Shown here piece by piece: positions 1 through 64,000 of a stretch of 64,000 nt of DNA (positions within the stretch are counted from its first letter, which is position 1; every line of letters begins with the position of its first letter). Source of the stretch: Planctomycetia bacterium (GTDB lineage Bacteria > Planctomycetota > Planctomycetia > Pirellulales > S012-138). Below the pieces are notes generated by a model. It had not been told where the DNA came from. It was given only the letters and a program-made list of their open reading frames with translations, and ran no database searches. The stretch spans positions 4,924-68,923 of the forward strand of contig JACOUI010000261.1 of the NCBI GenBank assembly GCA_016177915.1. Reading direction: 5' to 3'. Position numbers and translations under genes: made by a program.

Positions 1-55
1 CCTCGAAGGGGGAGTTGATGATCAGCGGATCGGGCTTGAAGGCGCGCTTGGGCAT
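1..55 (-). CDS. res: 5' end of a type III restriction Res-like subunit (partial, continues beyond window start)
   Basis: Reverse-strand ATG at 53-55 gives MPKRAFKPDPLIINSPFE..., an INSP(F/Y)E-type N-terminus I associate with type III Res subunits. The start lies 4 nt downstream of the mod stop (59-61), so the genes are operonic. Confidence 0.4.
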   Translation of the reverse strand, partial: MPKRAFKPDPLIINSPFE

Positions 56-58
56 GGC

Positions 59-2800
59 TTAAGAAAACGACAAGAGCTTCAAACTCTCGATCCCCCGGTC
101 GTCGATGATCTTCACCGCCACGCGCTTGTGGGGTCCCGGCTCGATCGGCAGCGACACCGTGCCTCGATAGGCCTCGATCTTCTCTTCGTCGATCTCGGCG
201 CGCAAGGCGCGCGACAATCGCGACCAGCCCTCTTTCTCACCCGCCATCGGAAAGAACACCTGCCGCGGAAAGAGGCTGCGCCCGTCGTAGTCGGGATCGA
301 GCAGCCACATGGCGATCTTCGACGTGTCGCCCGAGTCGATCTTCCCGGTCGTGGGGTTGTAGTAGTCGAAGCCGCGGACCTCGACCTCGAACAGGCCCTT
401 GTCGTCGCCTTTTTTGATCTGCCGCAGCTCGACGTCCGGCTGCCCGACCAGCCAGAAACTCTCGTTGCTGGCGCGCTTCTTCTTCAGGTCTTCCGTCAGC
501 AGGTCCGTGTTCATCTGCGAGCGCAGGAAAATCAGGCCCGTCTTTTGCGGCGTCAGCTCGTCGATGTCCTTACCCGCCTCAGGATCGAAGTGAAAAGCGG
601 CGAAGAGCAAAATGTCGGGCCTGGGGTTCAAGCTGCGTGCTTCTTCCCAGGCCTGTTCCACCTGCCGCTGCTCCAGGGGGGCGTGCTCCGGGCCGAAGGA
701 GACGACGACGATCTTGGGCCGCCGCTCGCTCCCACCCCCATTGCGGGGAGGGTCGGCCAGGGGGAGCGTTTCGCCGATCGCGTGCAAGTGCCGCAGGGCG
801 GGCAGCGGCTCCAGACGGGCGAATTCGATCTTCTGGCCCCCCTTGCCGCGCAGGCCCGTCTTGGCCAATTCGTCGCGCCACTCGTCCTGGCGCGAGGTCT
901 CGCCGCTGCGGGCCACCGAGGCGTCGCCCGCGGACGCCTGCGGAATTTCGTCGATCGGGCGGACGGAGACGGCGGGCACGGCCTCGACGGTGAACGGCCC
1001 GCTCACCCGCGCCTTGCTCCTGTCCACCTGCGGTTGGTCGTAGAGCGTTTCCTCGTCGGCGTGGCGGCGGATCGCGGCGTCGATCTCCGCCCGCGTCAGG
1101 CCTGCCTTGATGTCCGGGTTGTTGGCGATCGACTTGAGCGTGACGTGGGGGACTTTCTTGTAGCGGAAGCCGCCGCCGACGCCCTGCTGCGGCTCGGCCA
1201 ACTCGTAGTAATCGAAGACGGCGGTCAGGAGGCGCTGCTTGGCCAGCGTGATCGCCACGCGCGAGGTGTCGCAGGTGATCCAGCGGCGCCCCCATTGCTC
1301 CGCGACGTAGGCGGTCGTGCCCGACCCGCAGGTGGGGTCAAAGACGAGGTCGCCGGGGCGCGTAGTCATCAGCAGGCATCTCTCGATAACCTTCACATTG
1401 GTTTGCACGACGTATGACTTGGTTGAGGCGTCAAAGCCCCACTTGGTGTCATTCCAGTTGTTATTCATGGGGACGATCGGGTAATCGTCCAAAAACAGGT
1501 GGTACGCCAAGCTGTTCGTTCGAGCGACGAGTAAGCCTGAAGCCGCCAGACGGCGTAACCCCTGCTGGCCAACTTTCCAGTGGTTGTTCTTCCCGGGACT
1601 GTACACTTTTCCCTGATAGTCGAAGGGCTTCGATCCTTCCTCCGTGTAGCCGGGCGACGTGAGAGGCCCGTACCGCCAACAGCGTGCCCCCGGAGGCAAG
1701 GGCGTCGTTCCCTGTTGCTCGTCCGCGGTCATAGAGCGCGTTCTTCCGTCGGGCAGCATTAGCCACTTGTACTCGACGGCGGACTCATCACCCAGACGTT
1801 TGGGCTTGTAGAGCTGATTGTATTGCACCCGCGCCTCGTCCCTGCTGTACCACAGGATGTAGTCGCCGGCACGGGATAGCGTCTTGCTGGGGAAACCGCT
1901 GGTCGTGACGTATGACACGAGGCTAATGAAGCTCGACGGGCGAAACACGTCGTCTAGCAGCTCGCGCACATGGTGCAAGTTCTCGTCGCTGATCTGCACG
2001 AAGATCGACCCGGATTCGTGCAGCAGCTCGCGGGCCAGGAGCAGCCGGTCGCGGAGGTAGGTCAGGTACGAGTGGATGCCCAATTCCCAGGTGTCGCGGA
2101 AGGCCTTGAGCGTCTCCGGCTCCTGCGTGAGGTCTTCGTCCTTGCCGTCCTTCACGTCGCGGCGGTTGACGAAGGGCTGGAAGTTCGAGCCGTAGCGGAT
2201 GCCGTAGGGCGGGTCGATGTAGATCATCTGCACCTTGCCCGCCAGCCCCTCCTTTTCCAAAAGCGAGTTCATGACCAGGAGCGAATCGCCGGCCACGAGA
2301 CGATTGGTCCAGCCGTGGGGGTGCTTGTAGAAATCGAGCGCGTCGCGGAGGGGAAGGTTTTCCGCAGGGGCCTCGAAGAACGTGAGCTGGCGCGTTCGTT
2401 TCTTCGTGCCTGGGGTCGAGCGCAGCTCGCCCCCAGCCTTGGATGGGGACGGACCTGGGGGCTCGCTGCGCGAGACCGCGGGCACGGGGCCTTCTGGGAC
2501 GGGAGCATTCCCGTTGCCGTTCCCGTTTCCGTTGGAGCGCACCGCCGCGACGATCGTCTTGGGGTCGATGCGCTCGTGGACGTGCAGGCTGACCGTGGGC
2601 ACCTGGAAGCTCGTCCGCTCGGCCTTGCCGGCCCAGACAAGTTGCGGGTCCAGGTGCGGGTCGTACTGGTAGGTCTTTTTCGGCGCGGCCGGCGGATCGG
2701 TCGCCGGCGTCACGAGGCCGACGGGCGGGTTGTTCACCCGCTTCTTGTCGGCGTGCGCGTATTGCTCGATTTTCCGTTTGGCTGGCTTCTTCTTGGCCAT
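59..2800 (-). CDS. mod: beta-class N6-adenine/N4-cytosine DNA methyltransferase, type III Mod-like
   Basis: Motif IV (IYIDPPYGIRYGSNF) precedes motif I (VFDPTCGSGTTAYVAEQWGRRWITCD), which is the beta-class order. The ORF runs to 2962, but the ATG at 2798-2800 (MAKKKPAKRK...) is the first credible start. Confidence 0.85.
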   Translation of the reverse strand: MAKKKPAKRKIEQYAHADKKRVNNPPVGLVTPATDPPAAPKKTYQYDPHLDPQLVWAGKAERTSFQVPTVSLHVHERIDPKTIVAAVRSNGNGNGNGNAPVPEGPVPAVSRSEPPGPSPSKAGGELRSTPGTKKRTRQLTFFEAPAENLPLRDALDFYKHPHGWTNRLVAGDSLLVMNSLLEKEGLAGKVQMIYIDPPYGIRYGSNFQPFVNRRDVKDGKDEDLTQEPETLKAFRDTWELGIHSYLTYLRDRLLLARELLHESGSIFVQISDENLHHVRELLDDVFRPSSFISLVSYVTTSGFPSKTLSRAGDYILWYSRDEARVQYNQLYKPKRLGDESAVEYKWLMLPDGRTRSMTADEQQGTTPLPPGARCWRYGPLTSPGYTEEGSKPFDYQGKVYSPGKNNHWKVGQQGLRRLAASGLLVARTNSLAYHLFLDDYPIVPMNNNWNDTKWGFDASTKSYVVQTNVKVIERCLLMTTRPGDLVFDPTCGSGTTAYVAEQWGRRWITCDTSRVAITLAKQRLLTAVFDYYELAEPQQGVGGGFRYKKVPHVTLKSIANNPDIKAGLTRAEIDAAIRRHADEETLYDQPQVDRSKARVSGPFTVEAVPAVSVRPIDEIPQASAGDASVARSGETSRQDEWRDELAKTGLRGKGGQKIEFARLEPLPALRHLHAIGETLPLADPPRNGGGSERRPKIVVVSFGPEHAPLEQRQVEQAWEEARSLNPRPDILLFAAFHFDPEAGKDIDELTPQKTGLIFLRSQMNTDLLTEDLKKKRASNESFWLVGQPDVELRQIKKGDDKGLFEVEVRGFDYYNPTTGKIDSGDTSKIAMWLLDPDYDGRSLFPRQVFFPMAGEKEGWSRLSRALRAEIDEEKIEAYRGTVSLPIEPGPHKRVAVKIIDDRGIESLKLLSFS

Positions 2801-3088
2801 GGGCGGCTGCTCGCGGCGTGGGCGGACATCGGACGGCCATGATACCGCGGGGCAGGACACATTGGAAACGCGTCCGTCGCACGGCGACCAATCCGGCACG
2901 GCGATCGTCTGTCGACCAGCCCCGTCGTGATCGCCGGCGGCCGCTTTGGACGAGAACGCCAAGCCTCTAAAATGAAAACATCGGAGTCGGCCGCTCGCGT
3001 GGCCAACCCGGGCTCACTGCCACCGCTTGGGGCGGTGGTGACGCGGACGATTGATGCGGCGGCGAGGCGCAAAACGGGAGTAGCCAAG

Positions 3089-4468
3089 ATGAAGTGGGAT
3101 TCGGGCACAGTCTTCATCCTCGGCGCCGGGTTCACGAAGGCGTTCCTTCCGGAGGCGCCGCTACTGATCGACGATTACGGCGGCGAAGGCCTCAAGCGCA
3201 AGTTCGTTGCGTTCTCCGACGCATTGGGGCTACTCGACACTGAGCTCACGCAGCGAGACCATCCACCCGGCTGGCTGAACCTCGAACGCTTGATGACAAG
3301 GCTCTCTGGCGGGATGCCCTACGATTACCGGTTTCGAGCGGAGGAGTCGTTTCGCCTGCTGTTGTCCGAGCTCAAGAGAGCGTTTCTCGATCGGCTCGCA
3401 AGCGCTCAGAAAAGCGGAAGGGCCAACGATGGCGAGCTGTGGTTGTTTGCCGGGCACTGCGCGCGCCAGAAGTGCAGTTGCGTCACGTTCAACTATGATG
3501 ACGTGTTGGACGGGGCATTGTGGCAGTTCTGCCCCGTCTACGCCCCTCAAACCTCGTGGATCTGGTGTCCGGACTGGGGATACGGCTTTGGGTGCCAGGC
3601 TTCCGAATCCTGCGTGCGCGAGTCGCCGATTCCGCCGGCCGATACCGGGTCGATGCTTCTGCTAAAGTTGCACGGGTCGGTGAATTGGCGCATCCCTTTG
3701 GGGCACCCCAGGCCATACACGTCGGCGACTGTAAGGCACCACGAACCGTGGTTCCAATACTACGGGACGAGCAAGATCCCGCTCGAAGAGATCGAACCAC
3801 ACCTCGAAAGCGAGCCCTTTCTGGTCCCGCCAGTTTTGACGAAGACGAGCCTCGTCGAGGAACCGATTCTTCGGTTCACCTGGTCACGCGCACTCGACGC
3901 GCTAAGGAGCGCCAAGCGAGCAGTCTTTATGGGCTACTCCCTCCCCCTTACCGACATTGCGGCTGGATTTCTTTTCCGCGAGGGCCTCGGCCGCCTGGAT
4001 CAGTCCACGGACATCGCCGTCATCGACTATGCGCAGTGCGACGACGAGCGGAATGCAAAGCTGGGGCGGCTCAAAGCAGCCTATGGCAACGTATTCCCGG
4101 CGATCACCGAGGGGCAATTCTGCTTCGACGGTGCCGCCCAATGGGTGCGGGATAACCTCACCGAATGGCTCTATGACTCCCACGGCGATCCGGTTGCGTT
4201 CAGCGCGCTCCAGCACATCGTTTCCCGCGCCGGACGCTTCATTGGCACCGTTCGGGGCTACCTCCATCCTCGCCAAGACATCTGGCACGACACGTACAAG
4301 GCTGAGATCGTCGATGGCAATCGACTCTTGCGAGCCGACCCGCCACCGGAGGGAGACCGTGGCCACGACGAGATGCCGCCCTTGCCGGCGGTGCCAACGA
4401 TTCCACCCCCAATTGCACCGATGGTCCTCCCGCCAGGCTACCGTGACGTCGACCTCGACGGGCCATGA
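3089..4468 (+). CDS. SIR2-like (SIR2_2-type) NAD-binding domain protein with uncharacterised C-terminal half
   Basis: VFILGAGFTKAF (Rossmann GAG) and LLLKLHGSVNW motifs. ATG 3089 is preceded by GGGAG; alternative ATG at 2972. Divergent from mod. Confidence 0.7.
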   Translation: MKWDSGTVFILGAGFTKAFLPEAPLLIDDYGGEGLKRKFVAFSDALGLLDTELTQRDHPPGWLNLERLMTRLSGGMPYDYRFRAEESFRLLLSELKRAFLDRLASAQKSGRANDGELWLFAGHCARQKCSCVTFNYDDVLDGALWQFCPVYAPQTSWIWCPDWGYGFGCQASESCVRESPIPPADTGSMLLLKLHGSVNWRIPLGHPRPYTSATVRHHEPWFQYYGTSKIPLEEIEPHLESEPFLVPPVLTKTSLVEEPILRFTWSRALDALRSAKRAVFMGYSLPLTDIAAGFLFREGLGRLDQSTDIAVIDYAQCDDERNAKLGRLKAAYGNVFPAITEGQFCFDGAAQWVRDNLTEWLYDSHGDPVAFSALQHIVSRAGRFIGTVRGYLHPRQDIWHDTYKAEIVDGNRLLRADPPPEGDRGHDEMPPLPAVPTIPPPIAPMVLPPGYRDVDLDGP

Positions 4469-4490
4469 ACGCTCGCGTGCCCGCTGTTAA

Positions 4491-4520
4491 CCTCCGAGCC
4501 CCTCCGAGCCCCTCCGAGCC
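4491..4520. repeat. 3 x 10-bp perfect tandem repeat CCTCCGAGCC
   Basis: Read directly: cctccgagcc cctccgagcc cctccgagcc, just after the SIR2 stop. Confidence 0.95.
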
Positions 4521-4772
4521 CCCAGTTCCGGGCGACTTCGGAAAAACGACCTGGGGGTTAACATCGCGCGCGAGTTTCCTGTTAACCCCAGCCCTGCGAG
4601 TTCGCAGACCGTTCCTCTCGCTCACCCCCCACCGAGAGAGACGCGAACTCACCAACCCCCTTCCCGCCAACCACTTGCGATTTCCGGCGCGGAGAGAGTC
4701 GTCACGAAGAGGGTTCCGTTCGGGGAGCTCACGCCCGACCAGCGAGCCGGCGCGACAGACCGGTTAACGCGA

Positions 4773-4803
4773 AACGCCGAGAGTTTGACCTCTCGGCGTT
4801 TTT
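4773..4803 (+). terminator. rho-independent terminator-like hairpin
   Basis: AACGCCGAGAG-tttgac-CTCTCGGCGTT, an 11-bp perfect stem followed by a T run (ttttt). No T run on the opposite strand. Confidence 0.6.
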
Positions 4804-5156
4804 GCTTTTACCGCCTTTGCCGCAAGGGTTTCCGCCAACTCGGCCGATGGCGGAAACCTCTCTCTTTCGGGAGCGTACTCTCGGGGTGCGAGAGGGACCT
4901 TGAAGGTTCCTCTCGGACCCCGAGATTTCGTCCCAAAACTCTCTCCCTCTCGGATTAACAACCCCCCTAAAGTTAACAGGCCGTTCCCTCTCGAACCCCG
5001 ATGGAAAGTTACGAACTCGGCGACGGGTTAACAGCCCCTAGATAAGTGGTGTGGCCGCCGGTCGCAGTCAGGTCAGGAACCCAACGTCACGACGCCGTCA
5101 CGCAGCGGCATTGCCCTGCTACAATACCCCTTGCACTTTTCCTGCGGAGGTCGGAA

Positions 5157-5729
5157 ATGGCGAAGGCTCGAAAACGTCAATCGGCGAACGGCACCAAGGC
5201 GAAGCTCCAGAAGCTGGTGCAACAGTACCGAAAGGCAGATGCGGACCGGCGTGCCAAAGAACGGGTGAGTCGCCAAGCCGCCCAACGCGCGAATCGCTTA
5301 CGCGCCAAAATCCTCGCCGCAGTCGGCACGGCATACAGGATCGTCGCCCAAGCCGTGCGATACACGAGGACGAAAGAGGGGAAGTACCTGATCGAAGCGC
5401 ACGGGCTGAAGTCGGTGAAGCCGCTTGGCTCGCGGGCACGTGGAAGGCCCCGTCCTAAGGTCTCTCCTTGGACCGGCGCTTTGCCGGACACGATCGGGCC
5501 CGTCTACGATCCCGAACTTGCCTGTGCGCTTTATGTCGATTTCGTAGACGATCTCCCGCCCGAAGTGCAGGCGGTTTTTGAGGACGACGACGATCCGCTT
5601 CCCCCGAACATTGTTGCGGAGTGCTACGACGTGTATTGCGAGACAGGCTGCCGGCCGCGCCACCAAGGTAACGCCGACGGCGGGGTCATTTGGTGCGAGT
5701 GCCCGGGCGCGGGTTACCCCGTCGGCTAA
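5157..5729 (+). CDS. hypothetical protein (basic coiled N-terminus, Cys-rich C-terminus)
   Basis: ATG 5157 is 7 nt after GGAGG. MAKARKRQSANG...; C-terminus CYDVYCETGC...WCECPG. No recognisable family. Confidence 0.5.
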   Translation: MAKARKRQSANGTKAKLQKLVQQYRKADADRRAKERVSRQAAQRANRLRAKILAAVGTAYRIVAQAVRYTRTKEGKYLIEAHGLKSVKPLGSRARGRPRPKVSPWTGALPDTIGPVYDPELACALYVDFVDDLPPEVQAVFEDDDDPLPPNIVAECYDVYCETGCRPRHQGNADGGVIWCECPGAGYPVG

Positions 5730-5869
5730 CGGCGCGTCTGCCGCCACTTCGTCTTACGGCTGGAATCACGTAAGATGAAAGGCGCGCGGCTAGGGTCGCT
5801 CCCGAACCGCCGGCCGTCCTACCGGCCTGCCGCGCTTTCTTTCTCGGATCGCCACGAAGGATAGTGGCC

Positions 5870-7129
5870 ATGTCTGACGACCCACGCGTTGCGAAGCTCT
5901 TACGGCTCCTCTGGAACGCTGACAGCGAAGCCGGAGTCGCCATCGTGAAATTGCACGACTCGCTGCGGGACGAAGCCCTGCTGACGGATTGCCACGACCG
6001 CCAGCTAATTGAATTCGGCCGCCGAAACCACTGTCATGTCGGCGGCGAGTTGAAGTTGGAGAACGGCTACAGTTTCACGTTGCTGTCGCCCCACAAGCCC
6101 GACACGGAAAAGAAGCGCACTCGGCAACTGCTGCGGGAAGCGCTGGCAGAGGATGTCGAACCGGACATTCGCCACCGCATCCGGCTGACGGGCAAGGGGG
6201 AGGGCGAAGCAAGCCGCCTGATGCTGACCGCCGACGCGCAGGAAACGGCCGGAACTCCAGTTGCGGCCGCAGTCGCGGGGAATCCGAACGAGGCTGTTTC
6301 GTATCAGGCAAGCGAATTCGAGCGGGCGTCACTCGCCGCGGAGAACTGGCCGATTCGACTTGCAGCACTCGTTGAATTCGCGCGCGCTGCACGCGTCGAG
6401 CCAATTGCCGATGCGTTCAGCGCCAACGGCGTGGAAGTGTTCTCGCGGCTACGCGATGAAGTTGACCAATACGGGCACATCATTCAGCAGCATGAGCCGG
6501 AACTGTCGGCCGTGGCGGGAACTGAGGACGTTTGTCTTTTGGGGCGGCGGTCCACGAACTGGCATTCGCTATCCCTGTCGGTGACACGCAGTTTCGTCGA
6601 CGACGTCTGGCTGGCCGTCGATCTTGCTCGCAAAGACTCCAGTCCCACGGCACGTCCCTACAGCGAGGCGGTTCTACGAGAGCACGCTGACGTTGCGTGT
6701 CAACGAATCCTCGCCGAATGGGTCTTCGACTTCCAGGATCTGGCGACTCGCGTGCGCAAAGAGCGTTTTGCCTTCCTGAAGAAAGCGGCTGCGAGACATC
6801 CCGCTTCGCCAGCGGCATACGAACGCGACTCCTCCACATCCCCAAGTAATCGGCGTAGGAGGCGCAGGAAGCAGAAGACCCTTGCACAAAATGCCAATCG
6901 GGAACTTCAGCTAAGAATCGACGACGAGATCGTCGACGAGTGGACGAAGCGGCGATCGGAATGGGAGAGCTACGGCGATTACGCTCAGTGGAAGAATCAA
7001 TACCTTCCTGCTGGCTGGCCCGTACTCGATGCCGTGTACGTCGAGCAGGCCATTGCCCGCGTCAAGGCGCGGCTGAAGCGAAAGCAAAAGCGCGGGCAAC
7101 GTGGACCAGGCGGCTCGCGAGGCGTGTGA
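5870..7129 (+). CDS. hypothetical protein
   Basis: Long ORF with non-repetitive composition. ATG 5870 follows GAAGGA (ORF track starts at GTG 5864). No family recognised. Confidence 0.55.
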   Translation: MSDDPRVAKLLRLLWNADSEAGVAIVKLHDSLRDEALLTDCHDRQLIEFGRRNHCHVGGELKLENGYSFTLLSPHKPDTEKKRTRQLLREALAEDVEPDIRHRIRLTGKGEGEASRLMLTADAQETAGTPVAAAVAGNPNEAVSYQASEFERASLAAENWPIRLAALVEFARAARVEPIADAFSANGVEVFSRLRDEVDQYGHIIQQHEPELSAVAGTEDVCLLGRRSTNWHSLSLSVTRSFVDDVWLAVDLARKDSSPTARPYSEAVLREHADVACQRILAEWVFDFQDLATRVRKERFAFLKKAAARHPASPAAYERDSSTSPSNRRRRRRKQKTLAQNANRELQLRIDDEIVDEWTKRRSEWESYGDYAQWKNQYLPAGWPVLDAVYVEQAIARVKARLKRKQKRGQRGPGGSRGV

Positions 7130-7302
7130 GTGTTTTCTCGCCGCCGGAGTTTTCTACCCCCGTGTACCCCCGCGCTACCCCCGGACCGCGAAATCCTCGG
7201 AAAAAACGCGAAACCGGTGAAAGGACTTGAAACGTTCGCCCGTTTTTGTAAACTCCGTCCGGCTCGCGTTTTATCGCTCCGCTCGCCCGAGCCTTGTCAA
7301 GA

Positions 7303-7346
7303 TTTGGGACCAGAAGGTCGGGAGTTCGAATCTCCCCGCCCCGACT
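7303..7346 (+). repeat. att site: 44-bp copy of tRNA-Pro(UGG) 3' part (left junction of element)
   Basis: TTTGGGACCAGAAGGTCGGGAGTTCGAATCTCCCCGCCCCGACT, identical to 56789-56832. Contains anticodon loop TT-TGG-GA, T arm GGGAG/TTCGAAT/CTCCC and 3' acceptor CGCCCCG + A. No D arm or 5' acceptor strand upstream. Confidence 0.85.
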
Positions 7347-7528
7347 CGGCGGAAGTGCTGCATCGCCAAGCGATTGCAACTCCTGCCGTTCCTTGGCGAC
7401 GTTCCGAAAACCCCCTCACTTGCAGAGATTCTTGCAGAGAAAGCCCCCGGCCTGCTGCAACAGACCGGGGGTTCTTCAGGCAGCGGGCCTTTCAGTCCAC
7501 CACCCGACTTTGGACTGGAGGGTTCGCA

Positions 7529-8563
7529 ATGCGGCATCCGAAACCGTGGTTTCGCAAATTTGACGGCTGGTGGTACGTCCAGATCGGCGCCCGGCAGGTG
7601 AAGCTCGCCAGGGGCCGCGAGAGCGCGGACGAGGCTCAACGCCGCTACCACGAGCTCATGCTCGAAAATGGCCAAGCTGCCCCTGAGCAGTTCCGCGACA
7701 CGACCGTCGCGCACCTCTGCGACCTGTTCCTCGACTGGTCCTGCCGGAACAATGACCCCACCACGTACAAGTGGTACCTCTACTTCCTCGACCGCTTCTG
7801 CCTGGAGTTCGGACACATCCGCGTCTCCGCCCTGAAGCCGTTCCACATCACCTGCTGGACGCGGGACAAGAGTTGGAACAGCACCACCCAGAACAAGGTC
7901 ATCGGCTGCGTGAAGCGCGCCCTGAATTGGGCGGCAAGCGAGGGACTGATTCGCGACAACCCTATCAGGGCTGTCCGCAAGCCCCCGCCGAATCGCCGCG
8001 AGCGCATCCTCACGCCTGACGAGTGCGCGGCAATCGACAAGATCGTTCGCGATGACGCCTTCAAAAATTTCCTCTTCGCGCTCCGGCAAACGGGCTGCCG
8101 GCCGGGCGAGGTCGCCGCCGTCGTCGCCCAGGACGTCAAGCTCGACCAGGGTGTCTGGGTGCTCCGTCGCCACAAGACCGCCAAACGCACTGGCCGCCCG
8201 CGGATCGTGTACCTCACCCCACCGCTCGTTGAACTGTGCCGCGAGCTCGCCGTCCAGCACCCCGACGGACCGATCTTCCGCAACAAGTACGGCCGACCTT
8301 GGACGCGCAATGCCATCCGCTGTCGCTTTCGTCGGCTCCAGACGAAGCTCAATCTCCCCGGCGTTGTTTCCTACACCTACCGCCACACCTTCGCGACCGA
8401 CGGGCTTAGCCGCGGCGTCCCGCTTGCGATGATGGCCGAGCTTCTTGGCCACACCAGTACCGCGATGCTTAGCGCGCATTACGGCCACCTCGATCAGAAG
8501 ACTGGCCTTCTTCGGGAGGCGGCAAAGATCGCCGCGCCACAGGCCTCAAACGGAGATGCTTGA
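7529..8563 (+). CDS. int: tyrosine recombinase / phage-type integrase
   Basis: MRHPKPWFRKFDGWWYVQIG... N-terminal SAM-like region. Catalytic-domain motifs RQTGCRPGE, YRHTFATD, LLGHTSTAMLSAHYGHL. ATG 7529 follows GGAG; the ORF track's longer 7130 start crosses the att site. Confidence 0.9.
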   Translation: MRHPKPWFRKFDGWWYVQIGARQVKLARGRESADEAQRRYHELMLENGQAAPEQFRDTTVAHLCDLFLDWSCRNNDPTTYKWYLYFLDRFCLEFGHIRVSALKPFHITCWTRDKSWNSTTQNKVIGCVKRALNWAASEGLIRDNPIRAVRKPPPNRRERILTPDECAAIDKIVRDDAFKNFLFALRQTGCRPGEVAAVVAQDVKLDQGVWVLRRHKTAKRTGRPRIVYLTPPLVELCRELAVQHPDGPIFRNKYGRPWTRNAIRCRFRRLQTKLNLPGVVSYTYRHTFATDGLSRGVPLAMMAELLGHTSTAMLSAHYGHLDQKTGLLREAAKIAAPQASNGDA

Positions 8564-8831
8564 ACCCGCCGGCGTGCGGCCACCGCTGCCGCGGCGCCGG
8601 CCCCGGCGACGACGGCGCTGCTGCCGCGGCGCGGTCAGGTGGTTCCTGGCGGCATTGCTCGATGAACGTGGCCAGGTCGCCGTCGCTGATTCGGATTGCA
8701 CCACGGCCAACGCCAACCCGGTAGTGCGGGAGGCGGCCGGACGAGCAGAGCACGTAAACCGCCCCGCGCGACAACCGCAGCAACGAGGCAGCCTCTTGAA
8801 CGGTCAGCAAATCCACGGCTAGCACCAACAA
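8469..8831 (-). CDS. xis: excisionase-like HTH (HTH_17/AlpA-type) DNA-binding protein
   Basis: LLTVQEAASLLRLSRGAVYVLCSSGRLPHYRVG..IRISDGDLATFIEQ. Start uncertain (TTG 8831/8828, GTG 8825/8816). The low-complexity tail overlaps the int 3' end. Confidence 0.6.
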   Translation of the reverse strand: MLVLAVDLLTVQEAASLLRLSRGAVYVLCSSGRLPHYRVGVGRGAIRISDGDLATFIEQCRQEPPDRAAAAAPSSPGPAPRQRWPHAGGFKHLRLRPVARRSLPPPEEGQSSDRGGRNAR

Positions 8832-9223
8832 AAAAGACCACGAGGCGCATCAAGGCGACCCGTGGTCTTTCGTCGGTTCACATTCATGTTACCGGCCCTC
8901 GCCTCAAAGGCAAGTTTCCCACCCGATTCTTCTCTCTGTCTCAACCACCTGATTAGCCTGCCCTCCGGCCGCCCCGCGCCAACCGATCGCCCACTCTCCC
9001 CAGGATCACAAATCAAACGAGCGCAAATAAACCGCAGCACGCCAACTTCACGATCCAACGGACTTTCAGGGCTTTTCCGCAGATTCTTTTGGCCACGCGG
9101 TGGCCAACCCGGAATCTCAGGCCGCCCGTTGACTTCGCCCCTGGCGGCCGTATCATTCCGTTTGAACCGACAACGGACCACGGGTCTCGCACCCATGGTC
9201 CGTTTCTTTTTGTCGGTGGCCCG

Positions 9224-9724
9224 ATGCAACAGGCGCTCTTCAGCTCTGTCCGCGACGACTGGGAAACGCCTCAGTTCCTCTTCGACGGCCTGAACGCTGA
9301 GTTTGGCTTCGACCTCGACGTTTGTGCCACCGCGGACAACGCCAAGTGTCGCCGGTTCTACACAAAGGCCGACGACGGCCTTGCCCAGCGTTGGGAAGGC
9401 GTCTGCTGGATGAATCCGCCGTACGGACGCGAAATCGAGAAGTGGGTCCGCAAGGCCTTCGAAGAATCGCAGCGTCACGCCGCCTTGGTCGTCTGCCTTC
9501 TACCGGCAAGAACCGACACGAGATGGTGGCACAAATACGTTCTCCGCGCCACTGAAATCCGCTACCTCCGTGGACGGCTCAAGTTTGCTGGCGCATGCAA
9601 TTCAGCGCCATTTCCGAGCGCCATTGTTGTTTTTCGGCCGCCCCGTTGCGGGTCCGTCTGCCTGATGGCCCCACAACACGCGCCGCAGTTTCCCGCCCCG
9701 GAATCCAAAAAACGCAGGAGGTAA
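9224..9724 (+). CDS. phage-type DNA N6-adenine methyltransferase (Dam family), orphan
   Basis: DWETPQFLFDGLNAEFGFDLDVCA...CWMNPPYGREIEKWVRKA...LLPARTDTRWWH pattern, typical of phage Dam (NPPY motif). No adjacent endonuclease. Confidence 0.8.
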   Translation: MQQALFSSVRDDWETPQFLFDGLNAEFGFDLDVCATADNAKCRRFYTKADDGLAQRWEGVCWMNPPYGREIEKWVRKAFEESQRHAALVVCLLPARTDTRWWHKYVLRATEIRYLRGRLKFAGACNSAPFPSAIVVFRPPRCGSVCLMAPQHAPQFPAPESKKRRR

Positions 9725-10081
9725 CAAAGGCCGCGACCGCCAGGAGCCGCGACAGCCTGACCCTGGCGGCGAAGCCGCGACAAACTTCCCAACCCTTTGC
9801 GACGCGATCTTTCCAAAGGAACGCCAGCTCCGTAGAATTGGAAGCAAGCACATGGCCGTCGCCCGCCACGGGTCCCGCTCTAGCAGCGGGGACCCGTGGT
9901 TGTCGGTTCGAGCCCTTGTCCCGCTGAGTCAAGCGAGCGAAAGGCGCAACTGGCGGTCATTGTGCAGAGCTTGGCTAGGCGGGCCCCGTGGCCTTACTTT
10001 GGGTCACGCGGGCCCGCAAGCCATTCTTGCCGCAGATTCCGCCCTCATCGCCGGAACAAACAGATCTACGTCAGAGGAACG

Positions 10082-10594
10082 ATGATCTCCATTCATGCCC
10101 CATGGACCGAGGTCGAGCCCCTTGTCGACCAGGCTCTCAAAGAACTGAGGAGCGATGTTCTGCTGTTTCAACTGCATGCTAACGAGCGATCGATCACACA
10201 TCGGCTCGCGCTTTACCTTGAGCAGCCCTTCTTAGGCTGGAACGTGGACTGCGAGTACAGTCGGATCGGCGAAGACCCCAGTGTGTATAAGAAGCTCGTC
10301 CTTCCCGAAGACGATCGCCTGACCCACTTCGACGCCGATGGAAGCCGAGTCTATCCTGACATTGTAATCCACAATCGTGGCCACAGCACGCCGAACGACA
10401 ATCTGCTCGTCATCGAGGTCAAGACGACCTGGAGTCAAGTCTCCGACCAGCAGGACTTTCGTAAACTGTCCGCATTCATCGGGGTTTATCCCGTCGACCA
10501 GCTTCTTCAATACCGATTCGGCTTGTTCCTGAGATTCGGAGAGGACGCGGCGGTAATCTCTCGCCGCCTGTTCGAGAACGAGGCTCGCAAGTAA
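10082..10594 (+). CDS. small PD-(D/E)xK nuclease-fold-like protein
   Basis: ATG 10082 after GAGGA. YPDIVIHNRG...NLLVIEVKTTW gives a D...E-x-K arrangement. Family not recognised. Confidence 0.45.
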   Translation: MISIHAPWTEVEPLVDQALKELRSDVLLFQLHANERSITHRLALYLEQPFLGWNVDCEYSRIGEDPSVYKKLVLPEDDRLTHFDADGSRVYPDIVIHNRGHSTPNDNLLVIEVKTTWSQVSDQQDFRKLSAFIGVYPVDQLLQYRFGLFLRFGEDAAVISRRLFENEARK

Positions 10595-10682
10595 CCGCCG
10601 CCAGCAGCCGGATTGTCTTCATCTGCGTTTCGGAGAACCGTTCGCCATCTACCGATCCGGCCAATACGAACGGCCGGCTCGT

Positions 10683-13193
10683 TCAACTACGCCGCACGCC
10701 CGCAAGGCGCTCCGTGTACTCTCCACTGAGCTGCTTCGGGCTCAGTCGAAACCCCTCAAGCGCAGAGACGATGCTGCCCGTCTCAGCCAGGAGGTGAGGC
10801 GCTTGTACCATTCTGATGTAGAAGTTCTCGACCTTCTCCAGCAAACTCCGCATCCCGACAGGAGTGAGAACGCGAGTCCCGTTGGGGAAGTCGGAGAGCC
10901 TGTCCGCGTTCGCCTTCTTCGCGATAACGAGCGGCAAAGGTGCGCTCCTCGTTGGGTAGGCGCGTTTGAACCACTGAAGACTGAGCAACAACTGGCCAGC
11001 GTCCTTCTTGTGGAGACGCTCCTGATTTCCATTCTTGGCCTCGATCAAGATGCTAAAATCCGACCACAGCCATAGGTCATCGGGGCCCTCGCCGAGTTCT
11101 TCCTCCGGACGCGAGCCTTCCGCCCCAAGCAAGGGAGCCAACTCCAGCAGGGCGTGCTCTACGACTTTCGGATCGGCGTCGTACGACAGCCGAGCCCTAA
11201 GGTCCTGCACTGCAGCGATCGCTCCATTGGGGTTCTCAAACTGTCGGAACCACCCCAGGATTACGGCTCCGAGATCCGAGCCACTGTGAACGCGCGGGCG
11301 CTTGGCCGCAGTCGGCGGACAGAACAGAGTATGGTCCATGTCGTAAGCCGACCGTTGGATTTCAATTGCCTTCCCTGCGTCAAAATCGTGTGTGTAGTTC
11401 GCCACCACCTGCAGAAACGGAGCGCGGTCCTCCTGGTCGCGGAGAGTCAAATCAAGCGCCCTCTCAAGTTGTACAGCCGCCGCTCGCGGGTTTTTCCCGA
11501 TTGCAGAGAGAAAAGAGTCGCGCAAGGCGGTAGCCATCGCCAGTGATTCACGTCCGTCACTCGCGGCTGGAGGATGTTCCACTTCCCGTACGTTTTCTCG
11601 GTAAAAGTCCTTCCAGCCGGAATCTCGACTTAGACACTGTTGCACCATGCTCATAAATGCCTTTTCAGGCTCGTCTTCCTCCATTGCCAGCTTGGCAAGG
11701 TCCACCGCCAGCTTCAGTTGTGCACGAGTGTCTGGGTTCATCGCAGACAACACCTGCGTCCGCGCAATGAAGTTCGCCAAGTTGGGCCCGGCGAGGATGA
11801 TTACCGCGTAGTCCACATGCGATCGAACCGCACGCCCCATTCCCTGCTCGATCCTGTGCACCAACCGGCGTCGCACGGAATCACTCAGACTCGCATCATA
11901 GGCGTCCGTGATGTTCTCCCCGGAGGGGAGACCGTCGAGCACAAGTACGCGACAGGCGTCGTCAGGTAGGTCGACACCGTCGTACCGTTGCGCGAAGACG
12001 ACGAAATTCCCACACCTCTCCCGTCGAAGCCGGTGAACTGCCTCCGCTACATCGTCTCCCTTCACGAAGTCCGCGCCAGCGTCTTTCCACGTCTGCGCGG
12101 CCAACTCGCTTGGCGACAAGACCACCACGTTGACCTTCTTCGAAAGCTCTTTACATTTCCCCGCCAGCCACTCGCGGCCTAGCCTGGGGTCGATCAGGGA
12201 GGGAGGCAGCACCATTCGCTCGCCAAGACCCCTGTCGGCTGCTGGCCGGATCGGCTTTGAAACCGCCTCAGCGCAGCAGCCGAGGTCGCGGACCAAAGCA
12301 GAGTCATCCACAAGAGTCGCGGACATGAACAACCGGTGAGGGCATCGCTCGAATGCGCGACACTTCTCCACTGGGATAATCAAGGGCACGATCTCAATGC
12401 CAGCAGCCGACGCGATGCATCGACACCAACGCAGAATGCCCCGCACAAGTGGCCAGGCAAACCAATTGCTCTCACCCTCGTCGGGGCTCGAAATGATCCG
12501 CTCGGCCTCCGGCAAGATTGACGCCCACACCCAGTAAGGGACCTCGATCGATGCGTGCGGGGCGCCTTCTCGAATCTCCGACCATCTGCCGGGATACTGT
12601 TGCGCGCACGCGGGCTCTAGGAGGTTCAGGAGTCCTGCACACTCTGAACTCTCCGCTCGATACGACAATCGGAAGTTGTCGCGGATCTTGTCGATGCCGG
12701 TGTGTGCATCGTCGAGCACGATGGCACGGGGTCGCAACTGAACGTCCGACCGGTCGAACGTGCTACGCCCGTTGAAAAGCTTGTCGTAGGTGCACACGAT
12801 AATAGCACTGGCGGTCGTGCCATCGATAGGCGGGACCGACATGCCCGCAGGGTATTCGACCGTGGACAACCCGATGCGGTTCGCCTCCTCGCGCACCTGA
12901 CCTACGAGCTGCACAGTCGGACAGAGGTACACGGCGGGCTCTGCCGTTTGCTGCATGTGCGATTGCAGATAGATGAGCCCAAGGGCCGTCTTTCCGGTCC
13001 CCGTGCTTACCTTCAGAATGAGGTCCCGCTCATTTAGACGAACAGATAATGATTCCAGAGTTTGTCGCTGCGCCGGACGTAACTCCGTATGCGATGTGTG
13101 CCTGTCGCGCGACTCGAACAGCGCGACCAGATCCTTCGCGTCAACCGTGCGGGCCTCCTTGACCAATTTTCTGAATTTGACCATTTTACCCAA
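10683..13193 (-). CDS. SF2 (DinG/XPD-like) helicase fused to a C-terminal PD-(D/E)xK-like domain
   Basis: Motif I KVSTGTGKT, Ia CPTVQLVGQ, II VLDDAH. DinG-like HD2 block FAQRYDGVDLPDDACRVLVLDGLP...RIEQGMGRAVRSHVDYAVIIL. C-terminus GPDDLWLWSDFSILIEAKNG...KKDAGQL. Confidence 0.8.
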   Translation of the reverse strand: MGKMVKFRKLVKEARTVDAKDLVALFESRDRHTSHTELRPAQRQTLESLSVRLNERDLILKVSTGTGKTALGLIYLQSHMQQTAEPAVYLCPTVQLVGQVREEANRIGLSTVEYPAGMSVPPIDGTTASAIIVCTYDKLFNGRSTFDRSDVQLRPRAIVLDDAHTGIDKIRDNFRLSYRAESSECAGLLNLLEPACAQQYPGRWSEIREGAPHASIEVPYWVWASILPEAERIISSPDEGESNWFAWPLVRGILRWCRCIASAAGIEIVPLIIPVEKCRAFERCPHRLFMSATLVDDSALVRDLGCCAEAVSKPIRPAADRGLGERMVLPPSLIDPRLGREWLAGKCKELSKKVNVVVLSPSELAAQTWKDAGADFVKGDDVAEAVHRLRRERCGNFVVFAQRYDGVDLPDDACRVLVLDGLPSGENITDAYDASLSDSVRRRLVHRIEQGMGRAVRSHVDYAVIILAGPNLANFIARTQVLSAMNPDTRAQLKLAVDLAKLAMEEDEPEKAFMSMVQQCLSRDSGWKDFYRENVREVEHPPAASDGRESLAMATALRDSFLSAIGKNPRAAAVQLERALDLTLRDQEDRAPFLQVVANYTHDFDAGKAIEIQRSAYDMDHTLFCPPTAAKRPRVHSGSDLGAVILGWFRQFENPNGAIAAVQDLRARLSYDADPKVVEHALLELAPLLGAEGSRPEEELGEGPDDLWLWSDFSILIEAKNGNQERLHKKDAGQLLLSLQWFKRAYPTRSAPLPLVIAKKANADRLSDFPNGTRVLTPVGMRSLLEKVENFYIRMVQAPHLLAETGSIVSALEGFRLSPKQLSGEYTERLAGVRRS

Positions 13194-13845
13194 CTTCCGA
13201 AGTGTTGAGCGACTGAGGCGGCAGCCGTGAATCTGGCTTTCCAGCGGTCAGACCCGGAGGGGGGTCCCAAACTCCCGCTCGACAGTTCGGTCACTGTCTT
13301 GGTGCCGCAGAAGCTGTTCCTTGTCGATCCTTTAAGAGACACCGCGCGAAGCGACAGGTTCCACCTCTGTTTGCCACACACATCGTGCGCCACGCCTTGA
13401 CTCGGCACAAGTGGAGCGTCGACTGGACCAAAGCATCGACGAAAAAACGGCAGACATCCCCCCATCTCGCTCGCCGGGCATCGCGCGCCGCACCATCCAC
13501 ACGATGTCGTCGTCGGAGACCCCTGCGGAGCGCTTATTGACGGACGTCGCCGTCGCGACGATCGTCCGGTTCAACTGCCCAAGTAGCTACGTTCCGGCAC
13601 TTCCCGAAGCCCGTCATGCTATGCTCAATACGTGCCGCGGCGCTGAGCGAAGGCGTTGGCGACAACCACTGCTCGGTTCTCGCGCGGTCGCGAATCGTGA
13701 CCTTGGAGGGAAGGCCACCTTGCTCAGCACGCCAGGCGGCAGGTCGTGTGGCCAGGGCTTCCCCACGTGGGGGCGGCCCGGCGCGCCTTAGAGCCGCCGC
13801 ACAGGTACCTGGGCCGCCTGCGCGGCACACGATACTCGGCTTGCT

Positions 13846-14064
13846 CTACTTCCCCCGCGTCTGCCGCCGCTCGACGCGGGCCACCAATTCGGCAGCCGAA
13901 ATCCCCATCGCCCGGCAAAGCCGGAAAAGCACCTCCAACGTCGGCGACTTCTTGTCGTTTTCCAAGTGGCTGATGTAGGTCCGATCCAACCCGGCATGGA
14001 ACGCCAGCTTTTCCTGGGTCAATCGAGCGGCTAACCGGGCCTTGCGTAATTCGTCGCCGAGCAT
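13846..14064 (-). CDS. XRE-family HTH transcriptional regulator
   Basis: [49 protein letters not shown], the canonical Cro/C1 HTH. Confidence 0.8.
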
Positions 14065-14201
14065 GGCGACAAACTAGGCCCCAGCCCCTTGCGTGTCTGT
14101 GGACTATAGTCTACAACGACCTGCAACACCCCGACTGCCATCGACTCCTGAGCCACCCAATGCCACGAGTCTGCCAACCGCCCGCCCGTCCCTCAGGTGC
14201 A

Positions 14202-14465
14202 CTAGCTCTTTCGCCCGCCCCCCTTCCCCAACCGGCGCTCGTACTCCCCCACGAACGCCGGCAGCGTGGTTCCCAAGGCGTGGCAGATCCCCCGCAACTG
14301 CACCAGGTCCAGCCGCGTCTCGCCCCGCTCCCACTTGCTCACTTCCGACTGCGTTCGGCCCAGCGCCTTGGCCAGTTCCGCCTGCGTCTTTTTCGCCGCC
14401 AGCCGCGTGTCGCGCAGCACCGCCAGGAGTACCCGTTGTTCCGCCGTGTAGATCGACTTTCCCAT
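14202..14465 (-). CDS. XRE-family HTH transcriptional regulator
   Basis: Internal ATG at 14465 gives MGKSIYTAEQRVLLAVLRDTRLAAKKTQAELAKALGRTQSEVSKWERGETRLDLVQL. The longer ORF start (14633) is not credible. Confidence 0.75.
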   Translation of the reverse strand: MGKSIYTAEQRVLLAVLRDTRLAAKKTQAELAKALGRTQSEVSKWERGETRLDLVQLRGICHALGTTLPAFVGEYERRLGKGGGRKS

Positions 14466-14610
14466 CGCCGGCCCTTGCCTTTTGGCCGGGCAGCGTATAT
14501 TCTCGCTGTGAATAGTCAGACATTGACTTACACGAACCGATGCCAACCCGCTTCCGCAGAAACCCAACGGCCAGGGAGAGAAGAAGGAGGACGATCCTTG
14601 ACGGCCTTCC

Positions 14611-15204
14611 ATGACCCCGGTCACGTCGCGCAACTTCGGCCTGCTGGTGGCCTACGTGCTACCCGGCTTCGTGCTGCTGGCCGGCCTGAGCCTGCGGGTC
14701 GAGCCGATCCGCTCGTGGCTGGGCGCTGCGCCGCTGGAAGCGCCGACGGTGGGCGGCTTCCTCTATTCCACGCTGGCGTCGGTCATGGCCGGCATGGCTC
14801 TCAATACCCTTCGCTGGCTGCTCATCGATCCGATTCACCACCACACCGGGGTGCCGCGCCCCCAATGGGATTTTTCCCGGCTGCAACGACACCATGCTGC
14901 CTTCGAGACCTTGGTGGACTGGCACTTTCGCTATGCCCAGTATTACTCCAACTCTCTCTTGGCGTTCCTGCTTCTGCTACCCGTCACAAACGACTTAGCG
15001 GCGCTACTGCATCTTCCCGCCACACTCGTCGCCTTCGCGCTGCTCACAATGGCAGCGATTTTCTTCCTCGCGTCGCGCGACGCGCTGCGCAAGTACTACC
15101 AGCGGACCAGCGACCTGCTGGCCCGCACTGTCCCCTACCCCGAAAGGAAGCCCTATGACCAACGGATGCCATCCCAAGCCGGCCGCCAACACGACCCGCT
15201 CTAA
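14611..15204 (+). CDS. hypothetical multi-pass membrane protein
   Basis: Hydrophobic segments (GLLVAYVLPGFVLLAGL, FLYSTLASVMAGMAL, LLAFLLLLPV, LVAFALLTMAAIFFLA). Divergent from the XRE gene. Confidence 0.55.
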   Translation: MTPVTSRNFGLLVAYVLPGFVLLAGLSLRVEPIRSWLGAAPLEAPTVGGFLYSTLASVMAGMALNTLRWLLIDPIHHHTGVPRPQWDFSRLQRHHAAFETLVDWHFRYAQYYSNSLLAFLLLLPVTNDLAALLHLPATLVAFALLTMAAIFFLASRDALRKYYQRTSDLLARTVPYPERKPYDQRMPSQAGRQHDPL

Positions 15205-15418
15205 GGCCAAGATGGCCTCGGAGGCGAAAGACCGCCCGGCCACGCAATCGACATCCAGCAATGGAGGTCGCAAGCCCGTCGTCCGCTCAACGGAGGCGTC
15301 GGACTCGGTTCCGGACACGGCCGACCGGAAACAGGGCTGATCGCTCCGGCCAATCGACAGCCGACGTTCCGCGCCAATCGACTTGCCACACTTCCGACGG
15401 TTGTGGCACCCTTGAAGC

Positions 15419-15700
15419 ATGACCGACGACGAGCAGCCGGACCTGTCGAACCAGCCGGCGACGAAGGCGGACCTACAAGCGCTCCGCGTGCAGCTCGAAA
15501 AGAGCACCGACGAGCGGCTCCGCCGTTTTCGCGACGAGATCAAGTACCACTTCGACGCGGCTGTGGAGAACATCCACAAGGACCTGGCCGGCGCCAACAA
15601 GGACGAGGTTTCGAGTCTCAAGGACGTCGGCCAGCGGCTTCACGACCGCGTGGCGCTCGTCGAGCGGCAGCTTGGCCTGGAACCGCCGCCGGCACCCTAG
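15419..15700 (+). CDS. hypothetical coiled-coil protein
   Basis: 93-aa ORF with heptad-like charged sequence (DLQALRVQLEKSTDERLRRFRDEIKYHFD...). No family recognised. Confidence 0.4.
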   Translation: MTDDEQPDLSNQPATKADLQALRVQLEKSTDERLRRFRDEIKYHFDAAVENIHKDLAGANKDEVSSLKDVGQRLHDRVALVERQLGLEPPPAP

Positions 15701-15779
15701 AGGCCACCCCTCCGAACGACAGTCGTCAAACACCAATGCGCCCGGACGACAGAAAAGCTGAATCCGTGACCAGTTTCTC

Positions 15780-16238
15780 TCAGTCAATGTAGTCATCCAC
15801 CGGCACCGGACGACCATCACTGTAGGCTGCCAGACGCTGCACGGGCTTACTGACACGATACCTCTTCTCCCGAACGACCCGTCGACCCCCGCACCACAAC
15901 ACTTCCTCCTTAATCACCTCTTCGTACACGTAGAGAGTCTCCAGCTCAACAATCGCGCCAGGATAGTCGCGGTGGAGCCCGGCCAAGTCGATCCAGCCAA
16001 CATGTGTATCTCGCTTCAAATCATCCCTGAAGACGATGTAGTGTTTTTCCCCACCTTCGAAGCTCAACGGTCGGGGGGCAAGTCGAGGCAAATAGAGCGG
16101 CTGCGCCCAATCACTCGCGCCTTCGCGAAAGCGCCATAGCCACGTATGGCGACCCGAACTGTTGCGAACGCGAATCTCCTCCGCCTGAGCTTGAAGTCCA
16201 ACGAGAGCAACAACTAACAGCCAATACGCGACGCGCAT
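15780..16238 (-). CDS. hypothetical secreted protein
   Basis: N-terminal signal-peptide-like MRVAYWLLVVALVGLQAQAEE. Lies in a visibly more AT-rich stretch. Confidence 0.55.
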   Translation of the reverse strand: MRVAYWLLVVALVGLQAQAEEIRVRNSSGRHTWLWRFREGASDWAQPLYLPRLAPRPLSFEGGEKHYIVFRDDLKRDTHVGWIDLAGLHRDYPGAIVELETLYVYEEVIKEEVLWCGGRRVVREKRYRVSKPVQRLAAYSDGRPVPVDDYID

Positions 16239-16313
16239 ACGTGTCTCCTAGCCGCCAAGTTCACAGATCGATGTCCGCCTGGACGCAATGCCACGCGGGA
16301 CTGCGGCCACGCT

Positions 16314-17282
16314 TCAATCAAGCACAGCCTCGAAATTGCCGTCCTCCGTCTGTCGTATCGTCAGTTTCGTTTCGCGGGTTTGAAACAGGTTCCTACACGC
16401 CCATGGCCTGAGACAATGGTTCTTGCCTGTGGAATCCCTGACGAAGAAGCAATACCAACCGGTGCCGGTTTCAAACTGATAGGGCGTGTATTCGTCGCTC
16501 ACGTCCAGTGGAAAATCGAGCCAGGGAGAACCACCCTTGATTTCGCCGCGGACAATCTTGTAATGACGACTGCAGTCGAAAAGAAGCAGGCGAAGATTGT
16601 CATCACATAAGTTGCGATAGAAAAGCGTAACCTCCGAGGGCGACACCGCTGGTTCACGTGATACTTGCTCTTCGGTTGGCAGGTCGGTAAGTGCGGATAG
16701 GTGGGGAAAATCTTCCGGCCTGAGGGGTGGTAGTGATTCGCTTTTCACCACCGCCAAGCGAACGATGCTGTTCTCAATGTAAAAGGGCGGTTTCGATTTG
16801 AGCCGGAATCCGGGACACTTGAGTGTAACGTCGTCCAACTGCGTCACATGGCTAGGTAATTCGACCGTCACCTCGCCGTTGCTGCTCTCCTTCGAAATAG
16901 ACTCGCCCTGTTGGGGGTGGATGATCACAGAGAACCTCTGATTGAGCACAACGCCTTGGTGCATGAGAAAGATGCGCACGGCTGTCGCATCAGGCTTTGG
17001 AAAGCACACGTAAAACAGCACGAAGGTAATGACGAACGATGCCCCCGCGCCCCTAATGTTGAAATGAACGCCAAGGAGCGTTCCCTTTGCAGTTGCCTTG
17101 GACCACGCGATGAGCAATAGCGTTACGAACGCAGCGAGGGCCACTTGGATTGTGAGCTTTCCAACGGGCGCAAGTGAACGTCCCCAGAAAAAGGCAGCGG
17201 GAACTGACGCGGCGACAACGACCGCCAGAAGTACGACCAGCAACTTTGGGGGGCGGTCCCGATAGTCTACGAGCGTTGCCAT
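16314..17282 (-). CDS. hypothetical membrane protein (N-terminal TM bundle + unknown soluble domain)
   Basis: Three or four hydrophobic helices in the first ~100 aa, then ~220 aa with no recognisable motifs. AT-richer than the surroundings. Confidence 0.6.
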   Translation of the reverse strand: MATLVDYRDRPPKLLVVLLAVVVAASVPAAFFWGRSLAPVGKLTIQVALAAFVTLLLIAWSKATAKGTLLGVHFNIRGAGASFVITFVLFYVCFPKPDATAVRIFLMHQGVVLNQRFSVIIHPQQGESISKESSNGEVTVELPSHVTQLDDVTLKCPGFRLKSKPPFYIENSIVRLAVVKSESLPPLRPEDFPHLSALTDLPTEEQVSREPAVSPSEVTLFYRNLCDDNLRLLLFDCSRHYKIVRGEIKGGSPWLDFPLDVSDEYTPYQFETGTGWYCFFVRDSTGKNHCLRPWACRNLFQTRETKLTIRQTEDGNFEAVLD

Positions 17283-17647
17283 GGCAGAAACTCGTGAATG
17301 GGATGAGCCGCGCGCACGCAGCCACCCTCGTGCCGAATGGAAAGTGGGTGTTGATTATCAGGATCGCCACGGAATTGTCAATAGCGCGGGGGAGCAATCA
17401 CGCCCGTAACACGTGTTCTCAGTGTGTGGGCGTGGTTCCGGCTCCGCTCGGGCAGTGGCTGCTGGCTCGCGGCCCCTGTAGTCGCGCAGGTGCGCCTGGC
17501 GTAGTTGCTCGCACGTCGCAGCCGCTCCCTGAGGAGTTCGTTGAGGAAAGCGCCCGCCACCTGTTGGAATCAACATGTCGGCGCTCGCGACGTTCGCAAG
17601 TCTTGGAGCGCGCGGAAACCCATGCCAATGCGGGACCGCAGGAAGCC

Positions 17648-20578
17648 CTACGGCACGTCACCGGCGCGCAGACCGTACCGCTTTCGACGGGCTTCGAACG
17701 CCTCCTTACCGCCCTCAAGGAGATCGACGATCGTTCGCACAATGTCGTCATTGTCAATGGAACCGTGGTTTACGACCTGACCCCTTCGATCGCTCAGAGC
17801 GTCGAGCACCACTACTTGTTCCGCGTCACCGCCGACCACAAGGTTCGGGTCGTGGGTGCACACGATGATCTGCCGGCGCTCCTTGAGTTGCGCGAGGATG
17901 TTCGCGAGCACGCTGCCAATCAAGCGCTTGTCAACATTGTCTTCGGGCTGGTCGATGACGAGCGGAGCGTTCTGGGTCAAAGCGACGAGCGGCAGCATTG
18001 CGCTTGACCGTTGCCCCGGCGACATCTCATTCACGGGCCGTCCGTTCAGCAGGACGGTCGCATGGTCATCCCAGAGAACCTCCTCCAGCCCCAGGAGTTG
18101 CTCCAACCGCTTCCCGTCCGCGGCGAGCACCGGCACGTCGGCGTGGTCATCGTACTCGAACGGCTTGGTCGCCGCTGCCATTCGCTCGATGTCTTCGCTC
18201 CGAAACTGGACCTCGACACCGTCCACAACTGCCTTCTTGCCCTTCCAGACGTCGAGGGAACCGTTCCGCACAGCCCCCGCGAACTCGATGGGCGTGCTGG
18301 AGGCTGCGACCGCCTGCGGTAGCTTGCGGTGCTTGTACTGGGCGGCGCTCGCGAGGAACGGCATCACCGCCGTTACAAACTCCACCGTATCACCGCCGGC
18401 ACAAAACGCGATCGACACACGCATGTCGTCAGGGAGCAACCGGTTCAATGTCGCTTCGACGTCGCCGTTGTACTTTGCGCGGATCCCACTAATCTCGTGC
18501 TGCACTCGGGTAAGTCGCTGGAGGATATCGTCGCGTGCCTTCAGGAGTCCTTGAAGAACCTCCCACTGCTTCAGGTACGCGTCGCGGAGACCGGTCACCC
18601 GGCGGAGCCGTTGTTCGGCATTGGCGCGCAGGTCGGCGACCTTCTGCTTGGAGGCATCCGACGCCCAGCCGGCACGGAGCTTCTGTTCGACGTCTTGGAG
18701 CTGCGCCTCGATCGCCGCGAGGTGCTCGTCGGTGAGTAGCGCAAACGACCGGAGACGTTCGCCAGCTTCCCGCACGAGCCGCTGGCTATTCTGCTCGGCG
18801 GCAAGGAGGCCGAGGCGCGGAAGCTCCTCCGCGAGCCACCAGTCGCGCAGCGGCTGGTCAGCGCGGTCGAGGATCGTTTGCAGGCCCTCACGCAGCGTGA
18901 GTGCTGACGGGTCACCGAGCTGCATGAGGATCTTGTCGATATTCTCGCGCACCTTCCGCAGCACTTCCCGCTTGGCCTGCGCGAGATCATAAGCCGCGAA
19001 GAGATCCTTCACTTCGTCAGTGTTGAGTCTCTCGAAGTCCGCTTGATACTCCTTGAACCGCCGGATTTCTCCGCCGTGTTGGGTAAACTGCTCCACGACA
19101 TCCCGCACGGCCTTCGACGCGCTCGCCCGGTTCGTGCGGAGTTCGGCGCGGACGTCGTCACGGCGCGCGAGAGCCGGCCCGAGGTTGGCCATGAGCCGGT
19201 CGAGCAGGTCGCGCTGGCGGGTAGGGCTGCGCCCGAGCGTTTCGATCTCGCTCCACCCAAAGAGCCGCAGGGGGTACTCCCCCGTCGTTTCCACGTCAGG
19301 GACCTCAACGTAATCTCCCTCCGCAGTGAACACCTTCGTCGCATACTCAGCCTTTGCGTCGAAGGTGGCCTCCAGCACGCGCACGTCGCCCGAGGTCGTA
19401 CGGTAGACGACGCGGATGAGGGAATCGGCGAGGTTGGCTTGCTGCATCTCGCGGATGGGTTCCGCAAGCTTTTCGAGTTCCCTGAGGGTCCGGTTGTACC
19501 CAAAGACGTAACGCAGTGCCTCGACAACCGTGGACTTGCCCGAGCCCCGCGCGCCAATGAGGCAGTTCAGGTTCTCCGCGAACGCGATCGTAAGCTCGGC
19601 GAAGAATGCGTGCGGACCGCCGACGATCTGAATGCCGCAGAGACGGGGACTCGGCGGATCAGGGAGCGCTTCCGGGAAACGGATGCGAGTCTCCGGGAAC
19701 GCGAGCGCGTCCTTCAACCCACTGAGCCCAAGGCGCGTCATCTTCAGATGCGTGACGCGATCGGCCCTCGCGAGGTCCTCCAGGCAGTGGGCGTCGAACG
19801 TGAGGATCGTCGGGATCCATCGAACACAGCCGTCAGTGTTGGACACCCAGCGGTAGTGCGGCCCGTCGGTGCTCCGCGCGACCTCCACGGCGTCCACGCC
19901 AGCGTCGAACAGGTACTCCTTAAAGTTCTCCGCGACTCCATACTCCTTCTCGATGTCTCGCGGGTTGCCGTCCGTGAACAGTTGGAGCATTTCCCGCGAC
20001 GTTTGACGGAACCGGCAGCGGACCCCTTGGTCGTTCTCCACGTGCGCCGCGATGCAGATTCCCCCTTCGGCGTGGACGCGCTCAACCCACTGCTTGAGCG
20101 GGATTCCCCTTACTTCTTCCTTGCCCGTCCGCAGGTTATCGTCCGGGATTGCCGGCAATCCGTGGAAGAGCCGCGAGAAGGCCTCGGGAGTTGCCCCTTC
20201 CCGGAGCACGACAAGCAGGTGAATCCGTGCGCACCCGAGGGCTGCTTCGGGGCGAAAGTTCACCTCCATACCAGGGAGGACAAGGAAATCACCGTCGTCG
20301 CGAACGGACTCGCTTACGCGGCTGGCAAACTCACTCCGCATGTGATCGGTGATAGCCGCGAGGTCGACGTGGCGTTGGAGCTCTGCGGCGAAGGCACTTG
20401 GTCCATCGGCTCCTGAGAACCGCGCCCGGTCATTCTGTGCCGGGTCACTGCCCGCCCGAGGCCAATCGTGGCTCGCCGGCGAATGCAGGTGGAGCGCCAC
20501 ACGACGAAAGCGAGCCGTGCGCTGCCGCAGGTTGTTGACGTTGTCAAGCAGTTGGTCGTACACGCCGTGAGTATCCAT
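17648..20578 (-). CDS. PHP-domain phosphoesterase fused to Rad50/SMC-like ABC ATPase (Ppl-like)
   Basis: PHP motifs ALHLHSPASHDW, AITDH, PGMEVN, IAAHVEND, FDAHCLED. Walker A GARGSGKST, long coiled-coil middle, signature-like SPGQRSS, Walker B LVIDQPEDNVD, H-loop IVCTHD. Confidence 0.85.
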   Translation of the reverse strand: MDTHGVYDQLLDNVNNLRQRTARFRRVALHLHSPASHDWPRAGSDPAQNDRARFSGADGPSAFAAELQRHVDLAAITDHMRSEFASRVSESVRDDGDFLVLPGMEVNFRPEAALGCARIHLLVVLREGATPEAFSRLFHGLPAIPDDNLRTGKEEVRGIPLKQWVERVHAEGGICIAAHVENDQGVRCRFRQTSREMLQLFTDGNPRDIEKEYGVAENFKEYLFDAGVDAVEVARSTDGPHYRWVSNTDGCVRWIPTILTFDAHCLEDLARADRVTHLKMTRLGLSGLKDALAFPETRIRFPEALPDPPSPRLCGIQIVGGPHAFFAELTIAFAENLNCLIGARGSGKSTVVEALRYVFGYNRTLRELEKLAEPIREMQQANLADSLIRVVYRTTSGDVRVLEATFDAKAEYATKVFTAEGDYVEVPDVETTGEYPLRLFGWSEIETLGRSPTRQRDLLDRLMANLGPALARRDDVRAELRTNRASASKAVRDVVEQFTQHGGEIRRFKEYQADFERLNTDEVKDLFAAYDLAQAKREVLRKVRENIDKILMQLGDPSALTLREGLQTILDRADQPLRDWWLAEELPRLGLLAAEQNSQRLVREAGERLRSFALLTDEHLAAIEAQLQDVEQKLRAGWASDASKQKVADLRANAEQRLRRVTGLRDAYLKQWEVLQGLLKARDDILQRLTRVQHEISGIRAKYNGDVEATLNRLLPDDMRVSIAFCAGGDTVEFVTAVMPFLASAAQYKHRKLPQAVAASSTPIEFAGAVRNGSLDVWKGKKAVVDGVEVQFRSEDIERMAAATKPFEYDDHADVPVLAADGKRLEQLLGLEEVLWDDHATVLLNGRPVNEMSPGQRSSAMLPLVALTQNAPLVIDQPEDNVDKRLIGSVLANILAQLKERRQIIVCTHDPNLVVGGDAEQVVVLDALSDRRGQVVNHGSIDNDDIVRTIVDLLEGGKEAFEARRKRYGLRAGDVP

Positions 20579-20781
20579 CTTTCCTTTCCTCGATTCAACA
20601 GTCCGTTTCCCACGCCTATGGACCGTGCGTGCGCAGGCCGGCGCCCGCAGCGTCCACGCGACCCACAGATACTCCCGGCCATGTTCGGTGAGACGGGGCT
20701 CTCTCGGGCCGCGCCTTCCCGTGCATGAATGTCAAAAAAAGACGCACCGTCCCGTCCGCAGGTTCGGTGCGTGGTTGAAAA

Positions 20782-21864
20782 CTAGAACGTCACCAGCTCT
20801 GCGAGCGCCTCACCGTCGAGGTCGTCCGCCTCGCCAGCCTGAGCAAGCGCCGCAATCCGCACAAAGGTACGCCGCACCAGCCTGCCCACGGCCTTGCGCG
20901 CGCCCCGGCGGCCGGCGGCGTCGCCGTCGAAGAGGAGCACGATCGGCCGGCCGGTGGCGGCGAGGATCGCCGCCTGCTCGCGGCTGAGCGACGAGCCGAA
21001 CGTGGCGACCGCGTTTGGGAAGCCACACTGCACGAGGTGGAAGACCTTGAACGGGCCTTCCACGACGATTAGCGCTCGGCCTTCCGTCCCGTCCAGGGCC
21101 TCGGCCAGGCCGTAGACCACCTGGCTTTTGGCGAAGCCGTCCGGCCACTTGTACCGCGGCCGGCCGGTGCCGTCGTCGTAGTCGTCCCCCGGCCAGCGGC
21201 CGAGGTAGGCCACGGGGTTCTCGCCGGCCTCGCGCGGCCAGCGATACACCGGGATCGCCACGTAGTCCTTGAGCACGCCCTTGCGGCAGAGGCCCAGGCC
21301 GAAGCGGGCGATCGTTTCCGGCAGCACTCCCCTATCGCGCAGGTACGGCACGTCGGGATCGAGGTTCAAACGGAACCGCAACGGCTTGAGTTCGGCGGAC
21401 GCAACGGGTAGATTGCGTGTGCTAGGTGACGCGGCCTGTTGGCTTCCCGCCATTGGCGGACGCTCGCAGGCTGCGTCGCTTTCTACCCTCTTGCCCGCCG
21501 TCTCGGGCTTCGTCTTCTTGGGCCCGTCGCGGTTGCCCGACAGCCGGTCGCCGAATCGCTCGGCGAACCAGAACCGCACGTGGGCGTTGTCGTAGCCGGT
21601 CAGGGCCTTGGCCAGCTCGACCACGTCGCCGCCGCGCTGGCAGTCGCCGAAGCAGTACCACTGCCAAATCCCCTTCCGGCAATCCGCCCGCCACTGGTCG
21701 GCGTTCGGCGACGGCCCATGCTTGTGGCCCGGCAACGGGCAGACGCCGGTCAAGACGTCGCCCCGCCGCCGGAACCGGTCGAGGATCCCGAACGCCGCCA
21801 GGACGTCCGGCACCGATACCTTCTGCTTGACCTCCGCGAACGAAACGAACGGACGCTCGCTCAT
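20782..21864 (-). CDS. DNA primase, CHC2 zinc finger + Toprim
   Basis: CPLPGHKHGPSPN...WYCFGDCQRGGDVVELA (CHC2 finger). C-terminal VVEGPFKVFHL...LLFDGDAAGRRGARKA (Toprim). ATG 21864 follows GGAGG. Confidence 0.85.
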   Translation of the reverse strand: MSERPFVSFAEVKQKVSVPDVLAAFGILDRFRRRGDVLTGVCPLPGHKHGPSPNADQWRADCRKGIWQWYCFGDCQRGGDVVELAKALTGYDNAHVRFWFAERFGDRLSGNRDGPKKTKPETAGKRVESDAACERPPMAGSQQAASPSTRNLPVASAELKPLRFRLNLDPDVPYLRDRGVLPETIARFGLGLCRKGVLKDYVAIPVYRWPREAGENPVAYLGRWPGDDYDDGTGRPRYKWPDGFAKSQVVYGLAEALDGTEGRALIVVEGPFKVFHLVQCGFPNAVATFGSSLSREQAAILAATGRPIVLLFDGDAAGRRGARKAVGRLVRRTFVRIAALAQAGEADDLDGEALAELVTF

Positions 21865-22140
21865 GCGACACCTCCTTCCGGCAAGTGAGAAAGGAACAAC
21901 CATTCTCAGCGTGCCAGAGTCGTCGTCGCGTGTCGAAGTCCGCTGGAAGCCCTGTCGGCCGGAGGGCAGCGTTCCGCCGGTACGCCTGTTCCGCCGGCGG
22001 CTGCGCGACGGTATTCTGACTGAGAACGCTCCTGCAAAGCGCAGGCTCGCGTCTCAAGCGCGCTGCGTGCCGGTAGCACCGGGAATCATTGCCAGCCGCG
22101 ACCTACGTTAGGCGCCATACCCAGTTCGGAGTGAAGCCTC

Positions 22141-24501
22141 ATGAACGAGGCCGACACTTGTCGAAAGCTCGTCCGGCCGAAAATCGAGGCCGCAGGCTGG
22201 GACGATCCGCCCCATGCCTACAACGAGCAAATCTCGTTCACCGATGGCCGGATCATTGTGGCCGGCAACAAGGTCCGGCGCGGAAAGCAGAAGCGGGCCG
22301 ATTTCCTCCTGCGCTACACCCGCGACATCACCCTGGCCGTAGTCGAAGCCAAGCCCGACGACGAGCCCGCTGGCGATGGTGTGCAGCAGGCGAAAGAGTA
22401 CGCCGAAGTCCTGGGCCTAAAGTTCGCCTACGCGACGAACGGCAACGAGATCATCGAGGTCGACTACTTCACTGGCCAGGAGCGCCGCCGCGCCGATTAT
22501 CCCACGCCCGACGAGCTCTGGTCGCGATACCGCGCCGGCAACGGCCTTGCCGACGACGCCGCGCAGCGGCTGCTCACCCCGTCCTTTCAAGTGCCGGGCA
22601 AGACGCCCCGCTACTACCAGCAGATCGCCATCAACCGTGCGATCCAGTCCATTCTCCAGGGCAATCGCCGCGTCTTGCTGACGATGGCAACCGGTACGGG
22701 CAAAACGATCGTTGCCTTTCAAATTTGCTGGCGGCTTTGGAACGCGCGATGGAACCGGACTGGTGAACATCGCCGGCCGAAAATCCTCTACCTGGCCGAC
22801 CGCAACGTTCTCATCGACGACCCAAAGGACAAGACCTTCGCCCCCTTCGGCGACGCCCGGCACAAGATCGAAAACGGCCAAGCCGTCAAAAGCCGCGAGA
22901 TGTACTTTGCGATCTACCAGGCCATCGCCAAGGACGAGCGTCGACCGGGCCTTTACAAGGAGTACGCTCCCGATTTCTTCGACCTCATCATCGTCGACGA
23001 GTGCCACCGCGGCAGCGCCCGCGACGAAAGCAACTGGCGCGAAATCCTGGACTACTTCGAGCCGGCGTACAAGCTCGGCATGACCGCCACGCCCCTTCGC
23101 GAGGACAACCGCGACACCTACCTCTACTTCGGCAACCCCATCTACTCCTACAGCCTGAAGCAGGGCATCGAAGACGGCTTTCTGGCGCCCTACCGCGTCC
23201 ACCGGGTCATCACTTCGTACGACGCCGCCGGCTGGCGCCCCACAAAGGACCAGTTGGATCGCTACGGGCGGCTGATCCCCGACGAGCAATACCACACCAA
23301 GGACTTCGAGCGAAGGGTTTCCCTCTATGTGCGGACCGACGCCATCGCCCGTCACCTGGCCGATTTCATGAAGAAGGCCGACCGCTTCGCCAAGACCATC
23401 GTGTTCTGCGTCGACCAGGAGCACGCCGACGAAATGAGGCGTGTCCTGTCCAACCTCAACGCGGATTTGGTGCAGCCGCACCCCGACTACGTTTGCCGCG
23501 TCACGGCCGACGAAGGCGGAATCGGCCGTGGCCACCTGGGCAATTTCCAGGACCCCGAGCGCACGTCTCCGGTGATCCTAACCACGTCGCAGCTCCTCAC
23601 CACCGGCGTCGACTGCCCCACGTGCAAGAACATCGTGCTCGTTCGCGTCATCGGCTCGATGACCGAGTTCAAGCAGATCATCGGCCGCGGCACGCGCGTC
23701 CGCGACGATTTCGGCAAGCTCTACTTCAACATCCTCGACTACACGGGCTCCGCCACGCGCCTCTTCGCCGACCCCGATTTCGACGGCGAACCCGCCTTGG
23801 CCACGCAGCAGGAGATCGACGAATACGGCCAGACCGTCGAGGGCACCGAAGAAGTACTCCAACCCGAAGAGACCCTTGACGAACGGCCGCCGACAACGGA
23901 ACTTGATTTCGGAGACGACCCGGCGGACCGCCGCAAGTTCTACGTCGATGGCGGGCAGGTTTCTATTGCCGCCGATTTGGTGTATGAACTGGACGCCGAC
24001 GGCAAGCAGCTTCGCGTCGTCCAGTACAGCGAGTACGCTGCGGAAAAGGTGCGCAGGCTCTATCCCAACGCTGCCGAACTGCGAAAACGCTGGTCCAACC
24101 CCGATCAGCGGTCGGAGATCATCGTCATGCTGGAAGAACGCGGCATCAATTTTGACGAACTAGCCACTGCTGCTCGGCAGCCCGAGGCCGACCCCTTCGA
24201 CTTGCTCTGCCACCTGGCGTTCAACGCCCCGCTACGCACGCGCCGCGAACGCGCCGAGCGGCTCCGCCGCGAGAAGAAGGACTTTTTCGACAAGCATGCC
24301 CCCGAAGCCAGTGCTATCCTGCACGAACTCCTGGACAAATATGCCGAGCACGGGACTGCCCAATTCGTGATCCCGGACGTGTTGGAGGTGCCGCCAATCT
24401 CGGCCCATGGAAACGTGGTCGAGATCGCCAAGGTGTTCGGTGGAACGGAGAAACTGGTGGAGGCGGTTCACGAGTTACAGACGCTGCTCTATGCCGCGTA
24501 G
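22141..24501 (+). CDS. hsdR: type I restriction enzyme R subunit
   Basis: N-terminus MNEADTCRKLVRPKIEAAGWDD. Helicase motifs LLTMATGTGKT, IIVDECHRG, MTATP, QIIGRGTR. EcoEI-R-C-like tail (FDLLCHLAFNAP...). Confidence 0.95.
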   Translation: MNEADTCRKLVRPKIEAAGWDDPPHAYNEQISFTDGRIIVAGNKVRRGKQKRADFLLRYTRDITLAVVEAKPDDEPAGDGVQQAKEYAEVLGLKFAYATNGNEIIEVDYFTGQERRRADYPTPDELWSRYRAGNGLADDAAQRLLTPSFQVPGKTPRYYQQIAINRAIQSILQGNRRVLLTMATGTGKTIVAFQICWRLWNARWNRTGEHRRPKILYLADRNVLIDDPKDKTFAPFGDARHKIENGQAVKSREMYFAIYQAIAKDERRPGLYKEYAPDFFDLIIVDECHRGSARDESNWREILDYFEPAYKLGMTATPLREDNRDTYLYFGNPIYSYSLKQGIEDGFLAPYRVHRVITSYDAAGWRPTKDQLDRYGRLIPDEQYHTKDFERRVSLYVRTDAIARHLADFMKKADRFAKTIVFCVDQEHADEMRRVLSNLNADLVQPHPDYVCRVTADEGGIGRGHLGNFQDPERTSPVILTTSQLLTTGVDCPTCKNIVLVRVIGSMTEFKQIIGRGTRVRDDFGKLYFNILDYTGSATRLFADPDFDGEPALATQQEIDEYGQTVEGTEEVLQPEETLDERPPTTELDFGDDPADRRKFYVDGGQVSIAADLVYELDADGKQLRVVQYSEYAAEKVRRLYPNAAELRKRWSNPDQRSEIIVMLEERGINFDELATAARQPEADPFDLLCHLAFNAPLRTRRERAERLRREKKDFFDKHAPEASAILHELLDKYAEHGTAQFVIPDVLEVPPISAHGNVVEIAKVFGGTEKLVEAVHELQTLLYAA

Positions 24502-24575
24502 GTTGAAAGGAACCGAAAAGCAAGGCCGACGATGGCCTGTGGAATTGCTGGCAAAGCAAGGTGGACTGACTTGAA

Positions 24576-26129
24576 ATGTTGAAGGTCAAGAACGCGAAAT
24601 CCATCCAGCCCGTCACCACCGCCCAGCGGCTCGGGAGCCTCATCAAGTCCGCGCGCGACATCATGCGAAAGGACAAGGGCCTCAACGGCGACCTCGACCG
24701 GCTGCCGATGCTCACGTGGATCATGTTTCTCAAGTTCCTCGACGACATCGAGCACATCCGCGAAGAGCGGGCCAAGATGCGCAAGGACCGGTTCCGTCCC
24801 GCAATCGAGAAACCGTACCGCTGGCGCGATTGGGCGGCCAAAGAAGACGGCATCACCGGCCCGGAACTCATCGCCTTCGTCAACTACGAAGTCACCACGC
24901 GGCCCGACGAGAGTAAGGGCAAGGGCCTGCTGACGTACCTTCGAGGCCTGCAAAGCGCCAACGGCGACGACCGGCGCGACGTGATCGCGTCCGTCTTCTC
25001 CGGCGTCGCGAACCGGATGGAAAGCGGCTACCTGCTGCGCGACGTTATCAACAAGGTGGGCGCCATCCATTTCAACTCGACCGAGGAAATTCACACGCTC
25101 GGGCACCTCTACGAAACCATGCTCCGCGAAATGCGTGACGCCGCCGGCGACTCGGGCGAGTTCTACACGCCCCGCCCGGTCGTGCGGTTCATGGTCGAGG
25201 TCACCCATCCGCGGCTCGGCGAGACCGTCCTGGACCCGGCCTGCGGCACAGGAGGTTTTTTGGTCGAGGCCTACCGGCACTTCGAAAAGCAGTGCAAGAC
25301 CGTCGAACACCGCCGCATTCTTCAAACGGAGAGCATCTTCGGTGGTGAGGCCAAGCCGCTCCCCTACATGCTGGCCCAGATGAATCTGGTTCTGCACGGT
25401 TTGGAGTCGCCGCAGATCACCAAAGCTAACAGTCTGGCCCAGAAGCTCACCGACATCCGCGACAGCGACCGCGTTGACGTGATCCTCACCAATCCGCCCT
25501 TCGGCGGTGAGGAAGAGCGCGGCATCCTGGGCAACTTCCCCGAAGACAAGCAGACCGCCGAGACGGCCCTTTTGTTCCTTCAGCTCATCATGCGGAAGCT
25601 GAAACGGCCAGGGCGAGGAAGCACCAAGGGCGGCCGCGCCGGCGTGGTCGTGCCCAACGGCACGCTCTTCGGCGACGGCCTATGTGCGCGCATCAAGCAA
25701 GAGCTTCTCAAGGACTTCAACCTGCACACGATCGTGCGGCTGCCCAACGGCGTCTTCGCCCCGTACACCAGTATCCCGACCAATCTGCTGTTCTTCGACC
25801 GGTCCGGCCCAACCAAGGAAGTCTGCTATTACGAGCAGCCGCTGCCAGAGGGAAGAAAGCAGTACACCAAGACGCAGCCGCTCCAGTACGAAGAGCTCAC
25901 TCCCTGCCTGGCGTGGTGGAAGAAGCGGGAGGAGAATGAGCGGGCTTGGAAGGTGTCGGCCGAGGAGCTCCTGGCGACCGCCTGCAACCTGGATCGGAAG
26001 AACCCGATCGCGAAGAAAGGCTACGAACACTTGCCGCCCGAAAAACTGGTCGAGGACATCCTCGCCAAGGAACGCCGGATTATCGAGATCATGGGCGAGG
26101 TCGCGCAGCTTTTGGGGGCCAAGCCATGA
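24576..26129 (+). CDS. hsdM: type I R-M N6-adenine methyltransferase M subunit
   Basis: GEFYTPRPVVRFMV, LDPACGTGGFL, VILTNPPFGG motifs. Confidence 0.95.
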   Translation: MLKVKNAKSIQPVTTAQRLGSLIKSARDIMRKDKGLNGDLDRLPMLTWIMFLKFLDDIEHIREERAKMRKDRFRPAIEKPYRWRDWAAKEDGITGPELIAFVNYEVTTRPDESKGKGLLTYLRGLQSANGDDRRDVIASVFSGVANRMESGYLLRDVINKVGAIHFNSTEEIHTLGHLYETMLREMRDAAGDSGEFYTPRPVVRFMVEVTHPRLGETVLDPACGTGGFLVEAYRHFEKQCKTVEHRRILQTESIFGGEAKPLPYMLAQMNLVLHGLESPQITKANSLAQKLTDIRDSDRVDVILTNPPFGGEEERGILGNFPEDKQTAETALLFLQLIMRKLKRPGRGSTKGGRAGVVVPNGTLFGDGLCARIKQELLKDFNLHTIVRLPNGVFAPYTSIPTNLLFFDRSGPTKEVCYYEQPLPEGRKQYTKTQPLQYEELTPCLAWWKKREENERAWKVSAEELLATACNLDRKNPIAKKGYEHLPPEKLVEDILAKERRIIEIMGEVAQLLGAKP

Positions 26130-27277
26130 ACAACCGCAACTGGCCAATCATCCCGCTGGGAGAAGTCCTCAGGCACCGCAAGGAATTCATCGAAATCGAT
26201 GATCTTCAGACGTACAAGCGGTGTCGCGTCCAACTGCACGCTCAAGGCATCATCCTGCGCGACGAGGTGCAGGGATTAGAGATAAAGACAAAGAACCAGC
26301 AGGTCAGCAAAGCAGGCGAATTCCTAGTCGCGGAGATCGACGCCAAGTTGGGTGGGTATGGAATCGTGCCGCCCGACCTGCACGGAGCGGTCGTCAGCAG
26401 CCACTACTTCCTCTTTGAGATCGACGAAGAAAGCCTCGACCGGAGATTCTTGCGCTACTTTATCCGGACCCCATCATTCCACGAACAGGTTGAAGCTCAG
26501 GGATCAACCAACTACGCGGCGATTCGGCCAGGCCACGTTCTCCAATACCGGATTCCCCTCCCATCGCTTACCGAGCAGCGGCGGCTGGTCGAGCGGATCG
26601 ACGCCCTTGCCACCAAGATCGATGAGGCAAAACGCGTTCGGACAGAAATCACCAACGCAGTTGAGGAACTCTGTCGCTCGATTCTGCGAAGTGGGTTCGA
26701 CGGACAAATGCGCCCAACGCCAATGAAGGATCTAGTCCGTCTGCGGGAGCCAGACGTCGAGGTCAAGAGCGACGAAACCTACCGGTTCGCAGGCGTCTAC
26801 TGCTTCGGCGAAGGGCTCTTCCGAGGCCAACGTAAGACAGGAATGGAGTTCAAGTATCCCAGGCTGACGCGCCTCAGGACGGGCAATTTCGTCTATCCGA
26901 AGCTCATGGCCTGGGAAGGGGCACTCGCAACTGTCCCGCCCGAATGTGATGGGTTGGTTGTCTCCACAGAGTACCCGGTCTTCGAGATCGACACCAAGAA
27001 GGTTCTGCCCGAGGTGCTCGACGTCTATTTTAGAACGCCCTCCGTCTGGCCGGCACTGTCCGGAGCAAGCACCGGAACCAACGTCAGGCGGAGGAGGCTC
27101 AACCCCGCCGATTTCCTACAGTATCAGTTTCCGCTCCCGCCGATGGCCATCCAGCAGCGGCTGAAGGCCATCGCGCAGCGGGCCGAGGCAATCCGTAAAC
27201 AACAAGAGACATCCGCCAAAGCACTCGACGCCATGCTCCCAGCGATCCTCGACTGGGCATTCCAGGGACAGCTATGA
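26126..27277 (+). CDS. hsdS: type I R-M specificity subunit
   Basis: ATGA overlap with the hsdM stop. Two target-recognition-like halves separated by conserved helices (LPSLTEQRRLVERIDAL..., PLPPMAIQQRLKAIAQRAEAI). Confidence 0.9.
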   Translation: MNNRNWPIIPLGEVLRHRKEFIEIDDLQTYKRCRVQLHAQGIILRDEVQGLEIKTKNQQVSKAGEFLVAEIDAKLGGYGIVPPDLHGAVVSSHYFLFEIDEESLDRRFLRYFIRTPSFHEQVEAQGSTNYAAIRPGHVLQYRIPLPSLTEQRRLVERIDALATKIDEAKRVRTEITNAVEELCRSILRSGFDGQMRPTPMKDLVRLREPDVEVKSDETYRFAGVYCFGEGLFRGQRKTGMEFKYPRLTRLRTGNFVYPKLMAWEGALATVPPECDGLVVSTEYPVFEIDTKKVLPEVLDVYFRTPSVWPALSGASTGTNVRRRRLNPADFLQYQFPLPPMAIQQRLKAIAQRAEAIRKQQETSAKALDAMLPAILDWAFQGQL

Positions 27278-27283
27278 GCAACG

Positions 27284-29272
27284 GTGAACCAGGACAGCGC
27301 CATGATTAGCATCGAGCTACAGGTTGCGCAAGACCACATCGAGTCCTTAGCGAAAGTTCGCAACCCACTCCTCGCCGTCGAAGAACTGATTTGGAATGGC
27401 CTGGACGCCGATGCAAGCAAGATCGAGGTGGACCTCGAATTTGGAAAACTGGGTGGCTTGGAACGAGTGGTCGTAAGAGACGACGGCACCGGCATTCCAA
27501 GGCCACTTTGTGACCGTGCCTTTGGAAAGCTCGGTGGTTCACCAAAGCTCGACGTCAGGCGAACGCCGGCTGGAAGGGTGCCTCACGGCAAGAGCGGAAA
27601 GGGGAGGTTCCGCGCCTTTGGTGTTGGGGGAACCGTCACGTGGATCAGCCGCTACGGCGCGAACGGAGTCGTCAAACAGTTTACGATCCGTGGCGTACGC
27701 GCCGTGCTTCGCCGTTTCGAGATTGGTGACGAGACTGACACCCTGGGCGACGAAACAGGGGTCGAGGTCAGGATTGAAGACATCGAACAAAACTTCGCAG
27801 CTCTTACTGACGCCCAAGCGGCCGCCGCTGAGCTATCCCGGCGCTTGGCCTTGTACCTGAAGCAATATCCGGGCATCAGGATCCTCTACGAGGGACGGCC
27901 TGTTGACCCGTCGATCGACGAGGATCTCACGGCCAACTATGACCTCACGTTGATTGACAACGAAGGACAGCCGGTTCCCGCCGAACTTACGGTCATCGAG
28001 TGGAAGCGGCCGACCGAGCGGTCGTTGTACCTCTGTGATGAAAGCGGATTCACTCTTGACGAGCGAGCCCCAGGCATCCAAGCCCCAGGCTTCCATTTCA
28101 CGGCCTACTTGAAGTCCACGCTTATCACGCGACTGGTTGAGGAAAACGCATTTGCCGTTGAGGAAATGCATCCCGTCGTCGAGAGCGTTCTTGAGTCGGC
28201 GAAGGATGCACTTCGCCGACATTTTCGGTCGCGTGAAGCAACCAGGGCCAGCGACCTCGTCCGGCAGTGGCAAGAGGACCGGATTTATCCATACGAGACT
28301 GCCGCTGTTGACCCAATTACTCAGGCAGAGAAAGAAGTGTTCAATGTCTGCGCCGTGAAGGTGCATGAGTACCTGCCAGGCTTTGAGAAATCAGAGGCGC
28401 AGAACAAGCGATTGACGTTTCGCTTGATCCGCGAGGCGCTGGAATCCAATCCGCGCAGCCTCCAGACGATCCTGCAGCAGCTTTTGGACCTGCCGCAGGA
28501 CCAACAGAACGACCTCGCCGCAATTCTCGAGCGAACCACACTGGCTTCGATCATCAACGCCGCCAAGACCATTGTGGCACGTTTGGATTTTCTCGGCAGT
28601 CTCGACTCACTCCTCTTCGGCGACTTGAAAACCAAACTGCTGGAGCGCCAGCAACTTCACAGAATTCTCGTTCAAGAATTGTGGCTGTTCGGCGACCAAT
28701 ACTCTCTCGGCATCGACGACCAGTCGCTCAAGAGTCTCTTGGACGTGCACATCGAGATCTTAGAACGCACCATCTTGGCTCCGGACAATCAGCCTGTAAC
28801 CGACCTGGAGGGCAAGGACCGCATTGTCGACATGATGCTTCACCGCCGCTACCCGCAGTTCCTACCGGGAACCTTTGAGCACCTTGTTGTAGAACTCAAG
28901 CGGCCCTCATGCACAATCGGCCAGAAGGAGATCGGGCAGATCGAGAGGTATGCGTTCGCTGTGGCCGACGATGAACGGTTCGATAAATCACGAACGAGGT
29001 GGACATTCTTGCTTCTGGGCAACGACCTGGATAAGTTTGCGGAGAACAAGTGTCGAGTTCACGGTCGGGAGTTCGGCCACATTCATCAATCTGAAGAAGG
29101 CTCGGTCAATATTTTCGTACGAAAGTGGGCGACGATCATCGAACACGCGAAGTGGCGCTACGAATTCTTCCGCGACAAGCTGGAGCTGCAGGTAAGCTCG
29201 GCAGACGGCCTGCAGTACTTGCGCTCACGATACCCGGAGTTTCTGCCCACGGACCACACATCCGAGCCTTAG
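27284..29272 (+). CDS. GHKL (Bergerat-fold, MORC/Hsp90-like) ATPase with C-terminal PD-(D/E)xK-like motif
   Basis: N box EELIWNGLDA, G1 VRDDGTGI, G2 GKSGKGRFRAFGVGG. C-terminus IVDMML...HLVVELKRP...EIGQIERY. Starts 7 nt after hsdS (GTG 27284 or ATG 27302). Confidence 0.8.
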   Translation: MNQDSAMISIELQVAQDHIESLAKVRNPLLAVEELIWNGLDADASKIEVDLEFGKLGGLERVVVRDDGTGIPRPLCDRAFGKLGGSPKLDVRRTPAGRVPHGKSGKGRFRAFGVGGTVTWISRYGANGVVKQFTIRGVRAVLRRFEIGDETDTLGDETGVEVRIEDIEQNFAALTDAQAAAAELSRRLALYLKQYPGIRILYEGRPVDPSIDEDLTANYDLTLIDNEGQPVPAELTVIEWKRPTERSLYLCDESGFTLDERAPGIQAPGFHFTAYLKSTLITRLVEENAFAVEEMHPVVESVLESAKDALRRHFRSREATRASDLVRQWQEDRIYPYETAAVDPITQAEKEVFNVCAVKVHEYLPGFEKSEAQNKRLTFRLIREALESNPRSLQTILQQLLDLPQDQQNDLAAILERTTLASIINAAKTIVARLDFLGSLDSLLFGDLKTKLLERQQLHRILVQELWLFGDQYSLGIDDQSLKSLLDVHIEILERTILAPDNQPVTDLEGKDRIVDMMLHRRYPQFLPGTFEHLVVELKRPSCTIGQKEIGQIERYAFAVADDERFDKSRTRWTFLLLGNDLDKFAENKCRVHGREFGHIHQSEEGSVNIFVRKWATIIEHAKWRYEFFRDKLELQVSSADGLQYLRSRYPEFLPTDHTSEP

Positions 29273-29459
29273 CCGGACGCACATTCCTCTCGATCCACTA
29301 TTCGTGGGCCTACGCCCGGTGCGCATCTCCACGCCTTGCGGTTCGCGCGCCTCACCTTGATTTGACCCACTGCGGTCTTTTGCGCTACCGTTCACCTCGT
29401 GACGGGGCTTCTCCCCGCACGTGTTCCTTCCCAGTCTCCCTCCCCTACCGAGGTGAACC

Positions 29460-30500
29460 ATGGTCAATCTTACGCGCGCTAGCCGCGAACTTTTCTCCCG
29501 CACGCCCGACGAGCAGTTCGAAACGCTCGCCGAGCTGCACCAGCATTGCCTGGACCAGAAGAACCGCGCCGTCCGCATCAAGGAGCCGGCCGCGACGTTC
29601 ATCCCGACCGTCCGCGACGAGAAGCTGGCCCTGAAGATCGACGGCCGCCCGGCCTACGAACTCACCGACTGGTCGTTCTCGCAGCTCTGCGGCTTCGCGC
29701 GGGTTGCGAAGGACACCGTCAACCGCCTGCACCCCAGCACCGCGGCCGACGTCCTGTCGCAAACGCTCGTCTTCGACGACGAGGACGAAACGGAGTTTCA
29801 GGCGCTCGTGCTCGACGATCGCGTCGTGCGGGCACTCAACGGCGGGCAATACAAGCGGCTGTGGAACGCGGACCTGACGGCGATGCTCCTGGAGTACGCC
29901 GTGGACTTCACGCCGCCGCAAAAGGGCTTCAACGGCGCCACCGGACTCTACGCGGGCGAGCAGGACCTGTTCTGCTTCATGATCGACCCGACCGGCTGGG
30001 CCGAGATCGGCGGCGAGGCCTTCGCACCGGGCTTTTTCGTCTGGAACAGCGAGGTCGGCCGCCGCAGCGTGGGCCTGACCACGTTCTGGTTTCAGAAGGT
30101 GTGCTGCAACCACATCGTGTGGGACGCCACGGAGATCGTCGAGATCACGCGGCGGCACACCGGCCGCGTCCGCGACGCCCTCACGGAGATCCGCCAGGAG
30201 ATTAGCGAGCTTGTCGCCCGGCGCGACCAGCGCCGCGACGGTTTCGCACGTGTCATCGCCAAGGCGATGAACACGACCTACGGCCAGGACGCCGAGGAAG
30301 TCCAAAAGCTGCTGACCAAGGCCGGCATCGGCAGGGCCTTGGCCGAGCGGGCGATCAAATGGGCGCCCGACTACGGCGGCTTCACCATTTGGGGCGTCGT
30401 CAACGCCCTGACCCGCCTGACGAGCGAGGCCAGGTTTGCCGGCAACCGCGTCGAGGCCGACCAGAAGGCCGCGTCGCTCTTGCAGCTTGTGGCCGCGTGA
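29460..30500 (+). CDS. DUF932-family protein (common on conjugative/integrative elements)
   Basis: YELTDWSFSQLCGFA..., GLYAGEQDLFCFMIDP, GFFVWNSEVGRRS, FWFQKVCCNHIVWD match my memory of DUF932 blocks. Confidence 0.65.
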   Translation: MVNLTRASRELFSRTPDEQFETLAELHQHCLDQKNRAVRIKEPAATFIPTVRDEKLALKIDGRPAYELTDWSFSQLCGFARVAKDTVNRLHPSTAADVLSQTLVFDDEDETEFQALVLDDRVVRALNGGQYKRLWNADLTAMLLEYAVDFTPPQKGFNGATGLYAGEQDLFCFMIDPTGWAEIGGEAFAPGFFVWNSEVGRRSVGLTTFWFQKVCCNHIVWDATEIVEITRRHTGRVRDALTEIRQEISELVARRDQRRDGFARVIAKAMNTTYGQDAEEVQKLLTKAGIGRALAERAIKWAPDYGGFTIWGVVNALTRLTSEARFAGNRVEADQKAASLLQLVAA

Positions 30501-30534
30501 CTCAGCCCGCTCCCCTCTCTCAGGAGTCTTGCCG

Positions 30535-30921
30535 ATGACACTCCGCTACCAGTGCGACAAATGTGGCGCGTGCTGCCAAGGTCACCTGATCGTCGAAGCC
30601 CAGCTCTTGGATGTGATTCGCGAGCCGCGGCTGATTCAGTCTGATTCCCACTACGCCGGGCTGCCGATCGATGAAGCGATGACGCTGCTGGAAAACCCGC
30701 ACCGTTGTCTCATCATCGCGTGCGGGACGCCTCGGCCCTGCGCCTTTCTCGGCGCCGACAAGTGCTGCACGATTTACCCGACACGGCCGAACGTCTGCGT
30801 TGCTCTTGAAGCTGGAGACGAGCAGTGCCAGTACGCCCGAGGCGCCGCCGGACTGCCGCCGCTTCAGCCGATCGAACTGCCGGCCGTGGTGCCCGATTTG
30901 ACTCCGCCCGGCTCTTCCTGA
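30535..30921 (+). CDS. YkgJ/UPF0153-type Cys-cluster (zinc/iron-chelating) protein
   Basis: MTLRYQCDKCGACCQGH...C..LGADKCCTIYPTRPNVC. ATG 30535 follows AGGAG. Confidence 0.7.
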   Translation: MTLRYQCDKCGACCQGHLIVEAQLLDVIREPRLIQSDSHYAGLPIDEAMTLLENPHRCLIIACGTPRPCAFLGADKCCTIYPTRPNVCVALEAGDEQCQYARGAAGLPPLQPIELPAVVPDLTPPGSS

Positions 30922-30951
30922 CACCCTGAACGTAAAGGAGGTGAACTGCCC

Positions 30952-31209
30952 ATGCCCAAACCCGAAAAGACCTTCCGCATCGGCCCTTGCTCCGCGTCGG
31001 TGTTCGTCAACACGCCGAAGGCCAAGGACAAGGCCCGCTCCTTCCGCTCCGTTTCCCTGCAACGCCGCTACAAGTCCGGCGACACCTGGAAATCGGCCAC
31101 GAGCTTCGGCCTGAGCGACCTGCCGGCGGCGATCGCCGTCTTGCAGATGGCGATGACCCACGTGGCCAGCAAGGAAGCTGAGTTTGGAAAGCAGGAGGAG
31201 TCGTTTTGA
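30952..31209 (+). CDS. small hypothetical protein (possibly PC4/YdbC-like ssDNA-binding fold, weak)
   Basis: Strong SD AAGGAGG upstream. 85 aa. The pattern SVSLQRRYKSGDTWKSATSFGLSDLPAAIAVL resembles PC4-like proteins. Followed by a clear terminator. Confidence 0.5.
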   Translation: MPKPEKTFRIGPCSASVFVNTPKAKDKARSFRSVSLQRRYKSGDTWKSATSFGLSDLPAAIAVLQMAMTHVASKEAEFGKQEESF

Positions 31210-31223
31210 CTTTTCGCCAGCAC

Positions 31224-31259
31224 CCGCCCCCGCGACACGTTCGACGGGGGCGTTTTTTT
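31224..31259 (+). terminator. rho-independent terminator
   Basis: CCGCCCCCG-N12-CGGGGGCG hairpin followed by TTTTTTT. Confidence 0.75.
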
Positions 31260-31405
31260 GCCTTCCCCTGACGATCCCTCCGTCACATGCCTACGGGCCC
31301 CTCGGGCAAACAACCGCCGGCTGCGAGTCTGCAAAAGCCACAATTTCCGCGGTCAAAATCGCAACGTGGCGTCTTTTTCCGTCACACGCCCACAATCACC
31401 AACTC

Positions 31406-31433
31406 TTGACAAGGCAAAAGGTTGCGCTACACT
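31406..31433 (+). promoter_or_regulatory. sigma-70-like promoter candidate
   Basis: TTGACA-N16-TACACT, ~185 nt upstream of the first tandem-ZAS gene, in a ~350-bp non-coding gap right after the terminator. Confidence 0.45.
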
Positions 31434-31617
31434 TCGCCCAGGCTGTTCATTTCGCAGAAAAATCCACCGCCCCTTCCCTAATAGTGTTTAGAGCCGACGG
31501 CTCCTGTCCCCGGCACTTTGAGGCTTGTCGGGCGCACAGGACAGCTACCACGGGACGGACGTGCGTAGGCTGACCTGTGTGCCTGTAAACGACCTAGCCA
31601 AAGTGACGGGGGAACCA

Positions 31618-31974
31618 ATGACCCACGACGACTTCATTGCCCAAATCGACCGCTTCCTCGACGGCGATCTCGATGTGATCGAGTGGCACGAGTTCCGCGA
31701 CCACATGAACACGTGTCGTGACTGCTCCCAACGGTTAGTGCAGCGACGCATCGAACTACTCGAAGACCGCGGCATTTTGGTGGCGCTCCTGGAACCGCAA
31801 CCCCAGCGATGCATCACGGCCGGAACGCTCACACGATGGCTCAAGGGCGAAATCCCCATGGAGCTTTCGCCGCGCGTCTCCAACCACCTGCGTAACTGTC
31901 GGTACTGCCACGACCATGCTGCGGAATTGGCAGCCCGACTGAAAAAGGACAACTACGCTAACGCCAACAGGTGA
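31618..31974 (+). CDS. tandem zf-HC2 (ZAS, anti-sigma-type) protein, copy A
   Basis: Two HxxxCxxC motifs in anti-sigma context: FLDGDLDVIEWHEFRDHMNTCRDCSQRL and WLKGEIPMELSPRVSNHLRNCRYCHDHAAEL. No TM segment. Confidence 0.75.
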   Translation: MTHDDFIAQIDRFLDGDLDVIEWHEFRDHMNTCRDCSQRLVQRRIELLEDRGILVALLEPQPQRCITAGTLTRWLKGEIPMELSPRVSNHLRNCRYCHDHAAELAARLKKDNYANANR

Positions 31975-32059
31975 CCAGGGATAGAGGTCTCCACCAACCA
32001 TCTCACTGCGCAGGAACACCAGCGCAGTTTTTTTACTGCACCAAACGGAGACTCCCAAG

Positions 32060-33058
32060 ATGGACGACCCCCTCGAACCTTTCCGCGAGCACGTACTCGG
32101 TCGCACCGACAAACTCTTGCAGTCACCAATCTTCGAGCAAATCGATTGGATGGCACAAAACGTCTGTGACGAACCCTCTCGGAGCCAAGCCCACTGGATC
32201 GGGCCCGGGGACTTGGTGCAGAACCTTCTCTCGTGTCCCATCTCCAAAGACAAAGAAAAGACGAGCATCCACATTCTCCTTGACTCCTTTGCCGGAAAGC
32301 CCGTTTCCACTCCTCAGATTCTTGGCTTTCTTCACATTCAATTTTACCTGCACCACGACGCGATGGGGGGACGGAAAGGCACGAGGCGCCGGAAGGCGAA
32401 TACTCTCAGGGTCTTGGATCTTCCTCCTTCGGTTTTTGGTGGCGATTTGAATGCGCTCTTCAGCCACTATGGTCCGGTTGCCCACGCCGCCGTCGAGGTC
32501 GACGGTCTTTTGGCGACCGGCCGTGTCAAGATGAAGACTGCTGCCGCCGCGAGGCGGGCCTGTGCGGGTCTGGATGGCTACGATCTTCATGGCCACAAAC
32601 TAAGCGTTCGGCCCTGGGAGGACCAAGTCTCCAACGTCCCGCTCACTGCCGCCAATGTTCCTTCCGCATCCCACTCCCCCGACATTCCTCCAGCACTGTG
32701 CGAGAATATCGAAGCCCGCGCGCGCCAGGACGCAGCCAAGTTACTTTCCGCCCAGGACCAATATCCTCTGCCGACAGAGGCGATCCGTTTGTGGCTCGCG
32801 GCAGTTGCCGCCAAGGGCGAGAAGTGGCCGAATGCTCTTCGGAAGGCGTTGCGGCAGTCCCATTTGATCCCCCGCGCCAGCTGGGGCCAGGCACAGAAAC
32901 TTGGAAAGGCCATCGAACTGCGCATCGCCGCCCTTTTCCGGCCCATTATCAAGGACCACGGACTCTACTTGGCGCAGCCTGATTGCTTCCAACCGGCGGT
33001 CGCTCTTTACGCGCAAAAGCTATTACAATCGCTCGAACTTCCGGAAACCGAAGAATGA
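32060..33058 (+). CDS. hypothetical protein with central RRM-like domain
   Basis: aa 116-186 LRVLDLPPSVFGGDLNALFSHYGPVAHAAVEVDG..GRVKMKTAAAARRACAGLDGYDLHGHKLSVRPW fit a beta-alpha-beta-beta-alpha-beta RRM pattern (RNP2-like LRVLDL, degenerate RNP1). Alternative start ATG 32363. Confidence 0.5.
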   Translation: MDDPLEPFREHVLGRTDKLLQSPIFEQIDWMAQNVCDEPSRSQAHWIGPGDLVQNLLSCPISKDKEKTSIHILLDSFAGKPVSTPQILGFLHIQFYLHHDAMGGRKGTRRRKANTLRVLDLPPSVFGGDLNALFSHYGPVAHAAVEVDGLLATGRVKMKTAAAARRACAGLDGYDLHGHKLSVRPWEDQVSNVPLTAANVPSASHSPDIPPALCENIEARARQDAAKLLSAQDQYPLPTEAIRLWLAAVAAKGEKWPNALRKALRQSHLIPRASWGQAQKLGKAIELRIAALFRPIIKDHGLYLAQPDCFQPAVALYAQKLLQSLELPETEE

Positions 33059-33483
33059 CCCACGACGACTTCATTGCCCAAATCGACCGCTTCCTCGACG
33101 GCGATCTCGATGTGATCGAGTGGCACGAGTTCCGCGACCACATGAAAACGTGTCGTGAGTGCTCGCAACGGTTAGTGCAGCGGCGCATCGACCTGCTTGA
33201 CGAAGGCGGCCTTTTGGCGGCGCTCCTAGAGCCGCAACCCCAGCGATGCATCACGGCCGGAACGCTCACACGATGGCTCAAGGGCGAAATCCCCATGGAG
33301 CTTTCGCCGCGCGTCTCCAACCACCTGCGTAACTGTCGGTACTGCCACGACCATGCCGCCGAACTGGCAACCCGACTTTACCGACATGAAAATGACGTTC
33401 ACGCGGCCGAACCCCCGTATCGCATCCGTACTGCTGCTTTAGACGGCCCGATGGGCGAAGATGACGGTGACCAAGACGTCTGA
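33055..33483 (+). CDS. tandem zf-HC2 (ZAS, anti-sigma-type) protein, copy B
   Basis: ATGA overlap with the upstream stop. Same two HxxxCxxC motifs (DHMKTCRECS, NHLRNCRYCH). Longer acidic C-terminal tail. Confidence 0.75.
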   Translation: MTHDDFIAQIDRFLDGDLDVIEWHEFRDHMKTCRECSQRLVQRRIDLLDEGGLLAALLEPQPQRCITAGTLTRWLKGEIPMELSPRVSNHLRNCRYCHDHAAELATRLYRHENDVHAAEPPYRIRTAALDGPMGEDDGDQDV

Positions 33484-33543
33484 CTTCGCGCAAAGCCCTG
33501 CGTCCCAAGTGTCTCCAACTTCTGACTCCGTCCGACAAACGTC

Positions 33544-36500
33544 ATGTCCGAACCTACATGGACCACATACGATTCCTTTCAAAAGTGGGCTGGCGCCCAC
33601 CGAGTCGGCGTTTGGGCAACGAACATGAAGGCCCACTATGACGCCGGCGACCGTGCCGCCGCCAGCAGCTGGTGCGAACGACTCAGCGCCACCCTACAGA
33701 ATCACAAGATCCTGGCGGCGTTCCCGCCGTCGGTTTTGTACCTGTTGAGGTCGGCACTGCTGCGTGTAGGCACCGGCGCCCGACCCATTCTCACCCACGA
33801 TTTGCAGACCGCTGCGACCGCCATCGACGATAGCCTTCGTAGACTGACAGGAGGCAGCGACGGCGAGCCGCAATCGGCGTGGCCGCCGCTTGTCGCCGCA
33901 CAGGTGCTCGCGCATAACATTCTTTCAGGAACAGCGCCTGCCACTGCCATTCTCCGTCTCGGCCGCGCCTGCAGCCCGTCAGGTTCATGGAGGCGCACTC
34001 ACTGGAGCCGTATGCTACATGACGGTCCCGCGCTACAGTGTTGTGAGGATTTGCTGCCCGTCCTCCGATCACTAACCAGCACCACGTACGACCGCCTGGA
34101 AGCTATTGGCAAGCTGTCCGGCGTGATGGCTAACGTGCCGTATCGCAACCAAATCACCAACGCGCTCTATCACGCTGTCTTGTGTTGGCCGCTGCTCGTC
34201 GTGCTAGTTGAGCGCCCAGACCGGCCCCGTCTTATTAGCGGCGCCCTCAGTTTGCCCGTCATCATCGACGTGCGTTTCGGCCCGGCACCTTCCGATAAGA
34301 CTACCAACGATTCTGCTCCTTCCACCAGAGACCGTTGCATCGTACTCCCTACGGACGACGCCCTCAACGCGTTTCAACTGCATTTGCGAAAGGCGATGGA
34401 CGCTGCCAAAGACTTGTGGATGTCCAAACACCGCAACTACGGCCCGTTTTGCAAGGCCGTAGAGCGCGCCGACGTCGTGTTCGATTTCACAATCGCACGT
34501 TACGTCGACCCCGAAGCTTCAATTGAGGGCGGCAGTGCGGAGGCGTACTTCGCACAGGCTGTCCTCCACAGACTATTGGGCCGTCTCGGAACTCTTTCGA
34601 GCGTGGCCAGCGGTCACATTGATCGCGTCGCTGTATTGGATAACCTGCCAAAGGAACTTACTCCCAAAGGTCTCAAGCGCACAATGCAACTCGCCGTCCG
34701 CGGCTACGCCAACAAAAAGGAAACAGGGCCCCTGGAGGTTATCCCAGGAACGCGCAGCAACGCTGGCGAGAAGCGCCTTTTGTGGACGGATGTTTGGACC
34801 GGGCGCAAGGCCCTCCAATGGCGCCACGTACTATGGCAGCAGTCCACTGTCCCTGACTACCGAGATCAAGTCGGCTCGCTCTTCCGCCGGTACGGACACC
34901 TCTACCTCAGAAAAGCAGGGGGCAGCAAGGACAAACTCGAACTGGTTCACGCGAGCCACTTCTTCGAGCGCATCGTTTTACATCAAGCTACCGAACGCGA
35001 GCTGCTTAAGGACCAGCTGTGTGAACGCGGAATCAAGGACAACGCTGCACGGAAGATCGTCCGACAGTTCCACCCAGAACGCGTGCGCCTCCAACTGGCT
35101 GTTTACGACTGGCTGACCCAGAATCGCGATGCACGCGTCGCCCGCAACGGCGCCGCCTGGCTAGCAAAAGCCATCCGAGAGAATTTTCAGCCACCGACAG
35201 GGTTTCAGAGTGCGCCTGGCGCGCTGTCTACCTACCAATCGCCCACAGCCGAAGTCATCTCCGTTCCAACGCCGCAGCACATGGCGGACGTGATGCAGGT
35301 CGCGGGCTGGCGACGGCATCACTACATCCGCTGTCCCGACCTCATGTGGGCGTTCCATGAGCAATATAATGAAGCTCTTCCCGGCCTACTGCCTGCCGAA
35401 CCCGGATCAGCCGTCGACAGGGTCCTTGCCCAACTACAGGACAACACAGCACCCGTCCTTGAACTTCGCGCCGCGCCGCAAACGGTCCTTTCTGCGCTGT
35501 GGCACATCAACTATGAGCTCCGCGACCGCAGTGTAAAAGCCTTTTCCTGGGCCTGCCTCCGCCTTGCCAGAGACGAGATGGATGCTCGATTCTGGCAGAC
35601 GTTTTGGCGCGTGCTTGGCGCCCCTCTCGAAGTTGTCCAACAGTTCCTGCTCACTCCCACACCCGCCGCTGCCGCCACTCTCCTAGTCGAAGCCCTCAGC
35701 CACTTCTCACCAGCGCCAGCAGCTCCGGGCTACAGGGCACCAGAAGTAATTCTACTAATCGGAACCGACCGCTTCGCCGAGAGCTTGGCCAAGCACACCG
35801 GCCCGCTCAGCAGCCGCCCTTTGGCCCTTCCGTTCGTTCTCAAAGAACTTCGCTCCCATGGCGTTCCCTACTACACGCCGCTCGAGCGTCATCTTGGCCG
35901 CACCCGAATTATCTGTGTTCCGGAAGACCAACAGCTCACGCTCAATGCCGCACCCCCAGCTTGTGAGATCTCACAAGCTGACCGACTCTTCTTGCGCGCG
36001 GTACGTACCTTCCGCTGGGGCTTCACACAGCAGATGGCATCAATGATGCTCCAAGTCCTGGCGGACGATCAGCAACTACGTGCAGCGTGGCCGCGGCACT
36101 ACGCTTTGCGCGAGAACCTCAGTCGGCTGCGAGAAGAACGGCTTCTCCGATACGGCCAAGGGGTCTACCATTTGCCCCCCGACGTCCGCGATGCCCTAGG
36201 ACCGCCCCACGCCCCCCGCGACGACGCGCGACTCCATCTTGCGGCAGGCGTCGCCATTGCTCCCTACACGGCTCGTCGACCGGTCCCCTCGCTCGCCTTC
36301 GACTTGGCCTTCCTCCCTGAGAATGTCCACGAGGCCTCGCACCACTTTAGGACCGCCTTTTCCCTAGCTCAGGGCGTCGACGAACGTCTTGCAGACCACG
36401 CTCGAAACAACCTTCAGCATGTCTGTCGCTTCGTCGAGCTGCGCGACTGGGGCCTACAATCAGAGCTAACCAAGGGAAAGGACGCATTGCTCGACGCATG

Positions 36501-37245
36501 GGAACTCGGCAATGAACTTCTCGCAACACATGACCAGCACGGGACGCCGTGCCATCCCGCCCGTGTTCTCCAAGTTGCCCGAGCCGGAATGTCGTACCTC
36601 AAACAACTTCGTGGACCGGACCAAGACAACGACGCCCACGACGTTCGCTGTCGCATTGACGGCCTCTTCCGCCAAGCGCAAGCCGCCTGCGACCGGCCGG
36701 AATGGTCATCCGACCGAAATTCGAACCTTTTAGCCGTCCTCTCAACCTGGGCAACGTACTCGATGCAGAATTCCCCGCAACTCGTCTCGCAGATCCGTCA
36801 ACTCAATGACGATATCTGGAACCTCTTGAAGTCCAACACGCCCGCTTCCCTTGTATGGGGGGAGTGGTTCGAACTCGTGGCCGATCGTGAGACGAACCAC
36901 GCCGATGCCGCTGCGATCTACGCCCTGGCAATCGAAAACGTCCCCGCTTGGCACCAAAACTGGATCAAGGGTGTCGGAGCCGAAGTCCTCGGCGGCCTAA
37001 TCAACCCTCCAATCTGCAAAAAACTAACCGCGAAACCACCCGACCAAATCGCCCACATCCTCAAGAAAGCGGCGCTCGGCCTCAAGGATCTACAAACCGG
37101 GCACGCCAGCGACGTCGTTCACGATCGATGGCGTAGCGGCGCGGCTTTTTTCTTCTCCCATTGGAGCGCAAACACCAACGTTCAGCCCTTTCTCGCCCCC
37201 TATCGCTTTCTCCAGAGAAGCCAGCCGCGACCACGGTCCCCCTGA
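33544..37245 (+). CDS. 1233-aa protein of unknown function with Lon-like Ser/Lys signature and helical C-terminal third
   Basis: Uninterrupted ORF with ordinary composition. SIEGGSAEAYFAQAVLHRLLG (Ser331) and GGSKDKLELVHAS (Lys462/464) resemble Lon S16 GPSAG / GGxKEK blocks. No Walker A seen. Confidence 0.75.
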   Translation: MSEPTWTTYDSFQKWAGAHRVGVWATNMKAHYDAGDRAAASSWCERLSATLQNHKILAAFPPSVLYLLRSALLRVGTGARPILTHDLQTAATAIDDSLRRLTGGSDGEPQSAWPPLVAAQVLAHNILSGTAPATAILRLGRACSPSGSWRRTHWSRMLHDGPALQCCEDLLPVLRSLTSTTYDRLEAIGKLSGVMANVPYRNQITNALYHAVLCWPLLVVLVERPDRPRLISGALSLPVIIDVRFGPAPSDKTTNDSAPSTRDRCIVLPTDDALNAFQLHLRKAMDAAKDLWMSKHRNYGPFCKAVERADVVFDFTIARYVDPEASIEGGSAEAYFAQAVLHRLLGRLGTLSSVASGHIDRVAVLDNLPKELTPKGLKRTMQLAVRGYANKKETGPLEVIPGTRSNAGEKRLLWTDVWTGRKALQWRHVLWQQSTVPDYRDQVGSLFRRYGHLYLRKAGGSKDKLELVHASHFFERIVLHQATERELLKDQLCERGIKDNAARKIVRQFHPERVRLQLAVYDWLTQNRDARVARNGAAWLAKAIRENFQPPTGFQSAPGALSTYQSPTAEVISVPTPQHMADVMQVAGWRRHHYIRCPDLMWAFHEQYNEALPGLLPAEPGSAVDRVLAQLQDNTAPVLELRAAPQTVLSALWHINYELRDRSVKAFSWACLRLARDEMDARFWQTFWRVLGAPLEVVQQFLLTPTPAAAATLLVEALSHFSPAPAAPGYRAPEVILLIGTDRFAESLAKHTGPLSSRPLALPFVLKELRSHGVPYYTPLERHLGRTRIICVPEDQQLTLNAAPPACEISQADRLFLRAVRTFRWGFTQQMASMMLQVLADDQQLRAAWPRHYALRENLSRLREERLLRYGQGVYHLPPDVRDALGPPHAPRDDARLHLAAGVAIAPYTARRPVPSLAFDLAFLPENVHEASHHFRTAFSLAQGVDERLADHARNNLQHVCRFVELRDWGLQSELTKGKDALLDAWELGNELLATHDQHGTPCHPARVLQVARAGMSYLKQLRGPDQDNDAHDVRCRIDGLFRQAQAACDRPEWSSDRNSNLLAVLSTWATYSMQNSPQLVSQIRQLNDDIWNLLKSNTPASLVWGEWFELVADRETNHADAAAIYALAIENVPAWHQNWIKGVGAEVLGGLINPPICKKLTAKPPDQIAHILKKAALGLKDLQTGHASDVVHDRWRSGAAFFFSHWSANTNVQPFLAPYRFLQRSQPRPRSP

Positions 37246-37489
37246 CCCTGCCGCTCCACGTCGCCGCGTCTTTCCTAGAACGGCGATCCCTCCACGTCCG
37301 TCCGACTCAAAACGGTGCACAGCTGCACCGCACCCCGGCCCTACCCTCTTGCCGCGCAGCATTCCGTCCAAAAGTCTAATCCCCCGCCAATTCCGACTTT
37401 CCCGAAAAACGTCAAACCAATTCCCTATTCCTTTAGCCCCCACACCGTCGTCAATCCCGCGAGTCTCGACACGCCCCACACCAAAAACC

Positions 37490-38425
37490 ATGAGTACAAC
37501 ACGCCCGATCTCTAAACGGCCAAACCGCGCCATCGAGATTTCCACGTACGACGACCTTGACCGTTTCCTCCGCCGCTTCGCCGACGGGCATTTCAACCTT
37601 CTGATGATCATCGGCCGTCCCGGCCTACAAAAGAGCCGAGCCGTACGCGCCGTCGTGCCCGAGGACGCCGTCTGCTGGATCGAAGGTAACGCCACGGCGT
37701 TTGGTGCTTACCAAAAAATCTTTGAGCACCGCCACAAGCCCATCATCGTCGTCGACGACGTCGACTCACTCTACGCCGATCGAAGCGCGGTTCGCCTTTT
37801 GAAATGCCTCTGCCAGACCGAGCATCTCAAACGCCTCGCATGGCACTCAAATGCCGCCGCGCTCGACACCCTCGGAATCCCACGCGAATTCACAACGGCT
37901 GCGCGAGTGGCCATCATCGCCAATCAGTGGAAAACCCTCAACCCAAACGTCGCCGCCCTCGAGGATCGCGGCCACCTCCTGTTTTTCAACCCTTCACCAC
38001 TTGAGGTCCACACCCGCACGGCCGAGTGGTTCTGGGACCAGAAAGTCTTCGATTTTTTTTCCGCCCACCTCCATCTAATCCCAGACATCTCCATGCGCCA
38101 CTACTTTCGTGCCGCCGAATTAAAGCGCGCCGGCCTCAACTGGAAGCACCTTGTTCTTCAGCAGTTCTTGCCGGACCACAATACCCTGTTGGTGGCTCAG
38201 TTGAAGCTCGATCCCACCTACCAAACCGAACAACAACGAGTTGAAGCCTTCAAAGCGAAGACGCGATGCTGCAGGGCAACGTATTTCAACCATTCCCGTC
38301 GCTTGGCTCCCCAGATTCCCGTCGCCCCGATCCGGCTAACAAGTCCGCCGCCGGCCAGCCGCCTCGATTGGTCACAATTCCTGAAAGCCCTCCCCAATTC
38401 ACGGCCGCGCGCCCAAACTGGCTAG
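37490..38425 (+). CDS. AAA (AAA_22/TniB-like) ATPase
   Basis: Walker A-like IIGRPGLQKSRAV, Walker B PIIVVDDVDSLY. ATG 37490 chosen because the upstream ORF part is Pro-rich, low-complexity sequence. Confidence 0.65.
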   Translation: MSTTRPISKRPNRAIEISTYDDLDRFLRRFADGHFNLLMIIGRPGLQKSRAVRAVVPEDAVCWIEGNATAFGAYQKIFEHRHKPIIVVDDVDSLYADRSAVRLLKCLCQTEHLKRLAWHSNAAALDTLGIPREFTTAARVAIIANQWKTLNPNVAALEDRGHLLFFNPSPLEVHTRTAEWFWDQKVFDFFSAHLHLIPDISMRHYFRAAELKRAGLNWKHLVLQQFLPDHNTLLVAQLKLDPTYQTEQQRVEAFKAKTRCCRATYFNHSRRLAPQIPVAPIRLTSPPPASRLDWSQFLKALPNSRPRAQTG

Positions 38426-38876
38426 ACTCTTAGACTCTCACGCCGCAGTCACGCCCTCACTTCTCCCGAGCTTTCTTCCCAGCGACCCGTGGACGTCTGG
38501 GAGTTTCAGACATCTCGCCCCCCAAGCACGTGCCAGAAGGCCCAAACATCACCAATCATGCACCTCAAAAAACATCTCGATTTGCATCGCTTCACCGTGA
38601 CGTGCTACGATTCATCCGACCACCTATGCCGCCTTTCGTCTACGTTGTTCAAACTCACCGCGACGTCGAGGCGCTCCAACACCTGGGCCTCCGGACGCTT
38701 TTGCGTCCCGACGCTTTGACGCCCAAACACCCAGCATCTCTAAACGCTTTGGCACTCCAGACGTCTCAAACGACTGAACCTTCCGGCGACCCGACTCCTC
38801 GGGCGCCCAAACGATTTGACCCCAAGATCCCCCAACGCTCAAACGTCGGCGGTCCGAACGTTTCAACGTCTCGCGT

Positions 38877-39659
38877 ATGCCTCGCCGCATTGCATGGCTG
38901 AACGAAAAGGGCGGATCGGGCAAGAGCACCAGCGCCTTGAACCTGGCCGCGAATCTGGCGTCCCGGTTCGGCAAAAAGATCCTTCTAGTGGACGCCGACC
39001 ATCAGGCCAACACGACCATCGTCCTCAGCCGCGGCCGACCGCTTGAAGTCACGCTCACGCACGTCATGCTCGGCAAAGCGCCCATCGAGCAGGCGATCGT
39101 CCCCACGCGCTACCACAACCTGGACTTGGTTCCGGCCGACGCCTCGCTGTCCGACGTGAACGTGGCCCTGGCCGATAGCGGCAGCCCCTTGGGGCTGGGC
39201 AGGGAATGGCGGCTCAAGCGGACCCTGGAAAAGATCGACGAAGCCTACGACTTCGTGATCCTCGACACCGGCCCGCAGCGCACCGTCCTCAACCTGAACG
39301 TTCTCAACTACGCCCACGAGGTCTTTGTGCCCGTCGATCCGGGCTACTGGAGCATCCTGGGCGTGCGGCACCTCGAAGACCTGATCGCCCAGGTGCGGCA
39401 GCACATGGACCACAAGGCCCTGCGAATCGGCGGCGTGCTGCTCACGAAAATGCAATACACCAACGTGGCCGACGAGGTTGAAAAGCAACTTCGCCATTAT
39501 CTCGGCAACCGCGTCTTCCACACGACGATCCCGCTCAACGTCAAGGTCGAGGAAGCCCACAGCCGCGGCCTGGCCGTCCTCGACTACGCCCCCGACAGTG
39601 CCGGCGCCAAGGCGTACCTGGCCTTTACCAAGGAGGTGCTCGCCAATGGCCAAGCCTAA
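38877..39659 (+). CDS. parA: ParA-family partition ATPase
   Basis: IAWLNEKGGSGKSTSALNLAANLA (deviant Walker A), LLVDADHQANTT, VILDTGP. Confidence 0.9.
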   Translation: MPRRIAWLNEKGGSGKSTSALNLAANLASRFGKKILLVDADHQANTTIVLSRGRPLEVTLTHVMLGKAPIEQAIVPTRYHNLDLVPADASLSDVNVALADSGSPLGLGREWRLKRTLEKIDEAYDFVILDTGPQRTVLNLNVLNYAHEVFVPVDPGYWSILGVRHLEDLIAQVRQHMDHKALRIGGVLLTKMQYTNVADEVEKQLRHYLGNRVFHTTIPLNVKVEEAHSRGLAVLDYAPDSAGAKAYLAFTKEVLANGQA

Positions 39660-39981
39660 GACAACCGGGCTAGGCGAGTCCCTTTTGCTGCGGCGTACCG
39701 ATCCGCCGGCCGACCGCCCACGCAAGCCCGCCAAAAACGGCCAGGAGAGAAAGGAGGCTCCGCCGATCGAACCCGCCGGGGCCGACGATCCCGCGCCAGC
39801 CGACCCGCTTTCGACCGTTCACCGGGCCGTGCCACGTGATCGAACGACGCTTTATCTGGACCAGGACGTAAACGACTGGCTTGACCTGGCCGCCCGGATC
39901 GAGCGGAAGCAGCGTTCCGAGCTCGCTTCCGAGATCCTTCGCAAGCACCTGCCGCGTTACCGAATCGAGCCGGAGAAGTAG
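39646..39981 (+). CDS. ribbon-helix-helix (ParG/CopG-like) partner of ParA
   Basis: ATG 39646 after AGGAGG, overlapping the parA end. Disordered basic N-terminus, then TTLYLDQDVNDWLDLAARIERKQRSELASEILRKHL (RHH pattern). Confidence 0.6.
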   Translation: MAKPKTTGLGESLLLRRTDPPADRPRKPAKNGQERKEAPPIEPAGADDPAPADPLSTVHRAVPRDRTTLYLDQDVNDWLDLAARIERKQRSELASEILRKHLPRYRIEPEK

Positions 39982-39990
39982 GGAAGGGGA

Positions 39991-40075
39991 TGGGTGCTTG
40001 GATGCAAGACGGCCGGGTGCCTGGACGCAACCCGGTGGGTGCTTGGAAACAAGAGAGTGGGTGCTTGGAAACAAG
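39991..40075 (+). repeat. four 18-bp direct repeats (iterons / centromere-like), 22-23 bp period
   Basis: TGGGTGCTTGGATGCAAG (39991), CGGGTGCCTGGACGCAAC (40014), TGGGTGCTTGGAAACAAG (40036 and 40058). Located between the RHH gene and repA. Confidence 0.9.
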
Positions 40076-40256
40076 CCCGCCATCGAGCCTTTGGCTGAAC
40101 AGAGCCAAGGAAGGCCGCCCAGTCCGTCCGACGATCTTATTTGTTGTCTACGTCACACCGGGTAGCCGGCCCTGGGGAAAACTCCGGCTCCGATCGCTGG
40201 TGTACACTGAGGAAAAACCGACAAAGAAACATGCGTGATTTCGTCAAGCATTTTCC

Positions 40257-41735
40257 ATGCAGCGACCCGATAGGGGAGACAACCTACAAGAGACGCTTCA
40301 GGCGCCGCCGCCGAAGCTTGTCAAAGTTGAGGCCAACCTGCTTCGGCTGCCGCTCTTTGCCCTGTCCACGAAGGGCCTCAGGAACCTCGACGGCCTGGAG
40401 ATCAACAGCACCCTGACGCGGCAGGGGAGAACCCGCCAGTTCACCCTGCGCGTGACCCGCAACACGGCCACGCCGTACCCTGGCCCGCTGGCCCGCGCCG
40501 CCCACCTGGCTTTTCTGAGCATCCTCACCGAGCGCGGCTTTCCCTGCGAGAACCCGATCACCTGGAATTGGCGCGACCTGTGCCGGCGAATCGGCATCGC
40601 TTACTCGGGCCGCACGGCCCAGCACCTGAAGAGGGCCATCCAATCCACGGCCGGCCTGATGATCCACAGCGAGGACGCGCTGTATTCGAAGGCGTCCGGC
40701 CAGCCGATCCGAACGCCGCGCGGCGTCGTGCTCCACCTGTACGAGACCGTGGCCTTCGTCCACGACCCGCTGCCCGACGGCCGCGAGGCCGACGCCAACT
40801 ACCTGTGGCTCAGCCCGTGGTACCTGGAAAACCTGAACGCCTACTTCACGGCCCCGCTAGACCACGACTTCTGGCGGTTCCTCGACCGCCGCAGCACGAT
40901 TGCCAGCCGGCTGTACGAATTCCTGCTGCTCAATTTTTACAGCGGCACCGACCTGCTCCGCCTGAACTACCCGACGCTAGCGCAGTTCATGCCCCTGCGG
41001 CCGAAGCGGCATTTTTCTGAGGCCCAGCGACAGCTCGACCCGGCCTTTCGGCTTCTAGCGGCGCAAAAGGTTTTGCGAGACGCAGTCTGGCAGCGCAAGC
41101 CGGCGGTTGTCGCCGAACTTCGTCTCCGGCCGGGCGAGCGACTCGCAACCCGCAGCCGGCTCCTTCCCGGCGGCGCAATCCAAGAGCAGTTCGCCAACGC
41201 ATTCCAAGTCCGCGAGCTCCGCAACCTCCAGCCGCCGGAGTGGGGGATTGTGCGCGACTTCTACGAACGCTGGGCGCCGGAGGTCGAGCATCGCCCTACG
41301 CCGAAGGAATTGGCCTTGGCCCGCCTGCTGATCGATGAACATGGCCAGGCCAAGGCCAAGAGTGTCGTGCCGGTCGTTGTCGCCAGTCTTCGCCAGCGCT
41401 GGCCCGAGGCCAAGACGTTCGGGGCAATCGTCCCGTACCTGCCGGACGCGATCCGCGAAGTCGAAGGAACGGAACAGCGAACTCGGGATCGTCGCAGGAA
41501 TGCACGTCGCATGCGCGAAGAAGAGGAGGCCCGTTCGCGCGAAAAGGAACGGCAAACGGTATTTCGTCTCCGCTGGCAGCCCAGGTGGCAAGCACTGTCG
41601 GAGGCCGACCGTCACGAGATCGAGTCGGCTGTTCTGAAAGGAAATCCGCACCTGCGCAAGGCCCCCGGCATCCTTGAATCCCTGTGCCTACGTGAACTCG
41701 CCCAGCGGAGTGAGGCAGATTCTGCCGAAAACTAG
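40257..41735 (+). CDS. repA: plasmid replication initiator, RepA (RPA family)-like
   Basis: VEANLLRLPLFALSTKG...FTLRVTRNTATPYPGPLARAAHLAFLSILTERGF...WLSPWYLENL resembles Replication initiator protein A. Adjacent iterons support the call. Start uncertain. Confidence 0.65.
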   Translation: MQRPDRGDNLQETLQAPPPKLVKVEANLLRLPLFALSTKGLRNLDGLEINSTLTRQGRTRQFTLRVTRNTATPYPGPLARAAHLAFLSILTERGFPCENPITWNWRDLCRRIGIAYSGRTAQHLKRAIQSTAGLMIHSEDALYSKASGQPIRTPRGVVLHLYETVAFVHDPLPDGREADANYLWLSPWYLENLNAYFTAPLDHDFWRFLDRRSTIASRLYEFLLLNFYSGTDLLRLNYPTLAQFMPLRPKRHFSEAQRQLDPAFRLLAAQKVLRDAVWQRKPAVVAELRLRPGERLATRSRLLPGGAIQEQFANAFQVRELRNLQPPEWGIVRDFYERWAPEVEHRPTPKELALARLLIDEHGQAKAKSVVPVVVASLRQRWPEAKTFGAIVPYLPDAIREVEGTEQRTRDRRRNARRMREEEEARSREKERQTVFRLRWQPRWQALSEADRHEIESAVLKGNPHLRKAPGILESLCLRELAQRSEADSAEN

Positions 41736-41746
41736 CGTTGCCAACG

Positions 41747-43141
41747 ATGGGCAATACGGGAGGGAACAGCACGGAACGGGAACGGCCAAAAAACGGCCAG
41801 CAGAGCCACGGCCACGGCGTCGCCCTTCCGCGCATGCGCGACGTTCAGGCCGACTGTGGCCTTTTTCCGTCGCATTCGCGCCGGCTGCGGGGTAGCGAGA
41901 CGCTACCCAAAAAGGCCACAGTCGCCCTGAGGGCGACGCCGAACGGCTACCCGGACAACAGCACTTCCGCTGACTGCCCGAAGGCAGACAGCGAAACAGC
42001 CAACGGCACAACCGTCAACCGCTTAACCGCGAACGGCCCGCCGACGGCGACAACGGCCCCGAAAGCGCGCCGGATTTGCACGGCTTGGGACCTGCCCAGT
42101 CTTATTCGGCCGATGCCGCTGCGGCGCAACAGGCGAGTCCGCAAGCCGAACATTTTGCGACATTACCCGGCGCTCGTCGAATACGTCTTCAACAGCCGCT
42201 ACGCGACGGCTTCGCAGGTCGAGCGGCGGTTTCCGGAGTGGCTGACGTCCGACCGCACGGCCCGCTGGCAAATGACGAGCTTGGTCGAGCTGCGCCTTTT
42301 GGGAATCGCGTCGGTCCGGTCGACGTCGCCGAACTTTCCGTTCGTCTACTTCGCCACGCCGAGGGGAGTGCGGTTGATCCGCGACACGTACGCCAGGCTC
42401 GGCGTTACGTGGAAAGCGTCAGCCACGGAGGAAAGCCGGCTCCGCGGTCAGGCGATGGACACGGTGCTGCACGAACTGCTCGTCACGGAATTCGAACTGG
42501 CCGTCTGGCAAACGGTCCGCAGTAAGGAAGACCTGGAGCTCGTGTTCACGGAACGCCGCTACTTCCGCCGCGACCGCCAATTGAGATTCGGACACGAGGG
42601 CAGGGTACACCGCATCGCGCCGGATGCTGGTTTTCTGGTCACCTGGCCGCGGGAGGGAACGGCTGATGGAACGACGCAAAATAAAGCTTTTGCGACAGAC
42701 CGCGACGGCCTGCTGCATTTCGTTGAGCTTGACAACGGCACGATGAGCCCTCAGCGCATCCGCGAAAAGTTCCAGGCCTACGCGCGCTGGGCGCGATCAG
42801 AGTCGGCCGAGCGATACCTGCGCGACGTGTACGACCGCGCCGGACTGCCGGGCCGCCGTCCCAACTTCCGCCTGCTCATAATTGCCCACGACAAGCTGCA
42901 CCCCGGCCGCGACGACGCCCGGCTGCAGGTGCTGCTCGCTCAAGCTCTCACACTGCCGCTTGACGTGCGGAGAAAAGTGTGGCTTACCGCGGCGCAGCGG
43001 CTCCGTGAGCAGCAGCACTCCCCTGCCCCGCTCGCCGCGTCGATTTGGCTCCACGCCCGCGACGCCGGGCCCGCTCGGGACGACTTGCACCACGAGCGCG
43101 CAGTCCTCGCGGCAATCCCTCTCAAATCGCTGTACAGCTAA
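41747..43141 (+). CDS. replication-relaxation family protein, paralogue 1
   Basis: wHTH-like RHYPALVEYVFNSRYATASQVERRF...LVELRLLG, HELLVTEFELAVW, FVELDNGTMS. Shares the block TAWDLPSLIRP with the paralogue at 55525-56616. Start uncertain (TTG 41738 / ATG 41747). Confidence 0.65.
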   Translation: MGNTGGNSTERERPKNGQQSHGHGVALPRMRDVQADCGLFPSHSRRLRGSETLPKKATVALRATPNGYPDNSTSADCPKADSETANGTTVNRLTANGPPTATTAPKARRICTAWDLPSLIRPMPLRRNRRVRKPNILRHYPALVEYVFNSRYATASQVERRFPEWLTSDRTARWQMTSLVELRLLGIASVRSTSPNFPFVYFATPRGVRLIRDTYARLGVTWKASATEESRLRGQAMDTVLHELLVTEFELAVWQTVRSKEDLELVFTERRYFRRDRQLRFGHEGRVHRIAPDAGFLVTWPREGTADGTTQNKAFATDRDGLLHFVELDNGTMSPQRIREKFQAYARWARSESAERYLRDVYDRAGLPGRRPNFRLLIIAHDKLHPGRDDARLQVLLAQALTLPLDVRRKVWLTAAQRLREQQHSPAPLAASIWLHARDAGPARDDLHHERAVLAAIPLKSLYS

Positions 43142-43367
43142 ATCACTCGTCGCCAGGGTCCGTGACGGCCTCGATGACTCAATCGTCTAGACAGCGAACC
43201 CTCGCCGGCCGTCCAGCCATTTGTCTTCGACGCAGGCCGGAGCTTCGTACGAAGGTCGTCTCCGACGCGCTGACCGAGAATCCCGCCACCAAAATCCCTA
43301 TAGCCAGTAGCGGCGTCACCGCGTGCCTCGCCGATCCGTCAGTCATCGACCGTCCCGAGTCTCGACG

Positions 43368-43883
43368 ATGGCCATTACCACCACAAGCGCCAAGTCGCGC
43401 GCGATGGCGCTCCCCTCCGCCGTCGATATCGCGAATTTTGCGGGTGCTACTTGCCAGGTTTATGGAACTCTCGGATTGGCTGGTCTTGCCGGTGTGCTGA
43501 GTCTGGGCGCGCTCTTGCTGTCAACGCCGAGGCTCATGCACAAAGTCCTGAATCGACGAGGGCCTAAGCCATCCGATCCGTGTCCGCCTGATCCTCAACC
43601 GCCAGCCGCCACCATTTCCGCAGTGTCTCAGTTGGTCCGCGGCGCTACGAGTTGCACCGTCCGGTTCCGCCAACAAACGACGAATGGCTTCGAGGCGACC
43701 ACGACCCTTTTTATCGACTTCTCGCGCAACAAGCTTCCGCACGGCCGGCGTGCCAAATGCGCACGCCGGCGAAAACGTAAACGTGCATCAGCCGCGAAAG
43801 AGGAGCCTTCGCGGCAGATCCGATCGCTCACGAACACAAGCGACGGCCCCAGGGCGCCGCCTGCCCAGGGGCACGCGGCGTGA
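43368..43883 (+). CDS. hypothetical single-pass membrane protein
   Basis: MAITTTSAK...; one hydrophobic helix (GTLGLAGLAGVLSLGALLL); basic tail. Weak coding evidence. Confidence 0.35.
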   Translation: MAITTTSAKSRAMALPSAVDIANFAGATCQVYGTLGLAGLAGVLSLGALLLSTPRLMHKVLNRRGPKPSDPCPPDPQPPAATISAVSQLVRGATSCTVRFRQQTTNGFEATTTLFIDFSRNKLPHGRRAKCARRRKRKRASAAKEEPSRQIRSLTNTSDGPRAPPAQGHAA

Positions 43884-43933
43884 AACGAAACTATGCCAGC
43901 GACTTAGACCGTTCTAGAAGGGAGCACGTGATC

Positions 43934-44278
43934 ATGTCGCCACGCGCCACGCGCTTGCTCGTCTTCGCCGTGATCTTCACCGTGTTTGCCGGGCTTGCGG
44001 GCTTCGTATCGGCCCTGCTCTGCTTCATTCCCGCGCCCTATCTCTTCCCTCTGGCGTACCACCTCTCCCATCGGGTCGCCTGGGACCTCACCGCGAACTT
44101 CGTTTCGCGACTGCAGTGCCCGCGCTGCGCCTTTCAACTCCCCGCCGTCGGCGTTTGGACGGTGGGTTCCTACACGGACCATCACGAGCAGAACATCTAC
44201 AACGTCCGCAGCCCCATCGACGGCAAGCACATCGGATGGATCGATTGCCCGCAGTGCGGCTCAACGATCGTCCTTTAA
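43934..44278 (+). CDS. hypothetical membrane protein with zinc-ribbon (CPRC...CPQC)
   Basis: ATG 43934 after AAGGGAG. TM helices LLVFAVIFTVFAGLAGFVSALLCFI, then CPRC...CPQC. Confidence 0.5.
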   Translation: MSPRATRLLVFAVIFTVFAGLAGFVSALLCFIPAPYLFPLAYHLSHRVAWDLTANFVSRLQCPRCAFQLPAVGVWTVGSYTDHHEQNIYNVRSPIDGKHIGWIDCPQCGSTIVL

Positions 44279-44294
44279 GCGAGCGCACAGCAAC

Positions 44295-46877
44295 ATGGTC
44301 AAGCGGCCGAATAGCCTGTGGGAGCAGTACCAAGGCAAAGCCCAAGCGGTGATCCGGTGCGGCTGCGGCTTATGGCCCGTCCAGCCGCACCCTTGCGCTC
44401 TCGAACCGCCCTGCTGGCCCTTTGACCGCACTTCCGTCAACGTGTGGGACTGTCTTGTCAACGACTGGGAAGGCCCCTGGGATGGACGCACAGCAGTTCA
44501 GAGCCTCTTTGTCCCAGAGCCGCCTGTTGTCCACCAGCGCGGCCAGCCCGTCGTGCTGCCTCCCCTCCCCTACCAAGTGGAGACGGACCTTGTAGCGATC
44601 ACCATCGAACAGTTCTTTGCCGAAGACCATTCAAGCATTCCGCTGGCGGAACAGTTTCTGCTGTCCTTGATGAACCTTGATCGGCCCGTTGCCTTTGAGT
44701 TGTTCGGCGTCGGCCGCACAGACTACTCCGAACCGTTCGTGCAGACCCGGTTTGTCGCCCATCGACGACATGCCGATCAGATCCAGCGCCAGTTGCTGCA
44801 GCATTACCCCAACTCTGCGATTGCGCTCGACGATTCCGCCGATACCCTCGACTTCCGCCAATTCCTGCAGTTGCTGGCCGACGACGAGGGATTCGGAGGA
44901 CCGTTGCTCCTTCACGCCGGCTGCTGTTTTCCGCTTCGCACGTACACGCGCCTGGAGCCGGATCCCCTCGGCGTCGCCATCGCCGCGATGGACCACCTGG
45001 ACGAAGGCAAATGGGCCTTCCTCCAAATCCTCTTTGAACCAGCTCGGGAACCGTGGGCTCAAACGATCGATCAGGCCCTGGCTCACCCCTACAACCCGAA
45101 CGAGTACCTTCTTGAGTCCAGTGAGCTGCGGCTGCTGCGCCAAAAGCTGGAATCGCCCCTATTTGCCGTCTCTCCGCGACTCATGGCCAGCACGAAGGCG
45201 GACTTGCGGGCGCTCGCGAGCTGGGCCGAACAGTTCACGTCTCCGCCGCAAGGCATGGCGATCCCCGAGGATTGGCCGGAAGGCGAGATGCCCGACGACG
45301 ACGAAGCATTTGCCTTCTGCTACGACCTGTGCGGTCGCTGCACGCACCGCCCGGGAATGCTGCTCAACTTGCAGGAACTAGCCAGCCTTGTGCACCTGCC
45401 ATCCGAGTCCGTCGCCACCGAACGGCTCCGCCGAGTTAAGGCGCGCACAAGACCGGCCGTGCCAGTGCCCGAGGAGGACGAGTCTATCGTCTTGGGCGAA
45501 AACGTACACCGCGGCCGGACGCGCCGCGCCAAGATTTCCCCGCAGCTCCGACCCCGCCACTGCTACATCGCCGGCGCATCAGGGACGGGCAAATCCACGC
45601 TGCTCCTGAACATGATTCTCCAGGACATCGAGGCCGGCCGGGGCGTCGGCCTGCTCGACCCGCACGGCGACCTTGTCAACGACGTGCTGCGGCGCATTCC
45701 CGACCACCGCGTCGATGACGTGATCCTCTTCGATCCGGCCGACGACGAGTACCCGTTGGCGCTGAACATCCTGGAGGCCAAGGACGCGAGCGAACGCGAG
45801 CGGATCGTCCAGGAGACCGTCATGGCCCTGGAACGGTACTTTCCAGCGTCGTGGGGACCGCGGCTGGAGCGCATCCTGATGTTCGCAATCCACTCCGTAC
45901 TCCAGGCCCTGCCGGGCGCCACGTTGGCCGACGTCGAGCGAATTCTCACGGACGACGAGTTCCGCACCGACGTTGTCTCGCGCACCACCGACCCGCGCTT
46001 CCTGGACTTCTGGGAAAAGCAGTTTCGCTTCTTCCCCAAGAACGCCGTTGATCCCGTGCTTAACAAGCTGTCGCCGTTCTTGCTCTCCCCTACCGTGCGG
46101 AACATCATTTGCCAGCGCCGGTCGGCCATCGACTTCGACCGGCTGCTGAACGGCGGCAAGATTTTCCTGGCGAACCTGTCGACCGGCTTGTTGACGGAGA
46201 AGATCGCTGGCACGTTCGGCAGCTTCTTGGTGACCAAGATCGTCAACGCCGCCTTCCGCCGAGCGCGGTTGCCCGAGGAGGAGCGACGTCCCTGGCATCT
46301 TTACGTCGACGAGTTTCAGGCTTTCATGAACCTGTCGGTTGGCTTCGACCGCATTTTGGCCGAAGCCCGTAAGTACAGGCTTCTGTTGACCGTCGCCAAC
46401 CAGTACGTCGGGCAGCTTTCGCCGGCCGTCCGACAAGCCGTCTTTGGAAACGTCGCCGTCTTCGTGATCTTCCGCCTGGGCGTTGACGACGCCGGGATCG
46501 TGGCGAAGGAGTTGGGCCCGTTCACGGCCGACGAGATTCTCAACCTTGAGCTGGGCGAGGCTATCGTCCGCGCTGGGGCGTCTTCCCAATCCTTCAACGC
46601 GACGACGTTTCCCCCGCCAGCGCTCCCGCCCGCCAATCCCGCACCGCAGATCCGCGACCAATCCCGAAAGCGGTACTCCCGGCCGAGGGGCGAGGTAGAG
46701 GATGACCTCATCGCCCCACAGCCGGATGCTGACTCCAGCATTGAAAGAGCTAAGAACACCGGCAAATCAACACGTCCGCCGCGTACGTCGTCGAAGCACC
46801 GCCGGCATCGCCGGGCGGCCCAGAATCCGGATCTGACTGAGCCGATTGATCCGCGCGAAGACGAGTTGGAACCCTAA
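44295..46877 (+). CDS. TraD/VirD4/FtsK-HerA-like coupling (DNA-translocating) ATPase
   Basis: Walker A IAGASGTGKSTLLLNMI, LLDPHGDL, Walker B WHLYVDEFQAF, ARKYRLLLTVANQ. ATG 44295 chosen because the ORF-track start 43986 overlaps the upstream gene. Confidence 0.8.
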   Translation: MVKRPNSLWEQYQGKAQAVIRCGCGLWPVQPHPCALEPPCWPFDRTSVNVWDCLVNDWEGPWDGRTAVQSLFVPEPPVVHQRGQPVVLPPLPYQVETDLVAITIEQFFAEDHSSIPLAEQFLLSLMNLDRPVAFELFGVGRTDYSEPFVQTRFVAHRRHADQIQRQLLQHYPNSAIALDDSADTLDFRQFLQLLADDEGFGGPLLLHAGCCFPLRTYTRLEPDPLGVAIAAMDHLDEGKWAFLQILFEPAREPWAQTIDQALAHPYNPNEYLLESSELRLLRQKLESPLFAVSPRLMASTKADLRALASWAEQFTSPPQGMAIPEDWPEGEMPDDDEAFAFCYDLCGRCTHRPGMLLNLQELASLVHLPSESVATERLRRVKARTRPAVPVPEEDESIVLGENVHRGRTRRAKISPQLRPRHCYIAGASGTGKSTLLLNMILQDIEAGRGVGLLDPHGDLVNDVLRRIPDHRVDDVILFDPADDEYPLALNILEAKDASERERIVQETVMALERYFPASWGPRLERILMFAIHSVLQALPGATLADVERILTDDEFRTDVVSRTTDPRFLDFWEKQFRFFPKNAVDPVLNKLSPFLLSPTVRNIICQRRSAIDFDRLLNGGKIFLANLSTGLLTEKIAGTFGSFLVTKIVNAAFRRARLPEEERRPWHLYVDEFQAFMNLSVGFDRILAEARKYRLLLTVANQYVGQLSPAVRQAVFGNVAVFVIFRLGVDDAGIVAKELGPFTADEILNLELGEAIVRAGASSQSFNATTFPPPALPPANPAPQIRDQSRKRYSRPRGEVEDDLIAPQPDADSSIERAKNTGKSTRPPRTSSKHRRHRRAAQNPDLTEPIDPREDELEP

Positions 46878-47157
46878 CTAATCCACCAGCCAATCGACAA
46901 TCTCCCTCAGAGTCCCGTCAGTGACACGGATTCCGCTCTTCAGCTCGCCACTACCGTGCCACCCCGGCAGCGTCCCTCCACCTCGCCCAGACTGAGTACA
47001 GGAAAGGTTGCGACGACACCCCATGCGGGGGCGAGTGCATCCCATTCTCGAGCTCTGCCGAGTTCCGCAGCACTTTCATCCGCCGCCTAGACTGCATGAC
47101 GTAAGTTCCTCGTGCTTAGCTTCTTAGGACCGTCTACTATTCTTGGCGCTACGCTCT

Positions 47158-47172
47158 TGGCACGCCAGTTGC
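47158..47172 (+). promoter_or_regulatory. sigma-54 (-24/-12) promoter
   Basis: TGGCACG-CCAG-TTGC, i.e. GG and GC elements with exact consensus spacing, in the intergenic region upstream of the 47477 gene. Confidence 0.6.
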
Positions 47173-47476
47173 CATTGCCGCGCCCACGGGTCTTGGGTGA
47201 CAGGCGATTCGGAATGAAATGGGGGCCTGTGCCCGCGCGACGCCAATCAGCAGTAGGCCAGCGCGCCCGGGTTCGGGTAGCGCCCGCTCTGCGGCACCAG
47301 CCTGGACCATGCCGGGTAGCCGCGCGGCGCCCGAATTCGGCGGGGAGATTTGGTCCATGCCGGGGAAGAAGAAACGCCACAACGATATCCGGATCGAGCA
47401 CGGTTTCGCGGGCCTCGACGGGGTTAGCCGAACTCGCCAGCCCTCAATGAACAACCGACGCAACAGGAGATCAACT

Positions 47477-47935
47477 ATGAGCGCTTTCGATCAAGTCGAT
47501 CATCCCGACCACGGGCCAGAACCCGGCGGTCGCCCAAAAGAATCGCCCCTGACGAGGCTCATGTGGATCGTCGTTAGCGGCCTGACCATCGTCATGCTTG
47601 CGACGATTGTCAAGCTGGGCATCGGCCAACTCGGTCGTGAGCAGAATGCCGCCATGAACCCGATTGCGGGGCTGTGGACTGACGAAAAGGGCGGCGCCAT
47701 GTTCGTTGCTTCGGTTCCTGAGGGTCCGATCTGGCTCGTGAACTCGACGCTCGGGTATCGGCTTGATGTCAAGCATCGCACTGAGACAATCTACGAAGGT
47801 CGCCTCATTTGCGCCCGCCATCAAGCGGACATCGGCGTGTTTGTAATTGAGCGAGCCACCGACAACACACTCACCGCCATGCTCCTCCCCAACGGCAGAC
47901 CGCGCGTCACCTTGGTGTTGCGGAGGGCCGATTAG
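47477..47935 (+). CDS. small membrane-anchored hypothetical protein
   Basis: ATG 47477 after AGGAGA (alternative ATG 47357 after GGGGAGA). One TM helix (LMWIVVSGLTIVMLATIVKLGI) then a ~95-aa beta-rich-looking domain. Confidence 0.55.
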   Translation: MSAFDQVDHPDHGPEPGGRPKESPLTRLMWIVVSGLTIVMLATIVKLGIGQLGREQNAAMNPIAGLWTDEKGGAMFVASVPEGPIWLVNSTLGYRLDVKHRTETIYEGRLICARHQADIGVFVIERATDNTLTAMLLPNGRPRVTLVLRRAD

Positions 47936-48093
47936 TTAGCAAGGGTTCACCTCGCGTGACGGGCGGCGACAAGGCAGACCCTCGCTTCGCTCCTACCCCC
48001 CCCCAAGCACCCTGCGCCAGAGCGAAGTGGTTACACCCCGTCGCTCCCCGAGCGAATGGGATGAGTCCAGACGTACCACCTCGGCCGCGGCGG

Positions 48094-49521
48094 TCAGGTG
48101 TTTCCAGTGCGCGGGGTGTCTGGGAATCGTTTCCGGTCAGTCCTCAGCAAACGTCCCGCGAGCGACGCGTTGCCACCGGCCTTCTCAAGGAATGCGCTCT
48201 TCACGATCTCTCTGACTTTCTCCCCGCACGCATTCGTGAAATCGTTCCACGCCGGGTACTTATTCCACGGTAGCTCATCACTGTTGAGGACTTCTTGGAT
48301 CATGCCGACAAGTTCGTTAAGTCGTCCGTCTACGAGCGTCGTCGTCGCGCTCGCGGACATGTCGTTCACCTCGTGCCCGAGATGATACTCGTAAACCGTA
48401 TCCCCGTGGGGAATCGCACGCCTGATCAAGCCATCCAGTTCGTGCAGGTTACCGGCCAATGTCCGGTCGCGCAAGAACTTCATTGCCTCGTCAGAGACGG
48501 AGGCTGTGCTCTCGTATTTCTTCAAGAGCGAGGCAACCAGTAGTTCGAGATCATGCCTCTTGCGTTCCTCGACGCTCGGCAAATGCACGACCGTACATTT
48601 CTCGAGCCTGTTGAAAAGGTCGCGCCTCAGCCTGCCCACTTCCAATTCGACCGTTAGGTTCCGATGTGTCGCGGCAATGATGCACCCCTCGAACCTTTTC
48701 CTCTCGGTCGAACCCACCCTGTTGAAACTGCCTTCGTTCAACAAGTCCAGCAGGCAGATTTGTTCGTCGAGACCCAATTCGCCGATCTCGTCGAGGAACA
48801 GTGTTCCTCCGTGAGCCTTCTCGATCCACCCCTCACGGTCGATTGCCCCCGTGAATGCTCCTTTGCACGTCCCGCAGAGATCGGAGAGAATGAACTCCCT
48901 TCGTACCTTTCCAATCTGGAAGTGGCAGAATCCACCTTTCCCCGCCGCAATCCGGAGCCTGTGGATGACCTCGGCGAGATAGCCCTTTCCTGTGCCGGAT
49001 GCTCCGAGCAAAAGGAAGTCCGGGCTGCCCCTCATCAGGGCACGGGCGACCCGGATGAGCCTCGCCACCATGCCAGGATGCCGCGTGTGCATTGCCGCCT
49101 TCAGCCGCGTGATATTCGCGCGGAGATCGCTATTCACGGCGTCGCGAATGGCCTGGACGTAACTGCCCGCTTCCGGCGGCCAGCGGATGCAAGCGACGAC
49201 TGGGTATTGGATGACCTTGGCGTAGACATGGGGTAGCGCGTCGTCGAGAATCGCGACGGGCAAGGGCATCGAATCGTCTCCCCCGAGGTCGGAAACTAGC
49301 TGGGGACCAGAGGGCTCCCCCCCTAAACCCCAGTCGACGACTAGGGCGTCGAACTGCCCAGATTTGGGACCGCGAATCAGCTCACGGGCAGCCGCGCCGC
49401 TTGAGCAAAACTGCAGCCTGGCAGCGAGACCACCCGCCGCGATGAGCTCCCTGTGCTTCTGGCGGTAGTCCTCATTGTCGGCCTTACCGGACACGATCAG
49501 AAGGTTGTACTGGTGGGACAT
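48094..49521 (-). CDS. sigma-54-dependent enhancer-binding protein (REC-like N-term, AAA+, Fis HTH)
   Basis: LLLGASGTGKGYLA, GAFTGA loop (CKGAFTGAIDREG), GGTLFLDEIGEL, RRDLFNRL. C-terminal HTH GGNASLAGRLLRTDRKRF. Confidence 0.9.
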   Translation of the reverse strand: MSHQYNLLIVSGKADNEDYRQKHRELIAAGGLAARLQFCSSGAAARELIRGPKSGQFDALVVDWGLGGEPSGPQLVSDLGGDDSMPLPVAILDDALPHVYAKVIQYPVVACIRWPPEAGSYVQAIRDAVNSDLRANITRLKAAMHTRHPGMVARLIRVARALMRGSPDFLLLGASGTGKGYLAEVIHRLRIAAGKGGFCHFQIGKVRREFILSDLCGTCKGAFTGAIDREGWIEKAHGGTLFLDEIGELGLDEQICLLDLLNEGSFNRVGSTERKRFEGCIIAATHRNLTVELEVGRLRRDLFNRLEKCTVVHLPSVEERKRHDLELLVASLLKKYESTASVSDEAMKFLRDRTLAGNLHELDGLIRRAIPHGDTVYEYHLGHEVNDMSASATTTLVDGRLNELVGMIQEVLNSDELPWNKYPAWNDFTNACGEKVREIVKSAFLEKAGGNASLAGRLLRTDRKRFPDTPRTGNT

Positions 49522-50749
49522 CGCTGCTCACCGGAATGTAGAAGATAGTCTTGCAACCCCTTGCGGTGTTCTCCCTCCGAATTCCGCCGCCCATGTCATG
49601 CGCGAGACGTTTGGCCAGTTCCAAGGCGCGGTCCTCCGGTCTGTCGCCCAGACCGGCACCAACTCTTCCTCGCTCCTCGCACTCGACACTCACCGCGACT
49701 GTACCGTTGTCCCGTCTCAACGTTTGAATCCAGAGCCTAGTGCCGCGCCGCGCCCTGTCAATGCCCGAGAAGACGACTGCGTCGATGACCGCGAAAAGAT
49801 CTTCGGGGAACGTGCAGACCTCGTACTCGCCGTCCGATGAGACCTCGAGCAGCAACCGTTTGTAGGCGATTCCTGGCCCCAGGCGGCCGATTACCTTCTC
49901 GACTACGCTCCCAATCAAGATAACGTTTCGCTGCGGACCATACCACAACTTCCGGCGGTAAGCCTCGTTGCAGCACTCAAGCGTGGAGAACGCAGCACGG
50001 CGGACAGCTTCCACTCCCTCAGCAAGCGCGTGCTCCTGCTTCCCTTCACCTGGGAACTGGCCCAGTCCGAGTTGCTGTTCCAGTCTTTGGGCGCAGTCCA
50101 AAACCTTCTCGATCCCATCGGAGGCGGCCCGTCCCATCTTGCTCGCCACCTCCGCCTGACTCTCCGCGCACATCCATGACTTCATCTGCTGCAGCAAGTA
50201 CTGGCGCTTGAACCTTCGCCATGCCTGCCGCGACTTTTGCTGACCGAGACGATAGGCACGGCAAACGGCCGCAAACATCTCGTCGGTACGTGAGGGCTTC
50301 GGGACGAAGTCCGCCGCGCCACCACGAAATGTTCGGATGATGGTCTGGGGATTGCCATGCTGCGTGTAGATGACCACGGCCCCGCAGGCCACATCGCTCA
50401 GATCGCTCGCCGCCCTGAGGACGTCGAGCCCCACCTGAGGATCCTCTTTGTCCTGCGGATCGGAGGGATTCGAGCGACTGAGACCCAGGTCGAGGGTCAC
50501 GACATCATATGGCCGCTTCTTCTCTGCGGCTTCACGAAGGAAAGCGACGGCCTCGGCGCCGGTGACGGCCGGCTGCACTTCGAAGCTGCTGATACCGTAC
50601 TTCTCGACGTAGGAGTGTGGCGGTTCCTCGAACGCGTAACACAGGTCCCGCCTTTCGGAGTCCAGGTCCTCCACCAGCAACAGACGCGGTTTGGCACTCA
50701 CGACGGCCCTCCCTTTCGATTTCCCGACACGGCTCGTCCACCAACCCAT
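49484..50749 (-). CDS. response-regulator receiver fused to HATPase-like domain
   Basis: REC: PRLLLVEDLDSER...YDVVTLDLGLS...VVIYTQHG...GAADFVPKP. The C-terminal region ...LWIQTLRRDNGTVAVSVECEERG...LAHDMGGGIRREN...IFYIPV resembles an HK ATP-binding domain. Confidence 0.75.
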   Translation of the reverse strand: MGWWTSRVGKSKGRAVVSAKPRLLLVEDLDSERRDLCYAFEEPPHSYVEKYGISSFEVQPAVTGAEAVAFLREAAEKKRPYDVVTLDLGLSRSNPSDPQDKEDPQVGLDVLRAASDLSDVACGAVVIYTQHGNPQTIIRTFRGGAADFVPKPSRTDEMFAAVCRAYRLGQQKSRQAWRRFKRQYLLQQMKSWMCAESQAEVASKMGRAASDGIEKVLDCAQRLEQQLGLGQFPGEGKQEHALAEGVEAVRRAAFSTLECCNEAYRRKLWYGPQRNVILIGSVVEKVIGRLGPGIAYKRLLLEVSSDGEYEVCTFPEDLFAVIDAVVFSGIDRARRGTRLWIQTLRRDNGTVAVSVECEERGRVGAGLGDRPEDRALELAKRLAHDMGGGIRRENTARGCKTIFYIPVSSDVPPVQPSDRVR

Positions 50750-50764
50750 CCCGGCGGAAAGCGC

Positions 50765-53700
50765 TCACGACAAGCAAGTGGGACGAGCGGGTCTCAGGGG
50801 CGAGAGTACCTCGACCTCCCTGATCGGTAGGGTTATGCGCACGCGGGTTCCTTCGCTTGGGCACGAGTCAATTTCAAGCTGTCCCCCGTGGCTCTCGCAG
50901 TAGAGCCGAGACAGGAACAACCCCATCCCAGTCCGCACGACGGTGTCGAGCGGCTGCTCGCCCCGGAGGATCCGCTCCACATCTGCCGCACTGATCCCCG
51001 ACCCGGTGTCGGCGACCAGAATCTCACACCGGTTGAGCTGAGCCCGGTAGCGGATGACGAGCTCGAGACGCCCCCCCTGGGGCATCGAACGGATTGCATT
51101 ATCCACGACGTTCTCGAAGCACTCGAGTATCTGCCCTCCATGCACCCACGCTTTCGCCCGGTCGAGCGTACGAACCACGTCGATCCGCTGGCGCTCGAGG
51201 TCACTTGCATGGGAGGCTACCACCTCGTTGAGGAGCGCGTCCAAAGCACACTCGCCCCGCCGCACGGTCGCGAGGTGCTGTCCACTATCGCGCGCCTTAC
51301 GGAAGAGGTCGATGAGTCGGCCGACGTCGTCAATTGCCCTCTTGAGTTCCTCACTCTCGTCCGTCTCTCGGGACTTTCGCAGACAGATATTGAGCCACGC
51401 CTTAATGGAGGTGACGAGCTTCGCCTGCTCGTGGGCCGTCTTCGCGAGGTGGGCGGCTACACCGTTCAGAGCACGGTTCGCCTGCTGCACGGCGCGCTGC
51501 GTCTGCCCCCGACGACGGTCGATGACGCTCGCGAGCGCGTTCGCGAGTTCCAAGAGCTTTTCTTCGTCGTGGAGGGGTAGTGGGTCGCGGTCGCCACAAG
51601 GCTGTCTGCCCCTCCAGTGCTGGTCGATCGCCGCGACTACCTGGCCGCCGACCACGACAGGCAGGCAGACACGTTCAACGATGTAATCGGCCCTCACAGC
51701 CGTCGGATGCCAGCGATCGGTCGGCGGCCGGCGCTTCTCGACTATCCGCTTCGAGCGGAAGGCGTGCCAGAGGAGATCGTCGGGGGAATCGACCGTCAGA
51801 GGCCTGTCTGCGTCGTGGCAACCGGGGCGCTTCGAATACGCGACGCGACGTAGCAGGGGGAGTTCAGAGTCAGGCATGTAGATTGCGCAGTGGCGGAGTT
51901 GGTACTCCTCAATGACCTTCCGCGTAAATGCATCCAGCAAAACGTCTTCCGGCTCGTTTTCCACCTCAAGGAGCGCGCGCATCACTGCATCCCGCCTTCT
52001 TAGATCGCCAATTTCCCACAAGTCGCGGTCCGAGTTTCGCAGCCCGTAGACGTAGGCGGACAAATCCGCGGCGACCTTACGCAGGTGTTCGCGGTCAGCC
52101 GTCGCAAACCCCGGTTCGTGACCCTCGATCGGCAGCTTTCGCAGACGGTGGTTTGTGACGATCGCGAGCGGGCACGGGCCTTGTGCAAACCAGAGTGGCA
52201 GCGTGATGACCTCGCACGTATAATCGTCACCGAGTGTGAAGCCGAACATCTCCGCTCCGTACTTGAGGAGCGTCGTCTGCCCGCGGTCCCGTTTGAACAC
52301 GCGAAGGTCATCGATGTAGTGCGGCTCACGGTCCATCGCGAGTGTTCCCGTCATCCCCTCGCCGAGTTCGTAGAAAGCCGCGTTGAGCCAGCGCTTATCG
52401 GCCCACCCTGCCTCGGCTCGGAGGACAAAACGTTTCTGCATGTCGTCCCAGAGGAAGAAAGAGGTGACACGAGCTGAGGCTGCCTGCCGAGCCCTTTCAG
52501 CGTGGTGCCTCAAAGCCGCGTACAGGTGAAAACCCCCGCCGATAGCTGGCTTGATGTCGCGCAGAAAACGCTCGGCCTTTTTCTGGTGGACATGGGCGAT
52601 GAGGTCCGAGAGCCGCGTGCCGATGTCGTTCAGGAGAGCCAAACGGTGCTGTGTGAACGACCACCCACCCGCGAAGTCTATCGCCACTACGCCTACAGGC
52701 GAGCCTCCCGGCCGGACGATCGGAAGAATCGCAAGGGAGCCGATTTCGCGAAGGGCCGTCGTGAACTCGGAGGAAGCGAGTCGATCGGACAGCACCTGCA
52801 CCGGACTCGTGCGGTCGCGTGGCCACAGCTCGTTGATGAGCACCCTTCGGTTGTTTCGGAAGCTCAAGGCCGACGGGGCGTCCGAGTCGTGCACATCGAT
52901 CTCACGCAGGTGACGCTGCCCTGCATCGTAAAACGATCCCCACCCCCCATCGATCAGCCGCAGCTTGTTCGTCTCCGGGTCGAGCAGCCGGATGTGACAC
53001 CCGGCCCCCATTGCCTTCGCCACCGCCACCACCACGTGCGAGGCCGCCTCCTCGAACGTGCAGCACTTCTCCCGTGCCTCCACGCAGGCCAAATCGAGAG
53101 TCCGCAGCGGAGTGAGCTCTTCAGTTTGGACAGCGCGGTTTATCATCGCAGATGCCCACGCGCCGAGCGCATTAAGTGCCGACTGCTGCTCCGCACTGAG
53201 GACTGGCAGCCCACGCAGATCCCCAAGATCAATCTGAAGGATTCCGAGGGTGCGCTGCTCGTCAGTGCCGCTCCCATCTCGACTCCTATGCCGATGCTCG
53301 AGCAGGGGAAGGACGTAGAAGCTGATGACGTTCCCGGCTCGCGCCGCCTCGTGATCGCAGTGCGGATTGGTCGTTGCGTCCATCACGTATTGCGCTTCCT
53401 GGCTCCGCGCGACCTCAGCGAGGATGTCTTCGCCGCCGAACTCCCGACGGGTAAGCGGCAGGACCTTTTGCCACCGGCCCCCAAGCGCCTCCTGGGCGAC
53501 AATCCACTGCTTCGAATCGTCGTCCTGCAGAACCATTGAGACCATCGCTCCTTGGTACCCGGCAGTGGCCACGCACTTCAGAACTTCTCCGATCGCTGCA
53601 TCAAGTGAGGGGGCTGTGGCCGCCTCGCCTGTGTGTTTCCTGATGGCCTCCGACGCCAGACGGAGTTTGAAGCTCGGGCACATGTCATCGGCGAGCGTGA

Positions 53701-55090
53701 GTTCGGTCAAACTCCAGTTGCCGAACACCGGTCGGCCGAAATGGTCGATGCCAATCTCCCCATCCATGTAACAACCGACTCGGACAGTACCCGAGAACTG
53801 CTGCTCGACGAGATCGAGCGCCTCCGGGATGTCGAAGCCGAGTCGGTGCCGCTCCCGGTAACGGGCGACGCAGCCAATAAGAAGAGCTCCCACACGAGTG
53901 CTCGGCTGACTGAGGCTGCGGCCGATCCAATCATGCACCCTTGTAACCGACTGCTGGGTCTTCCCCGGGTGGGGCCGAACAATATGAAGAGTCGCTCCAG
54001 CCGGGATTCGGCGCGGCACGCTGATGACAGAACCTGTCTGCTTCGGCTGCGCAACCACCCGGTCGCCGTAAGGGGTCTCCATGCAGAAGAGGTCCGTCGG
54101 CCCGAGTTCCTTCATGAGCTCCTCCGGTGACTTCTCCCCCCACAGCGCCGAGATCACATGTTCGTGGTCGCTCACCTCCTTCACATGGATGCTCCGCAGC
54201 GCTGGGCCGAGACCGTGGTTCAACCCCATGCCGTAGGTGACATCGGTGTCCACGAGCGCGACAACAGCGGCCCGGGCGAAGACCTGCCCCTCAGCGAACT
54301 GCGCCCCCATCCCCGGCTGAAGGCCTCCGCTCGCCACCCCGCCGAACGTGTGGATCCGGCCGTGCAGTTGGTTCCGTAACTCGGTGAAGATCTCCGGAGC
54401 CCTGTACCAGCGAGGGTCCCCATCCGCCCCGTAGCCCGGCAGGAACGTCAGGACAAACCGGTTACCCCGTGGCTGGCTTGGGAATCCGCCACAGAGGCCA
54501 AGGTGTTCAAGCATGCCAGTGACGGCCCCCACAGGGTCGTCTTGAGCACCGAGCCCCACGGCAACCCGGACTGCCATGAACCTGGATGCGAACCCCAAGA
54601 GCATCGCCCCGCGCTCGTGACAGCCATGATCGAAGCAGCAGACAGCGACTGAAGCACCGATAACAGGCACCTCGCCCAAGCCCATTTCTCGCAGGTTCGC
54701 GTGAACGGCTTGCAAGAGATCCTCGTATGGTTGAAAGCTTGGCGTGACGAGAAGCAAGTAAAGACGGGCCGGGAAAGGCTCCTCGTCCCGAGCACTGCCG
54801 ACAATCTGCTGGACAAGGGCAGCGCCATCCCTGCTGAGCGATCCGGACGGGCTCTCCAACGTTCCCAAAGTGACCCGTAAGTACGTGCTGCGTGGCCCGC
54901 CACTATCGCTAGACCCTGACCCGCCTGCTCTCATCTCGTCATGAACCTTGCGCGGCACGATTGTGATCTCCTCGTAAGCGTTCGGCAACTGATCGACAAG
55001 ATCGGGGCCCGGTTTCAAGGTGCCGTAGACGACGCCGTTCTTGGCGATCCTCCGACCGTCGAAGTCCTCCGCCTTTCCCGCGGCCACCAT
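50765..55090 (-). CDS. large cytoplasmic sensor histidine kinase (FIST-like N-terminus, multiple GAF-like modules, HisKA/HATPase_c)
   Basis: No TM segments noticed. C-terminal GGRLELVIRY...ILVADTGSGISAADVERI...GMGLFLSRLYCESHGGQLEIDSCPSEGTRVRITLP is a canonical HATPase_c. Upstream domain calls are by pattern only. Confidence 0.8.
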   Translation of the reverse strand: MVAAGKAEDFDGRRIAKNGVVYGTLKPGPDLVDQLPNAYEEITIVPRKVHDEMRAGGSGSSDSGGPRSTYLRVTLGTLESPSGSLSRDGAALVQQIVGSARDEEPFPARLYLLLVTPSFQPYEDLLQAVHANLREMGLGEVPVIGASVAVCCFDHGCHERGAMLLGFASRFMAVRVAVGLGAQDDPVGAVTGMLEHLGLCGGFPSQPRGNRFVLTFLPGYGADGDPRWYRAPEIFTELRNQLHGRIHTFGGVASGGLQPGMGAQFAEGQVFARAAVVALVDTDVTYGMGLNHGLGPALRSIHVKEVSDHEHVISALWGEKSPEELMKELGPTDLFCMETPYGDRVVAQPKQTGSVISVPRRIPAGATLHIVRPHPGKTQQSVTRVHDWIGRSLSQPSTRVGALLIGCVARYRERHRLGFDIPEALDLVEQQFSGTVRVGCYMDGEIGIDHFGRPVFGNWSLTELTLADDMCPSFKLRLASEAIRKHTGEAATAPSLDAAIGEVLKCVATAGYQGAMVSMVLQDDDSKQWIVAQEALGGRWQKVLPLTRREFGGEDILAEVARSQEAQYVMDATTNPHCDHEAARAGNVISFYVLPLLEHRHRSRDGSGTDEQRTLGILQIDLGDLRGLPVLSAEQQSALNALGAWASAMINRAVQTEELTPLRTLDLACVEAREKCCTFEEAASHVVVAVAKAMGAGCHIRLLDPETNKLRLIDGGWGSFYDAGQRHLREIDVHDSDAPSALSFRNNRRVLINELWPRDRTSPVQVLSDRLASSEFTTALREIGSLAILPIVRPGGSPVGVVAIDFAGGWSFTQHRLALLNDIGTRLSDLIAHVHQKKAERFLRDIKPAIGGGFHLYAALRHHAERARQAASARVTSFFLWDDMQKRFVLRAEAGWADKRWLNAAFYELGEGMTGTLAMDREPHYIDDLRVFKRDRGQTTLLKYGAEMFGFTLGDDYTCEVITLPLWFAQGPCPLAIVTNHRLRKLPIEGHEPGFATADREHLRKVAADLSAYVYGLRNSDRDLWEIGDLRRRDAVMRALLEVENEPEDVLLDAFTRKVIEEYQLRHCAIYMPDSELPLLRRVAYSKRPGCHDADRPLTVDSPDDLLWHAFRSKRIVEKRRPPTDRWHPTAVRADYIVERVCLPVVVGGQVVAAIDQHWRGRQPCGDRDPLPLHDEEKLLELANALASVIDRRRGQTQRAVQQANRALNGVAAHLAKTAHEQAKLVTSIKAWLNICLRKSRETDESEELKRAIDDVGRLIDLFRKARDSGQHLATVRRGECALDALLNEVVASHASDLERQRIDVVRTLDRAKAWVHGGQILECFENVVDNAIRSMPQGGRLELVIRYRAQLNRCEILVADTGSGISAADVERILRGEQPLDTVVRTGMGLFLSRLYCESHGGQLEIDSCPSEGTRVRITLPIREVEVLSPLRPARPTCLS

Positions 55091-55311
55091 GGTTCGAGCC
55101 GCTCAATTACCCGCCCCAGCTTGTAAAGCAACTCCCGCACCGATCTAGCCACAATCGACTGGTTTTACGGACGCCTGGGTACAAGCTTCGTCTTACCAAC
55201 TGCTTATGGCCTTCTTCCATTCATTGTGAGACGACGCTCGCCAGCCGTACTCAGTTGTCTCTCCTGGGGCGTTTATACCCCAGCGAGGGGAAACGCCACC
55301 CCAACGGACTT

Positions 55312-55466
55312 AGAGGCTGTCCGAGAAGATTCCCCGTGTTTTCTCGGAGTTTTTGACGGTAGCGTCGCAGCGATAGCGTGCGGTTTCTGCGTATCCAGCC
55401 GAAATCTCACGGACGCTGTCATTGAGAATCGCCGGAAAACACGGGGAATCTTCTCGGACAGCCTCT
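55312..55466. repeat. 32-bp perfect inverted repeat with 91-nt spacer
   Basis: AGAGGCTGTCCGAGAAGATTCCCCGTGTTTTC (55312-55343) is the exact reverse complement of 55435-55466. Confidence 0.95.
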
Positions 55467-55524
55467 TAGACGGGAGCATGAACGTTCCTTATTGTTTCGA
55501 CCTATTACCTATTGTTGGCGGCTC

Positions 55525-56616
55525 CTAACCCGTAGCTGCTGCCCGTGCCCCGGGCACGAGTGTGCCCTTACCCAACGCCTCCAGCGTGCAAATCAGTTCA
55601 CTGCTCCTCCAACTCCGAAGCCTCGCGCGAAGGTCAGACCAACGAATCCAAATCCCAGCGCCTCCCGACGACCCGCAAGAACTCGCCGTCGCCAACTCGC
55701 CTACTGTTGCGCACCAAACATGCTCATGCAACTCGTCGAACCACGGACGCGCTGCCCGCACGATTTCTGCCAGCCGTCCCGTATCGTCACCGTCCACGCG
55801 GCTCTTGACGATCCAGACGATCCGTAGCTCCCCAGCGCGCTCCTTGAAGCGACGTCCCCGTGCTACCGACTTGACCCACCGTGCTGCACGCCCATGTGTC
55901 ATCCAGACCGCGTACCGCCGCAATTTCCACGCAACTTGCTTCCGGCTCATCGTTCCCAGATCGAGTTCCACCAAAAACGCAATGAACCCGTGCCCATTTT
56001 CAACAGTGAACATCGCATCCGGACGCAGCCGTGCCGATTTGCCCAGTTCAGGTAACGCAAAAGCTGACTGCCTACCCAGCGAACGCCGCTCCACCTGCAG
56101 CAGCTTCACGTCCGTCCTAACCGCAAACTCTTTCCAGATTCCCAGCAAGAATTCCGTCAGCAGCAACTCGTGGATCACGTGCTCCGCGGAGTATCCTGCC
56201 TTACTGTGCCAGCCCTTCCGGTCCACGCGCGTCGGCTCCCACGTCTTCCCCTGCAACTTAAACGCTTCCTTGATCCTTTGCACGCCGCTCCTGGTCACGT
56301 AGTACACCTTGGGAAACAATGGCCCCACCGCGCGCGCCGGCGCCACGCCCAGCCAGCCGAGTGACTCCAACTCTTGGAGCTGCCGTCGGGCCGTCCGTCC
56401 GGACTTCAGGTACTTGGCGAACCGCCGCTGAATCTGGCTGGCCACGGCAAAGCGATTTCGGTACACCCATGCCAAGATTGCTGCGAAGTGCGGTCGCTCC
56501 TTCGGATTCTCCAGTCGGCGGCAACGGTACCGATGAACCGGCGTTACCAGCGACGGCAACTCCCAGGGCGTCAGCGGCCGCCGGCGTTTTCTCCTTGTCC
56601 ACGCTGAAACGTTCAT
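55525..56616 (-). CDS. replication-relaxation family protein, paralogue 2
   Basis: TPWELPSLVTP, AAILAWVYRNRFAVASQIQRRF...LESLGWLG, HELLLTEFLLGIW, LVELDLGTMS. ATG 56616. Confidence 0.65.
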   Translation of the reverse strand: MNVSAWTRRKRRRPLTPWELPSLVTPVHRYRCRRLENPKERPHFAAILAWVYRNRFAVASQIQRRFAKYLKSGRTARRQLQELESLGWLGVAPARAVGPLFPKVYYVTRSGVQRIKEAFKLQGKTWEPTRVDRKGWHSKAGYSAEHVIHELLLTEFLLGIWKEFAVRTDVKLLQVERRSLGRQSAFALPELGKSARLRPDAMFTVENGHGFIAFLVELDLGTMSRKQVAWKLRRYAVWMTHGRAARWVKSVARGRRFKERAGELRIVWIVKSRVDGDDTGRLAEIVRAARPWFDELHEHVWCATVGELATASSCGSSGGAGIWIRWSDLRARLRSWRSSELICTLEALGKGTLVPGARAAATG

Positions 56617-56788
56617 CGTGCCGCGTCCCCCGCTTTCGCCCGGAGGCCACGGCCACAATCAACTTGCAGAGTTTTGCAGAGAAACCCTTGAAAAAAATGT
56701 GAATCGCTTGAAAATGTGAAATGGTTGAAGTGTTCTAACGGCTGAAAGGTCCAGGATTTCTGCGGTTTGGCAAGGTTCTTGGGCGTAG

Positions 56789-56832
56789 TTTGGGACCAGA
56801 AGGTCGGGAGTTCGAATCTCCCCGCCCCGACT
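56789..56832 (+). repeat. att site: second 44-bp copy of tRNA-Pro(UGG) 3' part (right junction)
   Basis: Identical to 7303-7346. Upstream sequence is not tRNA-like. The downstream flank carries a hairpin + T run. Confidence 0.85.
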
Positions 56833-56847
56833 GGACCGTGTGGCTTG

Positions 56848-56882
56848 AAAGCCGCGTTCCCGTTGATGGGGCTGCGGCTTTT
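56848..56882 (+). terminator. weak terminator-like hairpin (probable native tRNA downstream flank)
   Basis: AAAGCCGC-N18-GCGGCTTT followed by TT. Confidence 0.35.
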
Positions 56883-56955
56883 GTGCTTTGCTGGGATGGT
56901 TTTCGGCCGAAACAAAAGCCCAACTGCGCAGTTCTGATTCCGCCGGAGCCGCGTT

Positions 56956-58149
56956 GTGAATTCCACATCCCACGATCGCCTGGCGATTCGCGGCGGGCCG
57001 GCCGTTTTGCCGGAGGGACCGCCCGATTGGCCGCTGGCGGATGACGAGGTCCTGGCGGCGCTTCAGGCGGCCTATGCGTCGGGCGATTGGGGGCGATACC
57101 ACGGGCGGAACTGCGCGGCGCTGGCGGAGGAGATCGCGCGATTCCACGGCGTCGCGCACGCGGCGCTTTGTTGTTCCGGAACCATCGCGGTCGAGCTGGC
57201 GCTGCGCGGCGTGGGCGTCGGGGCGGACGACGAGGTCGTGCTGGCCGGTTACGATTTTCCGGGGAACTTCCGGGCCGTGGAGGCCGTCGGCGCGCGCGTC
57301 GTGCTGGTCGACGTACACGAATCGAACTGGAATTTTGATCCGGACCAGCTTGCGGCGGCGTGCGGGCAGAAGACAAAGGCCGTCGTCGTCTCGCACCTGC
57401 ACGGCGGGATCGTGCCGCTGCGGGGGCTGGTGGAGACGGCGCGGTCGCGCGGCCTTTGCGTCGTGGAAGACGCCTGCCAGTGTCCGGGGGCGACAGTCGA
57501 AGGGCGACGGGCGGGAACGTGGGGGGACGTGGGCGTGTGGAGCTTCGGCGGCAGCAAGCTGCTGACCGCCGGGCGCGGCGGGGCGCTTTTCACGGATAGC
57601 GCCCTCATCCAGCAACGCATCAAGGTCGCCTCGGAGCGCGGCAACGACGCCTTTCCGCTGAGCGAGCTGCAGGCGGCGGTGCTCTTGCCGCAGGTTGCCA
57701 GGCTCGACGAGCGGAACGCCATGCGGGCGGCGTCGGTGCAGAGGTTGCTGGTGGCTCTGGCGAAGACCGTCGGCGTCCGCCCGCTTGTAAACGCCGCGGG
57801 GGATACGCAGCCGGCGTATTACAAGCTCGGTTTGAAGCTGGCGCCCGAGGAGCTGCGAGTCGTGGCTGGGGTTTCGAGCGGCGAGCGCGCCGATTTCAGC
57901 TCGGCAGCGGCGGTGCGAGATGAATTCCTCGCGGCGGTCCGCGCCGAAGGCGTCGCCTTGGACGACGGGTTCCGGGGTTTTTCGCTGCGCGGCAGCCGGC
58001 GGTGCCGAAAGCTCGGCGAATTGCGACAGTCGCAGCTTGCGGCGGAGCGGATGATGCTCCTGCATCATCCGGTGCTGCTCTCGCCCGCGGAGACGATCGA
58101 CCGGGTCGCGGCGGCGATTGCTAGAGTGGCGGTGGCGTTTTGCTCGTAG
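56956..58149 (+). CDS. DegT/DnrJ/EryC1/StrS-family aminotransferase
   Basis: LAIRGGPAV...DWPLADDEVLAALQAAYASGDWG...CCSGTIAVELALRG...DACQCPGA pattern. Confidence 0.85.
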   Translation: MNSTSHDRLAIRGGPAVLPEGPPDWPLADDEVLAALQAAYASGDWGRYHGRNCAALAEEIARFHGVAHAALCCSGTIAVELALRGVGVGADDEVVLAGYDFPGNFRAVEAVGARVVLVDVHESNWNFDPDQLAAACGQKTKAVVVSHLHGGIVPLRGLVETARSRGLCVVEDACQCPGATVEGRRAGTWGDVGVWSFGGSKLLTAGRGGALFTDSALIQQRIKVASERGNDAFPLSELQAAVLLPQVARLDERNAMRAASVQRLLVALAKTVGVRPLVNAAGDTQPAYYKLGLKLAPEELRVVAGVSSGERADFSSAAAVRDEFLAAVRAEGVALDDGFRGFSLRGSRRCRKLGELRQSQLAAERMMLLHHPVLLSPAETIDRVAAAIARVAVAFCS

Positions 58150-58217
58150 GGTAGGCGGCCCGCCTGCCATTCGTCGGCCGCCATGTCACCAACGCCGCGC
58201 AAAGCGCGGGGCGGAAG

Positions 58218-59690
58218 CTACGGCCCGTGCTGCGGCTCCGGCGGAAGAGGCGGGAGCGAGGGAGAGTCGCCGAGCCGGCAGGCGGCCGCGAATTCGCGCA
58301 GCGATTGCGTCATGCTTTCGATGATCTCCCGGCAGACCTGGGTCACGTCGTTCACTTCGTGACGGTCGTCGGGGCGGACGAAGAGTTCCAGCCGGCTGGG
58401 ATTGGCGAGCCAGGCGTCGATGGTTCTTGCGCCGGGGGTTTTTGCGTCGAGAGTTTTTGCGTCGGGTTGGGCGCCGCCGGGCGGGGGGCTTTCGGGGGGC
58501 GAAAGACGTAGGCACCAGCCGCTGGTTCGCAGGACGAGACCGGCGGGGGAGGACGTGACGGCACGGTCGCGAAGCGTCTCTTCGCGGGCGAGGATGAGGG
58601 GCCAGAGGCTCATTCCGTCGGCGGGGCGTGGGCGTTTTTCGCCGACGGCCACAGCGACAAGGAGATCGACGATGTCCCGAGTTGGCGCGTCGTGTTGAGA
58701 GCGCGCTGCTCGCAGCCATGCGGCCAGAGTCGGCTGAAAGTCGGCGGGTTGCACGAGCGCCTGGGTGCGCGCGCCGCGGACGAGGTTCGTCGGGACGCCG
58801 GATTGTTCGGGGATACGCAGCAGGAGCGGGACGTGCGTCGATTCGCCCCACGGAGGCTCGGTGGGCGGGCCGGGGCGATTTTGCGATGCGGCCGGATCGT
58901 GCGGCGATCGGGCAGCATCGTCTTCGTCAGCGCCGATGCGGCGATGGAGGCCGAGCGGGAACCCGCGCGTGCCCAGGAGAACGATCAGCGTCCGCTCCAG
59001 CCGGCCGGTGGCGCGAAGGGCTTCGACGAGGGAGCCGAGGTGCTCATCGAGCAGCGTCACTTGGCCGGCATAGGCCTGGCGGACGCCCAGCAGGTGGTCG
59101 GGGTCGAAATCGCGGGCGCTCGTCTCGCAAGGCGGGTCGACGAAGTCCGGCGGGCGAGGGTCTTCTTCGGCGGCGTAGCGCTCGCGGTATTTGTAAGGGG
59201 CGTCCCAGGCACCGGCCATTCCGCGGCTGTGGGCCCACAGGAAAAAGGGTTCGCTCATCGATTCGAGCGATTGGGCGGCCGCGGCGAAGAGCGCGGCCGA
59301 CTGCGTTTTGTCGGCAGCGCTGGCCGGTCGTTTGGACGTCTCGGGCGCAACCTCAATATGCTCGGTAAATGAACTCGCCAGCGGATGGCCGCTCACGCGC
59401 GGCTCGTCGCTGACGAGCGCGGTTTTCCATCCCAGCCGCGACGCCTCGGCTGGCAAATCGTGCGGCCGCACTGTGTCGTTGCTACCCGTCAAGAGTCGCC
59501 GCAGCGCGTGCCTGCCGGTCCAGAGCGACGTATAGACCTCGGGCAACTCCGCGGAGTCGAGCGCGACCTGATCGAAAACGAAACCGTCGGCCGCCAGATG
59601 ATCGATGCTGGGCGTGGCGATAAAGGTGTTGCCGTAGCAGCCCAGGAAGTCCGGGCGGAGGCGGTCGATCGCGAGGCAGAGGAGGTTCAT
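58218..59690 (-). CDS. sulfatase-like (alkaline-phosphatase superfamily) protein
   Basis: MNLLCLAIDRLRPDFLGCYGNTFIATPSIDHLAADGFVF N-terminus. The canonical C/S-x-P-x-R motif is not evident (YTSLWTGRHA). Confidence 0.7.
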   Translation of the reverse strand: MNLLCLAIDRLRPDFLGCYGNTFIATPSIDHLAADGFVFDQVALDSAELPEVYTSLWTGRHALRRLLTGSNDTVRPHDLPAEASRLGWKTALVSDEPRVSGHPLASSFTEHIEVAPETSKRPASAADKTQSAALFAAAAQSLESMSEPFFLWAHSRGMAGAWDAPYKYRERYAAEEDPRPPDFVDPPCETSARDFDPDHLLGVRQAYAGQVTLLDEHLGSLVEALRATGRLERTLIVLLGTRGFPLGLHRRIGADEDDAARSPHDPAASQNRPGPPTEPPWGESTHVPLLLRIPEQSGVPTNLVRGARTQALVQPADFQPTLAAWLRAARSQHDAPTRDIVDLLVAVAVGEKRPRPADGMSLWPLILAREETLRDRAVTSSPAGLVLRTSGWCLRLSPPESPPPGGAQPDAKTLDAKTPGARTIDAWLANPSRLELFVRPDDRHEVNDVTQVCREIIESMTQSLREFAAACRLGDSPSLPPLPPEPQHGP

Positions 59691-59728
59691 TCAGACAGGC
59701 GGCTTGCCCAGGAGTCAGGGGACGTGAA

Positions 59729-60070
59729 TCAGGGGTCAGGCGTCAGAAGTTCACGTTTCGTTTCGTCGGTCGCGTCGACGGACGGCGACTTATCGGACGC
59801 GGCTTGTCGTTCGGCCCGGCGTTTCCAGAAGTTGTCGGTGAGCATGGCCCCGGCGGAGGCGACGGCCAGGACGCCGATCTGAATGCCCATCACGAGGGCG
59901 CCGTGGCGGTCGAGAAAGACGAGCAGGCCCGGGCTTTTGTCGCCCAGCGCTTCGCCCTTGGTGCCGCGGAAGGCCATCACGCCGTAAGCGCAGGCCGTGA
60001 CGACAAAGGCCAGTCCGGCCAGGAGCAGGAGGGCGTAGAACGGGTTGTAGAGCGCCTTGGGTTTGGACAT
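59729..60070 (-). CDS. small membrane protein
   Basis: ATG 60070: MSKPKALYNPFYALLLLAGLAFVVTACAYGV... with two TM helices. The longer ORF start is not credible. Confidence 0.5.
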   Translation of the reverse strand: MSKPKALYNPFYALLLLAGLAFVVTACAYGVMAFRGTKGEALGDKSPGLLVFLDRHGALVMGIQIGVLAVASAGAMLTDNFWKRRAERQAASDKSPSVDATDETKRELLTPDP

Positions 60071-60368
60071 TGTGAATTCTTTGTCCGGCAATGGCGGCGC
60101 GGCGTCAAGGGAACCGTGGGGGGCAGTGAGTTGCGGTGAGTTGGTTGTTTCGCGCCCTTTGGCGCTGTAAGGTAGTCGCACCGACGCGGCGGCGCGGGCT
60201 CTTCGCGACGGAGAGTGCCGGCCGAACATCTCGCGGAGTGGCTCATGAACGATCCGGTCACGCAATCCCATGAAATGGATCTGCTGGTCGCAAGCCCTTC
60301 CACGCCAAATCGCTACATCACGCGGAGCGTGATGGCTACTAAAACGCTTTCGTAGGAGCCATTGTGCC

Positions 60369-61928
60369 ATGCGCCACGTGTCGCCTTTCGCGCGGCTGCT
60401 GTTGGTTCTCCTCCTTCTTGCCGGCGGGCTGATGTTTGACGAATCGATCCTGGCCGACGACGCGGTGATCGGTCCCGGCTACGACCGGCCGGGGCGGAAC
60501 GCGCACCAGAGCCGGTCGGTCGTGATCGCCAAGCACGGGATGGTGGCCACGGACCATCCGCTGGCCACGCTGGCGGGACTGGACGTTCTGCGGCAGGGAG
60601 GGAACGCCGCCGACGCGGCGATCGCGGCCAACGCGGTCAACGCGCTCGTCGAGCCGATGAGCTGCGGCATCGGCGGCGATTTGTTCGTCATCTATTACGA
60701 CGCCAAGACCAAGAAGCTCTACGGACTGAACGCCAGCGGCCGCAGCCCGTATACGCTCACGGGCGAGGTGTTCGCGAAGCGGGGTCTGAAGCAGATTCCG
60801 ACGGCGGGCGTGCTGGCGTGGTCGGTGCCGGGGTGCGTTTCGGGCTGGGAGGAGCTGCGCGGGCGGTTCGGGTCGATGAGTTTCGAGCAGCTCCTGGCAC
60901 CGGCGATTACGCACGCGGAAGAGGGTTTTCCGGTGACGGAGGTCGTCGCGGCCTACTGGCGGGCGGCGGAGCGGACGCTCGCGCGGCATCCGGACTCGGC
61001 GAAGACGTATCTCGTCGACGGCCGTGCGCCGCGGGCGGGCGATATTTTTCGCAATCCGTACCTGGCCCGGAGCTATCGCGCGATCGCCAAGGACGGGGCG
61101 GCGGGTTTTTACAAGGGGAGCATCGCCCGGCAGATCGCGGCCGCCAGCGCGTCGCTCGAAGGCTTCATGACGGAGAAGGACCTAGCCGACCACACGGCCG
61201 ATTGGGTCGAGCCGGTGAGCACGAATTATCGTGGTTACGACGTGTGGGAATTGCCGCCGAACGGGCAGGGGATCGCGGCCCTGCAGATGCTGAACATCTT
61301 GGAGGGTTATGACCTGAAGTCGATGGGGCACAACTCGGCCCAGCACCTGCACGTTTTCATCGAGGCCAAGAAGCTGGCGTTTGCCGACCGGGCAAGGTTC
61401 TATGCCGATCCGGCGGGCCAGAAGCTGCCGATCGCCGAGTTGATCTCGAAGCCCTATGCGGAGACGCGGCGGAAGCTGATCGACCCTGGCAAGGCGGCGG
61501 AGGACGTGCCGCACGGCGACCCGAAGCTGGCGCACGGCGACACGATCTACTTGTGCGTCGTCGACAAGGACCGCAACTGCTGCTCGCTGATCCAGAGCAA
61601 CTATTTCGGGTTTGGGTCGGGGATTGTGGCGGGCGACACGGGTTTTGCCATGCAGAACCGGGGCAACCTGTTTTCGCTCGACGACGACCATCCCAACCGC
61701 CTGGAGCCGCACAAGCGGCCGTTCCACACGATCATCCCGGCGATGGTCACGAAGGACGACCGGCCGGTGTTTCCGTTCGGCGTGATGGGGGGCGACTTTC
61801 AGCCGCAGGGGCACGTGCAGGTGCTGTGCAACATCATCGACTTCGGGATGAACGTGCTCGACTGGGAGCGGGGGACGCTCAACGGGGCAACGGAGCCGAG
61901 GAAGGACGGGTGTGCGTTGGGGTATTGA
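60369..61928 (+). CDS. ggt: gamma-glutamyltransferase family protein (possibly with internal C-terminal deletion)
   Basis: HGMVATDHPLATLAGLDVLRQGGNAADAAIA..., catalytic-Thr region HGDTIYLCVVD, FGFGSG, GGDFQPQGH, terminal EPRKDGCALGY. Confidence 0.85.
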   Translation: MRHVSPFARLLLVLLLLAGGLMFDESILADDAVIGPGYDRPGRNAHQSRSVVIAKHGMVATDHPLATLAGLDVLRQGGNAADAAIAANAVNALVEPMSCGIGGDLFVIYYDAKTKKLYGLNASGRSPYTLTGEVFAKRGLKQIPTAGVLAWSVPGCVSGWEELRGRFGSMSFEQLLAPAITHAEEGFPVTEVVAAYWRAAERTLARHPDSAKTYLVDGRAPRAGDIFRNPYLARSYRAIAKDGAAGFYKGSIARQIAAASASLEGFMTEKDLADHTADWVEPVSTNYRGYDVWELPPNGQGIAALQMLNILEGYDLKSMGHNSAQHLHVFIEAKKLAFADRARFYADPAGQKLPIAELISKPYAETRRKLIDPGKAAEDVPHGDPKLAHGDTIYLCVVDKDRNCCSLIQSNYFGFGSGIVAGDTGFAMQNRGNLFSLDDDHPNRLEPHKRPFHTIIPAMVTKDDRPVFPFGVMGGDFQPQGHVQVLCNIIDFGMNVLDWERGTLNGATEPRKDGCALGY

Positions 61929-62040
61929 GGGGGCGAGGGGTGAGGGTTGAGGAATGATGGTTACTCCAACTGCCGCCAGACAGAGAGGGGAGAGGGGGCG
62001 AGAGGGAGAGGGGGAGAGCGGAGACGAGGGAAGAGCTTCG

Positions 62041-62269
62041 ATGTACAGCAAAGCACAAATCCTTGAGGAGATCAGGCGGACTGCTGTTGCCAACGGCGGC
62101 AAGCCCCTGGGGCGTGCTCGTTTTCAAGCCGAAACAGGCATCAAAGAGTCGGATTGGTCCGGACGCCGCTGCGCAGCTTGAAAAGCTGTTTGACGATGGC
62201 TGGCAGTTCGCGCTCCGCGACGACCCGCTCTTCCTGCCGCCGTTGGACCGCCAAGTGCTTCCCGGGTAG
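62041..62269 (+). pseudogene. mosaic of gene remnants (N-terminal fragment MYSKAQILEEIRRTAVANGG... joined to a truncated DUF885-like N-terminus)
   Basis: AAQLEKLFDDGWQFALRDDPLF (62165-62230) duplicates the N-terminus of the intact DUF885 gene at 63150-63215. Reading frames are broken and short. Confidence 0.4.
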
Positions 62270-62297
62270 TATGAGAGCCGTGCGAGAGAACCTACCC

Positions 62298-62528
62298 ATG
62301 AATTGGACCCGCATTACTGTCAACCCGAGCCAGATGGGCGGTGTGCCGTGCATTCGCGTCCTGCGGATTCCCGTGGCCACCGTCGTCGGCATGGTGGCGG
62401 AGGGAATGACCACCGACGAAATCCTGCGCGCCTATCCCGACCTGGTTATCGAAGACATCCGTGAAGCACTGGCCTACGCGGCCGAGGCGGTTCGGGAGCG
62501 TGAGCTGCCCCTGGTGACGGCGCCATGA
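62298..62528 (+). CDS. DUF433 antitoxin-like protein
   Basis: [56 protein letters not shown]. Confidence 0.8.
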
Positions 62529-62902
62529 AGTTCCTCGTCGACAACGCGCTGTCGCCGGCCGTGGCCGAGTTGCTTCGAAAGGCCGGCCACGACGCTGTTC
62601 ACGTCCGCGACTATGGTCTGGCCGCTGCCGACGATACGGTGATCTTTGAGCGTGCGGCGCAAGAGGACCGGGTCATTGTCTCCGCGGACACCGATTTCGG
62701 CACGCTGCTGGCCGTGCGGCAGGAGTCAAAACCCTCAGTGGTCCTCTTCCGCGGGGCAACGACGCGCCGACCTGACCGCCAGGCTGCGCTGCTGCTAGCA
62801 AACTTACCGGGCATCGAGGGGGCCTTGAAACAAGGGTCCGTGGTCGTGATCGAACCGCACCGCATTCGCGTCCGCCCGCTGCCCATCCTGCCCGGCCCCT
62901 GA
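62525..62902 (+). CDS. DUF5615 (Mut7-C/PIN-like) toxin-like protein
   Basis: ATGA overlap with the DUF433 gene. [32 protein letters not shown]...[14 protein letters not shown]. Confidence 0.8.
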
Positions 62903-63051
62903 GGAATGATGGTTACTCCGTGTGCCGCCACATAGGGAGGGGGAGAGGGGGTGATGGAGCCGAGGAAGGACGGGTGTGCGTTGGGGTATTGAGGGGGGAG
63001 GAGGCTAGAGGCTGGAGACGACAGACATGAATGAAAAGGAGTTGACCTTCG

Positions 63052-64000
63052 CATGATGACGTGTCGCAGCAATGTCCTCCGGTCGGTTTGCGCCCTTGTT
63101 GTTGCAGTCGGGTCTCTTATGTCCGCACCCCTCCCCGCCCAAGATGCCGCCGCGCAGCTTCAAAAGCTGTTTGACGACTCGTGGCAGTTCGCGATGCGCG
63201 AAGACCCGCTCTTTGCCACGCACACCGGCGACGCGCGGTACAACGACCTCTTGCCCAGCGAGAGCGCGGCCGACGAGCTGCGCAGGACGGAGAAGGCGCG
63301 GGAGTTCTTGAAGCGGCTCAAGGCCATCGACCGGGCCGCCCTGCCGCCGGGCGACCAGGTGAACTACGACGTCTTCGGCTGGCTGGCCGAGAGCAATATC
63401 GCCGAGTCGGAGTTTCAGACCTACTTGATGCCGATCACGAACCGCTCGGGCTTTCACGTCCAGTTTGCGGAACTGTATCGCGACGTGCCGCTGCGGACCG
63501 TGAAAGACTACGAGAATTACATCGCCCGGCTGCGCGGCTTTAAGAAGTACGCCGAGCAGCACGCCGCGCTGCTGCGCGAGGGGATCAAGCAGAAGATGGT
63601 GCTGCCGGCGGTGGTGCTGGTGGGCATCGAGGAATCCGTCGAGGCGCACATTGTCGACGATCCGGAGAAGAGCGTCCTTTACAAGGCCTTCGCCGATTTT
63701 CCGGACACGTTTTCCAAGGAAGACTGCCAGCGGCTGCGCGACGAGGGGAAGAAGGCGATCGCCGAGTCGATTGTGCCCGGCTATCGCGAGTTCCTGGCGT
63801 TCTTGACCAAGGAGTACCTTCCGGCGGCGCGGGACGACATTTCGGCCTCGACGCTCCCCCGCGGCCGCGAGTTTTACCGCCACCGCGTGCGGCGGTTCAC
63901 GACGCTCGACATCTCGCCGGAGGAAGTCCACGAGATCGGCATGCGGGAGGTGAAGCGCATCCGGGCGGAGATGGACGAGGTCCGCAAGAAGGCGAAGTTC
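63052..64000 (+). CDS. DUF885-family protein with signal peptide (partial, continues beyond window end)
   Basis: My own translation from ATG 63052 (SD AAAAGGAG): MMTCRSNVLRSVCALVVAVGSLMSAPLPAQDAAAQLQKLFDDSWQFAMREDPLFATHTGDARYND... Open to the window end, so absent from the ORF track. Confidence 0.8.

Follow-up and report, generated by a model that had tools for sequence, protein, structure and literature searches.

We find that a 64-kb stretch of planctomycete DNA (64,000 nt; the window) very probably carries a tandem tDNA array of two islands at a tRNA-Pro(UGG) gene, with the second island (island 2) at positions 7303-56832. This reading, which the original prediction had put forward, is well supported by the presence of a bounded element, by the flanks on both of its sides, and by arrays in related genomes. 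The data support 7303-56832 as a 49.5-kb integrative genomic island of a planctomycete host (49,486 bp with one repeat copy counted).

The element is delimited by a 44-mer, TTTGGGACCAGAAGGTCGGGAGTTCGAATCTCCCCGCCCCGACT, whose exact copies at 7303-7346 and 56789-56832 are both on the plus strand and form a direct repeat, as predicted. It is the sole long exact direct repeat spanning the element; the chance expectation for matches to the 44-mer is 0 (100 shuffles), and no third copy is present in the 64-kb window at up to 3 mismatches. Alignments and a chimera test confirm that the 44-mer is the 3′ half of tRNA-Pro(UGG) from the anticodon loop to the 3′ end, more exactly from the anticodon loop to the discriminator plus CT. 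The repeat is identical at 34 of 43 positions to the 3′ part of an ARAGORN-called tRNA-Pro(tgg) from a Limnoglobus MAG, and when the 5′ half of that tRNA is joined to the 44-mer, ARAGORN calls a 75-nt tRNA-Pro(tgg) whose acceptor stem (CGGGGCG/CGCCCCG) is perfectly paired. The expected likeness to enterobacterial tRNA-Pro also holds, with window positions 7303-7345 aligning to E. coli tRNA-Pro genes at 79% identity. The identity block begins at TTTGGGA, tRNA position 32, which is the class A (anticodon-loop) sublocation of attP. Islands in tRNA genes with an anticodon-centred attP were reportedly described by Williams in 2002.

As the original prediction stated, neither copy is a whole tRNA: ARAGORN makes no call at 7303-7346 or 56789-56832, and Rfam gives no tRNA match at the copies, either at the gathering threshold or at E<=10. 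The D arm and 5′ acceptor strand are indeed absent before both copies, sequence resembling a tRNA 5′ half occurs nowhere in the window, and no third T arm is found anywhere in its 64 kb. The left copy (7303..7346, plus strand) is composite, being of attR type for island 1 on its left side and of attL type for island 2 on its right side. At this proximal end we find a fragment in place of the full-length regenerated tRNA gene of the Islander scheme, as is expected for a member of an array other than the first. The right copy (56789..56832, plus strand) serves as the core of attR for island 2 and leads into the native tRNA flank; it has the form of a displaced tDNA end fragment, keeping the orientation of the tRNA and reaching its 3′ end.

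Directly inside the left copy the second element has its own tyrosine integrase and an excisionase-like gene, and matched arm-type repeats are present at both of its ends. The integrase gene (7529..8563, plus strand) encodes 344 aa (PF00589, 6.7e-17) from an ATG preceded by GGAGG; the protein is identical to MBI1902910.1, and its residues 65-340 match Xer-type recombinase structures. Convergent with it is an HTH_17 excisionase-like gene (8469..8831, minus strand; PF12728, 3.6e-13) that matches phrog_66, “excisionase and transcriptional regulator” (1.6e-07). The P′ arm (7419..7440, plus strand) consists of two tandem copies of CTTGCAGAGA at 12-nt spacing, candidate arm-type integrase-binding sites found 72 and 84 nt past the left core and ~100 nt before the integrase start. 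The P arm (56663..56681, plus strand) consists of CTTGCAGAG plus TTTGCAGAG at 10-nt spacing, which precede the right core by 126 and 115 nt. The two motifs match, and CTTGCAGAG x2 arm repeats flank the reconstructed attP on both sides; in the whole 64 kb, exact CTTGCAGAG occurs at 7419, 7431 and 56663 only, that is, only in the two att arms. Judging from sequence, these repeats may be the binding sites of the integrase N-terminal domain. Between the P′ arm sites and the integrase is a GC-rich hairpin (7444..7471; dG -21.6, z -3.2) that reads as terminator-like on the minus strand. By eye, the sequences downstream of attL in relatives have GC-rich inverted repeats in the same place.

The cargo of island 2 (8832..56662) is rich in defence genes. 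These comprise Dam (9089-9724), a PDC-S28 helicase (10683-13193, minus strand), a Ppl-like ATPase (17648-20578, minus strand) with a Toprim protein (20782-21903, minus strand), type I R-M hsdR/M/S (22141-27277), and HATPase_c_3 (27284-29272). Candidate transfer or maintenance genes encode DUF932 (29460-30500), ParA (38877-39659), two Replic_Relax candidate relaxases (41738-43141 and 55525-56616, minus strand), and, by a weak match, a TrwB/HerA-like ATPase (43986-46877). Regulatory genes for a sigma-54 activator, a response regulator, and a FIST/GAF histidine kinase occupy 48094-55090 (minus strand). Type IV secretion families were not found in the island, and self-transmissibility is therefore not supported.

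The right side of the element has the features of a native tRNA flank. A terminator-like hairpin had been noted after the right copy only, which is roughly right: 15 nt past this copy is a strong hairpin with a U-rich tail (56847..56892, plus strand; dG -29.8 kcal/mol, z -3.57), for which the Rfam alignment also shows a terminator-like stem, and which probably acts as the intrinsic terminator native to the tRNA gene. After the left copy there is a weaker hairpin (z -1.7) that lacks a U tail, so that a terminator follows the right copy alone. The chromosomal flank (56833..64000) encodes a DegT-type aminotransferase, a sulfatase, a gamma-glutamyltranspeptidase, and a DUF433/PIN toxin-antitoxin pair; its genes are of housekeeping (core-like) type. 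GC content is 0.69-0.70 immediately right of the site versus ~0.60 inside island 2.

On the left, positions 1-7302 had been read as the distal part of a first island (island 1), and the DNA there is non-tRNA sequence with cargo typical of mobile elements. The start of a type III res gene (54 to 1, minus strand) continues off the window edge, so that island 1 is at least 10 kb long and apparently intact at that edge; type III mod (59-2800, minus strand), a SIR2-like gene (about 3089-4468), ORF190 (5157-5729), an int-alpA RNA motif (5783-5848), and the orphan ORF419 (5870-7129) follow. A non-coding stretch of 600 bp is listed between the SIR2-like gene and ORF190. Island 1 has its own fragment, 7303-7346, where the non-tRNA DNA gives way exactly at the anticodon loop. 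Domain searches detect no recombinase domain in 1-7302, and this interval contains no tRNA or tRNA 5′ half. Three copies of TACCCCCG (7154..7183, plus strand), spaced by 10-11 nt and located 149-119 nt before the left core, are candidate P-arm sites of island 1: their position is right and their motif is unlike that of island 2. Indeed, TACCCCCG is absent from the P′ arms of 80 related loci and differs from the NGCA(G/C)NNA motifs of the family of the island 2 integrase, suggesting that island 1 may use another integrase or that the motif may mean nothing. Base composition fails to separate 1-7302 from the chromosome, and the GC3 of mod (0.85) is as high as that of the flank genes.

A comparison with related genomes, which the original prediction had suggested, covered 80 related integrase loci from Gemmataceae and other Planctomycetota, and the same layout recurs across them. 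An intact tRNA is located within ~260 nt upstream of the integrase on the same strand in 41 of the 80 loci; in 26 of those it is tRNA-Pro, ~200 nt upstream. A further 22-23 loci have only a 3′ fragment of tRNA-Pro, starting at tRNA positions 22-34 and preceded by at least 150 nt of non-tRNA DNA. Tandem arm repeats of the same kind are in the same position in ~70 of the 80. The window integrase is 47-58% identical to 25 aligned relatives (best database match, 59%) and has the properties of a planctomycete tRNA-Pro-targeting family: full-length homology, a whole or fragmentary tRNA-Pro ~200 nt upstream, and a tandem arm motif that precedes the start by ~100-145 nt.

Arrays are also seen on single contigs of these relatives. 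On three contigs, the 44-51 nt 3′ part of an intact tRNA-Pro repeats exactly upstream of one or two further integrases, in the order intact tRNA-Pro, integrase, island, 44-51 nt fragment, integrase, island. JAXMAZ010000013.1 has three integrases and an exact repeat of 44 nt whose extent equals that of the window repeat, OY969623.1 has a 47-nt repeat with copies 52.5 kb apart, and Limnoglobus roseus has a 51-nt repeat. CAVXNL010000018.1 also encodes three integrases; an intact tRNA-Pro(ggg) precedes the first and fragments precede the other two, but no exact repeat is common to its three integrase loci. Matched P/P′ motifs at the offsets seen in the window are found in the islands of relatives' arrays (L026 to L065, L065 to L048, L018 to L011, and L081 to L010). 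By the logic of the left junction and by analogy with these arrays, the intact tRNA-Pro(UGG) and the integrase of island 1 would lie to the left of the window.

Based on these data, we propose that a tyrosine integrase inserted island 2 into the tRNA-Pro(UGG) gene by recombination at the anticodon loop. The island's attP would carry the 44-nt 3′ part of the tRNA, so that insertion would duplicate this segment. The left copy would then be the attL core, followed by the P′ arm, int and xis, and the right copy would be attR, with the P arm before it and the native terminator and chromosomal genes after it. What precedes the left copy is the right end of island 1 and not a tRNA 5′ half, which makes the locus a tandem array with the predicted order tRNA-Pro 5′ half plus 44-mer, island 1, 44-mer, island 2, 44-mer, flank. 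Int would contact the core and, via its N-terminal domain, the CTTGCAGAG arm sites. Aided by the HTH_17 protein, it could recombine the two 44-mers and so release island 2 as a circle; the expected junction of an island-2-only circle is GGGCGTAG-44mer-CGGCGGAAG. We infer both the current mobility of island 2 and the order of insertion.

The window comes from a MAG contig, and an assembly chimera at the 44-nt repeat would explain the left junction differently: the tRNA 5′ half would truly precede the left copy, and the ORF419 side would be the misjoined island end of another strain. De Bruijn unitigs (k=31) do branch at the 44-mer, so the graph alone is unable to phase the left and right sides. 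In SRR12113387, Logan unitigs run up to the 44-mer on the island 1 side (L003) and at both ends of island 2 (left, L001; right, L205, which covers 55437-56817 at 100% identity). A chimera is nevertheless highly improbable, as the left-copy context of the window, CTTGTCAAGA-44mer-CGGCGGAAG (ORF419 side to int side), has its ORF419-44mer-int join repeated at 100% identity in a second NCBI MAG assembly, JACPYB010000792.1 (protein MBI3466399.1). The left-copy junction is present in MAG contig L002 and in unitigs L003 and L001, and the same composite arrangement is present in the finished or long-read genomes of relatives (OY969623.1 and NZ_CP042425.1). Moreover, common read lengths and the final k values of assemblers generally exceed 44 nt.

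A decayed array is an unlikely but more substantial alternative, in which island 2 is bounded as described but adjoins, on its left, a remnant from which the tRNA 5′ half (and perhaps the island 1 integrase) would have been deleted, leaving no intact tRNA-Pro(UGG) at the locus and its function elsewhere or lost. The lack of an integrase or tRNA 5′ half in 1-7302, together with its non-coding stretch and orphan genes, fits such decay, and one relative (L034), with a tRNA-Pro 4.8 kb from the integrase and no adjoining fragment, indicates that such loci do undergo rearrangement. In contrast, island 1 looks intact where res continues past the left edge, the upstream member holds an intact tRNA in every same-contig array examined in relatives, and reading of the CCA codon normally needs tRNA-Pro(UGG). 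It is barely credible that 1-56832 and beyond moves only as a single unit with the internal 44-mer as the fossil of an old accretion. Accreted tandem elements can act as one unit, and island 1 has no recombinase in the window, but the internal copy matches the outer one at all 44 nt (100% identity) and sits beside the intact arm sites, int and xis of island 2, which argues for a recent or still functional site.

The tandem array that we favor is a well-known arrangement, of which the window is a clean case but not an unusual one; tandem tDNA islands belong to textbook knowledge, so no concept is changed. With its att core, arm sites, int and xis located, a 49.5-kb island of an uncultured planctomycete, rich in defence genes, now has exact boundaries. 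The analysis also delineates a family of tRNA-Pro-specific integrases whose attP grammar can be read across Planctomycetota. These results can help to annotate islands in planctomycete genomes, which are large and little studied, and might also supply site-specific integrases for genetic work in this group. Nearly half of the tRNA-Pro-associated family members are behind a tRNA fragment and not a whole gene. More tentatively, with the odds slightly against us, we suggest that the tRNA-Pro genes of Gemmatales and other Planctomycetota are unusually strong accretion points through this integrase family, stacking 50-110 kb islands with varied cargo, and that at the middle site the arms of two unrelated recombination systems, TACCCCCG-type and GCAGAG-type, may share a single 44-nt core. 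In that case, different integrases would have converged on an identical crossover segment.

Several known systems resemble the element. As in lambda-type heterobivalent integrases, short tandem repeats of one motif flank the core on both sides at fixed offsets, ~60 N-terminal residues lie outside the Xer-like core-binding/catalytic region, and an excisionase-like HTH gene adjoins int; on the other hand, similarity to integrases of solved structure extends no further than the Xer-like domains, and the motif, number and spacing of the sites differ from those of the lambda P/P′ sites. With integrative mobilizable or conjugative elements that carry defence cargo, the island shares candidate relaxases (Replic_Relax x2), the weakly matched TrwB/HerA-like ATPase, ParA, DUF932 and several defence systems, but recognisable type IV secretion genes were not found. 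The Islander framework describes a tDNA plus a displaced fragment, anticodon-centred attP sites (class A sublocation), and tandem arrays (Hudson, Lau & Williams 2015, PMC4383910). Like such Islander/TIGER-type islands, the element has a tyrosine integrase at its tRNA-proximal end, a 3′ tRNA part from the anticodon loop, a displaced direct fragment at the far end, and a size within 2-200 kb. It differs in its uncultured planctomycete host and in its proximal copy, which within the window is also a fragment, so that the full “tDNA + fragment” signature cannot be completed there. In the Islander “Resolve” step each array member has its own fragment and integrase, and tandems account for 125 of 3919 islands (~3%; PMC4383910). 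The window matches such arrays in having two direct fragments that enclose an island, with foreign DNA ahead of the first fragment, and relatives show arrays of 2-3 members with the intact tRNA at the upstream end. In contrast to the ~3% of the 2015 survey, the window's integrase family is adjacent to a fragment almost as often as to a tRNA (22-23 versus 26 loci).

The 44-nt sequence TTTGGGACCAGAAGGTCGGGAGTTCGAATCTCCCCGCCCCGACT occurs in two exact copies on the + strand of the 64-kb window, at 7303-7346 and 56789-56832, and is the only one among the long exact repeats in the window that spans island 2, the element between the copies (7303-56832). Allowing as many as three mismatches reveals no third copy in the window, and the expected number of chance occurrences is zero. 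On sequence grounds, the 44-mer is a genuine 3' half of tRNA-Pro(UGG). For instance, 7303-7345 aligns with E. coli tRNA-Pro genes at 79% identity, 34 of 43 bases match the corresponding stretch of a tRNA-Pro(tgg) that ARAGORN calls in a Limnoglobus MAG (L025), and ARAGORN recognises a chimera of the 5' half of the L025 tRNA with the 44-mer as a tRNA-Pro(tgg) of 75 nt whose acceptor stem is perfect. In both native contexts of the 44-mer ARAGORN calls no tRNA, Rfam reports none on the copies at the gathering threshold or at E<=10 (300-nt windows round each), and no tRNA 5'-half-like sequence or third T-arm lies anywhere in the 64 kb. These results confirm the original prediction that an identical, same-orientation 44-mer lies at both ends, that it parses as the 3' half of tRNA-Pro(TGG) and that neither copy is a whole tRNA. 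The block of identity begins at base 1 of the anticodon loop and stops two bases beyond the discriminator, and the preceding bases differ (...CTTGTCAAGA before the left copy versus ...TGGGCGTAG before the right). Exact scans of viral, genome and metagenome collections with a 42-mer and the 44-mer gave 0 matches, and thus yielded no close relative in which the site is empty.

The ends of island 2 also share candidate arm-type sites. Exact CTTGCAGAG occurs at only three positions in the window (7419, 7431 and 56663), with a one-mismatch copy at 56673; the sites form two tandem pairs, one on the downstream side of the left core (at 72 and 84 nt) and one on the upstream side of the right core (at 126 and 115 nt). 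Because matched pairs are present at both ends, we infer that the ends belong to one recombination unit of 49,486 bp. Excision as a circle would place one pair on each side of the core, the layout of arm-type sites in a lambda-type attP. The middle junction, at the left copy, is observed as CTTGTCAAGA-44mer-CGGCGGAAG. The attP circle of island 2 would read GGGCGTAG-44mer-CGGCGGAAG and its excision would leave CTTGTCAAGA-44mer-GGACCGTG; island 2 alone at the tRNA would read tRNA 5' half-44mer-CGGCGGAAG, and an empty attB would read tRNA 5' half-44mer-GGACCGTG.

The right copy is followed by the predicted terminator-like hairpin, a strong one with a U-rich tail (dG -29.8 kcal/mol, z -3.6), and then by genes for a DegT-type aminotransferase, a sulfatase and a gamma-glutamyltranspeptidase, as GC rises from ~0.60 to 0.70. 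This side looks like a native tRNA flank and chromosome. Within the chromosomal flank, three direct-repeat pairs at 61884-63213 (43-71 nt, 86-94% identical, ~1 kb spacing) lie around a DUF433/PIN toxin-antitoxin pair, which suggests a small insertion or duplication. To the left of the left copy are the start of a type III res gene, which runs off the window edge, a type III mod gene, a SIR2-like gene, a 600-bp non-coding stretch, and two ORFs without a recognisable family, ORF190 and the orphan ORF419. GC content was dropped as a sign that 1-7302 is foreign, since the composition of this DNA does not set it apart from the chromosome; its island status is therefore argued from other evidence. 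The left junction falls precisely at the anticodon loop, as in an attR-type junction, and TACCCCCG is present three times in tandem at 7154-7183, 149-119 nt upstream of the core, offset as the P-arm sites of island 2. Together, the attR-type junction, the mobile-element-type cargo and the TACCCCCG tandem at the P-arm offset support the prediction that 1-7302 is part of a first island, the putative island 1.

A metagenome scan for TACCCCC x3 matched at least 120 stretches; among those listed, only L156 (Ga0075520_1107818) adjoins a tRNA fragment (Thr), and its spacing differs. At 1105-1240 of this stretch, the three motifs immediately precede a 3' fragment resembling tRNA-Thr(UGU), which ARAGORN misses, and TCTTGGCCT repeats come next; the arrangement may represent a further composite att site with the arm motif seen at the island 1 end. 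Elsewhere in the left DNA, a 550-bp non-coding stretch upstream of ORF190 (4486-5032) holds every one of the six GTTAAC sites in the 64-kb window. It also contains a perfect CCTCCGAGCC tandem of 3.2 copies (4491-4522) and, on visual inspection, numerous CTCTCGG/CCGAGAG motifs. One Logan unitig from the same sample ends at 4987, and the stretch could represent a module boundary or a cluster of operators or iterons.

An int-alpA RNA motif (5783-5848, + strand; Rfam 39.4 bits versus a gathering threshold of 35.8) ends in a U-rich tract directly before ORF419 (5870-7129), a 419-aa orphan that is neither an integrase nor AlpA; the motif was not found at the island ends of seven related loci. ORF419 has no Pfam, PADLOC or meaningful PHROG match, finds among 5.8 billion proteins a partial match to itself, one homologue at 28% coverage and nothing else, and yields an unusable AlphaFold single-sequence model (pLDDT 47.7). 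The idea that ORF419 is a novel recombinase gained no support from these results and was set aside. Exact-protein look-ups for mod (three start choices), the SIR2-like gene and DegT returned no match. A tblastn search of 22 window proteins against 80 related loci gave only stray matches (two Dam, one AAA_16-like ORF at 37349-38425 and one weak TrwB/HerA-like ATPase), making island 1 untypable by gene content.

Related genomes provide a comparison for this arrangement. We searched species-representative genomes with an alignment of 26 integrases, the window's own and 25 relatives 47-58% identical to it, and obtained 80 loci, mostly from Gemmataceae and other Planctomycetota. At 41 of these, int is preceded within ~260 nt by an intact same-strand tRNA; 26 of the 41 are tRNA-Pro (ggg, cgg or tgg) and the rest Ala, Gln, Arg, Val, Phe and Ile, with subsets of the family at tRNA-Ala(ggc), Gln(ctg), Arg(cct), Val and Phe. 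At the same distance, 22-23 of the 80 loci have a tRNA-Pro 3' fragment without an intact tRNA, nearly equal to the 26 with an intact tRNA-Pro; these fragments start at tRNA positions 22-34 and are themselves preceded by 150 nt or more of unrelated DNA. On four contigs there are several same-orientation integrases, with an intact tRNA only before the first: JAXMAZ010000013.1 (L026, L065, L048; an exact repeat of 44-46 nt, matching the window's in extent), OY969623.1 (L018, L011; a 47-nt repeat with copies separated by 52.5 kb), Limnoglobus roseus NZ_CP042425.1 (L051, L045; a 51-nt repeat) and CAVXNL010000018.1 (L014, L081, L010; an intact tRNA-Pro(ggg) only at L014, and fragments without an exact shared repeat). 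The comparison with related genomes returned tRNA-Pro arrays of two to three integrases each. Successive integrases on one contig are 52-112 kb apart, and the arrays reach three. Four of the six intervals between integrases repeat the attL-downstream motif (GGGCAGG, TGGCAGGGAA, AGGGCAGAG or TGCAGGAAAC) 110-150 nt upstream of the next fragment, and such a tandem motif precedes the int start by 100-145 nt at ~70 of the 80 loci. Island 2 fits this arm-site grammar exactly.

Two further features were observed in the array islands. L065 contains a group II intron domain (3124-3251, - strand; Rfam RF00029, 45.3 bits). Before the second L. roseus integrase, a 57-nt tRNA-Pro remnant (L045 9770-9826, + strand) scores 30.6 bits with the Rfam tRNA model (gathering 29) and is missed by ARAGORN, indicating that longer fragments can sit at the edge of covariance-model detection.

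The tyrosine integrase gene of island 2 (7529-8563, + strand; 344 aa, ATG behind GGAGG, PF00589) lies directly right of the left copy and is convergent with an HTH_17 excisionase-like gene (8469-8831, - strand). The defence cargo comprises Dam with a PDC-S28 helicase, a Ppl-like ATPase with a Toprim protein, a type I R-M system and a HATPase_c_3 protein; candidate transfer and maintenance genes encode two Replic_Relax proteins, a TrwB/HerA-like ATPase, ParA and DUF932, and there is a sigma-54 two-component regulatory module. As no type IV secretion genes were recognised in island 2, we avoid the term ICE and describe it as an integrative island that is possibly mobilizable. A candidate oriT-like site is the large inverted repeat at 55309-55469 (58-nt arms, 79% complementary, 45-nt spacer), which separates a histidine-kinase gene from the terminal Replic_Relax gene; one Logan unitig ends inside it, at 55437. 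Immediately downstream of the ParA gene, a 22-nt unit repeated 3.8 times (TGGGTGCTTGGAAGCAAGACGG, 39991-40075) is possibly a centromere-like or iteron array. A 300-nt direct repeat of 95% identity (31617-31916 and 33054-33353) overlaps two zf-HC2 (anti-sigma-like) zinc-finger ORFs and suggests a recent internal duplication. A tRNA-Val(gac) called by ARAGORN at 20766-20862 (- strand) is 97 nt long, runs over the 3' end of the Toprim ORF and has no Rfam match at E<=1, so we discount it as a probable false positive.

We consider it probable that the locus is a tandem array of islands at one tRNA-Pro, a reading supported by the repeats, the arm sites, the junctions in independent assemblies and the arrays of the relatives. 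That the middle junction was made by an assembly chimera is very improbable. The integrase protein is identical in two NCBI MAGs (MBI1902910.1, MBI3466399.1) and a Logan assembly of SRR12113387, and window 6257-11808 recurs with 100% identity in a MAG contig, JACPYB010000792.1 (L002), which therefore spans the join from ORF419 through the 44-mer to int. Four Logan unitigs also match the window at 100%: L003 (4987-7332), L001 (7317 onward), L205 (55437-56817) and L084 (58145-60337). L003, L001 and L205 end ~30 nt inside the 44-mer, as k=31 predicts. Because the same join is present in independent assemblies, the composite junction is unlikely to be an artefact of one of them. L002 itself leaves the window at 11808, inside the PDC-S28 helicase gene, and continues into a Peptidase_S9 gene (L002 5553-5743); the contig either represents a version of island 2 with a deletion or has a chimeric end.

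A fused single element, set beside matched arm sites that would make island 2 a recombination unit of its own, is extremely unlikely. A decayed array, which would share the tRNA-Pro repeats, is an improbable explanation in our estimate. Returning to the tandem array, the fragment in place of a gene at the proximal end has, by analogy, the look of a member other than the first, and we predict that an intact tRNA-Pro(UGG) and the island 1 integrase lie left of the window. The high share of the family behind fragments suggests frequent island accretion at tRNA-Pro by this planctomycete integrase family.

Within the literature collection searched, no description of this tRNA-Pro integrase family in Planctomycetes was found. 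What is new is the host group, the explicit arm-site grammar of the family and the high share behind fragments; the mechanism and the arrangement are already known. The signature of island 2 is standard for islands that a tyrosine integrase inserts into a tRNA gene through an anticodon-centred attP. The Islander survey (PMC4383910) counted 2083 anticodon-centred islands and 125 tandems among 3919, and thus describes both features, the anticodon-centred attP and the tandem array.

Follow-up and report, generated by a model that had tools for sequence, protein, structure and literature searches.

A divergent Lon-type protease domain in a previously unannotated family of probably STAND-like, TPR-bearing bacterial proteins

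[quoted passage not shown] Here we describe a complete gene from a Planctomycetia bacterium (33544–37245, forward strand, from the open reading frame list and homologue searches; positions are those of the window, that is, the whole 64,000-nt stretch of DNA analysed), which encodes a protein of 1,233 amino acids. Like CalpL, this protein places an N-terminal ATPase-less Lon-type Ser–Lys protease on a sensor protein, and both are linked to anti-sigma-like and sigma-like genes in immune contexts; oligomerization on ligand binding has been shown for CalpL, and we infer it for the 1,233-aa protein. By contrast, the sensor is a SAVED domain in CalpL and a STAND-like region without Walker A, followed by a winged helix and TPR repeats, in the protein described here, which is about twice as long and for which no CRISPR or cyclic-oligoadenylate (cA4) link was seen. 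The CalpL system also includes CalpT (anti-sigma) and CalpS (ECF-like sigma), whereas the window holds no detectable sigma factor. CalpL structures were absent both from the profile matches and from the best 50 structural matches. Craspase (type III-E gRAMP with TPR-CHAT Csx29, Csx30 and CASP-sigma) resembles the present family in its pairing of a protease that carries TPR repeats with a sigma factor and with a partner that can be cleaved, but its protease is caspase-like (CHAT) and RNA-guided rather than Lon-type. A further point of comparison is Avs2, a STAND receptor with a trypsin-like protease effector domain. No description of a Lon–STAND or Lon–TPR defence protein was found in the searchable literature, which is not proof of novelty.

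The 1,233-aa protein is identical to the entry 'hypothetical protein HYS13_17690' of a Planctomycetia MAG, whose annotation starts at M28. The true start lies upstream of M28 because the N-terminal domain includes W15, a nearly invariant residue (kept in at least 90% of 43 members). No model in Pfam, NCBIfam or PADLOC scans of the protein matches the family, and their sole hit, to HeLo, is spurious and sub-threshold; the family was thus previously without annotation, its members being labelled 'hypothetical protein'. It is also detectable only by exhaustive search. A word-indexed homologue search returned only three proteins, as did its repeat with a 101-sequence profile, and a locus search based on three sequences gave only three genomes, whereas the exhaustive search (E ≤ 1e-3) recovered at least 395 representative clusters. 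These clusters are small (mostly 1–3 members) and patchily distributed among environmental Planctomycetota, Acidobacteriota and Sphingomonas. Members are mostly about 1,050 aa long, with an overall identity of 22–35%, and in some of them the sensor end has been exchanged (CSD, Ppx/GppA). A tblastn search of the protein against phage records gave no match.

The family has a common layout: a helical N-terminal domain, a Lon protease domain, an α/β domain, a winged helix and a TPR-like solenoid. All parts of the 1,233-aa protein were placed on the forward strand. The N-terminal domain (aa 1–212; 33544–34179) is all-helical, as judged from the secondary structure of the AlphaFold2 (AF2) model and the conservation of W15. 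It is followed by the Lon-type (S16-like) proteolytic domain (aa ~213–592; 34180–35319), which is delimited by a domain model, Foldseek, profile and hhalign searches and is interrupted by two insertions. We consider it very probable that this is a real, probably active Lon-type protease domain split by an insertion.

The first-pass annotation had pointed to S331 and a GGxxK-type block some 130 residues apart, and the coordinates and codons were confirmed. S331 (AGT, 34534–34536) lies in SIEGGSAEAYFAQAVLHRLLGRLGTLSSVASGHID, which begins at residue 326 (nt 34519). It is equivalent to S679 of Escherichia coli Lon and to Ser509 of Archaeoglobus fulgidus LonB (GDSAS), and is the predicted catalytic nucleophile. 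The lysine block RKAGGSKDKLELV is located at 34909–34947, within RKAGGSKDKLELVHASHFFERIVL (residues 456–479; nt 34909–34980). Conservation was counted over 151 aligned relatives, with 136–142 homologues scored per column. S331 is kept in 137 of 137 homologues, and the conservation check therefore upheld the serine. It did not uphold the lysine first proposed, K462 (AAG, 34927–34929), which is ruled out as the catalytic residue because the position is variable and homologues carry P, E, A, R, S or D there. The signal is carried instead by K464 (AAA, 34933–34935), the second lysine of SKDK, which is conserved in 141 of 142 homologues, aligns with K722 of E. coli Lon and Lys552 of LonB in the alignment registers, and is the predicted general base. 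A further candidate raised at first, the lysine near residue 390 (K391/K392, in VRGYANKKE, which begins at residue 385), is excluded too, as it falls inside an insertion missing from about 98% of homologues. Between the serine and the lysine, S356–G357 (34609–34614) is the equivalent of T704–G705 of Lon (MTGEI) by conservation and spacing: position 356 is S or T in 135 of 139 homologues, and G357 is kept in 136 of 139. Positions flanking the Ser, Thr and Lys vary freely in the family. From the aligned sequences, the predicted triad of the domain is thus S331, S/T356 and K464. The first-pass annotation had taken non-conservation of S331/K462 as grounds for dropping the Lon assignment; read literally, that rule would wrongly discard it.

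S331 lies 131 residues from K462 and 133 from K464, as against 43 residues between S679 and K722 of E. coli Lon (counted on a sequence with a full-length match to PDB 1rr9). The two halves of the Ser–Lys distance behave very differently. The Ser-to-Thr spacing is 25 residues in 126 of 136 members, the same as from S679 to T704 in E. coli, whereas the Thr-to-Lys spacing ranges from 20 to 108 residues (mode 29; 18 in canonical Lon), the 1,233-aa protein being the longest. The non-canonical distance of 133 residues therefore results from an insertion of about 95 residues in a loop of variable length that connects the TGxI strand to the GGxxK block (insertion 1, aa 360–455; 34621–34908; alignment and AF2), and conservation, the LonB profile, hhalign and Foldseek bear out the earlier suggestion that a large insertion splits the domain. 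Insertion 1 is helical with a low-confidence stretch (AF2 pLDDT below 50 at aa 385–439) and is also found in the closest relatives, P0014 and P0057. The second insertion (aa ~488–570; 35005–35253), a helical module located after the VLP strand and defined by the alignment and a plasmid match, is private to the 1,233-aa protein. It is 36% identical to aa 330–416 of a 'replication initiator protein A' of planctomycete plasmids, and was the sole segment to match in a tblastn search against plasmids. The Thr-to-Lys loop thus tolerates insertions, and Lon-like domains cannot safely be judged by motif spacing alone.

The resemblance to Lon reflects homology and not chance, with modest sequence support (E ~1e-3). 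A family HMM built from 70 sequences matched, in the PDB, the protease domains of A. fulgidus LonB (E = 0.0027) and Methanocaldococcus jannaschii LonB (E = 0.012), with the Ser on GDSAS, the TG on MTG, the K on GGVTQK and VLP on VIIP. The profile–profile comparison proposed at the outset gave the same register, and hence the catalytic residues aligned, against the P domain of E. coli Lon (hhalign, E = 3.9e-4). Profile and hhalign searches were informative only with 70 sequences; with three, the profile found no match in the PDB and hhalign gave no significant match to E. coli Lon (probability 0.5%). Structure prediction, also proposed earlier, agreed: an AlphaFold model of residues 205–600 (pLDDT 81) retrieved only Lon proteolytic domains among its best 50 Foldseek matches in the PDB (probability 0.97–1.00), at moderate TM scores of 0.3–0.56 (maximum normalised to E. 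coli 1rr9). In a Foldseek search with the full-length AF2 model (pLDDT 85.5, pTM 0.87), the P domain of E. coli Lon appeared at rank 31. By contrast, no Pfam Lon_C or NCBIfam Lon model matched the 1,233-aa protein at E ≤ 10, and Lon_C matched none of 43 family members at E ≤ 0.01. The domain is thus a very divergent branch, Lon-fold and S16-like, that lies outside Pfam Lon_C as currently defined. It shares with canonical Lon (E. coli, Meiothermus, LONP1 and archaeal LonB; MEROPS S16) the fold, the Ser and Lys positions, a conserved Thr-Gly that follows the Ser at a distance of 25 residues, and the GGxxK and 'VLP/VIIP' blocks, but differs in having the second insertion after the VLP strand and in the absence of both the AAA+ unfoldase (Walker A/B) and the Lon N-domain from the 1,233-aa protein.

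Downstream of the protease lies a central α/β domain (aa ~593–801; 35320–35946), which whole-protein fold matches relate to STAND NOD domains without Walker A and which carries the conserved motifs GWRxxxYxRCPD, SWxFxR..ExDxRFW, RAPDxLV and GxTRIIL. A putative winged-helix-like module (aa ~811–880; 35974–36183; FRxGFTxxMA ... LLxxxGxYxxP) is suggested by AF2 secondary structure and conservation, and is followed by a TPR-like α-solenoid (aa ~890–1225; 36211–37218; AF2 and Foldseek TPR matches), which is modelled at pLDDT > 90 and is the presumed sensor. The best Foldseek matches of the full-length model were SAMD9 (E = 1.9e-4), the STAND–TPR structure 6mfv (E = 5e-4) and TPR proteins, with Avs3 at rank 49; the STAND-type matches (SAMD9, 6mfv and Avs3) extend over the whole chain with TM scores of only 0.18–0.32. 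No Walker A is conserved among 120 full-length members, in which the motif is matched only eight times, sporadically and at non-homologous places, and in the strand–loop–helix of aa 638–659 the G, K and S/T of GxxxxGK[ST] are not conserved. Nucleotide-driven switching is therefore unlikely. Pfam and NCBIfam matched no AAA or Lon ATPase in the 1,233-aa protein, in line with the initial remark that no ATPase motif accompanies the domain, and Pfam matched no SAVED or CARF. The domain had been taken for a protease-only module, a description that does not hold: the domain forms the N-terminal effector of a STAND-like/TPR protein of about 1,000 aa that has no P-loop in its central domain. With Avs and NLR-like proteins the family shares a setting in defence islands and, with these and human SAMD9, probably a layout of N-terminal effector, central NOD-like region with a winged helix, and C-terminal repeat sensor, but its effector is Lon-type and the P-loop GxxxxGK[ST] of the STAND NOD is not conserved. 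Taken together, we favour a STAND-like receptor architecture lacking Walker A, as the probable reading of these fold matches.

In the window, a gene for a 142-aa protein (ZAS2; 33055–33483, forward strand) ends 60 nt upstream of the 1,233-aa gene on the same strand. ZAS2 matches Pfam zf-HC2 (29 bits; cutoff 22.2) and, among NCBIfam models, only those of anti-sigma factors (for example RsrA, 8e-8), making it a candidate partner or substrate. A 118-aa paralogue (ZAS1; 31618–31974, forward strand; 94% identity over 324 nt) lies further upstream and is followed by a 332-aa RRM-like open reading frame (32060–33058). A search of the window based on RpoE detected no sigma factor, and a scan of neighbouring genes showed no CRISPR–Cas genes. 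The window also codes for a type I restriction–modification (R-M) system, a Ppl-like ATPase, ParA, a relaxase and a T4CP-like protein.

About ten distinct family loci were compared. Family genes occur within defence islands or on mobile elements, where small regulator genes lie just upstream of them. In all distinct loci examined the directly upstream gene shares the strand of the family gene; the two overlap by up to 14 nt or are separated by up to 96 nt, and the upstream stop codon often overlaps the start codon of the family gene. The type of partner varies between loci (zf-HC2, HEAT, HTH and others). In some loci it is a fast-evolving protein of 185–306 aa preceded by a divergent sigma-70/ECF-like gene; in L009–L011 it is an HTH_3 protein 5 nt upstream. 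A sigma-70/ECF-like gene is found at position −2 in L001, L007 and L014 and at −3 in L005 (E from 7e-7 to 7e-3); the matches are mainly to sigma-70/ECF models (exclusively so in L007), and all fall under curated cut-offs. The −2 gene of L001 also weakly matches the NCBIfam model 'type III-E CRISPR-associated RpoE-like sigma factor' (E = 1.3e-4). BLAST and phmmer paired only the partners of L003 with L006 and of L001 with L007, and showed no conserved neighbours shared by the window and the homologous loci. In a multiple alignment of the partners there was too much noise for them to be called one family, and ZAS2 is without the C-terminal β-rich region present in other partners. Homologous loci carry DndBCDE, BrxR, HicAB/PIN and serine recombinases. 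One family locus adjoins two-component and CheR genes.

Our main reading, with a probability of roughly 0.6, is that a Lon-type domain on a STAND-like scaffold performs a sensor-gated cleavage of the upstream regulator. By analogy with CalpL, we infer a one-chain, nucleotide-independent (ATP-independent) sensor-protease. The TPR solenoid would bind a trigger that is probably produced by a phage or mobile element, and ligand-driven oligomerization would then assemble or unmask the Lon active sites, as in Lon oligomers and CalpL filaments. The protease would next make a specific cut in the regulator coded directly upstream, which in the window would be the zf-HC2 anti-sigma-like protein (33055–33483) and elsewhere the fast-evolving 185–306-aa protein (after the sigma-70/ECF-like gene) or an XRE–HTH protein. 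Through such a cut, detection may lead to a transcriptional response, as in CalpL–CalpT–CalpS and Craspase–Csx30–sigma. The identity of the substrate as the product of the neighbouring gene is a tentative part of this scheme, somewhat short of even odds. That the family forms a third, CRISPR-independent class of protease/anti-sigma/sigma immunity, in which a nucleotide-independent, NLR-like pseudo-STAND receptor without Walker A and with a TPR sensor directly gates Lon, and cleavage of the neighbour-encoded anti-sigma-like or HTH regulator triggers a transcriptional defence, is conceivable but somewhat unlikely.

The strongest competitor, which we judge unlikely, is a sensor-triggered abortive-infection protease that degrades many cell or phage proteins non-specifically, with the upstream genes being unrelated regulators or immunity factors. 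Broad degradation of this kind has been suggested for CHAT effectors and for Avs proteins that carry a protease, and the STAND-like/TPR layout and defence-island context would fit it equally. The differences between partners from locus to locus are hard to square with a single conserved substrate, and the window is without a detectable sigma factor. However, every locus examined has a closely coupled, co-directional upstream gene, often with overlapping codons, and sigma, anti-sigma and HTH signatures recur; in addition, an ATPase-less Lon without an unfoldase is expected to cut exposed linkers and not to break down folded proteins in bulk, for which CalpL is a precedent.

Sigma, anti-sigma and HTH neighbours, environmental hosts and the locus with two-component and CheR genes could also be accommodated by a signalling protease with a housekeeping or developmental role, one that answers an endogenous cue by controlling an alternative sigma factor and is unrelated to defence against phages or mobile elements. 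This is improbable in view of the patchy spread in small clusters, the mobile elements and the R-M, Dnd, BrxR and toxin–antitoxin neighbours, the fast-evolving partners and the swapped sensor ends, all of them typical of conflict systems. A non-catalytic role, with the domain as a scaffold or oligomerization module and the Ser and Lys serving structure or ligand binding, has precedents: BrxL (BREX), RadA/Sms and ComM carry Lon-related domains recruited into defence, repair or DNA-transaction proteins and thought to be non-proteolytic, BrxL and RadA are among the sequence relatives of the Lon P domain, and Pfam Lon_C does not recognise the domain described here. Those proteins keep their ATPase, however, whereas the present family lacks one and has invariant catalytic residues; near-invariance of the Ser, Thr and Lys at 22–35% overall identity, with flanks free to vary and the 25-residue Ser-to-Thr spacing strictly kept, is what selection on an active site would be expected to produce, so that we hold a scaffold role to be quite improbable. 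Finally, that the likeness to Lon is fortuitous, as the first-pass annotation had allowed, is scarcely credible: Pfam Lon_C, NCBIfam and the three-sequence profile all gave no Lon link, but four independent lines (the invariant residues, the LonB profile, the hhalign register and the Lon-only top-50 structural matches) contradict it in agreement with one another.

The assignment provides a testable annotation for at least 395 clusters, with S331, S/T356 and K464 named as predicted catalytic residues. If the sensor-gated reading is true, re-engineering as a ligand-gated protease may be possible. Sigma reprogramming by a protease that cuts an anti-sigma factor is so far known only from the CRISPR-linked CalpL and Craspase, and this protease/anti-sigma/sigma logic would then extend to a stand-alone sensor. 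A Lon-type protease would likewise join the known effectors of NLR/STAND-like bacterial receptors, and such a receptor could work without a nucleotide switch.

The ORF at 33544–37245 (+) encodes a protein of 1,233 residues that carries a conserved, predicted Lon-type Ser–Lys active site, as shown by sequence profiles and structure models. An identical 'hypothetical protein' from a Planctomycetia MAG is annotated from M28 (1,206 residues). Because W15, which is nearly invariant in the family, lies upstream of M28 (window 33544–33624), ATG 33544 is probably the true start and the public record 27 residues short. The two Lon-like peptides flagged by the first-pass annotation were located in the ORF translation where it had placed them, with S331 encoded by AGT at 34534–34536 (+) and K462 by AAG at 34927–34929 (+). 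S331 is separated from K462 by 131 residues and from K464 by 133; the corresponding Ser–Lys distance in E. coli Lon is 43 (S679–K722, counted on the sequence matching PDB 1rr9 at full length). K722 is the second lysine of E. coli GGLKEK, and the Lon-equivalent residue in the SKDK of the query is therefore K464, not K462.

Scans of the query against Pfam (including Lon_C), NCBIfam and PADLOC returned nothing, and a word-indexed homologue search found just two relatives, each 31% identical. Both retain the Ser block (DRSAEAYFAQ and DKSMGAYLAQ), the TG-x-I block and the lysine in (P/V)xxK(L/I)RYVF, with a near-canonical Ser–Lys spacing of 47–51 residues; the query has two additional segments. At E ≤ 1e-3, an exhaustive profile search brought the family to 395 representative clusters, of which 249 also pass E ≤ 1e-30; most are 1,000–1,150 residues long and match the query end to end. 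The family falls outside every Pfam, NCBIfam and PADLOC model, and all members named in their source records are 'hypothetical protein', except one named after fused cold-shock domains.

We then compared a profile of 70 family sequences with all PDB sequences. It matched the LonB protease domains of Archaeoglobus fulgidus (1z0e, E = 0.0027) and M. jannaschii (1xhk, E = 0.012), placing the family Ser on GDSAS, TG on MTG, K on GGVTQK and VLP on VIIP, with the final strand–helix likewise in register. Alignment with the E. coli Lon P domain by hhalign (E = 3.9e-4) paired S331 with S679, S356–G357 with T704–G705 and K464 with K722. These sequence E-values are modest (3.9e-4 to 0.012). An AlphaFold2 model of residues 205–600 (pLDDT 81, pTM 0.80) was searched against the PDB with Foldseek, and the best 50 matches were all Lon proteolytic domains (probability 0.97–1.00), including human LONP1, Meiothermus LonA and E. 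coli Lon, with TM scores of up to 0.56 on 1rr9. A chance likeness to Lon is ruled out by the profile register, the hhalign pairing and the Lon-only composition of those 50 matches.

Residue conservation was counted in an alignment of 151 sequences. S331 is kept in 137 of 137 members, S/T356 in 135/139, G357 in 136/139 and K464 in 141/142. K462, which had been proposed as the catalytic lysine, is variable (P/E/A/R/S/D) and thus gives way to K464, the partner of E. coli K722. The alternative offered at K391/K392, within the VRGYANKKE that begins at residue 385, fares no better, being part of insertion 1 and missing from nearly all homologues. In 126 of 136 members the Thr position lies 25 residues after the Ser, the same distance as S679–T704 in E. 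coli Lon, whereas Thr-to-Lys spans 20 to 108 residues (mode 29) against 18 in E. coli. Since the latter length varies across the whole family and the query is its longest case, the odd spacing reflects an insertion in a length-variable loop. Of the two options left by the first-pass annotation, a genuine Lon-type module split by an insertion thus stands and a fortuitous resemblance does not. A rival reading, in which the Lon-like domain is a non-catalytic scaffold like that of BrxL or RadA, is at odds with the invariance of the triad.

The AlphaFold2 model of residues 34–1233 (70-sequence alignment; pLDDT 85.5, pTM 0.87) comprises a helical N-domain (residues 1–212), the Lon domain (213–592), an alpha/beta domain (~593–801), a winged-helix-like module (~811–880) and a long TPR-like solenoid that extends to the C-terminus. 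Within the Lon domain, insertion 1 (residues 360–455) is common to the closest relatives, P0014 and P0057. Insertion 2 (~488–570, window 35005–35253), directly after the Lon 'VLH/VLP' strand, is helical and private to the query; it shares 36% identity (pairwise E = 7e-17) with residues 330–416 of a 'replication initiator protein A' from planctomycete plasmids (pPL62-1 and one Aquisphaera giovannonii plasmid). The protease domain appears to have acquired a module of RepA origin. Two other family members, P0050 (1,699 residues) and P0145 (1,355 residues), carry additions C-terminal to the TPR region. In the former these are four cold-shock (CSD) nucleic-acid-binding domains and in the latter a Ppx/GppA phosphatase, a pattern in keeping with an exchange of modules at the sensor or output end.

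Whole-chain Foldseek searches ranked human SAMD9 (E = 1.9e-4), the STAND–TPR protein 6mfv (E = 5e-4) and a large number of TPR proteins at the top; lower down came the E. coli Lon P domain (rank 31) and Avs3 (rank 49). By these low-TM matches, the query would follow the order of effector, NOD, winged helix and repeats known from STAND receptors. However, no conserved Walker A was found along 120 full-length members, and G, K, S and T are not conserved at the expected P-loop site (strand–loop–helix, residues 638–659). The first-pass annotation was thus right that no ATPase motif accompanies the Lon module but not in taking it for a protease-only module, as it belongs to a far larger receptor-like protein. 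The motif is likely missing because the Lon module rides on a STAND-like scaffold stripped of its nucleotide switch, as suggested by low-TM structural matches. The components, namely the Lon fold, STAND-like receptors and protease/anti-sigma logic, are already known. The searchable literature yielded no account of a Lon-STAND or Lon-TPR protein, and a systematic survey of prokaryotic STANDs from 2026 never mentions Lon in its main text. What appears to be new is how these components are combined, notably the pairing of a Lon effector with a STAND-like scaffold that has no Walker A.

At every locus examined, the gene directly upstream of the family member is on the same strand and closely coupled to it, with spacing between a 14-nt overlap and a 96-nt gap. 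Here it is ZAS2 (33055–33483, 142 residues), a zf-HC2 protein (29 bits against the Pfam cutoff of 22.2) whose NCBIfam matches are anti-sigma models only. Its zf-HC2 paralogue ZAS1 (31618–31974, 118 residues) precedes a 332-residue ORF (32060–33058), the stop codon of which is overlapped by the ZAS2 ATG. Both carry tandem H/C-x-CxxC motifs and are encoded by a 324-nt direct repeat (31617–31940 and 33054–33377, 94% identical), and it looks like a small regulator was recently duplicated ahead of two different large genes. The upstream partner has an H-x3-C-x2-C motif at locus L015 and is an XRE-type HTH_3 protein at L009–L011; across loci these partners are too divergent to prove one family. The 332-residue ORF, with an RRM_1-type motif (residues 118–181; 26 bits, cutoff 20.7) and a weak match to an NCBIfam 'RNA-binding regulator' model, holds the slot occupied elsewhere by a sigma-like gene. 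That gene lies two or three positions upstream at L001 (1475–2242), L007 (3814–4566), L005 (6532–7017) and L014 (4867–5397); these divergent sequences match mainly, and at L007 exclusively, sigma-70/ECF models below curated cut-offs (E 7e-7 to 7e-3), and one also matches a type III-E CRISPR-associated RpoE-like sigma model (E = 1.3e-4). No sigma factor was detectable within the window. Downstream, a 358-residue ORF (37349–38425) on the strand of the Lon gene starts 103 nt after it; its only match is a sub-threshold one to AAA_16 (21 bits, cutoff 32.6). In L001, L003 and L005 the gene after the family member is of similar size (313–362 residues); no sequence similarity was detected, and a downstream partner may be conserved.

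The defence island that makes up the window is carried by a conjugative or plasmid-like element, which has the Lon-STAND gene as cargo. Upstream lie a 975-residue ABC/OLD-type ATPase with a Ppl-like C-terminus (17648–20578, −; PADLOC Ppl 2e-34, with AriA/GajA/PtuA-like matches), a Toprim protein (20782–21903, −), a complete type I R-M set (22141–27277; HsdR 22141–24501, HsdM 24576–26129, HsdS 25946–27277), a 662-residue MORC-like HATPase_c_3 protein (27284–29272) and a DUF932 protein (29460–30500). Between DUF932 and ZAS1, where annotation is poor, a 161-residue ORF (30436–30921) has a putative zinc/iron-chelating domain of the CxxCxxCC type (Pfam, 33.9 bits). Downstream of the Lon gene are ParA/AAA_31 (38877–39659), an unannotated 492-residue ORF (40257–41735), a Replic_Relax relaxase-like protein (41738–43141) and a 963-residue TraD/TrwB-like coupling protein (43986–46877). 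Other family loci hold DndBCDE, BrxR/WYL, HicAB, PIN, Phd/YefM, serine recombinases and transposases. Two less likely rival proposals are a signalling role unconnected with defence and a non-specific abortive-infection protease.

Two precedents exist for the mechanism proposed below. CalpL is an ATPase-less Lon protease (dyad S152–K193) with a SAVED sensor; filament formation activates it, and it frees CalpS by cutting the anti-sigma factor CalpT. The system of TPR-CHAT, Csx30 and sigma provides a second case (bioRxiv 10.1101/2024.05.08.593097). What the data show for the present family is a Lon-type active site that is conserved, that belongs to a multidomain protein resembling a sensor, and that occurs in defence and mobile-element settings. 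We propose that its TPR solenoid would bind a trigger, that oligomerization would then switch on the Lon domain without ATP, and that the protease may cut the neighbour-encoded regulator at a specific site, leading to a transcriptional response.

What the first reader, a model, noticed from the sequence alone, without database searches (positions are those of the whole stretch)
47100..47935. Near-consensus sigma-54 promoter driving a small membrane-anchored protein on a mobile element
Seen: cTTGGCACGccagTTGCc at 47157-47173 matches TGGCACG-N4-TTGC exactly. It lies in an intergenic region on the same strand as the only downstream gene, a 152-aa protein with one TM helix (ATG 47477, or 47357). 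The leader is ~180-290 nt. The convergent neighbour is a sigma-54 enhancer-binding protein. Established: sigma-54 promoters are silent without their cognate bEBP, giving tight on/off control. Inference: the small membrane protein is the tightly gated output of the adjacent signalling operon. It may be a membrane-acting effector, such as a toxic/abortive or envelope-remodelling function.
Basis: partly seen in the sequence, partly recalled or inferred. Interest (0 to 1): 0.65.

Follow-up and report, generated by a model that had tools for sequence, protein, structure and literature searches.

The report
Sigma-54 promoter before orphan membrane gene
An exact sigma-54 promoter core lies in front of a small, one-of-a-kind membrane-protein gene, next to the only sigma-54 activator gene in the window, on an integrated mobile element of a planctomycete; this is an ordinary kind of regulatory arrangement with an unknown output.

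Summary
TGGCACGccagTTGC sits at 47158-47172 (+), one base off the coordinates given. It is the only exact sigma-54 core in 64 kb, with 0.02 expected by chance. It lies in a 600-nt stretch that scores as non-coding, on the strand of ORF 47477-47935.

That ORF looks like a real gene. Its codon usage matches its neighbours, AGGAG lies 7 nt before the ATG, and it has one TM helix. It is also a strict orphan, with no relative among 5.8 billion or 1.84 billion proteins and no family match.

The convergent neighbour is an intact sigma-54 activator (bEBP) with Walker A/B and GAFTGA, and it is the only one in the window. It ends a three-gene operon that starts with a soluble FIST-GAF histidine kinase.

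All of this fills the variable cargo slot of a ~49.5-kb integrated element. That element has 44-nt direct repeats, an integrase, ParA, two Replic_Relax genes and a TraG-like ATPase. Twenty-eight related loci carry other cargo, no bEBP and no exact sigma-54 core.

The most likely reading is a self-contained sensor, activator, sigma-54 promoter and membrane-protein module. Nothing supports a toxic or abortive role. Host rpoN, the transcription start and dependence on the activator could not be tested. I rate it a new member of a known kind, of modest interest.

The parts
47158..47172 (+). Sigma-54 (-24/-12) promoter core TGGCACGccagTTGC; GG at 47159-47160, GC at 47171-47172
   Evidence: Read directly. 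Unique exact match in the window (0.13 and 0.02 expected). None in 477 kb of related loci.
47184..47476 (+). Predicted leader, from an inferred start about 12 nt after the -12 GC to ATG 47477 (293 nt)
   Evidence: Start position inferred from standard sigma-54 geometry. The leader folds no better than shuffles (z +1.94). 47219-47356 scores as non-coding, 47357-47476 is ambiguous (+0.08 bits/codon). No Rfam family.
47465..47469 (+). Shine-Dalgarno-like AGGAG, 7 nt before ATG 47477
   Evidence: Sequence.
47477..47935 (+). Orphan gene, 152 aa (NCBI HYS13_17735): short N-terminal tail, one TM helix (aa ~28-50), about 100-aa beta-rich C-terminal part
   Evidence: Codon score 0.217 bits/codon, best of six frames and like its neighbours at 0.21-0.23. 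GC by codon position 0.63/0.45/0.71, like real genes. Only itself found among 5.8e9 and 1.84e9 proteins. No Pfam, NCBIfam, PHROG, PADLOC or PDB match. AF2 pLDDT 57 and 52.
48094..49521 (-). Sigma-54 enhancer-binding protein (bEBP), 475 aa: FleQ-like degenerate receiver, AAA+ domain with GAFTGA, short C-terminal HTH-like tail
   Evidence: Sigma54_activat 1.7e-39. Walker A GASGTGKG, GAFTGA, Walker B LFLDEIGEL, R-finger and sensor II align with FleQ. Only GAFTGA in the window. No close homologue: self 1083 bits, next best 161.
49484..50749 (-). Receiver-domain protein with a long C-terminal extension (NCBI aa, HYS13_17745), the middle gene of the operon
   Evidence: Response_reg 4.6e-6, below the Pfam cut-off. 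One homologue, P0123, 42% identical, on a JGI contig with the same order HK fragment - this protein - bEBP.
50765..55090 (-). Soluble sensor histidine kinase, 1441 aa: FIST_N/FIST_C, GAF domains, HATPase_c
   Evidence: Pfam. No TM-grade hydrophobic segment.
46947..46961 (-). Second sigma-54-like site, TGGCACGgtagTGGC (one mismatch), pointing away from the first and 196 nt from it; status uncertain
   Evidence: The only one-mismatch site in the window with GG and GC intact. About 0.025 expected in a 600-nt region at the rate seen in related loci. No ORF follows it; a transcript would be antisense to the 3' end of the TraG-like gene.
46984..47094 (+). Weak candidate activator sites: CGCCCAGACTG (46984-46994) and CGCCTAGACTG (47084-47094), 100 nt apart, about 95 and 195 nt before the predicted start
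   Evidence: My estimate is about 0.3 such pairs by chance, so not significant. No perfect dyad of 6 nt or more in 46878-47157.
43986..46877 (+). TraG/TrwB-like coupling ATPase of the element, the backbone gene just upstream (true start probably later than the ORF start)
   Evidence: TrwB_AAD_bind, TraG-D_C, DUF87. 58-62% identical relatives in Planctomycetota MAGs.
55525..56658 (-). Second Replic_Relax gene, closing the cargo slot
   Evidence: Pfam 5e-18. At the same relative place in L005, L010 and L012.
7303..7346 (+). Left 44-nt direct repeat (att), tRNA-Pro 3'-half-like, next to an integrase gene (ORF 7130-8563)
56789..56832 (+). Right 44-nt direct repeat (att), identical to the left copy

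Best explanation
This is a self-contained regulatory cargo module on a planctomycete integrated element. A soluble FIST-GAF histidine kinase (50765-55090), a receiver-domain protein (49484-50749) and a sigma-54 enhancer-binding protein (48094-49521) form one operon on the minus strand. The bEBP, once activated, uses ATP to open the RNA polymerase-sigma-54 complex waiting at the -24/-12 promoter at 47158-47172. Transcription would start near 47184 and run through a ~290-nt leader into the convergent gene 47477-47935. That gene encodes an orphan 152-aa single-pass membrane protein. Expression of this protein would therefore be off unless the cytoplasmic sensor is triggered. Shown here: the exact motif, its rarity, its non-coding position, the coding quality of the ORF, the intact motifs of the bEBP, and the shared location in a variable cargo slot. 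Inferred: sigma-54 binding, the start site, activation by this particular bEBP, and any role for the protein.
For: Exact core, 0.02-0.13 expected per window. There are 0 exact cores in 477 kb of related loci. The site lies in DNA that scores as non-coding and is oriented toward the only downstream gene. The ORF has gene-like codon usage, an SD and a TM helix. The neighbour has every AAA+ and GAFTGA motif needed to act on sigma-54, and it is the only bEBP in 64 kb. Promoter, small gene and operon together occupy the 8.6-kb slot between the TraG-like gene and the second Replic_Relax gene. Related elements hold unrelated cargo in that region, no bEBP and no exact core. The planctomycete Rhodopirellula baltica has rpoN, RB6491, whose product was found to be translated (PMC2754498). 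Sigma-54 mRNAs with leaders of several hundred nt are documented in E. coli (PMC4591121).
Against: There is no comparative support. The ORF is an orphan and the intergenic region is not conserved anywhere. The one homologous operon ends 174 nt after its bEBP and its DNA could not be read. No convincing activator binding site lies upstream: no dyad, and only an 11-nt direct repeat that chance can give. Pfam did not detect the bEBP's HTH, and its receiver domain is degenerate and FleQ-like. rpoN in this host is unknown. Bases flanking the core deviate from the extended consensus. In E. coli most sigma-54 binding sites were transcriptionally inactive under the conditions tested (PMC4591121). No terminator was found between the TraG-like gene and the ORF, so read-through could also express it.
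Confidence: 0.55

Rival explanations
1. The motif binds sigma-54 holoenzyme, or nothing at all, without productive transcription. It would be a chance or decoy site. The small ORF is then expressed from another promoter or by read-through from the TraG-like gene on the same strand.
For: 13 of 100 shuffles give at least one TGGCAC-N5-TTGC. In E. coli most sigma-54 sites were inactive in the conditions used (PMC4591121). No activator site was identified. No + strand terminator between 46877 and 47477.
Against: Only 2 of 100 shuffles give the 11-base core. It lies within 1 kb of the only bEBP gene, in non-coding DNA and in the right orientation. There are 0 exact sites in 477 kb of related DNA that lacks a bEBP. 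No sigma-70-like promoter was found in 46500-48400.
Confidence: 0.17
2. The promoter is functional, but its main product is an RNA and not the 152-aa protein. The transcript would run into the convergent bEBP operon and act as antisense feedback, and the ORF would be spurious or incidental.
For: The ORF has no homologue at all. No terminator or stable structure lies in the 158-nt gap between the convergent genes. The leader is long.
Against: The ORF's codon score and codon-position GC match real genes, and it is the best of six frames. It has an SD at the right distance and a clean TM helix. The leader shows no excess structure and no Rfam match.
Confidence: 0.1
3. The promoter is functional but answers to a chromosomal bEBP of the host. 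The adjacent bEBP acts on a target elsewhere, outside the window.
For: The arrangement is convergent, not the more usual divergent or tandem one. No binding site could be assigned. The HTH of the adjacent bEBP is weak or atypical.
Against: bEBP genes usually lie next to their targets (general knowledge of the family). This is the only exact site and the only bEBP in 64 kb. Both sit in the same acquired cargo slot.
Confidence: 0.1

Closest known systems
ZraS-ZraR-ZraP of Enterobacteria (histidine kinase, bEBP, and a sigma-54-dependent gene for a small envelope protein next to them); cited from my own knowledge
   Same: A two-component system whose response regulator is a bEBP. Next to it lies a single small (~150 aa) envelope-protein gene with its own sigma-54 promoter as the local output.
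   Different: zraP is divergent, not convergent. ZraP is a periplasmic protein with a signal peptide and a recognised family, and ZraS is a membrane kinase. Here the kinase is soluble (FIST-GAF), there is an extra receiver protein, and the target has no family match at all.
PspF with pspABCDE and pspG (phage-shock response); cited from my own knowledge
   Same: A bEBP drives sigma-54 promoters whose products include very small inner-membrane proteins (PspB, PspC, PspG).
   Different: The small protein matches no Psp family in Pfam or NCBIfam. PspF has no sensor domain and is controlled by PspA. Here a kinase operon sits upstream of the bEBP. The TIGR02974 pspF score for the bEBP is 101 bits against a cut-off of 443.
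XylR/Pu on the TOL plasmid and DmpR/Po on pVI150 (bEBP and sigma-54 promoter pairs carried by mobile elements); cited from my own knowledge
   Same: A bEBP and its sigma-54-dependent target travel together as cargo on a mobile element and depend on the host's RpoN.
   Different: Those regulators sense aromatic compounds directly through a V4R domain and switch on catabolic operons. Here the input is a phosphorelay-like operon and the output is one orphan membrane protein.
FleQ (Pseudomonas), the closest solved structure to the bEBP
   Same: The alignment covers the AAA+ domain and also the non-canonical receiver-like N-terminal domain (residues 42-372, E 3.8e-34).
   Different: About 121 bits only, so this is no orthologue. 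There is no flagellar or exopolysaccharide context.
RtcR-type CARF-AAA+-HTH regulators (PADLOC models PDLC01993-01995)
   Same: The AAA+ domain scores best against these models (177.6 bits; NCBIfam RtcR 177.8 bits).
   Different: The match starts at model position ~160, so the CARF domain is absent. The NCBIfam cut-off is 650 bits. No rtcBA genes are nearby.

Membership tests
Sigma-54-dependent (-24/-12) promoter | GG and GC dinucleotides exactly 10 nt apart within TGGCAC-N5-TTGC | tested here: met
   Exact at 47158-47172.
Sigma-54-dependent (-24/-12) promoter | Extended consensus flanks (pyrimidine before TGG; A/T after TTGC), as I recall the consensus | tested here: inconclusive
   T precedes TGG, which fits. 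C follows TTGC, which does not fit. No position weight matrix was available to score it.
Sigma-54-dependent (-24/-12) promoter | Lies upstream of a gene, on its strand, in non-coding DNA | tested here: met
   The flanks 46878-47218 score as non-coding. It is 305 nt before ATG 47477.
Sigma-54-dependent (-24/-12) promoter | Host encodes RpoN | not testable with these tools
   No RpoN box in the window, and the rest of the MAG could not be reached. R. baltica, a planctomycete, has rpoN (PMC2754498).
Sigma-54-dependent (-24/-12) promoter | Upstream activator sequence for a bEBP | tested here: inconclusive
   No dyad of 6 nt or more. One 11-nt direct repeat, with about 0.3 expected by chance by my estimate.
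Sigma-54-dependent (-24/-12) promoter | Transcription start about 12 nt after the GC, dependent on bEBP and ATP | not testable with these tools
   Needs 5'-RACE, dRNA-seq or reporter assays.
Bacterial enhancer-binding protein (the neighbour at 48094-49521) | AAA+ sigma-54 interaction domain with Walker A, Walker B, GAFTGA loop and arginine finger | tested here: met
   PF00158 at 1.7e-39. The motifs are seen in the alignment to FleQ.
Bacterial enhancer-binding protein (the neighbour at 48094-49521) | C-terminal Fis-type HTH (HTH_8) | tested here: inconclusive
   Not reported by Pfam at E <= 0.01. Full-length NifA, NtrC and NorR models align to residue ~460, and the tail GGNASLAGRLLRTDRKRF resembles the motif.
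Bacterial enhancer-binding protein (the neighbour at 48094-49521) | Phosphorylatable receiver domain (NtrC class) | tested here: inconclusive
   No Response_reg match. The N-terminus aligns with FleQ's atypical receiver. Asp63 is in the acceptor position, but the acidic pair is missing (sequence).
Psp or ZraP small envelope proteins (for the 152-aa protein) | Match to a PspB, PspC, PspG or ZraP family model | tested here: not met
   No Pfam match even at E <= 10 apart from a spurious 13-bit hit. No NCBIfam match.
Known anti-phage defence or abortive-infection effector | Match of the small protein or of the operon to a defence-system model | tested here: not met
   PADLOC: nothing for the small protein, the receiver protein or the kinase. 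The bEBP matches only the AAA+ part of the RtcR models. No PHROG match.
Integrative mobilisable or conjugative element | Direct repeats at both ends, one of them tRNA-derived | tested here: met
   44-nt perfect repeats at 7303-7346 and 56789-56832, resembling a tRNA-Pro 3' half. No intact tRNA lies at either copy.
Integrative mobilisable or conjugative element | Integrase next to an end; relaxase-like and coupling-protein genes | tested here: met
   Phage_integrase 6.7e-17. Replic_Relax twice, plus a TrwB/TraG-like ATPase. ParA. The backbone is syntenic in Planctomycetota MAGs.
Integrative mobilisable or conjugative element | Mating-pore (type IV secretion) genes | not tested
   None were seen among the ORFs scanned. 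Several large ORFs have no family.

The most novel reading that the evidence does not exclude
The operon and its sigma-54-gated orphan membrane protein form a new mobile-element-borne 'sense and strike' system. A cytoplasmic FIST-GAF sensor would detect an intracellular cue, such as phage infection, a nucleotide signal or element transfer, and switch on a membrane-acting effector from a promoter that is silent until then. The same element carries several defence systems (PDC-S28, a Ppl-like ATPase, type I restriction-modification).
Probability: 0.08. Interest if true: 0.65.

Novelty: new member of a known kind. Interest (0 to 1): 0.3.

Why it matters
If confirmed, this would be a clean, minimal sigma-54 regulon with one sensor operon, one promoter and one gene, carried by a planctomycete mobile element. 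Gene regulation and mobile elements are little studied in that phylum. It would also give an experimental handle on an orphan membrane protein and on a FIST-GAF kinase whose signal is unknown. As it stands it is a plausible but ordinary regulator-and-target pair, and its output has no assignable function.

Tried and rejected
- **Homologues of the 152-aa protein.** The word-indexed search, the exhaustive HMMER search, IMG/VR, Pfam at E <= 10, NCBIfam, PHROGs, PADLOC and PDB sequences all returned only the protein itself or nothing.
- **Structure.** AF2 on the full protein and on the C-terminal part gave pLDDT 57 and 52. That is too poor for a fold search, so none was run.
- **Orthologues of the bEBP.** None are close.
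- **Orthologues of the middle protein.** A metagenome scan with the two-sequence alignment found only unrelated receiver domains.
- **Conservation of the intergenic region in 28 related loci.** None was found.
- **Structured leader or riboswitch.** No Rfam hit, and folding is worse than shuffles.
- **Longer ORF from ATG 47219.** Rejected, because 47219-47356 scores as non-coding with GC-rich second codon positions.
- **Terminator between the convergent genes.** None found.
- **Dyad activator site.** None found.
- **Source contig by exact protein look-up.** Not on record.
- **Literature link between sigma-54 activators and anti-phage defence.** No paper held all the search terms.

Full report
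**The motif**

The plus strand reads ...gctcTTGGCACGccagTTGCcatt... in the window. TGGCACG is at 47158-47164 and TTGC at 47169-47172. The quoted 18-mer therefore runs 47156-47173, one base off the stated start.

TGGCAC-N5-TTGC occurs once on both strands of the 64-kb window, against 0.13 expected from dinucleotide-preserving shuffles. The 11-base form TGGCACG-N4-TTGC has 0.02 expected, and 2 of 100 shuffles gave a hit. As an empirical background, 477 kb of related element DNA fetched later holds 0 exact sites and 20 one-mismatch sites.

**The surroundings of the motif**

I trained a codon-usage log-odds model on twelve window genes, most of them with Pfam support. It scores 46878-47218 negative in all six frames, so the motif lies in non-coding DNA.

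The ORF 47477-47935 scores +0.217 bits per codon in its own frame. That is the best of the six frames and close to the three signalling genes next to it (0.21-0.23). Its GC by codon position is 0.63/0.45/0.71, the pattern of the confident genes. AGGAG at 47465-47469 lies 7 nt before the ATG.

The upstream in-frame extension from ATG 47219 scores as non-coding. The part from ATG 47357 is ambiguous at +0.08. NCBI's annotation of the source, a MAG labelled Planctomycetia bacterium, calls the same 152-aa product, HYS13_17735.

With a start inferred about 12 nt after the -12 GC, near 47184, the leader is 293 nt. It shows no excess secondary structure (z +1.94) and matches no Rfam family. Sigma-54 mRNAs with leaders of several hundred nucleotides are documented in E. 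coli (PMC4591121), so this length is not an objection.

**The small protein**

It has one strongly hydrophobic segment at residues ~28-50, preceded by a short charged tail and followed by about 100 residues predicted as beta strands. The predictions have low confidence, with pLDDT 57 for the whole protein and 52 for the C-terminal part.

It is a strict orphan:
- only itself among 5.8 billion clustered proteins
- only itself among 1.84 billion representatives read exhaustively by HMMER
- nothing in IMG/VR
- nothing in Pfam even at E <= 10, NCBIfam, PHROGs, PADLOC or PDB sequences

No function can be assigned from sequence.

**The neighbouring operon**

*The bEBP.* Gene 48094-49521(-) is a bona fide sigma-54 enhancer-binding protein, with PF00158 at 1.7e-39. 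Walker A (GASGTGKG), the GAFTGA loop, Walker B (LFLDEIGEL), the arginine-finger region and sensor II all align with FleQ and NtrC1 structures.
- Its N-terminal ~140 residues align with FleQ's atypical receiver domain and are not recognised as Response_reg.
- Its C-terminal tail resembles a Fis-type HTH, but Pfam does not report it.
- It has no close relative: self 1083 bits, next best 161.
- It carries the only GAFTGA in the six-frame translation of the window, and no RpoN box is present.

*The other two genes.* Upstream in the same operon lie a receiver-domain protein (49484-50749) and a 1441-aa FIST-GAF-GAF-HATPase kinase (50765-55090). None of the three proteins has a TM-grade hydrophobic segment, so the sensor is cytoplasmic.

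*The one related operon.* The middle protein has a single homologue, P0123, 42% identical over 93% of its length. It sits on a 3.9-kb JGI contig with the same order: kinase fragment, this protein, bEBP. So the operon is a conserved unit. That contig ends 174 nt past the bEBP and its DNA could not be read, so its target is unknown.

**The mobile element**

- **Ends.** A perfect 44-nt direct repeat that resembles the 3' half of tRNA-Pro lies at 7303-7346 and 56789-56832.
- **Integrase.** A tyrosine integrase gene sits just inside the left copy.
- **Cargo between the repeats.** There is PDC-S28, a Ppl-like ATPase and a type I restriction-modification system.
- **Backbone.** It consists of ParA, a 492-aa protein, Replic_Relax, a small TM protein, a TraG/TrwB-like ATPase and a second, inverted Replic_Relax.

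A genome scan with the TraG-like protein found 28 loci. The closest ones, from Pirellulales, Schlesneria and other Planctomycetota MAGs, share this backbone in the same order.

The DNA after the TraG-like gene differs from locus to locus. It holds a PAS kinase plus response regulator in L010, a 1140-aa protein in L005, and elsewhere an RHS-repeat protein, a Ser/Thr kinase, an ABC transporter or a methyltransferase. In L005 and L010 a second Replic_Relax gene closes this stretch, as in the window. In some other loci the element may simply end after the TraG-like gene.

In the window the 8.6-kb slot holds exactly the sigma-54 promoter, the small gene and the three-gene operon. None of the 28 loci has a bEBP, an exact sigma-54 core or similarity to the intergenic region. 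The promoter therefore belongs to the cargo and not to the backbone. Promoter, target and activator appear to travel together.

**What could not be shown**

- No activator binding site could be assigned. There is no dyad of 6 nt or more in 46878-47157, and only an 11-nt direct repeat (CGCCyAGACTG, 100 nt apart) that chance would give about 0.3 times by my estimate.
- No terminator separates the TraG-like gene from the small ORF, or the small ORF from the convergent bEBP gene. Read-through and antisense effects remain possible.
- rpoN of the host is outside the window. The only support is that the planctomycete R. baltica has rpoN and its product was found to be translated (PMC2754498).
- In E. 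coli many sigma-54-bound sites are transcriptionally silent under laboratory conditions (PMC4591121). A perfect motif therefore predicts binding better than it predicts output.

**An extra observation**

The only one-mismatch site in the window with GG and GC intact, TGGCACGgtagTGGC at 46947-46961 on the minus strand, lies in the same intergenic region. It is 196 nt from the first site and points the other way. About 0.025 such sites are expected in 600 nt at the background rate. Nothing codable follows it, and a transcript would be antisense to the end of the TraG-like gene. It may be chance, a second promoter or part of the control region.

**Verdict**

The best explanation, at confidence 0.55, is a sensor, bEBP, sigma-54 promoter and orphan membrane protein module carried as cargo. 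The rivals are a silent or chance site (0.17), an RNA-only output (0.10) and control by another bEBP (0.10).

In kind it resembles ZraSR-ZraP, PspF-pspG and plasmid-borne XylR-Pu (my own knowledge of these systems). The small protein fails every family test that could be run, and the bEBP is not an orthologue of any named regulator. I rate it a new member of a known kind, interest 0.3.

Noticed in passing
window 7303-7346 and 56789-56832: Perfect 44-nt direct repeats that resemble the 3' half of tRNA-Pro(TGG) bound a ~49.5-kb element. ARAGORN finds no intact tRNA at either copy. Just left of the right copy, 'GGGCGTAG' looks like a remnant of the tRNA 5' end joined directly to the anticodon loop.
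   Followed up: partly
window 5783-7129: An int-alpA RNA motif (Rfam RF02996, 39.4 bits) lies directly before a 421-aa ORF with no Pfam family, just left of the left repeat. This suggests a second mobile element integrated in tandem.
   Followed up: no
window 10683-29272: Defence cargo on the element: PDC-S28 (E 3e-240), a Ppl-like SMC/AAA_21 ATPase (17648-20578), a type I R-M system hsdR/hsdM/hsdS (22141-27277) and a 662-aa HATPase_c_3 protein (27284-29272).
   Followed up: partly
window 46947-46961 (-): A second sigma-54-like site, TGGCACGgtagTGGC, points away from the first in the same intergenic region, 196 nt from it. A transcript from it would be antisense to the 3' end of the TraG-like gene.
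   Followed up: partly
window 55309-55469: A large inverted repeat (58-nt arms, 79% complementary, 45-nt spacer) lies between the second Replic_Relax gene and the start of the kinase operon. The Logan contig L001 breaks inside it.
   Followed up: no
window 31617-31916 and 33054-33353: Two 300-nt direct repeats, 95% identical, flank a 332-aa ORF with an RRM_1 domain (32060-33058). Each copy holds TGGCACGAGTTCCGC, a two-mismatch sigma-54-like string.
   Followed up: no
window 20766-20862 (-): ARAGORN calls a 97-nt tRNA-Val(GAC). That is unusually long, and it overlaps the 3' end of a Toprim-domain ORF (20782-21903). It is possibly a false call or an intron-bearing gene.
   Followed up: no
window 61884-63213: Several repeat pairs (families D3, D4, D6) with start-to-start spacings of 952-1064 nt indicate a roughly 1-kb tandem duplication in the chromosomal flank to the right of the element.
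   Followed up: no
L006 8787 and L010 8788 (+): The same one-mismatch sigma-54-like string, TGGCACGCACTGTGC, lies between the Replic_Relax gene and the small TM-protein gene in two related Planctomycetota elements. There is no counterpart in the window.
   Followed up: no
L010 12266-16807 (-): A related Schlesneria element carries a PAS-rich histidine kinase, a response regulator and a 186-aa ORF after its TraG-like gene, on the opposite strand as here. Signalling operons may therefore recur as cargo at this position.
   Followed up: partly
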